A program made the translations under genes and the position numbers. 35,744 nucleotides of DNA from Minisyncoccota bacterium (GTDB lineage: Bacteria > Patescibacteriota > Minisyncoccia > Phycocordibacterales > UBA9973), in assembly GCA_016649835.1 (NCBI GenBank), contig JAENWX010000003.1, positions 1 through 35,744 on the forward strand. Direction: 5' to 3'. Below the pieces are notes generated by a model. That model was given only the letters and a program-made list of their open reading frames with translations. It was not told the origin of the DNA and did not search any database. Within the stretch, counting starts at the first letter, position 1. Each line of letters begins with the position of its first letter. Below, one piece after another: positions 1-35,744 of this stretch.

Positions 1-1
1 A

Positions 2-142
2 ACAAAATCAACAAGAAATATGTCTGGTTTAAAAATTGTTTACACGGAGGAATATCCTTCCTTAAAAGAAGCTCGTGCTCGTGAAGTATATTTCAAGACA
101 GCGGCTGGTAGAAAGTTTCTGAAGAAAAATTTGCGGTCGTAG
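2..142 (+). CDS. GIY-YIG nuclease family protein, C-terminal part (5' end outside window)
   Basis: Frame +2 reads TKSTRNMSGLKIVYTEEYPSLKEARAREVYFKTAAGRKFLKKNLRS*. This matches the 'lvY.E.y....eA..RE..lK...gr' end of small GIY-YIG proteins. The stop codon (140-142) lies inside tRNA-Asp. Confidence 0.8.
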   Translation, partial: TKSTRNMSGLKIVYTEEYPSLKEARAREVYFKTAAGRKFLKKNLRS

Positions 143-206
143 CTCAACTGGTTAGAGCACTCGCCTGTCACGTGAGAGGTTGCCGGTTCAAGTCCGGTCG
201 ACCGCG
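133..206 (+). tRNA. tRNA-Asp (GTC)
   Basis: Acceptor GCGGTCG/CGACCGC, D arm GCTC/GAGC, anticodon arm CTCGC-CT GTC AC-GTGAG, T arm GCCGG-TTCAAGT-CCGGT, discriminator G. CCA is not encoded. Confidence 0.96.
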
Positions 207-460
207 CAAATAATAAAAGCCTCCTTTTAAGGGGGCTTTTATTATTTGCGCGGTCGATAAAATGTGAAACATTTTAAGGACTTGAACGCCGGAGCAATAT
301 TTTGACAGTAGTTAAAATGCGAGGCGGTGCCCAGACAAATTTTTGTGTCGACAAAAATTTAGTCGCGGGAAAGATTCCGGTCGACATTCATATTTAGTCG
401 AGGTCAAGAAGCGCGAATGAGTACATTCGCCTACTTGGCACTCGCGCTCCGGTCGATACT
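198..460 (+). repeat. tRNA-Asp 3' structured trailer (tRNA-linked modular element)
   Basis: 24-bp inverted repeat 198-221/234-257 includes the tRNA 3' end. Antisense T-arm GGACTTGAAC at 278-287. Cassette GGTGCCCAGACAAA..TTTAGTCGCGGG at 326-369. Sense T-arm copies TCCGGTCGA at 376-384 and 448-456. Confidence 0.8.
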
Positions 461-470
461 CCCATAAAAA

Positions 471-498
471 ATACCCCTGTATAAAAATACAGGGGTAT
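471..498. terminator. Intrinsic terminator hairpin downstream of ORF 544-1032
   Basis: ATACCCCTGTAT-AAAA-ATACAGGGGTAT, with an A-run on the left that is the U-tract for the minus-strand gene. Confidence 0.7.
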
Positions 499-543
499 AG
501 AGATTAAAACCTCAATTTTTTTCTGCGAAATACAAAAAATAAT

Positions 544-1032
544 TTAAGCAGCTAAAGTTTTTGAAACCAAAGGATCAATTGGTAGAACAGCAGACGGGCT
601 ATTAGCGTTCCAATCACACCCAAGCCAAAAGTGGTCCCAGCGCCACTTACCACCGTACCAGTACAAGCACAGAATATAACGGCTACCGCTAGAGTTCCGA
701 AGAACAGTTCCGTCAAAAAAAATGTATGTCGTATTTCTATTTGTTTGCTCTTTCCATTTGGAAGGTATTAGAGTTTGGTTTTCCCAAAGTGTTTTAAAAA
801 CACCAACATCCAAGCGGATACGATTTGTTTTTGCTTTTAGACGTTTGAGTTTGTCTTCACCCTTAATGCTTTTTTCTCCCTTTTCCAAGGTTGAGTCAAG
901 CATCACGCAATTTAAATCGATTTCGGTGAGAGCAACTGCTCTTTCATCTTGTTCTAGAATAGACCATCCTTTACCAATATAGGTTGTTGGATCAAACGGA
1001 TCTGACCGGTCAATACTTACTTTACTACCCAT
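544..1032 (-). CDS. Hypothetical protein with DGR variable-region-like C-terminus
   Basis: 162-aa ORF ending LRNSSGSRYILCLYWYGGKWRWDHFWLGCDWNANSPSAVL, rich in NNC codons. Confidence 0.8.
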   Translation of the reverse strand: MGSKVSIDRSDPFDPTTYIGKGWSILEQDERAVALTEIDLNCVMLDSTLEKGEKSIKGEDKLKRLKAKTNRIRLDVGVFKTLWENQTLIPSKWKEQTNRNTTYIFFDGTVLRNSSGSRYILCLYWYGGKWRWDHFWLGCDWNANSPSAVLPIDPLVSKTLAA

Positions 1033-1057
1033 GATTTTATCTTTTTATTTGTTTGTT

Positions 1058-1075
1058 GAGAACAATATTGTTCTT
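1058..1075. promoter_or_regulatory. Palindrome GAACAATATTGTTC in the leader of ORF 544-1032 (second copy at 1914-1928)
   Basis: A perfect 14-bp palindrome preceded by TTTTATTTGTT lies at a similar distance upstream of both minus-strand ORFs. Confidence 0.6.
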
Positions 1076-1189
1076 TGTGTTTATTAAAGCACTATATTGC
1101 TTATTATGTCAATATGCCTATTTTTTCCTTTAAATTGAAATAAATCTATTGTCGCGTTTTCAGCAGAGTCCAATATGGTGTGCAAAAAT

Positions 1190-1217
1190 AAAAAGAGTAA
1201 CATTAGTTACTCTTTTT
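1190..1217. terminator. Terminator hairpin
   Basis: AAAAAGAGTAAC-ATTA-GTTACTCTTTTT, just past the stop of ORF 1223-1891. Confidence 0.75.
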
Positions 1218-1222
1218 AAAAA

Positions 1223-1891
1223 TTAAATGTGCTTTTTTATAAAAGCGAACCAAACAAAATTGTAATTCAAACTGCTTAAGTAATACAAATTTGCTTTGCG
1301 TTTAGTATTATTCCAACTCAGATTGCAAGCACTAGCTGTATTATATAACAAGCATCCGGTTGTCTCAACAACATACATTGAACTTGCTCCAAGCTCCATG
1401 TTAAGTTTTGGAAATTGTTCACCAATTGCAAATGGAACATGTGGAGTAGTTTTGAGTAATCCATTTTGTTTTCCCCAATCGCAAGCTTCAGGATAACTTC
1501 CCTTACCATTAATCCACTTAAACAAAACAATAACTTCATCAGTAATTTTGTTCTCTCTAGACTGATATAGATCTGCCACTTTTAGAGCCTTATGATCTAA
1601 ATCTGTTTGCGGTCCACCTGCCATTGCTGCCTCTTTGTATGACCTTGTGTAATCTACCTTAAGTTCAATTAAATGGACACGGGCTCCGATTTTATTTGCT
1701 TCAATTTGAAGCTCGTTAAACCAATTATATCCATTCTTAATCTCATCACAAAATCTTTTAACATCTTCAGGATTATTAAGAAACCTTACAAAAGCCTCTC
1801 TGGAAACTCCATTTTCTCTAGCTTTTCGAGCTAACTGCACGCCATTTCTATTTGTAACGTGCTTTTCTGAATTTACTTCATTCTGTTGCAT
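1223..1891 (-). CDS. Hypothetical protein (possible DGR-target-like C-terminus)
   Basis: 222-aa ORF with its own promoter-like TTGACG-18-TATAAT and a terminator. The Asn/aromatic-rich C-terminus ends WFAF. Confidence 0.8.
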   Translation of the reverse strand: MQQNEVNSEKHVTNRNGVQLARKARENGVSREAFVRFLNNPEDVKRFCDEIKNGYNWFNELQIEANKIGARVHLIELKVDYTRSYKEAAMAGGPQTDLDHKALKVADLYQSRENKITDEVIVLFKWINGKGSYPEACDWGKQNGLLKTTPHVPFAIGEQFPKLNMELGASSMYVVETTGCLLYNTASACNLSWNNTKRKANLYYLSSLNYNFVWFAFIKKHI

Positions 1892-1990
1892 AACGTCTAT
1901 TTTATTTGTTGTGGAACAATATTGTTCTTATTTATATTATAACATAAAATAAACACTTGCGTCAATGCATATATTTTACTCAATTTTTAA

Positions 1991-2024
1991 TTTAAAAAGA
2001 GTAGCCATAGCTACTCTTTTTAAA
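1991..2024. terminator. Terminator hairpin
   Basis: TTTAAAAAGAGTAGC-CATA-GCTACTCTTTTTAAA overlaps the stop of ORF 2020-2631. Confidence 0.75.
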
Positions 2025-2631
2025 TTACTCTCAATTCCTCAAAAAAGTTTTGATACATTTTTATCACTCGCCTACCTTCAACCTGGCTTAAAGAAAAGTC
2101 AGAACCGGTATGCGCTATTTGATTTCGAACCAAGTGTGCACTCCATGCATCTTGGATGCTTCTGTATCCACTCTCTTTAGCTCCATCTAAAAGCTCGCTT
2201 ACAGTTCCACCAGACAAACCATTTTCTTTTAAAATTTCTTCCATTAGAGAATCAGCCTCAATAATAGCAACTCTCCAGTCTGATTCATTTGGGCTTTCTA
2301 TTAAGGTCTGAATATAATGCCATCGTGGGTTTGAATTTCTATTTCTTTCTTTTTCTCTTAGATGAGCTTTGTGTATTTCGTGCTCGATTTCTTCCTTGTC
2401 GTAAATCTGGATTTCTATTAGTCTCACAATAGAAAAAATAATGATTGCTATTATTATAATAGACAAAATAGCCGATATTATACCAGCAATATTCCATGTG
2501 TTTGGATTCGATAAAAATTCAACTATCGATTGTGTATATTCAATTATTTTACTAAATACGTATTCAACATTTAAATAATTGGGATTAAACAAAGGCTTAT
2601 CTAATGCTGATTGTATTACGGTTTGCTCCAT
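2020..2631 (-). CDS. Hypothetical single-pass membrane protein
   Basis: 203-aa ORF with one hydrophobic helix (IAGIISAILSIIIIAIIIFSIV) followed by a helical domain (WRVAIIEAD..AW.AH.VRN.IAH). Confidence 0.8.
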   Translation of the reverse strand: MEQTVIQSALDKPLFNPNYLNVEYVFSKIIEYTQSIVEFLSNPNTWNIAGIISAILSIIIIAIIIFSIVRLIEIQIYDKEEIEHEIHKAHLREKERNRNSNPRWHYIQTLIESPNESDWRVAIIEADSLMEEILKENGLSGGTVSELLDGAKESGYRSIQDAWSAHLVRNQIAHTGSDFSLSQVEGRRVIKMYQNFFEELRVI

Positions 2632-2713
2632 CTCGTTAGAAGTAGAGAATCTTTAAATTCTCATACATTAAATTAATTAATAATCAAAATACTATTACAA
2701 TTCTTTAAAATAA

Positions 2714-2753
2714 ATCCCGTAAGCTATATGACATATATGACTTCTAACGGGAT
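2714..2753. repeat. Short member of the CCCGTTAGAAG/CTTCTAACGGG palindromic repeat family
   Basis: ATCCCGT...GACTTCTAACGGGAT. The right arm matches the arms ending at 8970 and 9679. Confidence 0.6.
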
Positions 2754-2765
2754 GCATACTTTATA

Positions 2766-4184
2766 TTATATATGTTTTTCAAAATCTTTCCCAATTGTAA
2801 AAAGGATATCCTCTCTCAAGAAAGGTGCCATTATATGAAAACCAAATGGTAGTCCTTCACTGTTTTTTCCTGATGGAATAGATATAGCTGGAATTCCGGC
2901 AATGTTAGCTGGAACTGAAAACAAATCAGCCAGGTACATACTAAGTGGATCTTTTGATTTTTCTCCAAATTTAAAAGGCATCATTGGTGAAGTTGGAGTA
3001 ACAATAGCATCAACTTCTAAAAATATTTTTGTTAGCTCATCTTTAATGGCATCGCGAACTTTTATGGCTGTATTGTAATAAGCATCATAATATCCATGAG
3101 AAAGAATATATGTTCCTAGTAATATTCTTCTGCGAACTTCTTTACCAAAACCTTTTCCTCTACTTTTTGTATAAACATCATAAAGATTTGCACCATCCTC
3201 GTGTAATCCATATCGAATACCATCATAACGTGCCAAGTTACTAGAAACTTCAGCGGGAGATATTATGTAATAAACAGCAAGAGAATATTTAATTAAAGGT
3301 AATGAAACATCTACTATTTCGTAACCTGCTTCTTCTAACTTTTTACAGCTTTCGTTAAAATTTTTAATTATTTCAGGATCAGTCCCCTCTGTACTTAAAA
3401 ATTCTCTAGGAATACCTATTTTCTTTTTAAGTGGCTGTGACTCTAATCTGTTTTCTTTTTTTATTGAAGTACTATCTTTTTCATCATAATCATTAATAGC
3501 GTTAAAAAGAATTTCAGCATCTCTTACTGTTTTACCAAAAGGACCTACCTGGTCGAGAGAGCTTCCCATGGAAATGATTCCAAAGCGAGAAACAGCTCCA
3601 TATGTTGGCTTGAGTCCTACTAGGCCACAATAAGATGCAGGCTGGCGTATTGAGCCTCCTGTGTCACTTCCTAGGGATACCAGGGCTCCATTCATAGCAA
3701 CTGCAGCTACTGAACCTCCCGAAGAACCACCTGGTACACGTGTTATATCTAGCGGGTTTTTTGTATTACCAAAGGCACTTGTCTCGGTGGAAGAACCCAT
3801 AGCAAATTCATCCATGTTTGTTCTTCCTAAAAATACTGCACCTTGTTTTTTGAGTTGTTTTACAATACCAGAATCATAAGTTGCTTTATAATTTTCAAGT
3901 ATCAAAGATGAAGCTGAAGCGATATGCCCTTCAAAAAGCATGTTGTCTTTTAGTGCCATAGGGATGCCTGTCATTAAAGTATCAGTGCCATTTTTAAACA
4001 TTTCTTCGGCAATTTTTGCTTGCTCTAATACATCATTATAAATTTCTCTATATGCATTTATCTCTTCATTTTTTTCTTTGATAACTTCCAAATAAGAATT
4101 TACTAATTGGGTTACTGTAAATTCACCGCTCTTAAGAGACGCATGGGCTTTTTCAATTGTTAAATTTTTTAAATCTATCTGCAT
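2766..4184 (-). CDS. gatA: Asp-tRNA(Asn)/Glu-tRNA(Gln) amidotransferase subunit A
   Basis: Amidase signature GGSSGGS, LGSDTGGSIRQPA, NMDEFAMGSS, FGKEVRRRILLG. Confidence 0.97.
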   Translation of the reverse strand: MQIDLKNLTIEKAHASLKSGEFTVTQLVNSYLEVIKEKNEEINAYREIYNDVLEQAKIAEEMFKNGTDTLMTGIPMALKDNMLFEGHIASASSLILENYKATYDSGIVKQLKKQGAVFLGRTNMDEFAMGSSTETSAFGNTKNPLDITRVPGGSSGGSVAAVAMNGALVSLGSDTGGSIRQPASYCGLVGLKPTYGAVSRFGIISMGSSLDQVGPFGKTVRDAEILFNAINDYDEKDSTSIKKENRLESQPLKKKIGIPREFLSTEGTDPEIIKNFNESCKKLEEAGYEIVDVSLPLIKYSLAVYYIISPAEVSSNLARYDGIRYGLHEDGANLYDVYTKSRGKGFGKEVRRRILLGTYILSHGYYDAYYNTAIKVRDAIKDELTKIFLEVDAIVTPTSPMMPFKFGEKSKDPLSMYLADLFSVPANIAGIPAISIPSGKNSEGLPFGFHIMAPFLREDILFTIGKDFEKHI

Positions 4185-4218
4185 TTTAGTTACTAGTATT
4201 TAACGGCTAGTTGCTAAC

Positions 4219-4518
4219 TTATAATATTTGTTTAACTTTTAGGAATCCATCTTGAGTGTCTGGCATTTCTGCAATAATCTTTTCTGTATATTCTCCCCGA
4301 CTATTTGCAACAACATCTTCACGCATTACATTGTGCAAAAAATAGTTTTCTGGTTTTTTATTTTCTAGGGAAATTTTCTCGCTCAATTTTAATGCCTCTT
4401 GCACCTGACCAACATATGCCAAAATAGGATCAAAATCTTTTGCGATTTTTGTCATTTCTTCATCGCTCATATCAATACGAGCTAAATCAGCTAATTTTTT
4501 AACATCTTCTAGTTGCAT
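4219..4518 (-). CDS. gatC: Amidotransferase subunit C (start revised to MQLEDV at 4518)
   Basis: VKKLADLARI..., NVMRED, GFLKVKQIL motifs. Adjacent to gatA. An extended -10 lies 6 nt upstream of ATG 4518. Confidence 0.92.
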   Translation of the reverse strand: MQLEDVKKLADLARIDMSDEEMTKIAKDFDPILAYVGQVQEALKLSEKISLENKKPENYFLHNVMREDVVANSRGEYTEKIIAEMPDTQDGFLKVKQIL

Positions 4519-4565
4519 ATGTTTAGAATAACATATTTTGATAATTATATAAAACAAAAAACGTT

Positions 4566-4620
4566 ATTTACTTTTTACATATTTCTTACGCTATCGCGCA
4601 CAAATGTGTAAAAAGTAAAT
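4566..4620. repeat. Imperfect 55-bp palindrome, TACGCTATAGCGTA family
   Basis: ATTTACTTTTTACATATTT-CTTACGCTATCGCGCAC-AAATGTGTAAAAAGTAAAT. Aligns with 5124-5160. Confidence 0.8.
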
Positions 4621-4622
4621 TA

Positions 4623-5105
4623 TTATCTACCATCATATCCTTTCTCTAGTTTAAAAGTTTTTAGATTATCCTTTAATCCAATTTTTTTGACATAGTCCAT
4701 AAATTCTTTAGGTAAAGGTGACGGGCCAACCCAAACACTTCTTTGAATCATAATGTATCCAAATTTATGTAAATGTCTACGAAACCAATCCCTCTCCGGC
4801 TTTTTATCTTCTGGAATATCATACATAACCAATAGGTTTTTTGGTGCATTTTGAGGATATGAAAATTCAAAAATCTTTTGTGACAATAATTTATCTTTGA
4901 GATATTTTTGACCTTTTTTGGTAAGAATAATATTTTTATCCTCTGTGCTTAAATAGCCTTCATCACAAAGTGAATAATATGCATTTTTAATAGATTTTGA
5001 ATTCTTATTTTTAAAAACTGGTAAACCAAAAATATTTACATCGATGCCTTTATAATTAGCAAATTTGGTATTAAATAAATTAAGAAGATCTTGTTTTATT
5101 GTCAT
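4623..5105 (-). CDS. PaaX-like protein: short winged-helix region plus Cas2-like domain
   Basis: N-terminal L...GYL...IILTKKG wing. C-terminal LVMYDIPEDKKPERDWFRRHLHKFGYIMIQRSVWV matches the PaaX central/Cas2-like motif. No cas1 or CRISPR array nearby. Confidence 0.8.
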   Translation of the reverse strand: MTIKQDLLNLFNTKFANYKGIDVNIFGLPVFKNKNSKSIKNAYYSLCDEGYLSTEDKNIILTKKGQKYLKDKLLSQKIFEFSYPQNAPKNLLVMYDIPEDKKPERDWFRRHLHKFGYIMIQRSVWVGPSPLPKEFMDYVKKIGLKDNLKTFKLEKGYDGR

Positions 5106-5123
5106 AATTTTATTATATCATAA

Positions 5124-5159
5124 TACATATTTCGTACGCTATAGCGTACGAAATATGTA
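5124..5159. repeat. Perfect 36-bp palindrome over the promoter region of the PaaX-like gene
   Basis: TACATATTTCGTACGCTA|TAGCGTACGAAATATGTA, immediately upstream of the extended -10 (5112-5120). Confidence 0.9.
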
Positions 5160-5190
5160 AATTAAAATAAATACAATATAAATATTTTGT

Positions 5191-5226
5191 TTAAGTAGGA
5201 TTAAGTAGGATTAAGTAGGATTAAGT
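5191..5226. repeat. 10-bp tandem repeat (TTAAGTAGGA) x3.6
   Basis: Read directly from the sequence. Confidence 0.9.
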
Positions 5227-5279
5227 GTAATAAATGAAGCTTAAATCATTTATAAAAATTTATTTTGGAAACAATTAAG

Positions 5280-5316
5280 AAATACAATGATTAAAATATT
5301 TTTAATCATTGTATTT
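5280..5316. terminator. AT-rich hairpin downstream of ligA
   Basis: AAATACAATGATTAAAA-TAT-TTTTAATCATTGTATTT. Confidence 0.5.
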
Positions 5317-5340
5317 GGAAAAAATTGATAAATATAATAC

Positions 5341-7503
5341 TTAAATCAGCTTCAGAAATTCATTTTCGGTTAGAACTTTTATGCCTAGTTTTTTTGCATC
5401 ATTGTATTTACTACCTGGCTTATCCCCCGCTACTACATAGCTAGTATTTGAAGAGACTGAAGAAGCCACAGAACCTCCTAATTCAATTATTTTTTTCTTT
5501 GCGTCGTTACGAGATAGAGCAGAAAGTGTTCCTGTTAAAACAAAAATTTTACCTGACAATTTAAGACTCTTTGCTTTTTCATGGTAAATAGAAACTCCAT
5601 TTTTAATAAGCTTTTCTATAAAATGTAAATTGGTTTTGTCTTTAAAATAATTAAAAACACTTTGTGATACCACTGGACCTATATTGGCTATTTTATTTAT
5701 GGTTTCAATGTCAGCTGACATTATTTTATTTAGAGAGCCAAAGTTGTCTGCTAAATCTCTGGCTGTTTGCTCGCCAACGTGTATTATTCCAAGTGAATAA
5801 ATAAACCTCCAAAGAGATATTTTTTTATGTGACTGAATAGAAGATATTATATTGTCTGCAGATTTTTCTCCAAAACGTTCCAAACCAGCAAGGTCTGCCT
5901 TTTCAAGAACAAACAAATCCGCCCCATCACTTACCAGCCCTTCATCTTTTAATCTATCTAAAATTCTTGGACCTATCTCGTATATTTCAAATATATTCAC
6001 AAAATGCTGCAAGCCTCTTCTACTTCTAGCTGGGCAATTTTTGTTTGTGCAGTAAAAAGCAACAGACTTTGATACTGATTCCGTTAAAACCTTAGAGGCA
6101 AGATTCATGCCTCGCTTTAGAGGTACAACCTCCGAAGCCAATTTAGAGGTTGGACCTCTTAGCGAATAGTCCTCGCCCCTCATAGGACTTTCTTCAAGTC
6201 CCGCTAAATTGCTTTTTAAATTTATATTTTTTTCTGGACCGGATCTTTTCTCTACTTTAAAATCGCACACAGGGCAAGTGTCCGGCATTTTAAATTTCTT
6301 TTCTTTTCCATTTCGAAGGTTTATCAAAACTTCAACAACCTCAGGAATAACATCCCCTGCTTTTTGTATAACCACAGTGTCACCTGTTCTAATATCAAGA
6401 CGGTTTATCTGGTCCATATTATGAAGTGTGGCTTTTGAAACAGTAGAACCCGCAACTAAGGTTGGGTTAAAGTGGGCCACAGGAGTTAGAACCCCTGTGC
6501 GTCCTACGTTTACAGAAATATCTTTTAGTGTGGTTGTGGCGCGCTCTGCTTGGTATTTATATGCAACCATATAGCGAGGTGCCTTCCCAACAACACCCAA
6601 AACATCTTGTAGCTCTATCTCGTCTACTGAGACAACAACCCCATCTGTTCCATAAGGAAGATTTGGTCTAATTTTTTCTATTTCTTCTATAAAAGAAAAA
6701 ACTTCTTCAAAAGAATTAGCTTTCTTCTCATATGGAGCGACTTGAAAACCTAAGCCCCTGAGAAGATTATGTTTTTCAGAATGGTTTTTAATTTTTAATT
6801 CTTCATTCGTAATTCTTAATTGAGCCACATCCCAAGCAAAAAAATCTAGATTGCGTTCTTTTGCGATATTTGGGTCGAGCTGGCGCAAACTCCCTGCTGC
6901 TGCATTTCTGGTATTTGCAAAAGGTTGCTTACCTTCTTTAATTTGTTTTTTATTTAAAGAAATTAATATTCTTTTTGGCATTACCACTTCCCCACGGACT
7001 TCTAAATAACTAGGATATGGTGCTTTGAGTTTTAGCGGAACAGTCACAATCATTTTTAGATTTTCAGTTACATCTTCACCAATAAATCCATCTCCGCGAG
7101 TTGAACCTTCTACAAAAACTCCATCTTTGTAAATAAGAGAAGCAGACAAGCCATCTAGTTTTAATTCACAAAAATATGAGTGCTTTTTATTTATAAGTTT
7201 TGAAATACGAGTCTCCCAATCTAATACTTCTCCAAACGAAAAAACGTCATTCATGGAAAGCATCCTGATTTCATGTTTAACTTTTACAAATTTATCCAAA
7301 GGTTTACCACCTACTCTGTTTTCTGGAGCATTTAAATCAATATATTCTGGATTTTTTTCTAAAAGTAACCTGAGTTCTTTATTTAGAGAATCATATACAT
7401 CATCCGTTACCCATGGGGCATCTTCTACGTGGTATAAAAATCTTAACCTAGAAATCTCTTCCCGAAGTTTTTGTATTCGGTTTTTAATTTGAGAATCTTT
7501 CAT
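5341..7503 (-). CDS. ligA: NAD-dependent DNA ligase with a roughly 57-aa insertion in the zinc finger
   Basis: ELKLDG adenylation motif, STRGDG, EVRGE, RNAAAGSLRQLD, VGRTG, CPVC...CTNKNC, C-terminal BRCT domain. Confidence 0.98.
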   Translation of the reverse strand: MKDSQIKNRIQKLREEISRLRFLYHVEDAPWVTDDVYDSLNKELRLLLEKNPEYIDLNAPENRVGGKPLDKFVKVKHEIRMLSMNDVFSFGEVLDWETRISKLINKKHSYFCELKLDGLSASLIYKDGVFVEGSTRGDGFIGEDVTENLKMIVTVPLKLKAPYPSYLEVRGEVVMPKRILISLNKKQIKEGKQPFANTRNAAAGSLRQLDPNIAKERNLDFFAWDVAQLRITNEELKIKNHSEKHNLLRGLGFQVAPYEKKANSFEEVFSFIEEIEKIRPNLPYGTDGVVVSVDEIELQDVLGVVGKAPRYMVAYKYQAERATTTLKDISVNVGRTGVLTPVAHFNPTLVAGSTVSKATLHNMDQINRLDIRTGDTVVIQKAGDVIPEVVEVLINLRNGKEKKFKMPDTCPVCDFKVEKRSGPEKNINLKSNLAGLEESPMRGEDYSLRGPTSKLASEVVPLKRGMNLASKVLTESVSKSVAFYCTNKNCPARSRRGLQHFVNIFEIYEIGPRILDRLKDEGLVSDGADLFVLEKADLAGLERFGEKSADNIISSIQSHKKISLWRFIYSLGIIHVGEQTARDLADNFGSLNKIMSADIETINKIANIGPVVSQSVFNYFKDKTNLHFIEKLIKNGVSIYHEKAKSLKLSGKIFVLTGTLSALSRNDAKKKIIELGGSVASSVSSNTSYVVAGDKPGSKYNDAKKLGIKVLTENEFLKLI
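6092..6210. repeat. Hairpin-rich in-frame insertion in ligA
   Basis: Three tandem TTAGAGG-hairpin units (6092, 6117, 6143) plus AGTCCT/AGGACT and GGACTT/AAGTCC stems. Confidence 0.7.
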
Positions 7504-7642
7504 CCGGTAGTGAAAAATGGCATTATGGATTCACCATTTTTATCTTATATTTTACAAAAAATTATAATATCTAATAAATCTATTAATAAAATTCCCGTTA
7601 CACAACTATGCCATTTTATACTACGGGATTCATAAAAACAAA

Positions 7643-8134
7643 TTATTCTGAGAAATTAACTACGACTTCACGTTCAACTGTTCTTAAATTAGTTTTATTA
7701 CAAATATTATATCCTTTTGCTGATATTCTTGTTTTTGTAATTTCATTTGGATAAACTCCTGTAATCGTTTTTGTAACATCTATTCTAAAACATGGATCAG
7801 TGGAGGTTCCATTTGCAAGAGTAGGATAAACAGTATAACCAGTTGGAGTAGTAGATACAACTAAATTTTCACCAGCACAAGTCCAATTACCAACAATAGC
7901 TCCATATACTCTGTCTGCATAAAGCCCACAATCTGAAGCTGAGTCGGCTTGATAAAAAGCAGTTTGTGAATCTTTTGCTAAAGAAGAAAGTACGAGTTGC
8001 TTATAAGCTGTGTTTGATAACCCAGCAGTAATAACAGAAATAGCGCTCACAATAACAACTGTAAATAAAATTGCGTATCCTTTTTGTTTATTAATTTTTA
8101 TAAAATTATTAATCATTTTATTTATATCTGCCAA
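7643..8134 (-). CDS. PilX-like minor pilin (start possibly MINNF at 8116)
   Basis: QKG|YAILFTVVIVS prepilin-like N-terminus lacking Glu5, and an SQTAFYQADS motif typical of the PilX N-terminus. Confidence 0.8.
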   Translation of the reverse strand: MADINKMINNFIKINKQKGYAILFTVVIVSAISVITAGLSNTAYKQLVLSSLAKDSQTAFYQADSASDCGLYADRVYGAIVGNWTCAGENLVVSTTPTGYTVYPTLANGTSTDPCFRIDVTKTITGVYPNEITKTRISAKGYNICNKTNLRTVEREVVVNFSE

Positions 8135-8928
8135 TTCATAAGAGTTGTATCTAGCGACCTTGTTTTAGTTAAACCTCCATTTTTCCAAGAAACAGTAATG
8201 GTAACATTTACTCCATCATTGGCCACATTTGGAACCACTAATATTTGTCTCTTGAAACTAGTTTTCACTCCTCCAATAGAATTATAATTATAGAAAACAC
8301 CACCTGCAGAATCTGCATGATAATATAAAGCGCATTCTGTTGTAGGACATGCTCCGAGTGTTGCTCCTACGGTTTGGCCTATACCACTTGATACATCTAT
8401 ATAACATCCATTATATTGATTTGCTGTTGCATTACAAAGAGCATATTTTGCTACAAATGTATTCCATGGACCTACTACATCTACACCTGTCTGAAGAAAA
8501 ACACTAGAGTCTCTGTCATTTCTAATATAGTCTATTGCTTCTTGTAAAAGATAACTGGCAGTTATTTCATCTCTAGCATATCTTGCAGCAAACAAACTGT
8601 TTGCAACAACTGTCATAAGACTAACAATAGTAATTGTTAGGATTAAAACTGCAACCATTGTTTCAACGAGTGTAAACCCCCGACACCAAATTTTGTGTTG
8701 TGTTTTTGTTGCACTACTAATAAAAGTTTTAAAAATTGATTTATTACTATATTTAAGTTTATTAAGAAAACTGTCTAAAACACTGTGCGACGACACAAAA
8801 TTTGGGGGGGGGGTAAATCCTTTATTATTTTTTTTATAAATATTATTTATCATCCCATTAGAAGTAAATACTCGCAATCTACTTGTCAGATTTATTATAT
8901 TATTTATTTTTGTGTAAATTGTTTTCAT
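8122..8928 (-). CDS. PilV-like minor pilin with insertion-extended leader
   Basis: G|FTLVETMVAVLILTI motif. The leader contains two inserted repeats; alternative start MINNIY at 8853. Confidence 0.85.
   Translation of the reverse strand: MKTIYTKINNIINLTSRLRVFTSNGMINNIYKKNNKGFTPPPNFVSSHSVLDSFLNKLKYSNKSIFKTFISSATKTQHKIWCRGFTLVETMVAVLILTITIVSLMTVVANSLFAARYARDEITASYLLQEAIDYIRNDRDSSVFLQTGVDVVGPWNTFVAKYALCNATANQYNGCYIDVSSGIGQTVGATLGACPTTECALYYHADSAGGVFYNYNSIGGVKTSFKRQILVVPNVANDGVNVTITVSWKNGGLTKTRSLDTTLMNWQI
8672..8817. mobile_element. 141-bp MITE-like in-frame insertion in the prepilin leader
   Basis: Terminal inverted repeats CCAAATTTTGTGT/ACACAAAATTTGG with C/G-rich ends. GTAAA is duplicated at 8672-8676 and 8813-8817, 47 codons apart. 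Confidence 0.75.
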
Positions 8929-8980
8929 AATTTATTTTTATTTACTTTATGATTGCGACTTCTAACGGGATAGGTATATT
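8849..8980. repeat. Roughly 131-bp direct repeat, copy 1 (CCCATTAGAAGT...ACTTCTAACGGG element)
   Basis: Nearly identical to 9558-9689 (offset 709). Its ends are inverted repeats. Confidence 0.92.
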
Positions 8981-8983
8981 TAT

Positions 8984-9637
8984 TTAAAAATTGCGCTGTG
9001 AAGCTAAAGTTTGAATAGAAAAACTTGATGGAATTCCTTTTACCAGAACTGAGCCTTTCATTATTATATATACGCTTGCTTGTTTAGTATCATTAGGAGT
9101 AGAACCATTTACAATAAATTTCAACTCATCTATTCTTACATCTGGTGAAACAATAGGGACGCATACGTTCCCTTCTCCGCAACGCTCAATAGAAGTACCA
9201 CTTGCAGACCTTTTATATGCGATCTTGTTTGTAGCAGTAGGATCTTGCGGTCTGAATGCTATCAAAGTACCAGGTGATGTGCTCGTGCAATCTTTAACAT
9301 CTGTTAAATTACTCAAGTTAACAGTATCTTCTGCAAGAACACAATAATAGTTGGTTCCCATACGTATAGAACGAGTCATACTTTCCATTGCAAAGTTTAC
9401 GTTGTCCATAGCAAAACGTAGAGCTCTGGAAGTTTTGGATGCATCAAGTAAAGTAAAAAGAGAACCCATTGAGGCAAGCATTATAACAACAAAGATAGAG
9501 GTGGCTACCATTAATTCAACGAGTGTGAAGCCTTTATTTATTTTTCTATTTTTTGTAATCATCCCATTAGAAGTAACCGCTCGCAATCTACTTGTCAGAT
9601 TTATTATATTATTTATTTTTGTGTAAATTGTTTTCAT
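8984..9637 (-). CDS. PilW/PulJ-like minor pilin (alternative start MITKN at 9562)
   Basis: KG|FTLVELMVATSIFVVI; MESMTRSIRMG helix. Confidence 0.85.
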   Translation of the reverse strand: MKTIYTKINNIINLTSRLRAVTSNGMITKNRKINKGFTLVELMVATSIFVVIMLASMGSLFTLLDASKTSRALRFAMDNVNFAMESMTRSIRMGTNYYCVLAEDTVNLSNLTDVKDCTSTSPGTLIAFRPQDPTATNKIAYKRSASGTSIERCGEGNVCVPIVSPDVRIDELKFIVNGSTPNDTKQASVYIIMKGSVLVKGIPSSFSIQTLASQRNF

Positions 9638-9689
9638 AATTTATTTTTATTTACTTTATGATTGCGACTTCTAACGGGACGGGTATATT
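9558..9689. repeat. Roughly 131-bp direct repeat, copy 2
   Basis: Nearly identical to 8849-8980. Confidence 0.92.
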
Positions 9690-10359
9690 AATTTGAAACA
9701 CTTATTTGACCATTGTTTGAGATAGTTACTGTTTTTGTGGTTACAGGAATTTCGCTAGTTGCTAATATTATTTGTATATATGATATGCCTTCCATAGCAT
9801 CACAGCTGGTATTGGTCACAGCACTTTTATAACAAAAAACTGGCTCTGGGTTTGGGCGTTTAAAAACTATATCCAAAGTCCCAGTTGCGGGTAGTGTCTT
9901 ATCAACAAGATAACCTCCTACATAATATTTTATTCCTAATATTTTATCTGTACTTGCTATATTTAAAACCTCAAGACATTCACTTCCGGTAGTAGGAGCT
10001 CCACAAACTGTATTATAATCATACATTTTATTTTGGACCACATCCATATCTGCAAATAAAATAAATGCTTTATTAGTGCCAGAGTAGGTACCAACAGGTA
10101 GAGGATTTACAGTGAAATGAACTCCGTAACCAACATCAAAAACTGAGTCAGTACTATGAACTCCAATGGCGTAGCCTTGAGCTTTTCTGACTGATAAAGC
10201 AATATCATCGGCTAGGTTTTGGATAGATAAAGAGGATCGGAATTTACCATAGTCAAAAATAGTTATCCCCGAGATAATCACGAAAATGAAAATCACAACC
10301 AAGAGTTCAACTAGGGTTACTCCTTTATTATATTTTATTTTGTGAAAATTTTTAAACAT
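9688..10359 (-). CDS. FimT/PulH-like minor pilin
   Basis: KG|VTLVELLVVIFIFVII; LADDIALSVRKAQGYA; C-terminal VTISNNGQI. Confidence 0.85.
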   Translation of the reverse strand: MFKNFHKIKYNKGVTLVELLVVIFIFVIISGITIFDYGKFRSSLSIQNLADDIALSVRKAQGYAIGVHSTDSVFDVGYGVHFTVNPLPVGTYSGTNKAFILFADMDVVQNKMYDYNTVCGAPTTGSECLEVLNIASTDKILGIKYYVGGYLVDKTLPATGTLDIVFKRPNPEPVFCYKSAVTNTSCDAMEGISYIQIILATSEIPVTTKTVTISNNGQISVSN

Positions 10360-10377
10360 TATATTAGTATCTAATAA

Positions 10378-11190
10378 TTATATACTAAATAATCTAATTA
10401 AAGAAAAGATATCTAAATTAAATATGAAAACAATAAGGGCGCTAACTATCAGAAATGGAGCAAAAGGTATTTCTGACTTCATATTTAGCTTATTTCTGGA
10501 TAAAAACATCGCTGTTAAGCTTATAATAGTACCTATCCAAAATGATAGTATTACCATAGCAATACCAGCGTATAGTCCTAGCAACCATCCAATACCCAAC
10601 ACCAGCTTCCCATCACCAAGACCCATAAGTCTTCCTTTTGAAAACAACCAAAGTAGTGCAAATGGTAGAGCAAGCACAGGACCAGCAAGCAATGCGGAAG
10701 TAGATGGCATTACAAATAAAGAACCAAAAGGTAGCGGATTTATAAATGTTGAAATAAGTGAAACAACTATAAAAATAAAAACAAGTTTGTCTGGGATTAT
10801 TTTGTGGCGTAAGTCGTAAACTGATATCACTATAAGTAGTGAAAAGATAAACATATACGACACAATAAAGAAAAGATATATATTACTTGAAAAATATAAA
10901 ATGGGCATAAACTTATATGCGATGAGCGCAAAAACAATACCAGAAATAACTTCTACGAGAGGATATTGGTGAGATATTTTACTTGCGCAACGACGGCACT
11001 TGCCTGACTGAATTAGAAAACTAAGAACTGGAATAAGTTCGTACCATCTGAGGTGCTTGTTGCAAGTCATACAAATAGACCTACCCCTAACGATAGTCAT
11101 ACCTGTATTAAATCTATAAATAACTACATTTAAAAAACTTCCGATAATTGTGCCCATTAAAAAAATAAAAATAAATATAAGTATGTACAT
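10378..11190 (-). CDS. pilD: Prepilin peptidase (A24)
   Basis: GSFLNVVIYR, RSICMTC, LIPVLSFL..GKCRRC, YDLRHKIIPD, MGLGDGKL, IPFAPFL. Confidence 0.96.
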   Translation of the reverse strand: MYILIFIFIFLMGTIIGSFLNVVIYRFNTGMTIVRGRSICMTCNKHLRWYELIPVLSFLIQSGKCRRCASKISHQYPLVEVISGIVFALIAYKFMPILYFSSNIYLFFIVSYMFIFSLLIVISVYDLRHKIIPDKLVFIFIVVSLISTFINPLPFGSLFVMPSTSALLAGPVLALPFALLWLFSKGRLMGLGDGKLVLGIGWLLGLYAGIAMVILSFWIGTIISLTAMFLSRNKLNMKSEIPFAPFLIVSALIVFIFNLDIFSLIRLFSI

Positions 11191-11294
11191 GAATATAGTA
11201 TAACATTCTGTGGAGAATTTTGGTATAGGGGAAACTTAATTAAAATTAACTTAATTTTTAAATAACAAAATGCACTACAGAATAAATTGAGACA

Positions 11295-11335
11295 AATAAA
11301 AAACACTCCGAATAAATTCGGAGTGTTTTTTATTT
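11295..11335. terminator. Terminator after pilin 11347-11847
   Basis: AAATAAAAAACACTCCGAAT-AA-ATTCGGAGTGTTTTTTATTT. Confidence 0.8.
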
Positions 11336-11346
11336 GATTAAATTAA

Positions 11347-11847
11347 TTATTCTACACAATTACCTGCTGCATTTATTTCTGCAGTAATAGCTGTTTGTCC
11401 GCCGTCAGCAACAGTAACCTCTTTAGATTTACCTGTATTATCAACACACCATGCTTTTGTTGAACTAGATTTTAACCCAGCCACTATAGCCCAAGTTGCC
11501 TGATTGGCACTTGAAGAACACGCAGCCAATACTCCTTGACCTATAGTGGCAGTAATAGCAGCTTGTACATTGGCGTTACCAAATATTGTACCTGCTGTAG
11601 TAGGACATACACCTGCAGTTACAGCTGTAGCAGCACATGCTACTGCTCCATCACTACTATAACAACCCTTATCTGTAAAAATAAGTTCTCCTTGCGCACG
11701 CATGTTTCCTAAATTTGACTTAATAGCAGCATCTGCTCCTTTAGCACGAGCTGTGTTAAGTGAGGCTAAAACAACTGAAGATAATATACCGATGATTGCG
11801 ATAACAACTAGCAATTCGATTAATGTAAAACCTTGATTTTTTTTCAT
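11347..11847 (-). CDS. Type IV major pilin-like protein 3
   Basis: QG|FTLIELLVVIAIIGILSSVVLASLNTAR; WCVDNTG near the C-terminus. Confidence 0.93.
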   Translation of the reverse strand: MKKNQGFTLIELLVVIAIIGILSSVVLASLNTARAKGADAAIKSNLGNMRAQGELIFTDKGCYSSDGAVACAATAVTAGVCPTTAGTIFGNANVQAAITATIGQGVLAACSSSANQATWAIVAGLKSSSTKAWCVDNTGKSKEVTVADGGQTAITAEINAAGNCVE

Positions 11848-11871
11848 AATAATTTTTATCTTTAATAATAT

Positions 11872-11913
11872 GTCTTTCTCGAAAGACGCGACTTTGCTTT
11901 TAAATTATATCAT
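11872..11913 (-). promoter_or_regulatory. Extended -10 promoter plus conserved pilin leader hairpin
   Basis: Minus strand TGATATAAT, then AAAAGCA..GTC..GTCTTT-CGAG-AAAGAC. Repeated at 12463-12511 and 13024-13075. Confidence 0.75.
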
Positions 11914-11921
11914 ACAATAAC

Positions 11922-11951
11922 AAAAAAACTATCTTTTAAGATAGTTTTTTT
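11922..11951. terminator. Terminator after pilin 11967-12437
   Basis: AAAAAAACTATCTT-TT-AAGATAGTTTTTTT. Confidence 0.75.
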
Positions 11952-11966
11952 GTATAAAAATTTATA

Positions 11967-12437
11967 TTAACACGCCACACCTGTTGTTGTTGCTGCCGCT
12001 TTTCCTCCGGAAAAACCAGTTGAATCTACACACCAGTGAGAGAAACTACCGTCAGCAACTTTTAATGGAACAGAAACTACCCAAGCAGAAGAAGAACCTA
12101 TAGATGAGCCACAAAATCCTGCAGCACCTCCAGCAGAAACAGCAGACGCAACTTGCGCAACTATATTTTTTTCTCCTTTTGTACCCGCTGGATCAAAAAG
12201 TGAACCCGCAGCTCCAGTACAACTAGATGCATTGGCAACAGTTCCGTATGCACTTCCAACCGTATCATAAACCATCTCAGCCTGAGCACGAATATTTGCT
12301 AAGTTTGATTTAATTGCAGCGTTAGCTCCTTTAGAACGTGCTGTATTTAGTGATGCCAAAACAACTGAAGATAATATACCAATAATAGCAATAACAACTA
12401 ACAGTTCGATAAGAGTGAAACCTTTATTTTTATTCAT
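11967..12437 (-). CDS. Type IV major pilin-like protein 2
   Basis: KG|FTLIELLVVIAIIGILSSVVLASLNTARSKG; WCVDSTG. Confidence 0.93.
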   Translation of the reverse strand: MNKNKGFTLIELLVVIAIIGILSSVVLASLNTARSKGANAAIKSNLANIRAQAEMVYDTVGSAYGTVANASSCTGAAGSLFDPAGTKGEKNIVAQVASAVSAGGAAGFCGSSIGSSSAWVVSVPLKVADGSFSHWCVDSTGFSGGKAAATTTGVAC

Positions 12438-12545
12438 AATAATTTTTTAACTTTCATAATATGTCTTTTTCGAAAGACATGACACTGCTTTTAATATTTT
12501 CATTATATCATATACAAATTAAATGTATACAATGTTTAAATCAAA

Positions 12546-12573
12546 AAACACCCCAATATTATTGGGGTGTTTT
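12546..12573. terminator. Terminator after pilin 12591-13001
   Basis: AAAACACCCCAATA...TATTGGGGTGTTTT. Confidence 0.8.
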
Positions 12574-12590
12574 AAAAATATATTAATATA

Positions 12591-13001
12591 TTAACAAACT
12601 AGGTCCGTTGTAGCAGTTAGGGATGTTCCTGTATTTACTTTTGCTGCTCCTGTTGAATCAACACAGTAGAAGCTAGTGCTTGCTTTAAGCTGTGCTTCAA
12701 GTCCCCATGCTGCTGCAGTATCAACACATTTTACATTTGTTCCTCCAGCTGTTCCTGCTCCTGTAACCATAGCAGGAATACCTGTTGTTGCTGTTGTACA
12801 AACGCTTAAGTAACTTGAGGAATTACCATCATAGTATAATTCTGCCTGTGCTCTAGCGTTATTTATAGTTGACTTTATTGCAGCATCTGCGCCCTTGGAA
12901 CGAGCTGTGTTTAGAGAAGCCAAAACAACTGATGATAATATACCTATGATTGCAATAACAACCAATAATTCTATAAGAGTGAAACCTTTATTTTTATTCA
13001 T
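12591..13001 (-). CDS. Type IV major pilin-like protein 1
   Basis: KG|FTLIELLVVIAIIGILSSVVLASLNTARSKG; YCVDSTG. Confidence 0.93.
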   Translation of the reverse strand: MNKNKGFTLIELLVVIAIIGILSSVVLASLNTARSKGADAAIKSTINNARAQAELYYDGNSSSYLSVCTTATTGIPAMVTGAGTAGGTNVKCVDTAAAWGLEAQLKASTSFYCVDSTGAAKVNTGTSLTATTDLVC

Positions 13002-13122
13002 AATAATTTAACTTTAATAATTTGTCTTTTTCGAAAGACTCGACTGCTTTTAATAATCTCTATACATTATATCACATAATTAATTAAACAATGCAATATA
13101 TTATTGTTGCGGATATCTGCTT

Positions 13123-14331
13123 CTAGCTGATACCTCCAGCAATATCATAAATAGGCATCAAAATAGCTGCAAGCAGTATACCGACACCCAAACCTAGCAT
13201 TATAATCATAATAGGCTCGATTAAACTCACCATTGTATCGACTGCATCGTTTACTTCTCGAGTATAGAAATGCCCAAGAGTTTTTAAGATGTTTCCAATA
13301 GAACCTGTTTCCTCTCCAACACGAATCATACCAGACATAATAGTTGGGATTTCGGTATGTTTAGAAAATGCATCTGAAAGAGAGCTCCCCCCCTTCACAG
13401 CTTCTGCTACATCTTTCAAGATATTTTCATAAACCAAGTTTCCTGTGACCGCACTTGTGAGCTCTATGGCACGAACGATAGGAATACTGGATGAAAGCAT
13501 TGTATCCATGTTGTCAGAAATACGAGCTAGATATAATTTGGAATATATGTTTTTGAAAACTGGAACTGAAATTTTTAATCTATCAAAATATAACTTTCCT
13601 GCAGTGGAACGAGAGAATCGTGCTAAATAAATCATTAAAAGTACTAAACCAATAAGCAAAAAGGCTCCATAATTTATTAGAAAATCACTGAACCCCATTA
13701 TTATCTTTGTGAAGAATGGAATAGCCATTCCTGACTCTTTAATAATAACTGTAAGTTTTGGAATAATGAAAACGAACATCATTCCCATAACAATAACGAA
13801 AACTCCAATAACGAAACCCGGATATATAAGAGCGTTTTTGGTTTTAGAAGAAAGCTGGTACTGACGGTCGAGATAATCTGCTAAATAAGAAAAAGTCTGC
13901 GTGAGCTTACCTGACTCTTCCCCTGACTTGACCATGTTTACATAAAAATCTGAAAATACTTTTGGGTGTTTGGATAGGGCGACAGAAATATACACCCCGG
14001 ATTTAATATCTTCGGAAACCTCACTCAAAATATGAGATAATTCTTGGTTCTCTGTATTTTCAGAAAGAAGATTGAACGCTTTTAGAGCAGCAACTTGTGA
14101 CTCGAACAAAGTGGACATCTGTCGTGACATTATCACGATATCTTTCATGGGAACAGAACCTGTAAAGAAAGCTCTCTCAAAAATACTTTTTTTAACAACA
14201 CTTTCGTTGATACTAGAAAGAATTAAACCACGGCGCTGAATAGCTGCTATGGCTAAATCCCTGGAGCCCGTTTCAATGGAACCAGTTTTTTTCTCCCCTG
14301 TGCTAGTTATTGCTTCGTAATTAAATATCAT
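13123..14331 (-). CDS. pilC: Type IV pilus platform protein (GspF/PilC)
   Basis: FYVNMVKSGEESGKL, ALIYP, MIRVGEETG, SLIEP, LMPIY motifs. Confidence 0.95.
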   Translation of the reverse strand: MIFNYEAITSTGEKKTGSIETGSRDLAIAAIQRRGLILSSINESVVKKSIFERAFFTGSVPMKDIVIMSRQMSTLFESQVAALKAFNLLSENTENQELSHILSEVSEDIKSGVYISVALSKHPKVFSDFYVNMVKSGEESGKLTQTFSYLADYLDRQYQLSSKTKNALIYPGFVIGVFVIVMGMMFVFIIPKLTVIIKESGMAIPFFTKIIMGFSDFLINYGAFLLIGLVLLMIYLARFSRSTAGKLYFDRLKISVPVFKNIYSKLYLARISDNMDTMLSSSIPIVRAIELTSAVTGNLVYENILKDVAEAVKGGSSLSDAFSKHTEIPTIMSGMIRVGEETGSIGNILKTLGHFYTREVNDAVDTMVSLIEPIMIIMLGLGVGILLAAILMPIYDIAGGIS

Positions 14332-14334
14332 ATA

Positions 14335-15396
14335 TTAAAACATTTGCTCTAAGGCCTTAGGGTTAATAGAATATTCATAAGCTATATCTAAGCTTATTTC
14401 ACCTCGTTGTACTAAGTCGATAAGACTTCTGTTCATGTCTATCATGCCTTCATGGGAAGAAGTTTCAATAACGGTATCAATCTCGTGGGTTCTTTTTTCG
14501 CGAATAAGATTGGCAACGGCTTTGTTGTTTATGAGAAGCTCATATGCTGGAATACGTCCACCAGAAATTCGAGGAATCAGACGCTGTGAAAATATACCTA
14601 GCAAACTAGAAGCCAATTGTAATCTGATTTGGCCTTGCTGTGATGCTGAGAATGAGTCAATAATACGGTCGATAGTTTGTGAAGCATTATTTGTATGAAG
14701 TGTTGATAAAACCAAGTGCCCTGTCTCTGCGGCAGTAACTGCAGCTGAAATAGTATCTGCATCACGCATTTCTCCAATAAGAAGAACGTTTGCATCTTCA
14801 CGAAAAGCGGCTTTTAATGCTCCAACGAAATCTTCAGTATCTACTCCTATTTCTCTTTGGTCAATAATAGACCTTTCTGGTTGGTATATAAATTCGATAG
14901 GGTCTTCTATGGTAATAATATGAGCTGCTGTTTCAGCATTTATCATATTTATCATAGTAGATAATGTTGTGGACTTACCTTGCCCCACTGGACCTACAAC
15001 CAAGAAAAATCCTTGTTTTTTTCTAGAAAAATCTTTAAGAATTAAAGGAAGGTTTAGCTCTTCAAAAGATTTAGGTTTTGGAACTAGACGAATAGCGATA
15101 CATATCATACCGCGTTGGAAAAATGCATTTCCGCGTAGTTGAACCTTGCCGTCGTTTAGATTTGCGGAAAAGTCGGAACTTTTTGTTTCTACAAATTTCT
15201 TGTATCTCTCGGGATTAATAAATGTACCTAAAATACCTAGCATGTCTGCATCGGTCATGACATTACTGTTTACAAGAAAAACAAGCTGTCCGTTTATTCT
15301 AATGGCGGGCTTGCGACCAACACCCAAGTGAAGGTCTGAACCATCTTGGTCTATTAGATTTTGTATTAAACCATGAACGAAATTTTTGTAATCCAT
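14335..15396 (-). CDS. pilT: Pilus retraction ATPase
   Basis: SDLHL, GPVGQGKSTT, TIEDPIE, LIGEMRD, AAETGHLVLSTLHT, AVANLIRE (AIRNLIRE-type motif). Confidence 0.93.
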   Translation of the reverse strand: MDYKNFVHGLIQNLIDQDGSDLHLGVGRKPAIRINGQLVFLVNSNVMTDADMLGILGTFINPERYKKFVETKSSDFSANLNDGKVQLRGNAFFQRGMICIAIRLVPKPKSFEELNLPLILKDFSRKKQGFFLVVGPVGQGKSTTLSTMINMINAETAAHIITIEDPIEFIYQPERSIIDQREIGVDTEDFVGALKAAFREDANVLLIGEMRDADTISAAVTAAETGHLVLSTLHTNNASQTIDRIIDSFSASQQGQIRLQLASSLLGIFSQRLIPRISGGRIPAYELLINNKAVANLIREKRTHEIDTVIETSSHEGMIDMNRSLIDLVQRGEISLDIAYEYSINPKALEQMF

Positions 15397-15402
15397 AAAA
15401 TA

Positions 15403-15801
15403 TTATTGTTGTTTATTTGAATCATTAATTATTTTAACTACTTTTTCTATAACTTCACTTGGTATGCAAGAGGCCTTTATAATATAACCCGCTGCTCCTA
15501 GTGCATTTGCGCGAGTAACATCTGATGGCTGACCTCTATTTGAAAGAAATATTGTTTTTGCTTTTGGTGCTAAATTTTCTTCTTTTATTTTCTCATATAA
15601 TTCAAACCCATCCATTTCGGGCATCATTATATCTAAGAGAATAATATCAGGAGAAAGCCCACCACGTAATTTTTCTAATGCTAAAGCTGAACCCAGAGAA
15701 GTAGAAACATCAAAATTTGATTTGATAAATTTTAATGCATACATATCAAGAAGGAAACTATCGTCGTCCACAATTAAAATGTTTTTCATTTCTGCTTCCA
15801 T
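15403..15801 (-). CDS. Single-domain response regulator (start revised from 16005)
   Basis: ILIVDDD, PDIILLDIMMPEMDG, FLSN, GAAGYIIK. The longer ORF only reads through the repeat array, and an extended -10 lies 7 nt before ATG 15801. Confidence 0.9.
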   Translation of the reverse strand: MEAEMKNILIVDDDSFLLDMYALKFIKSNFDVSTSLGSALALEKLRGGLSPDIILLDIMMPEMDGFELYEKIKEENLAPKAKTIFLSNRGQPSDVTRANALGAAGYIIKASCIPSEVIEKVVKIINDSNKQQ

Positions 15802-15810
15802 ATGTTTTAT

Positions 15811-16148
15811 TATAACAATAAGTGAGGAGCATATGCAAATAAAGTAATCTTTGATTTGCATAATGTCCGAACGCCGTTGTTCTATCGTAATCGATATAAC
15901 AACAAACGAGGAGCGTATGCAAATAAATACCAATTTATTTGCATCACGTCCGAGAGCCGTTGTTCTATCGTAATCGATATAACAATAAGTGAGGAGCATA
16001 AGCAAATGAATACCAATTTATTTGCTTAATGTCCGAACGCCATTGTTCTATAGTAATCTATATAACAACAAGTGAGGAGCATATGCAAATGAATTAATAT
16101 TTATTTGCATAATGTCCGAACGCCGTTGTTCTATCGTAATCGATATAA
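15811..16148 (+). repeat. Tandem array of four 83-84 bp structured units
   Basis: Units at 15811-15894, 15895-15977, 15978-16060 and 16061-16143, with nested stems showing compensatory substitutions. Confidence 0.95.
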
Positions 16149-16180
16149 TACAAATATAAATGTTTTGCTACGTATTAAAA

Positions 16181-17920
16181 CTATGTGTTATAAACTTCCT
16201 GTATTGGTATAAATCCTTTCGTGCTTTTCATTATGGCATCTTCGCGTAGAGTAAGCATTCCCTTTTGACGTGCCGAATTATAAATTACACTTTCTTCTGG
16301 ATTTTTAAGAATGATGCTTTGCATCTCCTTGTCTATTTTAAACATTTCAAAAAGAGCGATACGTCCACTAAGACCACTAGCACTTTCTGGAGAAGCTACA
16401 GCTTCAAAAATAGAATTGCCTAAATTTAATTTAGACCTATATACTTCTGGCAGGTCGGCAAATTGTTTGTCGAACATTTTTTGAGTTGATTCATCTATTG
16501 GAATTTCATGTTTTGAATTTGGATGAATTCTACGAGCCAAACGCTGAGCCATGCAAAGAATAAGAGTAGGGGCAATAAGATATGGGTCTATTCCCATATC
16601 TATAAGACGAGGAATAGCACCTATTGCGTTATTGGTGTGAAGAGTGGATAAAACTAAGTGACCAGTAAGAGCCGCCTGAATAGCTAGCTCTGCTGTTTCT
16701 TTATCGCGGATTTCTCCAACAAGAATAATATCTGGATCCTGACGAAGAATTGAACGCAGTCCAGAAGCGAATGTATAACCGATTTCAGGCATAACTTGTG
16801 ACTGATTAACTCCATCAATCTTGTATTCAACAGGGTCTTCTAGGGAAACAATATTTCTATCTTCTTTATTTAGTTCACCAAGCATAGAATATAGAGAAGT
16901 CGTCTTACCAGAACCCGTAGGACCTGTCATCAATATTAAACCATACGGTCTAGCTAATGCTTCACGAATAAGAACTAAATTTTCCTCTGATAAACCAATA
17001 TCATCAATTTTATGAATACCTCTTTGTGAGTCAAGAATACGCATCACAACCTTTTCTCCGAAATATGCGGGCATGGTAGATACACGAAAATCAATTTTAC
17101 GATTATCTATTTTAGCAGAAAATCCACCGTCTTGAGGTTTTCGTTTTTCGTCTAATCTAAGTTTTGAAAGAATTTTTATACGGGCTACCACTCCATTGAA
17201 TACATTTATAGGTAAGAAAAGTGAGGTATGAAGAATACCATCCACACGAAAACGAACTTTTACTTTATCTCCTGTGTTTTCAATGTGTATATCGGAAGCA
17301 AGTCCTTCCGTGGCACTACGCAATATAACCGCAACAATTTTAATAATCGGAGCATCTTCAACTATTTTTTCTTCTTCTCCTGGTTTTAGGTTATCTGATG
17401 TTTTGGCACTTGATTCAATAGTCACACCTGCGTCTGTTGCGCCTGCGATTTCTGTATCAAGTTCGTTTAAAGCTTGGTCAACTTCTTGAGTAGTATCCCC
17501 TTCATATCTTTCCATTAATTTATTAAAAACAGAAATTGAAATCAAATATAATTTGAAGGGCTTGTTTAGCTTGGATGTAATAAAAGTTAATGCATCTACT
17601 GCTTGAATATTTTCTGGGTCAACTATTCCAACTTCTAAAAAAGAATCTGTTAAGTCGATAGGCACAAAGTGGTATATTTTAGCCGCTCCGATTGGGATAA
17701 GTTGAAGAACTGAAACTGGTACACTTTTTGGATCAACATTTTTAACTGGAACACCAAAAATTTCACCTTTTATTTCAAGGATTTTTTCTTCATCAATATT
17801 AAAGTCGAGCAGCGCTTCATCAATGTTACCGTTGTATTTCTCTTCGGCAATTTTAGTAACTTCAGGCAGCTGGCTCTCTTTAAGAAGACCACGTTTTATA
17901 AGCTCTTCTGTAAGTACCAT
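16181..17920 (-). CDS. pilB: Pilus assembly ATPase (GspE/PilB)
   Basis: ASDIHIE, RFRVDG, PQDG, GPTGSGKTT, LEDPVE, LRQDPDIILVGEIRD, AALTGHLVLSTLHTN. Confidence 0.95.
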   Translation of the reverse strand: MVLTEELIKRGLLKESQLPEVTKIAEEKYNGNIDEALLDFNIDEEKILEIKGEIFGVPVKNVDPKSVPVSVLQLIPIGAAKIYHFVPIDLTDSFLEVGIVDPENIQAVDALTFITSKLNKPFKLYLISISVFNKLMERYEGDTTQEVDQALNELDTEIAGATDAGVTIESSAKTSDNLKPGEEEKIVEDAPIIKIVAVILRSATEGLASDIHIENTGDKVKVRFRVDGILHTSLFLPINVFNGVVARIKILSKLRLDEKRKPQDGGFSAKIDNRKIDFRVSTMPAYFGEKVVMRILDSQRGIHKIDDIGLSEENLVLIREALARPYGLILMTGPTGSGKTTSLYSMLGELNKEDRNIVSLEDPVEYKIDGVNQSQVMPEIGYTFASGLRSILRQDPDIILVGEIRDKETAELAIQAALTGHLVLSTLHTNNAIGAIPRLIDMGIDPYLIAPTLILCMAQRLARRIHPNSKHEIPIDESTQKMFDKQFADLPEVYRSKLNLGNSIFEAVASPESASGLSGRIALFEMFKIDKEMQSIILKNPEESVIYNSARQKGMLTLREDAIMKSTKGFIPIQEVYNT

Positions 17921-17924
17921 TTAT

Positions 17925-18578
17925 TTAGTTTGTAGTAAATGAAATTACATCACCACAATTAGCTAGATTGTTAATTTTTGCACACGCCTTAAAAAAGTAG
18001 GTTGTCTTGGGAGTTAAACCTATTATATTATTCATAAAAGTGCCAACAAGTGACTGCTTAGATGTAACAATTTGAGTTAGACCTTGTACTGTTGCGCCAT
18101 ATTGAAAATAAGTATCTGTGACTACTCCGTTTGAATTAACTATTCCATTCAAAACCGCAGACTTATCTGTGATATCAGAGGGTTCTTCTGTTATTACAAC
18201 TGGAGCAGTACTTTCCATACTAACTGTTGTTGCAGAAATTGGAGCAAAAGGATTTATTCTTCCTGGCTTAACTGGCTCTATTCTTACACTATTATTTTTA
18301 AGTGAATTAAATCCACTTGACTCAAAAATAGAAGTGTCCATTGTTATGTTTTTTAGAGAAACTAGAGTTGTTAGAAAAGCAATATCAGAACTTATATCAT
18401 CTCCTAATGTAGGAATAGTGCTTGGTGAATCTGAAGGAATATTTGAAACTAAAGCCGCACCAAAAGCTACGGGAACTATTTCTCCTGAATTTAAACTATT
18501 TGAAGAATACAAATATACTCCCCCAACTAAAAGAAAGACTGTAGATACTATTAAGAATTTGTTATATTTATTTTTCAT
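17925..18578 (-). CDS. Membrane-anchored pilus-cluster protein with C-terminal fibronectin-III-like domain
   Basis: N-terminal TM helix, GRINPFAP motif, then SAVLNG..FQYG..GLTPKTTYFFKACA. Confidence 0.75.
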   Translation of the reverse strand: MKNKYNKFLIVSTVFLLVGGVYLYSSNSLNSGEIVPVAFGAALVSNIPSDSPSTIPTLGDDISSDIAFLTTLVSLKNITMDTSIFESSGFNSLKNNSVRIEPVKPGRINPFAPISATTVSMESTAPVVITEEPSDITDKSAVLNGIVNSNGVVTDTYFQYGATVQGLTQIVTSKQSLVGTFMNNIIGLTPKTTYFFKACAKINNLANCGDVISFTTN

Positions 18579-18579
18579 A

Positions 18580-19170
18580 TTATTTTAGCCAATAAATTTC
18601 TATTTTTAATGTGTAACTATAAATATTTGGGTTGGTGGTTTCTCCTGCCCCTGCAGAAGGAACCAAAAATGAAATTGATTTAACATCTACTAAGCGTAAG
18701 TTAAGTTCTAAATCTTTTAGGAAATCTACAAAGTCATCGTATCTGCCTTCTATAACGAATTCCATTGGGAAAACTCCATATGGCAAATAATCCTTTGGGT
18801 CCTTTTCTGCAACCACTACATTGTCTTTATTTACTATTCCTTCTTCCAAACTTTTAGTCTCAAACTTTATATCTTTTATAGGCATTCCATGTAGACTTGC
18901 AATCTTTTCTATTTCAAGAATTAGCTGAATATTACCAATAGTTGTAGGTAAAAAATGTTCCAAATTGGCCTTATCTTCATTTTTTACATTTTTATATATT
19001 TCTATTAAGTCATCCCTGGTCTTTTGTAATTCTGTTGAGTTACTAAGAGCAGTATTGTATGTATTTACTTCAGTATTTAACCGTCTTATATCTCCATACA
19101 TAGGATCTGTAAAAACAAAGAATAATGCTATCGAGATAATTATAAACGAAATTGAAAATATTAATCTCAT
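18580..19170 (-). CDS. PilO-like protein
   Basis: N-terminal TM, coiled coil, FLP, GRYDDFVDFLKDLELNLRLVDV. Lies after the pilM and pilN-like genes. Confidence 0.8.
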   Translation of the reverse strand: MRLIFSISFIIISIALFFVFTDPMYGDIRRLNTEVNTYNTALSNSTELQKTRDDLIEIYKNVKNEDKANLEHFLPTTIGNIQLILEIEKIASLHGMPIKDIKFETKSLEEGIVNKDNVVVAEKDPKDYLPYGVFPMEFVIEGRYDDFVDFLKDLELNLRLVDVKSISFLVPSAGAGETTNPNIYSYTLKIEIYWLK

Positions 19171-19174
19171 AAAA

Positions 19175-19831
19175 TTATTGTGTTCTATTATCTAAACCTA
19201 ATGATAATGGATTGGCAGAAGTGTCATTTAAACTCTGGATATTGGTTGGCAAAATATTATTTTTATAAGAAAGAAGACTTGGGTCAACTGTAAATTTAAG
19301 ACTGAAACTAATGTTGTTACTTTTATCTTTTGTTAAATTATAAAATAAAATATTTTTAAATGAACTACCTTTTGGAGTATTAAAAGCATCTGACTGAAGA
19401 ACTATGGATTTGTAATCAAGGGCTATACCTTCTATGATCACTGCAAACCCATCGGCACCTGTCTGCTGGCTAAAATTGGTATATTGAACAGATGGAATTG
19501 TTATCTCCCCTAATAAAGCAAACATCGGAGACATAATGATATGTTTATTTAAAACTTGTTTTGATATTTCAATTCTTTTGTCAAATAAACCCAACTCGTC
19601 TATAGTATCTTTTTCAAAACTATCACGGGCTACCAACAAAGAAGCAGACAGTGACTCTCTTTGTTTTGTTAAATAAGATTTATATAAAAATAATCCAACG
19701 GGAGCTATTATGGAAACTACTAATAAAAAAGTAGCTATTATTGAAAAAAGACTCTTTGGCTCCTTGCTAGTAGAAACAGAAGACGTTATTGGCTTCTTTG
19801 GTATAAATGATGTTTGAAATTGATTTTCCAT
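19175..19831 (-). CDS. PilN-like protein
   Basis: N-terminal TSFIPK, single TM helix, coiled coil. Directly follows pilM. Confidence 0.7.
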   Translation of the reverse strand: MENQFQTSFIPKKPITSSVSTSKEPKSLFSIIATFLLVVSIIAPVGLFLYKSYLTKQRESLSASLLVARDSFEKDTIDELGLFDKRIEISKQVLNKHIIMSPMFALLGEITIPSVQYTNFSQQTGADGFAVIIEGIALDYKSIVLQSDAFNTPKGSSFKNILFYNLTKDKSNNISFSLKFTVDPSLLSYKNNILPTNIQSLNDTSANPLSLGLDNRTQ

Positions 19832-19842
19832 AATATATTTAT

Positions 19843-20979
19843 TTATGATAATTGACGTAGAGCTAAACCAACTGCTACGGAAAACTCGGGTCCACTAACT
19901 TCTAATATTGGTCCGAGAAAAGCTGGTGCTTCTGTTTTGGAAAAAGGATTGCCATAGATAACTTCTATTTTAAAATTTTCTTTAGCACCTTCGAGTAACC
20001 CTTGCAACAGAGAACCTCCTCCGACTAAAATAATTTTACTAATGTTTTTATTATACTTCTTCTCGTACGCAAGCACAACACTGCTGATATCTGAAAAGAT
20101 ATAATCTATGGATAAACTTATTATACTGGCTACTTTTGAATCAATTTTGGCATCTAGTCCAACTGATCTTTTTAATTTCTCTGCTTCTTCAAATGTTATA
20201 GCCATGGACTGTGCAATATTTTTGGTGATATCTTGAGAGCCACGATTTACTACGTGGAACACGCGAACTATTCCCGCTTCTACTATAGACACTTTGGTTT
20301 TAGAAGCCCCGAAGTCTATCAATAAAACTGGAGCCAAGTCGTGGTTGAAAGAAGAACGAATATTACTAAAGATTTCCATTTCAAAAGAATCGGAATGTAA
20401 ATTTGTCTTTTTTAAAATATCTCGATATTTAGATAAGGTGTCATTGTGAATAGCAACAACTAAAACTTCTATGTTTGATTTTACTATACTTTCATTTTCT
20501 GTATCAGTTTCAAATGACTCCGCTTCTTGAGGAATTACAAACCAATCGAGAGCAACTTCTGAAATAGGAACTGGAATATATTTGCGGGCTTCAATAGGAA
20601 TAATTTTTGATAACTGACTTTCGGAGATTTTACCAGGCAAAGAGAGAGTGAAAATCAAACTGGACAATGAAGGGATGGCTATCACCGCACTGTTGGTGGT
20701 TACGTTTGATTCTTTTATAACATCGAGCAGTGCGCGAGCAATGTCTTCTGTTTGTAAATTTGTTACTGCTCCAATATCTGTCTTGCCGTATGGACCAAGA
20801 GAAAGAACGCCGTATGTTTGTAATACAGCTTTACCTCCCTTCTTTTTCAACTGAACAACTTTTATAGAGGAAGACCCAATATCTATACCAAGTGCATCGT
20901 CTTTAAATTTATTTGAGGCAAAAACACTTGATAGACTGGTAAGCCCCTCAGAAAATATTTTTTTTAATGAATTATCCAT
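19843..20979 (-). CDS. pilM: Type IV pilus assembly protein PilM
   Basis: LGIDIGSSSIKVV, EARKYIP, IDFGASKT, ILVGGGS, AVGLALR. Confidence 0.95.
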   Translation of the reverse strand: MDNSLKKIFSEGLTSLSSVFASNKFKDDALGIDIGSSSIKVVQLKKKGGKAVLQTYGVLSLGPYGKTDIGAVTNLQTEDIARALLDVIKESNVTTNSAVIAIPSLSSLIFTLSLPGKISESQLSKIIPIEARKYIPVPISEVALDWFVIPQEAESFETDTENESIVKSNIEVLVVAIHNDTLSKYRDILKKTNLHSDSFEMEIFSNIRSSFNHDLAPVLLIDFGASKTKVSIVEAGIVRVFHVVNRGSQDITKNIAQSMAITFEEAEKLKRSVGLDAKIDSKVASIISLSIDYIFSDISSVVLAYEKKYNKNISKIILVGGGSLLQGLLEGAKENFKIEVIYGNPFSKTEAPAFLGPILEVSGPEFSVAVGLALRQLS

Positions 20980-21024
20980 GTTTAATCAGTATTTATTATA
21001 TCATATCTAGTGTAAAATAAGAAA

Positions 21025-21696
21025 ATGAAATTAAGTATAGATTTCAATCAAATAAAGAATTTTTTATTGGGATTATTTTTCCCCATAAAATGCGTTGGGT
21101 GCCAAGCAGAAAATGAAATACTATGCGCTAATTGTATCAAAAAAATAGGATTAAGTGAACAAAAAATTGACGGAGATATTTTTGCAGTATTTAGCTATCA
21201 AGATGAAATAATAAAAAAAGCTATATGGGAGTTGAAATATCACCAAAAACGTTATATAGGTGACAAGCTGGGTAAATTATTATATGAATATTTAATTGAA
21301 GAAATTTCTGATATTAAAATGGATGTATCAGGCAGGTCTATATATGTCATCCCTACCCCTATCTCAAATAAAAAAATGAGGACTCGAGGTTACAACCAAT
21401 CTTTGGCTATTGTGAAGGGTTTTTGTAGTACAGAAGGAAAAGAAGTTTTTGAAATAAAAAATAAAATAATTAATAAAAAAGTGGATAACATTCCTCAGGC
21501 AAAAATTACAAACAAAAAAAGAAGATTGGAAAATGTGCGAGGGGTTTTTGAAATAAAAAATAAAGAGAGTGTTAAAGGCCGAACTATCATTGTCGTAGAC
21601 GACGTCACAACTACCGGTGGAACGCTAACAGGAATAATGAAAATTCTTAAAAAAGCGGGAGCTAAAAAAGTTTATGGATTTGCAGTGGCGCATTAA
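21025..21696 (+). CDS. comF: ComF family competence protein
   Basis: FPIKCVGC..LCANC, RGYNQS, RLENVRGVF, VVDDVTTTGGT. Confidence 0.92.
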   Translation: MKLSIDFNQIKNFLLGLFFPIKCVGCQAENEILCANCIKKIGLSEQKIDGDIFAVFSYQDEIIKKAIWELKYHQKRYIGDKLGKLLYEYLIEEISDIKMDVSGRSIYVIPTPISNKKMRTRGYNQSLAIVKGFCSTEGKEVFEIKNKIINKKVDNIPQAKITNKKRRLENVRGVFEIKNKESVKGRTIIVVDDVTTTGGTLTGIMKILKKAGAKKVYGFAVAH

Positions 21697-21724
21697 CCTC
21701 CGTCTATTTATAAAGATTAGATAA

Positions 21725-21928
21725 GTAAATTTTAAAATAGCTCTTCTCTGAGGGTACGGAAATTTATTGCTATAAATTTCCTGAAGTGTTCACGCCGACG
21801 CGTTCACCTTCCTTACAGGAACAGTATACCTTTTGGATACTTTGATTACAAAGATATCTCAAAAGTTCTTGCGAAAGCTCCAAGCGTTCGTTTTCTCACC
21901 TCTCTGATAAGACTATTTAAAAATTTAC
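21725..21928 (+). repeat. Structured intergenic element, copy A
   Basis: Closing stem AAAATAGCTCTT/AAGACTATTT, several internal hairpins, motif TGTTCACGCCGACGCGTTC. Confidence 0.65.
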
Positions 21929-21975
21929 CTGACACAATAATTTATTATAAAATAATTAAATTATAGGCTAGAAAC

Positions 21976-22080
21976 AAACAAAATAGTCTTTTAAAAATGC
22001 ATTGCGGAAGGCGTCGGCCTGAGCATAACAAATTTTCAGCAGAAAATTATGTGCGGATTTTTAAAAGAGCTATTTTGTTT
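21976..22080 (-). repeat. Structured intergenic element, copy B (inverted relative to A)
   Basis: The reverse complement reads AAAATAGCTCTT..AATTTTCTGCTGAAAATT..TGCTCAGGCCGACGCCTTC..AAGACTATTT. Confidence 0.65.
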
Positions 22081-22166
22081 TTTTCTTATGTGCTCAAGTG
22101 GTAAAAACCATAGTAATTTATGTTTAGTTTTTATAATTAATATTAAATATGTTATCATTAAAACTA

Positions 22167-23360
22167 ATGTCTAATAAAAATAAAAATTATTGTGTTGATT
22201 GTGGTGGTAGTCAGGTGAACCATACTATTACTTATACTTCTATATTATTAGGAGCTCTTGTCGAACCATGGACAAACTGGATGGGAAACTGGATTCCTAA
22301 AGCATCGTTTGATTGGATGGGTATTCCACTAACTAAAACTTTAACCTTTTTAAAATTAGGAAAAATTTCATACGAACCTAAGAGTGATGACAGTGGCAGA
22401 GCCAGAGTACTTTGGGATGAAGCTATTAAAAGAGAAATAAATATGTACGAGTTTCGTTTGTTTAATATTGGACATGATATTTTTGTATCCAATTATAAAA
22501 ATGATAAAAGATTTTTTGATGTTCTTCCACGACCAAAAATTTATAATCCAAAAGGTTTAGACTGGATGGATAATAAAGGCGAAATGAAAAAGCATTTTGA
22601 AAAAGCTGGAATAAAAATAGCCAAAGGTGGTGTTACTCATTCAACAAAAAATGCTCTTAAAATTTTTAATTCTCTAAATAAGCCAGTAATAACAAAACCA
22701 AATCTAGGCTCACGAAGTCGCCACACAACAACTCACCTGAGTACTCCAGAAGAATTTTTGAAGGCATTTAAAGTTGCCCGCCAGCTTTCACCTTGGGTCA
22801 TGATAGAAGAAGAACTTTCTGGATATGTTTTTAGAGGAACTCTTATTGGAGGAAAGCTAATTGCCGTACTCCGCAGAGAACCTGCTTATATAATAGGCGA
22901 CGGAGTTCACAATGTAAAAGAACTTATAGAAATTGAAAATAAAAATCCACTCAGAGAGGGTCCAATATTTCACCAGCTGTCACTAGATGCGGAAGCCATA
23001 AAAGAATTAACACATTGGGGACACACAGAAAATACAATACCTAAAAAAGATGAAATAATAACTCTTGGACAAAAAACAAGTAGAGCTGTTGGTGGTGGTA
23101 TTATTGACATGACTGATGTTGTTCATCCTGATAATAAAATAATGTTAGAAAGAGTTGCGGAAGTTCTTGATGACCCTCTTATTGGAGTAGACTTTATAAT
23201 GGACGATGTATCTGTCTCCTGGAAGGACCAACCGAGGTGTGGAGTTATAGAATGTAATAGTGCTCCATTTATAGACCTGCACCACTTCCCCCTTGTAGGA
23301 AAACCCCGCGATGTAGCTAGTGCTCTTTGGGATATAGTTTATCCGGAATCTAAAAAATAG
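22167..23360 (+). CDS. ATP-grasp protein resembling the cyanophycin synthetase/GshAB ATP-grasp region
   Basis: DNK..K, PVITKP, RREPAYIIGDG..VKELI..EN..P.R, GVDF, IECNSAP. Start chosen from the upstream -10; the ORF is open from 22149. Confidence 0.8.
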   Translation: MSNKNKNYCVDCGGSQVNHTITYTSILLGALVEPWTNWMGNWIPKASFDWMGIPLTKTLTFLKLGKISYEPKSDDSGRARVLWDEAIKREINMYEFRLFNIGHDIFVSNYKNDKRFFDVLPRPKIYNPKGLDWMDNKGEMKKHFEKAGIKIAKGGVTHSTKNALKIFNSLNKPVITKPNLGSRSRHTTTHLSTPEEFLKAFKVARQLSPWVMIEEELSGYVFRGTLIGGKLIAVLRREPAYIIGDGVHNVKELIEIENKNPLREGPIFHQLSLDAEAIKELTHWGHTENTIPKKDEIITLGQKTSRAVGGGIIDMTDVVHPDNKIMLERVAEVLDDPLIGVDFIMDDVSVSWKDQPRCGVIECNSAPFIDLHHFPLVGKPRDVASALWDIVYPESKK

Positions 23361-23377
23361 AAAAAATAAAAATGTAA

Positions 23378-23419
23378 AATTCCCCCAATCCTACGCTATA
23401 GCGTAGGATTGGGGGAATT
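23378..23419. repeat. Perfect 42-bp palindrome with TACGCTATAGCGTA core between convergent genes
   Basis: AATTCCCCCAATCCTACGCTA|TAGCGTAGGATTGGGGGAATT. May also act as a terminator. Confidence 0.9.
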
Positions 23420-23448
23420 ACAAATTGAAAAATATTTTTTCAAAAAAT

Positions 23449-24450
23449 TCAAATTTTGAACAAAAAATTATTTTTATCAGAAAACAATAACGGAACTCCC
23501 TTGTTATCAATTTTTACATTGCCCACAACAAAAGCTTCAGTGTCTGTATTTTTAATAATCTTTTTAAGCTCGCTGTTATTTTTAATTTGGCTTCTTATTT
23601 TTGCTAACTCCCCCATGTCTTTAAGAACGAGAATTCCTTTTATAAATACTTCCACTCCATCATCTTTATATCTATAACCGCTTCCAATATCACCGGAAAG
23701 AGAGTCCCCGACTATAACCAGCTTTTCTTTTGAAACTGAAATACCCTTGGCCTCGAGTTGTTTTATTAGTTTTGGTATTATAATTTCTTTTCCACCACCT
23801 ACCATATCTTCATCTGTAGCTATATCTATAAATAAATCATTCAAGTTAAGGTATTTTGCAATAGTGTGTACAAATTGTTTTCCGTTTGCTGTCATTCCAA
23901 ACATTGGCACTCCAAGTGTTTGGTAAAGTTTTGCTAAGGCTATAACTGGTATTATTTTAGATGACTGAAATTCTTGTGGATTATTTATAAAAATTTTATC
24001 TGCAATACCTGATGCAATTTCAACATATCTATCCAAATACATTTTTGCAATTTTATGGTCTTCATTTCCTTCACTATCGATTTCCTTACGTTTTATATCA
24101 AGACGTTCTTTTGTATAAACTTCTGGGTCAATCCATTCATTGTATCCAAGACCATAAATTCCATTCATTCTATCAAATTCGCGAAAAGAATTTCCTAATC
24201 TAAATCCTTTAAAATATACATCTTCAATATCATCAAAATCTTTTTCAAAAACTTCTTTAAACAAAATTTTAATAGCTTTGCCATGAATATTTTTTAATTC
24301 TGCTAGAGTTTTATCTATATCAAAAAAAGCCACGGCCATTGGTGTTCCATCGGGTGTTATAGTGATAGATATTTCCTTGTATTTTCCATCAATACCTGCG
24401 AGTTCTGATTTAATTAGAACAGTTGAATTTTTATTCTTTATGTCTTCCAT
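23449..24450 (-). CDS. HAD-superfamily hydrolase
   Basis: Motif I FFDIDKTL, motif II GMTAN, GGGK, motif IV IVGDSLSGD. The ORF is open from 24474. Confidence 0.8.
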   Translation of the reverse strand: MEDIKNKNSTVLIKSELAGIDGKYKEISITITPDGTPMAVAFFDIDKTLAELKNIHGKAIKILFKEVFEKDFDDIEDVYFKGFRLGNSFREFDRMNGIYGLGYNEWIDPEVYTKERLDIKRKEIDSEGNEDHKIAKMYLDRYVEIASGIADKIFINNPQEFQSSKIIPVIALAKLYQTLGVPMFGMTANGKQFVHTIAKYLNLNDLFIDIATDEDMVGGGKEIIIPKLIKQLEAKGISVSKEKLVIVGDSLSGDIGSGYRYKDDGVEVFIKGILVLKDMGELAKIRSQIKNNSELKKIIKNTDTEAFVVGNVKIDNKGVPLLFSDKNNFLFKI

Positions 24451-24961
24451 TTTTTGTGTAATTTTTATCATCAATAGTAATTTCTGAATCAGGAGCTATA
24501 TTAACATCTGCTCTAAGACGAGAGATGTATTTTTTTTGTACAATATAGCGCCCTAAAAACTTTCTGAACTCTTCTATGCGTGCCTCCTCATTTATTTCTC
24601 CGAAATGTTCAAAGGGTTTACTCTCTGGAGTAAATTCATGGTGTCCTCTTATTTCCCCATCTCTAAAAACACGGATATGATATTGCTCATCAAAGCTTTC
24701 TAGCTTACGCCAAGAAAGAACTTGCCCTTTATCGTGCCATGCTACAAAGTGATTTCCAAAACCCCATTCAGTGTGTAAATGGCGTTCTAAATCTTTTAAA
24801 GTTTTTCCTGGAGCAAGCCACCCTATATGATATGGCTGACGGCCCTTTTCATGCCATGCTAAGTGCCATTTTAAAAAATGAGTTTGCATCCATGGAAATA
24901 TAAAGTAAATCTTTTTCCAAATATTTTTTTTTATTCTTTGACTTAGTGTTAAATTGGTCAT
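24431..24961 (-). CDS. Hypothetical protein
   Basis: 176-aa ORF with motif QYHIRVFRDGEIRGHHE. Confidence 0.75.
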   Translation of the reverse strand: MTNLTLSQRIKKNIWKKIYFIFPWMQTHFLKWHLAWHEKGRQPYHIGWLAPGKTLKDLERHLHTEWGFGNHFVAWHDKGQVLSWRKLESFDEQYHIRVFRDGEIRGHHEFTPESKPFEHFGEINEEARIEEFRKFLGRYIVQKKYISRLRADVNIAPDSEITIDDKNYTKNGRHKE

Positions 24962-24968
24962 TTTTATT

Positions 24969-25112
24969 TTATATATTATTTATAGTATAAGCATCTAATA
25001 TTGAATTTATAAAATAAGCTTCTAAAATTTTAGAGAAAACAACATATATAGAAACAACAATAGCAACTAGAATAAAAACTATAATCCAGTATCTAATTAA
25101 TGTCATTTTCAT
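24969..25112 (-). CDS. Small membrane protein, 47 aa (not in the ORF track)
   Basis: MKMTLIRYWIIVFILVAIVVSIYVVFSKILEAYFINSILDAYTINNI*. TGCTATAAT lies 7 nt upstream of the ATG. Confidence 0.55.
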   Translation of the reverse strand: MKMTLIRYWIIVFILVAIVVSIYVVFSKILEAYFINSILDAYTINNI

Positions 25113-25156
25113 AACTGCTATTATAGCATGAAAATTGTAATCTAAAAATAAAAAAA

Positions 25157-25180
25157 CCGCTTCATTTTGAAGCGGCTTTT
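25157..25180. terminator. Terminator after the dksA-like gene
   Basis: CCGCTTCA-TTT-TGAAGCGG flanked by A and T runs. Confidence 0.75.
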
Positions 25181-25199
25181 GTTTTTTAGTTCATCGGTC

Positions 25200-25625
25200 T
25201 TAACGACGTTTATGAACTTTTTTGTTTTTGTCTTCTTCTTTTTTTGCCTCAACACATGTTGTTGCAGTCAAATTAGACAGAAGTCTTTGTTTGGGAATCC
25301 TTTGCCCAGTAATGCGGCAAATCCCATACTGCTTCGAATGCACTCTATTCAGTGCATGTTTTAAATCTACTTCGTGCCTCTCAAAATGACCTATTTCCAA
25401 ATCATTTTGGATCTTAGCCGCTTCATCCTGCCCGGCTTGATCCTGAATGAAAGCTTTTCCTGTATCGTCGGTACCATTTGGGTTTCTACAGGCTCCCTTT
25501 AAAAGAGAGATTTCTTTTTTAACAGCTTCTAGTTTAACTAGAATTAGTTTTTCAAAATTTTTCAATTCTGAGTCGGAAAATCTTACAAATGAAATTTCTT
25601 TTACGCTTGTTTTTACTTTTGTCAT
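25200..25625 (-). CDS. DksA/TraR family protein
   Basis: Coiled coil, then ALNRVHSKQYGICRITGQRIPKQRL...ATTCVEA. Confidence 0.88.
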   Translation of the reverse strand: MTKVKTSVKEISFVRFSDSELKNFEKLILVKLEAVKKEISLLKGACRNPNGTDDTGKAFIQDQAGQDEAAKIQNDLEIGHFERHEVDLKHALNRVHSKQYGICRITGQRIPKQRLLSNLTATTCVEAKKEEDKNKKVHKRR

Positions 25626-25658
25626 GATTATTAAATTTTAATGTTTTTATTTAGTTAT

Positions 25659-25686
25659 ATTATACACTTTTAGGTGAAATTGTCAA
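25659..25686 (-). promoter_or_regulatory. Sigma70 promoter for the dksA-like gene
   Basis: TTGACA-16 nt-TATAAT on the minus strand. Confidence 0.7.
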
Positions 25687-25747
25687 GATACATATATTCC
25701 ACCCTCTTTACTCAAAAAGACCTGTATTTTAAAAGACTAATTATATA

Positions 25748-26055
25748 AGAACGAAAAATCTTTCGAATCTTGCACGCACTAGGTGAGACCGTGAGTACAC
25801 TTTTCGCCTATTACATAGGCAGGTACTTTTCCGCCTATGGCAAGGAAAAGTCTTTCGAATCTTCCTCACGGTTCGATTTACTAATCGCACACGCGAGACC
25901 GTGAATACACTTTTCGGTCCCTACTGGACCAGTACACCTTTTCGTTTCGGTTAACACCGAAAAACGAAAAGCTTTTCGAATCTCGCACGAAAGCCAAGCA
26001 GTTGGCTTTCTCGTCTCCACATATTTAAAAAGCCCTAGCGGGTTTTTTAAATATG
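25748..26055 (-). repeat. tRNA-Ser(GCT) 3' modular trailer
   Basis: Hairpin pairing with the tRNA 3' end, AACTGCTT-loop hairpin at 25989-26010, then two complete and one truncated AGATTCGAA-cassette-TCACGGTCTC modules. Confidence 0.85.
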
Positions 26056-26142
26056 CGGAGCCGGCGAGATTCGAACTCGCGAGGGGTTTTATCCCCTGCA
26101 TCTTTAGCAAAGATGTACCTTAGACCACTCGGACACGGCTCC
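26056..26142 (-). tRNA. tRNA-Ser (GCT)
   Basis: Acceptor GGAGCCG/CGGCTCC, anticodon arm CATCT-TT GCT AA-AGATG, long variable arm AGGGG-ATAAAA-CCCCT, T arm GCGAG-TTCGAAT-CTCGC, G73. Confidence 0.95.
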
Positions 26143-26232
26143 TTAAACACTTTAATACCTTATCATATTTAACATTTTTACTCAAAAAACTCATTTTATG
26201 TTTCAAGATAAATATGCTAATATAAGCAAATT

Positions 26233-26319
26233 GGATGAGTGGCCGAGAGGCTTAAGGCAGCGGTTTACTAAACCGCCGTCCCTTTACCGGGACCGTGAGT
26301 TCGAATCTCACCTCATCCG
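26233..26319 (+). tRNA. tRNA-Ser (ACT), unusual A34 anticodon
   Basis: Acceptor GGATGAG/CTCATCC, anticodon arm GCGGT-TT ACT AA-ACCGC (ACT at 26267-26269), variable arm GTCCC/GGGAC, T arm GTGAG-TTCGAAT-CTCAC, G73. Confidence 0.92.
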
Positions 26320-26640
26320 CATGTTGAAAAAATTGCCCCTATTAAGGGGCTTTTTTCTTATGCGGATGCGAAGACGTGAACTGCTCATTTAGTAAAATGA
26401 CCTACTGGGTTCACGTCTGGGTGAGATTCGAACAGCGGAGTCATATTTTGTTAGCAAACAAAATAGACGAGCTGGTGCCCAGACAAAACTTTTTGACGAA
26501 AAAGTTTTAGTCGCGGGCGAAACATGTACTCATGGTCTCGGGAGGAAGATTCGAAAGACTTTTCCTTGCCGTAGACGGAAATACCTCATTTAGTAAAATG
26601 ACCTACTGGGCGCCGCAGTATTGGCGAATCTCACCGCCTC
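26320..26640 (+). repeat. tRNA-Ser(ACT) 3' modular trailer
   Basis: Antisense 3' end at 26360-26368, antisense T arm at 26420-26433, cassettes shared with the Asp and Ser(GCT) trailers, and sense T-arm copy CGAATCTCACC at 26625-26635. Confidence 0.85.
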
Positions 26641-26672
26641 CCCATTCACACATATTCTGATATAATATTTAC

Positions 26673-26801
26673 ATGAAAATGGAACTCAATAAAACCAAAA
26701 CACTAATACTTCTTTTTATATTTATTACAATTGGTGGAATTATTTTATACGGAGAAAATAATCCTAATAACTTTTCGCCATTAGATTACATAATTAAATA
26801 A
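26673..26801 (+). CDS. Small membrane protein, 42 aa (not in the ORF track)
   Basis: MKMELNKTKTLILLFIFITIGGIILYGENNPNNFSPLDYIIK*. TGATATAAT lies 6 nt upstream. Confidence 0.55.
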   Translation: MKMELNKTKTLILLFIFITIGGIILYGENNPNNFSPLDYIIK

Positions 26802-26805
26802 GTTT

Positions 26806-27633
26806 TTATTTCAATGATTCTACAAAGCGGATTATAGTTTCTTTAATTTTTGCTGACTTATGAGACTTGGCTATAAATGAAATTTTTATAGAAACTTCTC
26901 CTTTTTCGTTGTAATCGAAATCTATTTTATATTTCTTTCCAGCGTAACCTTTAAAGTGCCCCACTTTTAAAATACTTCTTTTGGGTAATAGCTCTTCTAA
27001 ATAATCTTCAATTTTTTTCATCCAGGCATCAAAGTTATCTGGAAAATTCTCATTATTGTAATAAATGGATAAAGATATTTTATTGTAATCTCCAGACTTG
27101 AGTTGCTGCTGATTAACTATCTGACCCAAAAACATAAAATTGGGAATATGGTGGAGCCTTCCGTTGTATTCTCCGTTTTCGTCTTTTCCAATAAGATCAG
27201 TATACAAAGGTTTTACTCTTAAAATTTCTCCCAAAAAATTATCTATTTGAATATTATCTCCAGATTTATAATTTGATAAAATATAAAAAAATGAAACTAA
27301 AGAAGCAAGAGGTTCTTTTAAGATTATAATAAGTGCACCTGTAGCAACTGCCAAAATACTAAAAGCTTGCACATTGTATGCACCCAACACTGCAATAATA
27401 CCTATAAAAATAATTACAAAACGAATAATATCAATGTGCTGGATTTGTTTATTGTGTTCAACTGACAAATCTTCTATTTGTTCAATAGATTCAATGCTTT
27501 CTTTTTTAAGCTTAAATTCTTTTACTTTTTGACGCTTTACGTGTCTCAAAACTAACTCTATAAATATAAACAACAATAAGAGTGCCGCGGCACTTAGATT
27601 TTGCCCATATGAAAATGATTGAAAGAATGACAT
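26806..27633 (-). CDS. MscS-family mechanosensitive channel
   Basis: Three TM segments, then YKSGDNIQIDNFLGEI..., HIPN. Start revised from 27660 using the -10 position. Confidence 0.82.
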   Translation of the reverse strand: MSFFQSFSYGQNLSAAALLLLFIFIELVLRHVKRQKVKEFKLKKESIESIEQIEDLSVEHNKQIQHIDIIRFVIIFIGIIAVLGAYNVQAFSILAVATGALIIILKEPLASLVSFFYILSNYKSGDNIQIDNFLGEILRVKPLYTDLIGKDENGEYNGRLHHIPNFMFLGQIVNQQQLKSGDYNKISLSIYYNNENFPDNFDAWMKKIEDYLEELLPKRSILKVGHFKGYAGKKYKIDFDYNEKGEVSIKISFIAKSHKSAKIKETIIRFVESLK

Positions 27634-27728
27634 ATGCTGATTATATCTTAAAAAGAACAAAATATAAACAGGGTCTTTTATTCTAAAATAAAATATTTCT
27701 TGTTATTTTATATGATATAATTTAAAAC

Positions 27729-29915
27729 ATGAATTTAGGTGATAAAATTGAATCTCATTTTAGAATAGATATAAATCAAAAAAAAGCACTGGCTAAACTC
27801 GGAATACATGAAGTCCGAGATCTTTTATATTATTTTCCTTCTAGATATACAGATATAAGTGAATTTCGTTATATAAACACTTTAAAAGATGGTGAGCAGG
27901 CCACAATAGTTGGAATCATATCTAACCTTCAAACAAAAAAAGGTTTTAAAAGTAAAATTCCTATGGGCCAAGCCACTATTACTGACCTAACTGGCAAGCT
28001 AAATATTATTTGGTTTCATCAGCCGTACTTGGCAAAGATGCTAAAAGAAGGTTCTACTGTAAGAGTTACAGGTAAAGTATCCGAAAACAAAACTTACGGA
28101 CTAACTCTTACGAACCCAGAAATAAATAAAGAAGATATTCTTCCTATTGATTTACATGATTCACTTTTTCAGAAAAAAGAAGGAGTTGAACAATTTGGAT
28201 ACCCAGTCTACCCTGAATCAAGAGGAGTAACATCAAAATGGATGTATCATGCTATTAATAAAATTCTTAAATCTGATTGCGTAAATAATATTCAAGATTA
28301 TTTAGATAAAGAAATTTTAAATAAATATAAACTACCAAGCCTTCATACTGCTCTAGTCTGGATACACTCTCCTCAAAAAAAAGAGCATGCGGAAATTGCC
28401 CGCAAAAGATTTGCTTTTGAAGAAGTATTTTTTATACAACTTGCTCGCCAGCAAGAAAGAAAAAAATATGAGGAATTATATTCTTATAAACTTATAGTTA
28501 AAGACAGCGATATAAAAGATTTCGTTTCTCGTTTTCCTTTCAAACCTACAACTTCTCAAAGTAGTACTATTCATACAATTTTAGAGGATTTAAAAAAAGA
28601 TAAACCAATGTCACGCTTAGTAGAAGGAGATGTTGGAAGTGGTAAAACTTTCGTGGCTGCAACAATAGCATATGCTGTTATTAAAAACAGACCAGTGGGT
28701 CAATCTTTTGGAAATCTCCAGGTTGCTTACATGGCACCTACTGAAGTGCTAGCCACACAACTATTTGAAAATTTTACTCAATATTTTGAACATACCGGTA
28801 TATCTATTGCCCTTATAACATCATCTGGTTGCCGTAAATTCCCTAGCAAATCAGGTGGGTGGAAGGATGGACAACAGATTAAAACCTGGACTCCTATAGC
28901 AAAGAACCAGCTTCTTAAATGGATTAAAAACGGTGAAATACCAATAGTGATAGGCACTCATTCTCTAATATCCAAATCAATAGAATTTGAAGATTTAGGC
29001 TTAGTTATTATTGATGAGCAACATAGATTTGGAACAAATCAAAGAATGAAACTCGCAAAAAAAGAAGGCCACTCTCCTCATTATCTTTCTATGACAGCTA
29101 CGCCTATTCCACGAACTTTAGCACTTACAATATACGGAGACTTGGATTTATCAATAATTGACCAAATGCCTTTGGGGCGAAAAACTGTTATCACTGAAAT
29201 AGTTTCCGAAAATAAAAGACTGGAAGCTTACGAAAAAATTAAAAAAGAATTGGAGAGTGGTCGCCAGCTATATGTAATTTGTCCAAAGATTGACGAGACA
29301 ACAGACGACGAAGATAAAATAAAACTTGATGTAAAGTCTGTAACAAGCGAAGCTAAAAGATTACAGAAAGAAGTTTTCCAAAATTATCGTATTGATATAA
29401 TGCATAGTAAAATGACCAAACAAAAAAAGGAATTGGTTATGAAGGAATTTGCGGAACACAAGATAGATATTCTTGTGTCTACTTCTGTTATTGAAGTTGG
29501 AGTTAATATTCCAAATTCAACTGTAATTATTATTGAGGGGGCAGAGAGATTTGGTCTTGCTCAGCTTCACCAGCTTCGTGGAAGAGTAATACGTTCTAAC
29601 TATCAATCATATTGTTATTTATTTGCGGATGCAAAAAGCGATAAAACTATAGACAGATTAAAAGCTTTAACAAAAGCAGCAAATGGATTTGAACTTGCTG
29701 AACTTGATTTGTCTTTAAGAGGAGCCGGGCTACTAGGTGGCGACAAACAATGGGGCATCACAGATATTGGGATGGAGGCTCTCCGAAATATAAAGATGGT
29801 GGAAGCTGCAAGAACAGAAGCTATAAATATAATTCAAAATGATGTTGAATTAAAAAATTCTCCCCTTTTGGCAAATACTCTCTCGGCTAAAAATATTAAG
29901 CTGCATTTTGAATAA
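27729..29915 (+). CDS. recG: ATP-dependent DNA helicase RecG
   Basis: RLVEGDVGSGKT, MAPTEVLA, IIDEQHRFG, MTATPIPRTL, AERFGLAQLHQLRGRV, DLSLRGAG. Confidence 0.97.
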   Translation: MNLGDKIESHFRIDINQKKALAKLGIHEVRDLLYYFPSRYTDISEFRYINTLKDGEQATIVGIISNLQTKKGFKSKIPMGQATITDLTGKLNIIWFHQPYLAKMLKEGSTVRVTGKVSENKTYGLTLTNPEINKEDILPIDLHDSLFQKKEGVEQFGYPVYPESRGVTSKWMYHAINKILKSDCVNNIQDYLDKEILNKYKLPSLHTALVWIHSPQKKEHAEIARKRFAFEEVFFIQLARQQERKKYEELYSYKLIVKDSDIKDFVSRFPFKPTTSQSSTIHTILEDLKKDKPMSRLVEGDVGSGKTFVAATIAYAVIKNRPVGQSFGNLQVAYMAPTEVLATQLFENFTQYFEHTGISIALITSSGCRKFPSKSGGWKDGQQIKTWTPIAKNQLLKWIKNGEIPIVIGTHSLISKSIEFEDLGLVIIDEQHRFGTNQRMKLAKKEGHSPHYLSMTATPIPRTLALTIYGDLDLSIIDQMPLGRKTVITEIVSENKRLEAYEKIKKELESGRQLYVICPKIDETTDDEDKIKLDVKSVTSEAKRLQKEVFQNYRIDIMHSKMTKQKKELVMKEFAEHKIDILVSTSVIEVGVNIPNSTVIIIEGAERFGLAQLHQLRGRVIRSNYQSYCYLFADAKSDKTIDRLKALTKAANGFELAELDLSLRGAGLLGGDKQWGITDIGMEALRNIKMVEAARTEAINIIQNDVELKNSPLLANTLSAKNIKLHFE

Positions 29916-29950
29916 AAAATACCCCATAAGGGGTATTTTTTATTCAAAAT
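29905..29950. terminator. Bidirectional terminator between recG and the large ORF
   Basis: 21-bp inverted repeat ATTTTGAATAAAAAATACCCC-ATAA-GGGGTATTTTTTATTCAAAAT. Confidence 0.85.
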
Positions 29951-29953
29951 TAT

Positions 29954-32900
29954 TTATTTTGTTTTTTCTTGTTCAGCTTTAGTTATCTTTATATTGCCGT
30001 TCTTTAATTCTCCTTCTAATTCATTTTTATCATACGACACTAAAGTTTCTACTCCCTTGCTGTCTGTATAGATTGCTTCAATTTTAGTTTTTCCAAAAAA
30101 TCCAAAGAATCCGCCGCTTGAAATTACTTTTGTAACTTTAAAGGAACCACTTTCACTCTTAAATTCGGTACCTATTTTTGATAAATCTTTTGCAGTAAAT
30201 ACTTTTTCTGCAGTAGATATATTTGTAGGAGTTTTTCCTAAGACTTCCTCTGGTTTCTTTTTTTCTTCTGTTGTTACTGTTTTTTGTTCAACTTCTGTAG
30301 TTTTCACAATTTCAGGGTTAACTTCAGACTCACCCTTATTTATACCTCTACCATCCTCTGCTTCACTTTTATCTAAACGTTTAATTCCTGCATCAGTAAA
30401 TTCAACAACATCACCTGCTTTGTATGTTTCGTTTGAAGTTTCTACTTTTTTCGAGATACTTAGAAGGCCATCTAATTCATCTCCGATTTTCATTACTTCT
30501 TCCTTGTTCCAAGTTATATTTTTACCTTCTTCAATATGATTAAGTTCGTTATATCTTTTTTTACCATAAGCGGACTTAAAATCTTTTTCAGTTAAAGTAA
30601 GGACTCCTTCGGATGATTGCTCTTTTTTATTTATCATCTTAAGGTCATCATACATTCCGTCATATTCTTCTTTGCTAATTTTATTAACAACATCTTTTTT
30701 CTCAATCTTATCTATATCATCTGCCACAACCGGAGCTACATCAATTTTATCTATATCTTCTTTGGTGACAGTAGTTACATCAATTTTATTTATATCTTCT
30801 TCAGAGATTTGTTCTGGTTTTATTTCCTTTGCTTGATTAACTTTTCCAAGAGGTCTATGAGCAACCAACGGAACAAACAATGGCATCTCTGTTCCCATAG
30901 TTGGACTAAGATTATCGATAGTTACATCTACATGTGAGGGAACGATATCTTTTATTTTATCTAGGCCTTCTCCAACCACTGTACTAAGAGTTCGAATATG
31001 TTCAACTCCATTTTTATCTATTCCCATTTTCTGAACAATCTCAATAAATTTTGCATGTGAGACCATATGTCCGTCAGGGCCAGGGCTAAAAATTTGTTGC
31101 ATTAGTGGATTATTGTGGTCAAAAATAATATTTCCACTTGCATCAATAGGAACAGGAATTCCTTGGCCTTGATGTGATCCGTCTAGAAATATCATCGCCA
31201 TTAGGTTACCCTTACCCATTGCTTCTTGAGCATTTACAGACAAACCATCTTGAAATGAACCTCCTGGTGTCATATGAGAAATATTTAAAACATAATCTCC
31301 ATTTTCTGCTACACCAGTTCCGTTTATACCACCCCAATGAGTACCTAGCTCATTTAAGTCTGCTCCGAGTAATTTGCCAGTCTCAGGATCTACGTTCATG
31401 CCTGTATCGTTCCCATACCACAAATCATGATTAACATTTATTGTTTCTCCAGGGTGGTTTGCTAGCCAGTCTTGCGCACTACCCGTTATTTCTTTAGTAG
31501 AATCAATCACGCTATGAGTAGCTGTTGCTAAAATTCCATCTTGTCCAAGTCTTTGAATAGATGCTGCATCTAAACCTCCATTTACATCAAATGTTGGCTG
31601 AAAATGACTTGTTACAACATGGTCTCCTCTTAATAAATCAAACGTACCATCGGCATTATTTACCAAACTAGTGCCTTCTGGAATATTTATATCATGTCCA
31701 TTAAATACTGCTGTAATTGCATTCCCCATACCCATATGAGATGGGTTTCCAGACACCCAACCACGAATATGTTCAAATGGTGTTTGAATAGAAGCATGAC
31801 CCTCTTCTGGCTTAACTAAACCTTCAACAAAACCTTGAACATCATCTTTAAAGAAAGCTAGACCTTCTTGAATTGTTCCTCCAATAATTAAACCGACTAC
31901 AGCTGTTTGGGCCATTTTTTTAGCGATACGTCCTGCTTTATATTTACGGAAAGCTTTATCCTGAGCAGTAATTCCTTTTTCTCCACCTAGCAATGTATCT
32001 TCGATAACTTGTGTTTGTTCTGCCAAAAGAGCTTCAAAAGTTTTTCCGTCTTTCAAACCATCTTTTAGATCACCTTCAAGTCTTTTGCGTAATTCTACTT
32101 TTGCTCTTGCTGTTAGAATAGTAAGGTCAGTGCTCTCCTTTTCAACATTACCAATTCCTGAATATGAAATAAGGTCTATTTTATTTCTTGCATTAAGTCC
32201 TTTGCGCGCATCTATTTCACCTAGACTTGCAATAATTTTATCTATATCTTCTTGTTTAATATCTTTTGGAACATCTTTACCGTCTTTATCTATATCAAAC
32301 ATTAAATCGCGTAAATTTTGAGCAAGAACATTTGAGCTTTCCATTGTGTATGCAAATCTATCTAATTGTTCTCTACTCTTATCACCTTTTTCTGTTTCAC
32401 TCCCTTCAGCTGCTTCAATATCGCGTTGTTTTTTATCAAGAACAACCTTCCTACTTGCACCTACGCCTGCAGATAGAGCAGCAAGAGCTACCGAACCACC
32501 TAAAGAAAATAATGCTGCCGCCTTACTAGTCATAAGCTTCTTGCTTAATCCCACCGAAAGAGAATAGGTTAAGCCAATTGCAGTAGAAACAACTGCTGGG
32601 CTGATAAATTTACCAACAGGAGTTTTATTTGTCCAATCCACCGCTTTATCTATCATATTAAAATGAGCTTCTGTTTTAAGACTACTTTTTGCCTTACCAA
32701 TAACAATTTCTAAATCAAAATCTAACTCTTCTATTTTAGCACCATGCTCTATAGCAAGACGTGCATTTTGAGCGATTTCAAAAAGATTGTCTGCGTAATG
32801 ATTAGCACCTTTTAATAAATCTTCACCTTTTAAAATCTTTATTGAATTATTTTTACCAGTTTTAAAAGCCTCTTCATCTATCTTGCTCATTGCATAATCA

Positions 32901-33394
32901 TTTATCAAACTTTTTAGCTCAGTTTTTGCTTTTATTGTTTCTGGGTCTTTATCGTCGAGCATTTTTTTAGCTTCTCCTTCAGCAAGTGTACCTTCATAGT
33001 CGGAAGTGAAACGGTCAGAAATTGCTTTCATAGTATTTTCATGAGCTGTTTTGTCTTTGTTTTCTAATCTTCCTGTATAAATATTTCCAGTACTATCTAT
33101 TTCCTCTTTTACTTTATTAACTTCCTTTTGTCTATAATATTCATCAAAAAATGTATGTTTCCACATTTTTTTAAAGAAACCAATTTTATTGCTTCCGTAT
33201 GATTCAGCCATATTTGCATCAGCTGCTTTTCTGGCTTCATTTTCTGCTAACTCTGATATATTTACTATGGACACACCTTGTTTAACTTTCTCTAGTGCGC
33301 TTTGCTTAGCTGATTCATTAATCTGCATTTCTGAATTTCCATCTTTTATATCATTATTTTCGTTATTTATTATTTTTTTTGGAGGTATATCCAT
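29954..33394 (-). CDS. Large hypothetical membrane-associated protein (1146 aa)
   Basis: Charged helical N-terminus, hydrophobic segments near aa 265-320 and 495-515, a Gly/Asp/His-rich middle region and a charged C-terminus with 13-aa repeats. Confidence 0.85.
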   Translation of the reverse strand: MDIPPKKIINNENNDIKDGNSEMQINESAKQSALEKVKQGVSIVNISELAENEARKAADANMAESYGSNKIGFFKKMWKHTFFDEYYRQKEVNKVKEEIDSTGNIYTGRLENKDKTAHENTMKAISDRFTSDYEGTLAEGEAKKMLDDKDPETIKAKTELKSLINDYAMSKIDEEAFKTGKNNSIKILKGEDLLKGANHYADNLFEIAQNARLAIEHGAKIEELDFDLEIVIGKAKSSLKTEAHFNMIDKAVDWTNKTPVGKFISPAVVSTAIGLTYSLSVGLSKKLMTSKAAALFSLGGSVALAALSAGVGASRKVVLDKKQRDIEAAEGSETEKGDKSREQLDRFAYTMESSNVLAQNLRDLMFDIDKDGKDVPKDIKQEDIDKIIASLGEIDARKGLNARNKIDLISYSGIGNVEKESTDLTILTARAKVELRKRLEGDLKDGLKDGKTFEALLAEQTQVIEDTLLGGEKGITAQDKAFRKYKAGRIAKKMAQTAVVGLIIGGTIQEGLAFFKDDVQGFVEGLVKPEEGHASIQTPFEHIRGWVSGNPSHMGMGNAITAVFNGHDINIPEGTSLVNNADGTFDLLRGDHVVTSHFQPTFDVNGGLDAASIQRLGQDGILATATHSVIDSTKEITGSAQDWLANHPGETINVNHDLWYGNDTGMNVDPETGKLLGADLNELGTHWGGINGTGVAENGDYVLNISHMTPGGSFQDGLSVNAQEAMGKGNLMAMIFLDGSHQGQGIPVPIDASGNIIFDHNNPLMQQIFSPGPDGHMVSHAKFIEIVQKMGIDKNGVEHIRTLSTVVGEGLDKIKDIVPSHVDVTIDNLSPTMGTEMPLFVPLVAHRPLGKVNQAKEIKPEQISEEDINKIDVTTVTKEDIDKIDVAPVVADDIDKIEKKDVVNKISKEEYDGMYDDLKMINKKEQSSEGVLTLTEKDFKSAYGKKRYNELNHIEEGKNITWNKEEVMKIGDELDGLLSISKKVETSNETYKAGDVVEFTDAGIKRLDKSEAEDGRGINKGESEVNPEIVKTTEVEQKTVTTEEKKKPEEVLGKTPTNISTAEKVFTAKDLSKIGTEFKSESGSFKVTKVISSGGFFGFFGKTKIEAIYTDSKGVETLVSYDKNELEGELKNGNIKITKAEQEKTK

Positions 33395-33427
33395 GTTAGT
33401 AATTTAAGTTAGTGAATAATATACTAT

Positions 33428-33754
33428 TTATGAAAGATAAGTTTGTTTAAATACAATAAGTTCTGTTGCTATTAACTGTGATAAACCTGGAATATTATCT
33501 GAGCAAAACTTTTGCATCTCAGTATCTGAAACATCTTTATCCATTAAATCATTAAATTCTGCAAGTTTTTCTTCTGAAAGATTACTAATGATAACCATAT
33601 TTACGGCGTCTTCTACTCTACTCAATAAATCCTTCTTGATTTGATCAATAACTTCCTTTTCTAAATCTGCTGGATAATTTTTCTCTGCAACTAGACGGTC
33701 AACAAACATTTGTAAATCTAAACTCTCACCTGTTTTTTTTGTTTCTTCGTTCAT
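33428..33754 (-). CDS. Small acidic helical protein (DUF5663-like, from memory)
   Basis: 108-aa ORF with TTGACA-18-TATAAT upstream (33831-33860). Probably co-transcribed with the large ORF. Confidence 0.75.
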   Translation of the reverse strand: MNEETKKTGESLDLQMFVDRLVAEKNYPADLEKEVIDQIKKDLLSRVEDAVNMVIISNLSEEKLAEFNDLMDKDVSDTEMQKFCSDNIPGLSQLIATELIVFKQTYLS

Positions 33755-33910
33755 AATATAAATAGTTAATTATTAATTTTAATTATATTCATTATATACT
33801 TATTTGCCAAAGCAATATAATTGTTATTATATTATAACATATTTATATACATAATGTCAATGGATATAAATGACCAGTAAATACAATTTATTTAATTTTG
33901 AGTATAAAAA

Positions 33911-33937
33911 ATACCACTAAGTTAAACTTAGTGGTAT
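33911..33937. terminator. Terminator after the LysM-like gene
   Basis: ATACCACTAAGT-TAA-ACTTAGTGGTAT with an A-run on the left. Confidence 0.7.
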
Positions 33938-33959
33938 GTTTTTGGTTAAGAAGTTGGGA

Positions 33960-34742
33960 TTATTTCCCTTCTTCTTTTAATGGCTCGGTTTTTTGTTCTT
34001 CAACAACAGGGGCAGGGGCAGGTTTTTCTACTCCATGATTAAAAAATTTTGCAGACATTACAAAAAGGTTTTCATTTTTCTCAATAAACAATCGAGAAAG
34101 TTGATTCTTTTTTGCACTATCTGACAAAATATCCAGTGCATGATCCTGGAAATCTTGCTCGCGTCCCAAAAGAGTTGCCCGTGTGGCTAGGTCAATATTG
34201 CCTCCGTTATGGATAGCAATATGAACAGCAGTAGATGAACTAATTTCTACTTTATTATTTTTTTGATAGTAATCTATCAACCAAACAACAAATGCAATTA
34301 GTGCTCCAATCAGCAACCATCCCCACCAAGGAATTCCTGAATCAGATTTTATTGGTGTAGAGGTTGTTGTTGTTACAGTTTCTTCAACCGTATAACTTGG
34401 AATAAGAATTTCGTTTCCGATTTTAACAACCTCTCCAGGATAGATTATTACAATCCATTGCTTTCTTTCTGGATTGAAATAAATTCTGCCGGGAGCATTT
34501 AGAAATGGGTTCATGGCTATTATTTCACGCCATTTAAATCCTGTTCCGTATTCCTTTTCAGAATAACCCCAAACAGTTTCACCTTTTACAACCACTTTGG
34601 TTTTTATAGTAAAACCATTCATGTCCGAAATGGAGGTTTTGGTTGTTGTTGTCGTAGTTACAACCTTTGATGAAGGTTGGTTACCACATGAACTAATCAT
34701 AAACGCCATAACGGCAACGGTTAAAAATACAATTTTTCTCAT
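33960..34742 (-). CDS. Putative lipoprotein with LysM-like domain and internal TM helix
   Basis: MRKIVFLTVAVMAFMISSC signal/lipobox, VVKGETVWGYS..YG....WREIIAMNP...IYPGEV, TM segment IPWWGWLLIGALIAFVVWLI. TTGACA-16-TATAAT at 34801-34828. Confidence 0.78.
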   Translation of the reverse strand: MRKIVFLTVAVMAFMISSCGNQPSSKVVTTTTTTKTSISDMNGFTIKTKVVVKGETVWGYSEKEYGTGFKWREIIAMNPFLNAPGRIYFNPERKQWIVIIYPGEVVKIGNEILIPSYTVEETVTTTTSTPIKSDSGIPWWGWLLIGALIAFVVWLIDYYQKNNKVEISSSTAVHIAIHNGGNIDLATRATLLGREQDFQDHALDILSDSAKKNQLSRLFIEKNENLFVMSAKFFNHGVEKPAPAPVVEEQKTEPLKEEGK

Positions 34743-34841
34743 CTTTACGTTTTTTGTTTTCAAATTTGGTCCTTAGTTGGAAGCCAAACGATTTAGGTAT
34801 ATTATAGCAGATTAGAGAAAATTGTCAAGCGGGTGATGTGG

Positions 34842-35234
34842 CTCTAGGACCGCGAGTACGCAGTAGGTCAGTACTGGACCAGTACAAATTTTATGGCGGA
34901 CACTGTCGTCAGGAATAATTTGCTTTTCGTCAAAAGCAAATTTTCACGACCCTCAATCAGTAGATTGACCTACTGGGCGACTCGGCTCGTCAGCCTCCGT
35001 CTTTATTTCTTTTATTTAAAAAGAAATAACCCTACTGGACCAGTACACCTTTTCGAACCATAGACGAGGACCGTGAGTACACTTTTCGGCTACCACGTAG
35101 CCAGGTACTTTTCGCTCCGATATCAATCGGAGAACGAAAAGTCTTTCGAATCCTAGACGCAGGCAAAGCAGTTTGCCTGCTAGGGCGGACCATATTAAAA
35201 AACCACACACTTTTCAGTGTGTGGTTTTTTAATA
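34842..35234 (-). repeat. tRNA-Ile(TAT) 3' modular trailer
   Basis: 29-bp inverted repeat 35182-35210/35217-35245 includes the tRNA 3' end. AACTGCTT-loop hairpin at 35159-35180, antisense T arm at 35145-35156, cassette ending TGTACTCACGGTCCT, terminal sense copy TCCTAGAG at 34842-34849. Confidence 0.85.
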
Positions 35235-35311
35235 TGGTCCGCCCTCTAGGATTCGAACCTAGGACCCCAGAGGTATAAGCTCTGTGCTCTAACCAACTGA
35301 GCTAAGGACGG
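35235..35311 (-). tRNA. tRNA-Ile (TAT)
   Basis: Acceptor CCGTCCT/AGGGCGG, anticodon arm CAGAG-CT TAT AC-CTCTG (35275-35277), T arm CTAGG-TTCGAAT-CCTAG, A73, CCA encoded. Confidence 0.93.
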
Positions 35312-35364
35312 ATACAGTGGTTATTTTTTAATACTACAAAATAAAGTGAGTTTATGCAAAGAGC

Positions 35365-35744
35365 TTAAGCTTTCTTTTCCGTGTCTATTGCACTATCTTT
35401 TTTCTTTAATTCTATACCGTGGCGAGTTAATATCTTCTCATATTCTTCTTGTTCTAGGGTTTCAACTTCAATCAACTTCTTGGCAATATCTACAAATGCT
35501 TTCTGGTGTTCTTTAAGAACTTTCTCAGCAGAAACTAGTCCGTCATTTATTATCCTAGAAATCTCTTCATCTACTTTAGTAGCAATATGTTCAGAATGTT
35601 CTTTATTATTACTTTCAGCATATGGATTCATTCCATCTTTCCCAGCTAAAGCCACAGGGCCTATGACATCTGACATACCCCATCTAGTCACCATAGCTCG
35701 AGCTAGGTTAGTAGATACCTGTAGATCGCTCGATGGTCCAGTAG
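35365..35744 (-). CDS. ftsH: ATP-dependent zinc metalloprotease FtsH, C-terminal part (5' end outside window)
   Basis: TGPSSDLQVSTNLARAMVTRWGMSDVIGPV...IAKKLIEVETL, matching the peptidase M41 C-terminus. Confidence 0.92.
   Translation of the reverse strand, partial: TGPSSDLQVSTNLARAMVTRWGMSDVIGPVALAGKDGMNPYAESNNKEHSEHIATKVDEEISRIINDGLVSAEKVLKEHQKAFVDIAKKLIEVETLEQEEYEKILTRHGIELKKKDSAIDTEKKA

Follow-up and report, generated by a model that had tools for sequence, protein, structure and literature searches.

The window, by which we mean the whole analyzed stretch of 35,744 nt, contains four tRNA genes (Table 1) and belongs to the 735-kb genome of a tiny-genome Paceibacteria bacterium. A first-pass annotation had reported that each of the four tRNAs is followed by a modular trailer. 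ARAGORN placed the tRNAs at the reported positions, the quoted strings are present in the sequence, and the order of the parts, the cognate flanks, and the cassettes common to unrelated tRNAs had been described correctly. The pattern is real and extends far beyond these loci; approximately two thirds of the tRNA genes of this genome and its tmRNA gene carry a trailer of the same grammar.

The trailer consists of five parts. It begins with hairpin T, in which the 3' acceptor strand of the tRNA is paired with its own antisense copy. Hairpin T is followed by a 25-nt hairpin (S), an antisense copy of the T-stem 3' strand and T-loop, a structured core common to different tRNAs (types A, B, and C), and a sense copy of approximately tRNA positions 56-74. 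The inverted copy of the adjacent gene covers positions 54-74 and is usually interrupted at 65/66 by S, and the far direct copy is sometimes interrupted at 59/60 by a 14-nt mini-hairpin, P3. The order of the unit is direct, inverted, and direct, so that the tRNA end is present in three copies. Each unit is non-coding, 150-400 nt in size, and bounded by directly repeated stretches of the tRNA 3' end, 12-21 nt long, that start in the T-loop. The module positions in tRNA numbering (54, 56, 59/60, and 65/66) are exact at loci of differing sequence, and the acceptor-to-T-arm spacing is constant (33 nt) wherever S is present. Core B comprises the helices P0, P1, P1a, P2, and P3.

Table 1 tRNA genes and trailer modules in the window.
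Feature	Position	Strand	Basis
tRNA-Asp(GTC)	133..207	+	ARAGORN, Rfam
Asp hairpin T, terminator-like, 28-bp stem	198..257	+	
Asp small hairpin at S position	258..276	+	Read from sequence
Asp antisense copy, T-loop and part of T-stem 3' strand, GGACTTGAA	278..286	+	
Asp core type A	287..369	+	
Asp sense copy, T-stem 3' strand and start of acceptor, TCCGGTCGA	376..384	+	
tRNA-Ser(GCT)	26055..26142	-	ARAGORN
Ser-GCT hairpin T and antisense acceptor copy, 2 mismatches to cognate tRNA	26012..26063	-	
Ser-GCT S hairpin, conserved loop AACTGCTT	25989..26010	-	
Ser-GCT exact antisense copy, T-loop and T-stem 3' strand	25975..25986	-	
Ser-GCT core B copy 1 (P0, P1, P1a, P2, P3)	25889..25990	-	R1 105.3 bits; covariation
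Ser-GCT core B copy 2, second unit of tandem array	25779..25869	-	R1 79.6 bits
tRNA-Ser(ACT)	26233..26320	+	ARAGORN, Rfam
Ser-ACT hairpin T, predicted bidirectional terminator	26314..26368	+	
Ser-ACT S hairpin, nested 24-nt hairpin module in loop (26385-26408)	26373..26417	+	
Ser-ACT exact antisense copy, T-stem 3' strand and T-loop	26420..26432	+	
Ser-ACT core type A	26433..26517	+	Sequence; weak R1 overlap
Ser-ACT short B-like core with nested module	26556..26635	+	Sequence
tRNA-Ile(TAT)	35235..35311	-	ARAGORN, Rfam
Ile hairpin T, predicted bidirectional terminator, 30-bp stem	35182..35245	-	
Ile S hairpin	35159..35180	-	
Ile exact antisense copy, T-stem 3' strand and T-loop	35145..35156	-	
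Ile core B	35061..35160	-	R1 100.5 bits
Ile further units: degenerate antisense T arm, type C core, P3 mini-hairpin	34841..35060	-	

At the Asp locus, the left arm of hairpin T contains the tRNA 3' acceptor strand, and the right arm ends with the antisense copy X'a (248-257). The conserved 3' half of the Asp type A core (326-369) recurs at 26474-26517, as the first-pass annotation had recognized. Its assignment of an AACTGC core to the small hairpin at three loci was corrected for Asp, the hairpin of which has no AACTGC loop. A second sense copy, TCCGGTCGA, is located at 448-456, 3' of a partial cassette. At Ser-ACT, the right arm of hairpin T ends with the antisense acceptor copy (26362-26368), and the B-like core ends with the sense copy CGAATCTCACC (26625-26635). 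Hairpin T of Ile contains the antisense acceptor copy at 35182-35192; the further units of this locus end with the sense copy CCTAGAGC (34841-34848) and give a weak R1 match (34840-34960). The nested 24-nt modules read as GTAG plus a hairpin on the opposite strand, and 129 long hairpins and other palindromic families were found in the 735-kb genome.

We compared the arms with cognate and non-cognate tRNAs by exact probe matches, using the 31 tRNAs of this genome for which 250 nt or more of downstream sequence was available. An exact match to the 11-nt antisense T-arm probe was found in 19/31 cognate and 11/930 non-cognate trailers, which confirmed that the flanks match the cognate T arm above chance. 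The 8-nt antisense acceptor probe (15/31 vs 8/930) and the 12-nt sense probe (7/31 vs 2/930) gave similar contrasts, and the antisense T arm was found at 0/32 and 0/40 tRNAs in two control genomes without cores. In 22 other genomes, cognate and non-cognate matches were 14/22 and 5/462 for the antisense T arm, 13/22 and 5/462 for the antisense acceptor, and 14/22 and 0/462 for the sense copy; the complete genome G221 gave 11/36 and 9/1260. The arm also tracks between-species substitutions in the tRNA, AGGGCGG and AGGACGG in tRNA-Ile being accompanied by CCGCCCT and CCGTCCT, respectively. Terminal inverted repeats conserved across the family, as in MITEs, were not found; the arms differ per tRNA and follow its sequence. 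The trailers had been called customized to the cognate tRNA. The arms do match it, but they are better read as copies of the adjacent gene and not as design. The far sense copy directly repeats the end of the tRNA, and the match of some flanks is to another tRNA. At the Gly-CCC locus, the S hairpin and the antisense acceptor copy are those of Gly-TCC, the far copy at the Gly-CCC locus of genome G004 is the end of another tRNA, and the tmRNA trailer bears an Arg-type antisense T arm.

Core B was located only behind tRNA and tmRNA genes or at contig ends. Among 25 matches to a B-specific 12-mer, 17 had a tRNA within 800 nt, 7 fell in the tmRNA trailer or at a contig end, and one was a chance occurrence within a gene. 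A survey of 29 loci, each from a different other genome, placed 23 B cores no more than 100 nt downstream of a tRNA on the same strand. The cassettes could have proved equally common away from tRNAs, which would have spoken against the original description; none was found off the tRNA/tmRNA 3' flanks, and there was no general extragenic dispersal of the REP/BIME kind. All strong R1 matches are on the strand of the tRNA, although the core is flanked by inverted repeats. Core B occurs in 40/40 congeneric genomes (1-37 copies) and, within the order, in 76/150 genomes. Elsewhere in the phylum it is essentially missing (marginal matches in 2/150 genomes), and 0/32 tRNAs carry the element in a 100%-complete genome of a sister genus of the same family. 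The family is best read as belonging to one order of Candidatus Paceibacteria, where it lives only in the DNA 3' of tRNA and tmRNA genes. With the covariance models of Rfam 15, only tRNA and tmRNA reached the thresholds and nothing credible covered the trailers at E up to 5; no description of a repeat with neighbor-derived arms was found in the literature searched or in Rfam. Many contigs of this genome terminate inside elements. The elements explain assembly breaks at the tRNA loci of these bacteria.

Occupancy is patchy and turns over fast. In four congeners, 21/31, 7/32, 5/30, and 3/31 tRNAs carry the element. Twenty isoacceptors are present in all four; 6, 7, 6, and 1 of them are occupied in 0, 1, 2, and 3 genomes, respectively, and none in all four. 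The element follows tRNA-Ile(TAT) in 4/10 species, with four different cores, and ortholog core pairs show an identity of 0.52-0.60. Cores are homogenized within genomes: the best identity to a core of another tRNA of the same genome had medians of 0.73 and 0.79, compared to 0.60 and 0.63 for the other genome, and within-genome identity was the higher in 15/16 and 10/13 cores. Perfect tandem units were also found. The family looks like palindromic DNA repeats that are undescribed and turn over fast, and not like a signal that tRNA processing requires. We saw no filled/empty pair between near-identical strains and for this reason infer, rather than observe, mobility of the element.

The stems are near-perfect Watson-Crick helices (1540 Watson-Crick cells), with no G-U excess on either strand (24 G-T-type vs 26 A-C-type cells, three fixed columns excluded). 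Paired cells accounted for 92.7%, compared to 64.9% in shuffled and 39-45% in slid alignments, and compensatory changes were found at 26/30 pairs. The unpaired motifs GTACTG, YGTAR (P2 loop), and CTGC (S loop) are kept throughout the order, in contrast to the variable stems, indicating some selection on these motifs. The predicted fold of tRNA-Glu with its trailer is very stable (-132.9 kcal/mol, z = -14.2), and the predicted equilibrium fold pairs the 3' half of the tRNA itself with the antisense copy. In this genome, strong bidirectional terminators are predicted between tRNA and element, and no promoter-like site was found inside the element. Hairpin T is not a terminator at 7/22 loci from other genomes and at several G221 loci; therefore, the element there must be co-transcribed with the tRNA. 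At such loci, a terminator is often located 3' of the far copy.

No co-varying transposase, reverse transcriptase, or nuclease was found (transposase families covered: Y1 and TnpB). The element is carried by 76 of 150 genomes and Y1 by 90; the overlap of 46 genomes is that expected by chance (45.6; Fisher p = 1.0), and 30 carriers lack a Y1 transposase. This genome has five RAYT-like genes, and the palindromes on their flanks are other ones. The TnpB-type zinc-ribbon domain (PF07282) had no match in this 92%-complete genome, and the sole Phage_integrase-family gene is Xer-like, lies on another contig, and occurs in carriers and non-carriers alike. The direct repeats of 12-21 nt, checked as MITE-like target-site duplications, are the tRNA end itself, and no link to Y1 or TnpB was found.

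We give about an even chance to the reading of the trailers as a non-autonomous palindromic DNA repeat, one that copies the 3' end of the adjacent tRNA and spreads from one tRNA flank to another. Of the two interpretations offered with the first-pass annotation, this one, non-autonomous elements copying tRNA 3' ends, is favored by the patchy occupancy, fast turnover, within-genome homogenization of cores, tandem units, chimeric flanks, and element-free sister genus. The other, cis-acting refolding modules for tRNA maturation, is weakened, as none is kept in all four congeners, a bidirectional terminator separates tRNA and element, and G-U pairs are not in excess. DNA synthesis may fold back or switch template at the palindromic hairpin T and would then copy the tRNA 3' end backwards up to the T-loop. 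The universally conserved T-loop could provide the short homology for core exchange between loci, and the direct repeats of the tRNA end could allow tandem amplification and loss. Correction between palindrome arms would maintain perfect stems as well as the likeness of the arms to the tRNA. We infer such copying and spreading as the mechanism, with transcripts, if any, incidental. Random template switching, however, would yield both orientations, yet the orientation is fixed, and the exact module positions ask for a structure-aware process or a single ancestor with overwritten arms. The selected loops, the co-transcribed loci, and the failure to find an enzyme or a filled/empty pair also count against this reading.

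A functional structured RNA on the strand of the tRNA is an unlikely rival. The antisense and far sense copies would close a helix equal to the cognate acceptor and T stems ("shadow tRNA"), with S in place of the tRNA body and the core in the T-loop. Such an RNA could aid pre-tRNA 3' processing or termination, or could be a substrate or decoy of RNase P, RNase Z, the CCA-adding enzyme, or tRNA-targeting nucleases. The fixed orientation relative to the tRNA agrees with it, as do the location of S precisely where acceptor and T stem meet on the 5' strand, a position that makes sense in no other fold, the conserved loops and junctions with covarying stems, the very stable predicted fold, the terminators after the far copy where T has none, and the element behind tmRNA, which has the same T arm and acceptor. 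Against this stand the lack of a G-U excess, of any isoacceptor occupied throughout the congeners, and of elements in the sister genus, the swapped cores at orthologous loci, and, in this genome, the terminators preceding an element in which no promoter-like site was found. The true T-loop is also replaced by a helix extension, and therefore the usual elbow contact of RNase P and RNase Z is missing; the predicted equilibrium fold would harm the tRNA. A two-sided proposal also appears doubtful, namely either a mimic RNA for each tRNA that shadows the acceptor/T-stem helix or an enzyme-less mobile DNA with the T-loop as homing anchor. The mimic, transcribed on the strand of the tRNA, could serve as decoy or substrate to enzymes and parasites that recognize tRNA 3' ends (RNase P, RNase Z, the CCA-adding enzyme, tRNA-cleaving toxins, or tRNA-site integrases); on the other side of the proposal, the arms of the mobile DNA would be rebuilt from whichever tRNA lies upstream of the landing place.

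Scars of site-specific integration are very unlikely. The T-loop-to-3'-end segment of tRNA/tmRNA would serve as attB and the direct repeats as attL/attR, and the present units would have arisen either by decay or as miniature derivatives that a tyrosine recombinase mobilized in trans. The tRNA-end direct repeats do lie on both sides of the insert (sense copy exact at 14/22 loci), tmRNA is also used, and L034 has a segment of approximately 480 nt with an ORF between two tRNA-Asn end copies. However, the units are short and non-coding with no integrase in or beside the insert, the sole Xer-like gene is also that of non-carriers, conservative recombination does not produce an inverted site copy, a matching attP would be needed for each of more than 20 different tRNAs, and searches of phage and plasmid collections gave no similar sequence. 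Least probable are guide-RNA-like relics of an RNA-guided mobile element (cf. TnpB/IscB omega-RNA and CAST homing crRNA), in which the core would be the scaffold and the tRNA-derived arm a locally matched "guide" targeting tRNA genes: a conserved structured scaffold does adjoin approximately 20 nt matching the tRNA gene, with the T-loop at the expected TAM/PAM place, but the zinc-ribbon domain and Y1 association are lacking, the two arms are mutually complementary and therefore pair with each other and not with a target, and TIGR arrays, as described in PMC12045711, are quite different (36-nt box C/D units).

The repeat DNA favored here would offer a natural system in which to study how template switching makes palindromes grow and spread in tiny genomes. 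For annotators it carries a warning: tRNA-like 3' fragments in these bacteria are very probably no scars of integration. Should the RNA reading be true, the trailers would be a new tRNA-mimic class in the Candidate Phyla Radiation.

Several known systems share features with these elements. At att sites of integrative elements targeting tRNA or tmRNA genes, a direct repeat of the tRNA 3' end bounds the inserted DNA. The present elements likewise have a direct repeat from the T-loop and use tmRNA, but they have neither integrase nor cargo, contain an extra inverted copy, and share cores among more than 20 tRNAs per genome. Arms rebuilt from the neighboring gene would explain how one core set fits so many tRNAs. 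In E. coli tyrT, tandem 178-bp repeats downstream of the gene each contain 19 nt of the tRNA-Tyr 3' end. These are also tandemly amplified trailer repeats with a direct copy, whereas tyrT is a single locus with no inverted copy and no cores common to other tRNAs. tRNA-like RNAs and acceptor/T-arm minihelices include tmRNA, YrlA, and plant t-elements. The predicted closing helix here resembles them in its acceptor and T stems and in the same discriminator and trailer; it differs as a perfect duplex of the 3' strand without a T-loop, known from prediction, and tRNA-Ala G3-U70 therefore becomes A-U.

Fungal mitochondria contain mobile hairpin modules such as GC clusters and double-hairpin elements (PMC4478555). 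Such modules are similarly tiny and fast in turnover, encode no transposase, and nest in one another and in structured regions; they are not known to be tied to tRNA 3' ends or to have target-derived arms. REP/BIME/REPIN elements, mobilized by RAYT (Y1) transposases, are small extragenic hairpins (PMC2817692, PMC3116915). Their stems vary, whereas short motifs in them are conserved; they form mosaic arrays with alternating unit orientation, and many copies lie 3' of genes. The present trailers are also palindrome mosaics, with hairpin modules throughout and a direct-inverted-direct tRNA end, but their arms are copied from the adjacent tRNA, they occupy only tRNA/tmRNA 3' flanks, and they show no Y1 association. 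In ODIRA (PMC11790251), inverted triplications arise via template switching at short inverted repeats, giving a direct-inverted-direct segment with junctions at hairpin-forming inverted repeats. The present scale is approximately 20 nt and not kilobases, dozens of loci are involved, and foreign cores lie at one junction.

The window corresponds to one complete contig (C21) of a 735-kb genome, G000, with 32.5% G+C and 56 contigs. ARAGORN called 35 tRNAs and the tmRNA genome-wide, and the four tRNAs of the first-pass annotation were found in the window. That annotation had described a trailer behind each of the four, in which antisense and sense copies of the tRNA's own 3' end enclose shared hairpin cassettes. 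Inspection of the 300 nt 3' of every tRNA in G000 bore out this pattern and extended it to the whole genome. Among the G000 trailers, the antisense T arm matched exactly in 19 of 31 cognate and 11 of 930 non-cognate comparisons, the antisense acceptor in 15/31 and 8/930, and the sense copy in 7/31 and 2/930. Two genomes without cores were used as controls. The first, a 100%-complete genome from a sister genus within the same family as G000, gave 0/32 for each of the three probes (antisense T arm, antisense acceptor and sense copy); the second, a closed genome belonging to a different class, gave 0/40, 0/40 and 1/40 in that order. Thus, the hairpin over the acceptor strand belongs to the element and is not a general terminator habit in these bacteria. 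The most specific motif of core B, one of the shared structured cassettes, matched 25 places in G000, 17 of them at most 800 nt from a tRNA. Among the remaining matches, a single one fell within a gene by chance, and the rest lay either 3' of the tmRNA or at six sites at contig ends. An iterated nhmmer profile detected 41 copies.

The typical order at a locus was tRNA(...L-X)-T-X'a-S-X't-L'-core-L(56-60)-Xt-Xa, where X is the T-stem 3' strand plus the acceptor 3' strand of the tRNA, L is the T-loop, and X' and L' are their reverse complements. The tRNA end was thus present three times per locus, in the order direct-inverted-direct, with hairpins joining the copies. Hairpin T, directly after the tRNA, was nearly always a bidirectional intrinsic terminator in G000, and its stem continued into X:X'a to form stems of 24-30 bp. 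S is a 25-nt hairpin whose loop was usually CTGC within AACTGCTT. Because S was inserted exactly at the boundary between the acceptor and T-stem parts of the inverted copy, the acceptor-to-T-arm offset was constant at 33 nt in G000; it was 30-33 nt in other genomes. The inverted copy terminated at T54, and the direct copy began at C56/G57 and tracked the T-loop variant of the tRNA itself. A 14-nt mini-hairpin, P3, separated position 59 from position 60 of the direct T-loop copy in the "long" B cores.

The loops of S and of helix P2 in the core hosted smaller nested hairpin modules. The 24-nt modules, consisting of a hairpin and CCTACTGG or CCTACGGG, were placed after CTG in these loops; their opposite strand reads GTAG plus hairpin and resembles REP units. 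In 7 of 22 loci of other genomes, and at several loci of G221 (a closed 742,714-bp genome from another family), T was reduced to a short A/T-flanked mini-hairpin, often GCGAAGC, so the element there must be co-transcribed with the tRNA. As DNA, GCGAAGC is an unusually stable mini-hairpin. It tips the hairpin between the tRNA and the inverted copy in many relatives (L032, L037, L054 and L058; tRNA-Arg(CCT) and tRNA-Arg(TCT) of G221). Perfect 12/12 sigma-70-type promoters (TTGACA, 16 nt, TATAAT) were observed immediately beyond the final unit in two trailers, which makes the downstream genes independent of read-through. Two tRNAs of the window have unusual anticodons. One, tRNA-Ser(ACT), adjoins a divergent tRNA-Ser(GCT) and also occurs in two further genomes of the order; the other, tRNA-Ile(TAT), is conserved among relatives.

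Positions of features in the window, in other contigs of G000 and in a related genome
Feature	Position	Remark
Nested 24-nt modules	window 26385-26408; G000 C16:2842-2968; C45:~1150-1260	
Sigma-70-type promoters	window 25659-25686 (-) and 34801-34828 (-)	read into next gene
tRNA-Ser(ACT)	window 26233-26320	unmodified A34
tRNA-Ile(TAT)	window 35235-35311	
ORF 3' end before tRNA-Asp	window 1-140	TAG stop inside tRNA 5' end
GIY-YIG gene before tRNA-Ala	G000 C44:885-1091	Pfam match
Five RAYT-like Y1-transposase ORFs	G000 C34:18318-18968, C47:~10150-10820, C40:20281-20955, C7:4293-4973, C56:20345-21049	216-235 aa
DGR-type reverse transcriptase	G000 C43:13817-15136 (-)	adenine-rich template-repeat-like stretch upstream
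Other palindromic families	window 23378-23419; G000 C6, C8, C13, C36, C47 and others	
Fold-back contig ends	G000 C4:1-169, C35:1-142, C50:11174-11315, C29:1-100	stems 48-83 bp
Segment behind tRNA-Asn (L034)	G033:C21, ~1400-2270, minus strand	~480 nt, small membrane-protein ORF

The distribution of core B was determined using the search model R1. Core B was detected in 40/40 other genomes of the genus (1-37 copies), in 76 of 150 genomes sampled across the order (up to 21 copies), and, as marginal hits only, in 2 of 150 drawn from the remainder of the phylum. At 29 loci from 29 other genomes, 23 cores were located at most 100 nt downstream of a same-strand tRNA, and two further cores were 227 and about 580 nt downstream of one. 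ARAGORN called no tRNA at four of these loci, two of which (L035 and L042) have a tRNA-like 3' end directly upstream. The arms were also cognate in other genomes, with cognate and non-cognate counts of 14/22 vs 5/462 for the antisense T arm, 13/22 vs 5/462 for the antisense acceptor and 14/22 vs 0/462 for the sense copy. In G221, about 24 of 37 tRNA/tmRNA genes carried elements by eye, and exact probes matched in 11/36 cognate vs 9/1260 non-cognate comparisons. No match to the elements was found by blastn in phage and plasmid collections. IMG/VR gave nine pattern matches; R1 confirmed none of them, and only one had a tRNA nearby, an unrelated one.

Occupancy by the element changed rapidly between relatives. 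tRNA-Ile(TAT) carried an element in four of ten species, with four different cores, another cassette in one and nothing in five, and the inverted copy followed a tRNA substitution between species. In four congeners, 21/31, 7/32, 5/30 and 3/31 tRNAs were occupied; the 20 isoacceptors seen in all four were occupied in none (6), one (7), two (6), three (1) or all four (0) of them. Median core identity was 0.73 and 0.79 within a genome at different tRNAs and 0.60 and 0.63 between genomes. Ortholog pairs scored 0.52-0.60, and cores of the same genome at different tRNAs were more alike. Whole units formed perfect tandem repeats bounded by direct copies of X. Some flanks were chimeric: Gly-CCC of G000 bears X'a and S of Gly-TCC, the far copy at Gly-CCC of G004 is the end of another Gly tRNA, and the tmRNA bears an Arg-type X't. 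Contigs from four DNA sequencing runs, compared with the window, showed repeat-induced cross-joints only; a possible one-unit deletion variant among them had short sides and was set aside. At L034, a segment separates tRNA-Asn from a second, degenerate copy of its 3' end, which stands before a normal element; the repeated tRNA end is thus used by larger inserts as well.

An alignment of 20 copies of core B gave a closing helix P0 (X't:Xt and part of L':L) and helices P1, P1a, P2 and P3, with compensatory changes at 24/30 pairs. In a larger set (73 copies, 53 sources), pairing was seen in 92.7% of cells, compared with 64.9% after shuffling and 39-45% with slid partners, and 26/30 pairs covaried. 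GTACTG and the P2 loop YGTAR were conserved and unpaired. The helices were almost wholly Watson-Crick (1540 cells). Outside three fixed T-G columns, 24 cells were of the G-T type and 26 of the A-C type; thus, neither strand has a G-U excess. Palindromic DNA whose arms correct each other, and so stay perfectly matched, would be expected to show this pattern, which is unlike that of most structured RNAs. The core and trailer matched no Rfam family.

Several features point to repeat DNA that takes copies of the adjacent gene and spreads from one tRNA flank to another: the direct-inverted-direct anatomy, the perfect symmetry of the stems, the chimeric flanks and tandem amplification, and the fact that elements are dispensable, turn over and are homogenised within a genome. 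The inverted copy, as far as the T-loop, may arise by fold-back or template-switch synthesis at hairpin T, and the universal T-loop may provide homology for core exchange. Three features stand against this reading: the fixed orientation, the exact placement of the modules in tRNA numbering and the conservation of unpaired motifs. They fit a rival reading, which we consider rather unlikely: an RNA from the same strand as the tRNA, with a closing helix that imitates the acceptor and T stems of the cognate tRNA. The predicted fold of tRNA-Glu with its trailer was very stable (z = -14.2); at equilibrium, the inverted copy is predicted to base-pair with the 3' half of the tRNA itself.

For spreading repeat DNA, we searched for a candidate enzyme. 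A small GIY-YIG nuclease surfaced in the proteome comparison, adjoining tRNA-Asp and tRNA-Ala in G000 and tRNA-Gln in G221. Its association was weak (61/76 carriers of core B vs 50/74 non-carriers, p = 0.09), and it was missing from the multi-copy carriers G029 and G203. The ORF reaching tRNA-Asp has a C-terminus that is GIY-YIG (UPF0213-type)-like by eye only; the gene at tRNA-Ala lies about 45 nt upstream, and another in G221 is about 200 nt behind tRNA-Gln. RAYT/Y1 transposases were rejected as mobilisers of the element, as they showed no association over 150 genomes and were absent from G221, which has 13 cores; each of the five G000 genes has its own perfect palindrome on both sides, unrelated to the tRNA trailers. 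The only reverse transcriptase of G000 is of the DGR type, with a homologue in the non-carrier G282 and none in G284. Xer-like recombinases were found everywhere and did not set carriers apart, RNase P protein seemed carrier-specific by tblastn, yet PF00825 was present in all four genomes, and no TnpB was found in G000. In a coarse proteome screen of four genomes, 21/759 ORFs of G000, among them two Fic proteins, alanine racemase and transporters, were present in G221 but in neither G282 nor G284. The reverse comparison gave 8/690 ORFs with no nuclease among them, and the two-against-two comparisons gave no nuclease or recombinase.

G000 is very rich in long palindromes, with 129 having stems of at least 16 bp. 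Two other palindromic families, of about 10-15 copies each, have a conserved centre (...CTACGCTATAGCGTAG... in one and ...CAAACTCTGCA(NN)TGCAGAGTTTG... in the second) and variable, perfectly paired outer arms. Four contig ends are perfect fold-back palindromes, and at C50 the fold-back runs through tRNA-Lys; they probably arose as artefacts of assembly and were excluded as evidence. Many other G000 contigs terminate within trailer elements.

TIGR-Tas arrays were compared as possible relatives and, in the part of their description consulted (PMC12045711), are not alike. Full-text searching of the literature, mostly at the abstract level, found no description of such elements. Known systems for comparison are the tyrT repeats, att sites, d(GCGAAGC) hairpins and tRNA-like RNAs.

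Follow-up and report, generated by a model that had tools for sequence, protein, structure and literature searches.

A tandem hairpin repeat between two type IV pilus genes of a Patescibacteria genome is probably a gene-less mobile element that supplies a regulator promoter

The DNA analysed here, a stretch of 35,744 nucleotides (the window), carries a type IV pilus operon coding for PilM, a PilO-like protein, PilB, a regulator, a PilT-like ATPase, PilC, and three pilins. Two genes, both placed in this operon by Pfam, flank the feature under study: a pilB-type assembly ATPase gene (minus strand, 16181..17920; T2SSE 2.4e-120, plus MshEN) and a gene for a receiver-only response regulator (minus strand, 15403..15801; Response_reg 4.3e-19; 27 orthologues). 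The 379-nt spacer between them is filled by a tandem array at 15811-16148 (Tandem Repeats Finder: period 83, 4.1 copies, 85% matches, score 492), which is separated from the pilB stop codon by 32 nt (16149-16180). More specifically, four plus-strand units of 83-84 nt follow one another at spacings of 84, 83, and 83 nt. Unit 1 (15811..15894), the gene-proximal one, consists of TATAA and then the hairpin core; it belongs to the subtype called type A below and scores 72-113 bits with two covariance models. Unit 2 (15895..15977) carries the variant ACGAGG/CCGAGA, unit 3 (15978..16060) carries AAGC/GCTT, AACAAT/ATTGTT, and TATAG/CTATA, and unit 4 (16061..16143) scores 88.8 bits with a covariance model. 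A closing TATAA (16144..16148, plus strand) reads as the second copy of a duplicated target when the junctions are compared with empty sites. The units abut directly, with no spacers anywhere in 15811-16148, and a CRISPR array is thereby ruled out, as the earlier note on this DNA had held. Contigs from four DNA runs of one study cover the array piecewise, with zero differences and no visible joints; the same contigs also carry single units by other start codons, belonging to other loci or organisms. A search for sequencing runs that contain the array listed none of RNA. Another tandem repeat in the window, a perfect one (5191-5226; 3.6 copies of the 10-nt unit TTAAGTAGGA), occupies a different intergenic spacer.

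Each unit is predicted to fold from its 5' end into an outer 6-bp stem (AACAAY/RTTGTT), an AA/GNN internal loop, two pairs, a 2x2 loop of tandem G-A, GGA/UCC, a bulged G, and a long stem ATGCAAAT/ATTTGCAT enclosing a variable loop, followed by a separate 3' mini hairpin (TATCG-TAAT-CGATA). Repeat detection and folding thus bear out the four units and the fold that the earlier note had described, and all four of its compensatory changes are present in the alignment (in unit 3 ATGC/GCAT to AAGC/GCTT, together with AACAAT/ATTGTT and TATAG/CTATA; in unit 2 CAT/ATG to CGT/ACG). Its further claim that the structure is under selection is supported by covariation that persists as the alignment grows. 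In the 11 family copies of this genome, 95.7% of cells are paired (shuffled mean, 76.8%) and 19 of 23 pairs have changed on both sides, and in 85 copies (84 distinct) from 28 genomes the corresponding values are 93.1% (shuffled mean, 70.0%) and 22 of 23; none of 500 shuffles reached the covariation score in either set. Between the covarying stems lies an invariant core, GAGGAGC/GUCCGA, made up of the tandem G-A and the bulged G: all 11 copies in this genome have GAGGAGC on the 5' side and GTC(C/T)GA on the 3' side in common, and the stems vary around them.

Folding of the plus strand gave z-scores of -4.3 to -6.2 for the four units and a fifth copy, with 0 of 200 shuffles as good; the minus strand folds as well (-3.4 to -5.7). 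The polarity that had been noticed in the array, with G-U and G-A pairs working on the plus strand, held across the family. Because G-U cells on the plus strand exceed A-C cells, which are G-U on the other strand, by 74 to 24 (type A, 27 versus 10; type B, 47 versus 14), we take the plus strand to be the folded one, related copies not being independent, so that this asymmetry is a lean rather than a formal test. The invariant mismatches, moreover, are G-A pairs on the plus strand only.

Several known motifs were considered for this core and rejected. A K-turn is incompatible with the two bases beside the G-A pairs, which covary as Watson-Crick pairs and leave no room for a 3-nt bulge. The 5' end of the unit slightly resembles rrn boxA, and an antitermination box was rejected for a similar reason: since the bases in question covary as a stem, it is not their sequence that is kept. 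A Shine-Dalgarno sequence with a mini-ORF is contradicted by the ATG after GAGGAG, which varies in position, is absent from unit 3, and opens different frames, and is also counted against by a 16S tail without CCUCC (see below). Searching 15300-16700 against Rfam returned four matches, all far under the gathering threshold (best 21.7 versus 48 bits; E 1.1 to 9.7), and the other family copies gave only rRNA, tRNA, and sub-threshold chance rows; the array matches no Rfam family.

The earlier note had also proposed a covariance-model search for homologs, and homologs there are. A fifth copy, 90% identical by BLAST, lies directly before a pilin gene on contig C11, and a covariance model built from these five copies recovered six further, more diverged ones, giving 11 in this 735-kb genome; a model rebuilt from all 11 returned exactly those 11, at 74-92 bits. 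At E <= 0.01, 28 of 61 genomes of relatives, this one counted, contain the family, with 0 to 13 copies each (17 of 36 others of the genus and 10 of 24 from other families of the order). Even draws, taken at E <= 1e-4, gave 18 matching genomes out of 151 for the class and 2 out of 151 for the phylum, these two being the genome under study and another from its order; outside the class, no match was found in the phylum sample of 151 genomes. Weak copies are missed in these counts because filters are stricter in searches of more than 40 genomes. Tandem pairs of units also occur in four other genomes (G016, G026, G038, and G049).

The family comprises two subtypes. Type A units (32, including the four in the window) begin with TATAAC, measure ~90 nt, and have a TATNG-TAAT-CNATA hairpin at the other end; all of them have the core, and they are antisense to the flanking gene wherever that gene is readable. 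Type B copies begin with TTTNAC or TATTTCG..CTAG, are mainly sense-oriented, and occupy matching sites in several species: before 16S (this genome, G004, and G016), in the probable 23S leader (this genome, G035, and G032), in front of rpsL (G025, probably G023), and abutting the stop codon of a ~283-codon gene (five to six species). At one fixed site compared in six species (L021, L050, L052, L054, L035, and L058), compensatory changes persist in both hairpins, which selection for mobility alone does not explain and which hints at a host role in place.

The history of the regulator site can be read from 27 species of the genus. The pilB-to-regulator spacer is empty in 23 of them, measuring 21-168 nt and containing a native ATTATAAT (TATAAT) followed by ATG, and is filled in four, with one unit in G008, two each in G016 and G026, and four in this genome. 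G005, an empty-site species, is identical to this genome from TTATAAT to the ATG. Units are gained and lost singly, in keeping with the unit-by-unit addition that had been proposed from the window, and adjacent units have one TATAA in common. The second unit is the ACGAGG variant in this genome, G016, and G026; a two-unit array therefore predates these species, and this genome has gained two units beyond it. Comparison with the empty sites sets the ends of the element, in that the core begins CA(A/G)YAA and finishes ATC(G/T)A, with the outer-stem partner ~15 nt inside the 3' end. G008 has the pentamer TTATA on either flank of its unit, against a single TTATA at empty sites, representing a 5-bp duplication of the -10 box or else the target plus an identical element end. 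Evidence for a target duplication comes from two sites, TTATA here and at most TTTT in metS; the presence of TATAA on both sides makes a duplication inseparable from a target pentamer with an identical element end, and microhomology could also account for the pattern. In search of a second clean empty site, the pilin gene was compared with its closest homologues, which lie in G026; these are 57-59% identical, have TATAAT-N6-ATG promoters of their own, and show no comparable junction.

At the gene-side border, the array edge (minus strand, 15817 to 15809) reads TGTTATAAT, the extended -10 that the earlier note had pointed out; it is formed by the element edge together with the target and ends 7 nt ahead of the regulator ATG (15801). 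By eye, a -35-like TTGCAT (minus strand, 15833..15838) lies within the hairpin arm, 18 nt upstream of the -10. This arrangement recurs: TATAAT marks the edge of 23 out of 25 gene-side type A units, nearly always as the same extended -10, and in the other two a decayed unit comes next. An ATG-started frame of at least 50 codons begins 6-11 nt after the hexamer in 18 of these 23 copies; in three the frame starts 20-64 nt away, and two have none. The genes behind such edges are unrelated to one another (Nramp, an RNase J-like protein, MgtC, pyruvate kinase, a VirD4-like protein, glutaredoxin, prepilin peptidase, RelA/SpoT, RpiB, and a pilin). A promoter scanner listed TGCACA-17-TATAAT with TG at the C11 copy; it did not list the window's own array edge, where the -35 matches 3 of 6. 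These observations suggest that the type A edge acts as a portable promoter for leaderless mRNAs, and we consider a promoter role of the element likely. With only 7 nt between the -10 and the ATG, the element probably starts a leaderless mRNA for the regulator. The 3' tail of 16S rRNA (C56:30085-30125) lacks the CCUCC anti-Shine-Dalgarno core and, at the expected position of the conserved tail, reads GGAATAATTCAATTT, then GATCACTCATCTT, which fits Shine-Dalgarno-free translation and the many TATAAT-N6-9-ATG gene starts. In native promoters of the genus (the 23 empty spacers and one G026 pilin), a TATAAT-like hexamer likewise precedes the ATG by 5-9 nt, so leaderless starts look like the rule of the genus rather than a peculiarity of the element. 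The units may also act as terminators for pilB transcripts; a simple scanner listed no terminator in them.

One copy lies within an essential gene. In metS (L014:3125-4669, contig C35), the element forms an 84-nt, 28-codon, stop-free in-frame insertion after codon 5, found in 1 of the 30 orthologues listed, that of this genome, and it is a recent insertion. An in-frame TTG inside the metS element could, as an alternative start, restore an N-terminus of normal length.

Taken together, the array probably consists of a hairpin-forming mobile repeat without genes, typical of one Patescibacteria class, in four copies set head to tail, and it supplies the regulator promoter. We hold the mobile-repeat part of this reading, like the promoter part, with good confidence. 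The earlier note had treated the array as a feature of the pil operon, which did not hold: copies stand before unrelated genes, beside rRNA genes, and in metS, and the element is not specific to pilus genes. Of its two alternatives, single-stranded DNA hairpin elements added unit by unit come near to the best reading, and the antisense RNA array is very improbable (see below). The element inserted into the TATAA of a native -10 box before the regulator gene, probably duplicating TATAA, and its gene-side edge would have rebuilt the extended -10 with the -35-like TTGCAT, yielding a leaderless regulator mRNA started by the element. On the gene strand, each unit would present a long hairpin and then a U-rich stretch, a possible stop for pilB transcripts. 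Further units could be gained when an element inserts into the regenerated TATAA, or through unequal exchange. The fold would be retained because a mobilising enzyme recognises the single-stranded plus strand, with the tandem G-A and bulged-G core as its putative binding site. As far as the sequences go, single-stranded DNA seems the likelier form of the folded plus strand, over RNA; that this form is the one recognised by a transposition enzyme we put forward tentatively. The fullest version is more speculative and, taken whole, doubtful: the core hairpin would be the handle of a strand-specific mobilisation system that moves gene-less elements without terminal inverted repeats into AT-rich pentamers such as -10 boxes, the elements bringing a promoter for leaderless mRNAs, with some lineages having adopted copies into pre-rRNA, outside the 5' strand of the processing stem and by the mature 3' ends.

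The chief competing explanation gives the sense copies an RNA role. The plus-strand hairpin would then be a cis-acting signal for processing, stability, or insulation to which an RNase or RNA-binding protein of the host attaches; the copies that flank rRNA genes and the sense-oriented ones would be the working ones, and the promoter-type copies a spread-out offshoot. Evidence for it comes from the rRNA genes of this genome, where four copies, each sense-oriented, are found 15 nt upstream of 16S, 24 nt downstream of it, 16 nt downstream of 23S, and within the probable 23S leader. They hold a fixed place relative to the stretches that would form the processing stems: over 24 nt, C56:28469-28492, a stretch overlapping the 5' copy's mini hairpin, is perfectly complementary to C56:30311-30334, and a 17-nt complement links C7:14683-14699 with a stretch just past the 23S 3' copy. 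For both rRNAs, the stem has the 5' copy just beyond it and the 3' copy within it. Compensatory changes accompany the recurrence of the 16S 5' copy in G004 and G016 and of the 23S-leader copy in G035 and G032, and the excess of G-U over A-C on the plus strand fits this explanation as well. The rRNA-flanking copies are older. Against such a role, no model hit lies near full-length 16S in seven genomes of the genus (G009, G015, G017, G018, G021, G024, and G025), from which it follows that the element is not a general part of rRNA maturation and that the arrangement is lineage-specific. The type A units, moreover, keep the core in the antisense orientation, and the metS copy is a recent insertion. 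We regard this explanation as unlikely.

Two further rRNA loci of relatives deserve mention in their own right. In G003, the first 865 model positions of 16S are spread over 1,132 nt (C61:7271-8402), and a GIY-YIG match (C61:7370-7594, in a 95-codon frame) falls inside that span, which probably contains an rRNA insertion encoding a nuclease of the homing type; 236 nt upstream there is a family copy. In G054, from another family of the order, a weak family match (C5, L044:1501-1581; 38.7 bits) lies inside the 23S gene, in a stretch that fails to align with the 23S of the genome under study and may be an element-derived intervening sequence.

Another candidate is a hairpin element of the REP or IS200/IS605 kind that one of the genome's own Y1 (HUH) nucleases would mobilise in single-stranded DNA form. 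In its favour, there are no terminal inverted repeats, a hairpin lies near each end, the 5' flank is a specific pentamer, and the fold is strand-specific. This genome has five Y1_Tnp matches, and each high-copy genome (G016, G023, G026, G038, and G053) has at least one. Nonetheless, we judge this explanation improbable. The co-occurrence with HUH/Y1 transposases that the earlier note had proposed as a check proved weak, with Y1_Tnp in 24 of 28 genomes with the element versus 22 of 33 without; G036, 100% complete and carrying three copies, has zero Y1 matches; none of the 11 copies in this genome adjoins any of its five matches; and the only strong IS200-type matches (112 bits) were found in G009, an element-free genome. 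Other candidate mobilisers fared no better. GIY-YIG nucleases do not discriminate because 60 of 61 genomes have one (in G003 the element lies 335 nt from the match within the 16S gene). Reverse transcriptase was rejected, RVT_1 occurring in 13 of 28 genomes with the element versus 10 of 33 without and giving no match in the high-copy genomes G016, G026, G038, and G053. This genome has one reverse transcriptase and one tyrosine recombinase match, and no Y1, GIY-YIG, or reverse-transcriptase gene stands next to any of its copies. It has 0 matches to the DDE transposase families PF01609 and PF00665, and no full-length element with a gene between its arms was found in it.

Finally, an antisense RNA array, in which a plus-strand transcript opposite the pil mRNA is cut to ~83-nt RNAs that regulate pil genes, would suit the tandem layout and a plus strand that folds better and bears the G-U and G-A pairs, and is nevertheless very improbable, as neither the scanner nor reading of the unit borders revealed a plus-strand promoter consensus, none was seen at single copies either, single units elsewhere would depend on a promoter within an adjacent reading frame, the family occurs beyond pil genes, and the site is empty in 23 of 27 species having the same operon.

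CPR bacteria have tiny genomes with few regulators, and how they switch their genes is largely unmapped. If the mobile-repeat reading is true, a mobile unit carrying a complete leaderless promoter, and perhaps a stop signal for the preceding gene, would show how transcription units in CPR are rewired; in this genome it serves a regulator inside a type IV pilus operon. An irregular, strand-specific hairpin for which no partner enzyme is apparent likewise points to a transposition or processing activity yet to be found. For annotators, the covariance model offers a way to mask a repeat that otherwise resembles a novel non-coding RNA.

We found no description of the family in the literature searched. 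The 30-bp GC-rich hairpins described in the Ssn paper do not match the 83-nt element (PMC11893778). The present analysis contributes the invariant core, the asymmetry between strands, the junctions at empty sites, the copies in metS and by rRNA genes, and the restriction to one class.

Among known systems with repeated structured units, type III toxin-antitoxin loci of the ToxI type have a tandem RNA repeat directly upstream of a toxin gene; the array was rejected as one, its flanking genes being a pilB-type ATPase gene and a receiver-only regulator gene. Integron attC sites come with an integron integrase and stand at the 3' ends of cassettes; here there is one tyrosine recombinase match, and type A copies lie in promoters before conserved housekeeping genes. 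TIGR arrays, which are also tandem arrays of short structured units and have been reported from parasitic bacteria too, have two unpaired, non-covarying 9-nt spacers per unit and lie beside a Nop-domain gene (PMC12045711). In the present element, unlike in TIGR units (PMC12045711), the variable segments pair with each other, and the Nop domain (PF01798) has 0 matches in this genome; a TIGR-Tas array was rejected on these grounds.

Closer parallels exist among mobile repeats. The in-frame, stop-free copy in the essential gene metS behaves like the Rickettsia palindromic elements, a likeness of behaviour rather than homology: the present copies are mostly intergenic, only 1 of 11 lies in a reading frame, and both the sequence family and the host are unrelated. 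REP/REPIN sequences with their RAYT nucleases and the miniature elements derived from IS200/IS605 have conserved irregular hairpins, are read on one strand, and lack terminal inverted repeats, and the present element shares these traits together with a copy number that varies among relatives. It differs in being much longer (78 nt core), in flanking no cognate nuclease gene, and in its weak co-occurrence with Y1. An IS200/IS605-derived miniature inserts 3' of a fixed 4-5 nt target without duplicating it and has hairpins near both ends; both hairpins are present in our element, and TATAA stands on both sides. The Correia repeat-enclosed elements of Neisseria (CREE/NEMIS) are small, gene-less sequences at gene borders with terminal inverted repeats and a TA target duplication; they form hairpins in transcripts, and their ends create outward promoters for the neighbouring gene. 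The element described here departs from them in lacking terminal inverted repeats, with a long hairpin at its 5' end and a mini hairpin at its 3' end, in an apparent duplication of 4-5 nt rather than TA, in a strand-specific core with non-Watson-Crick pairs, and in its head-to-tail arrays, predicted leaderless promoter, and different host phylum. It resembles them in being gene-less and in residing at gene borders, and may also do so in duplicating an AT-rich target, in forming transcript hairpins, and in bringing an outward promoter to the neighbouring gene.
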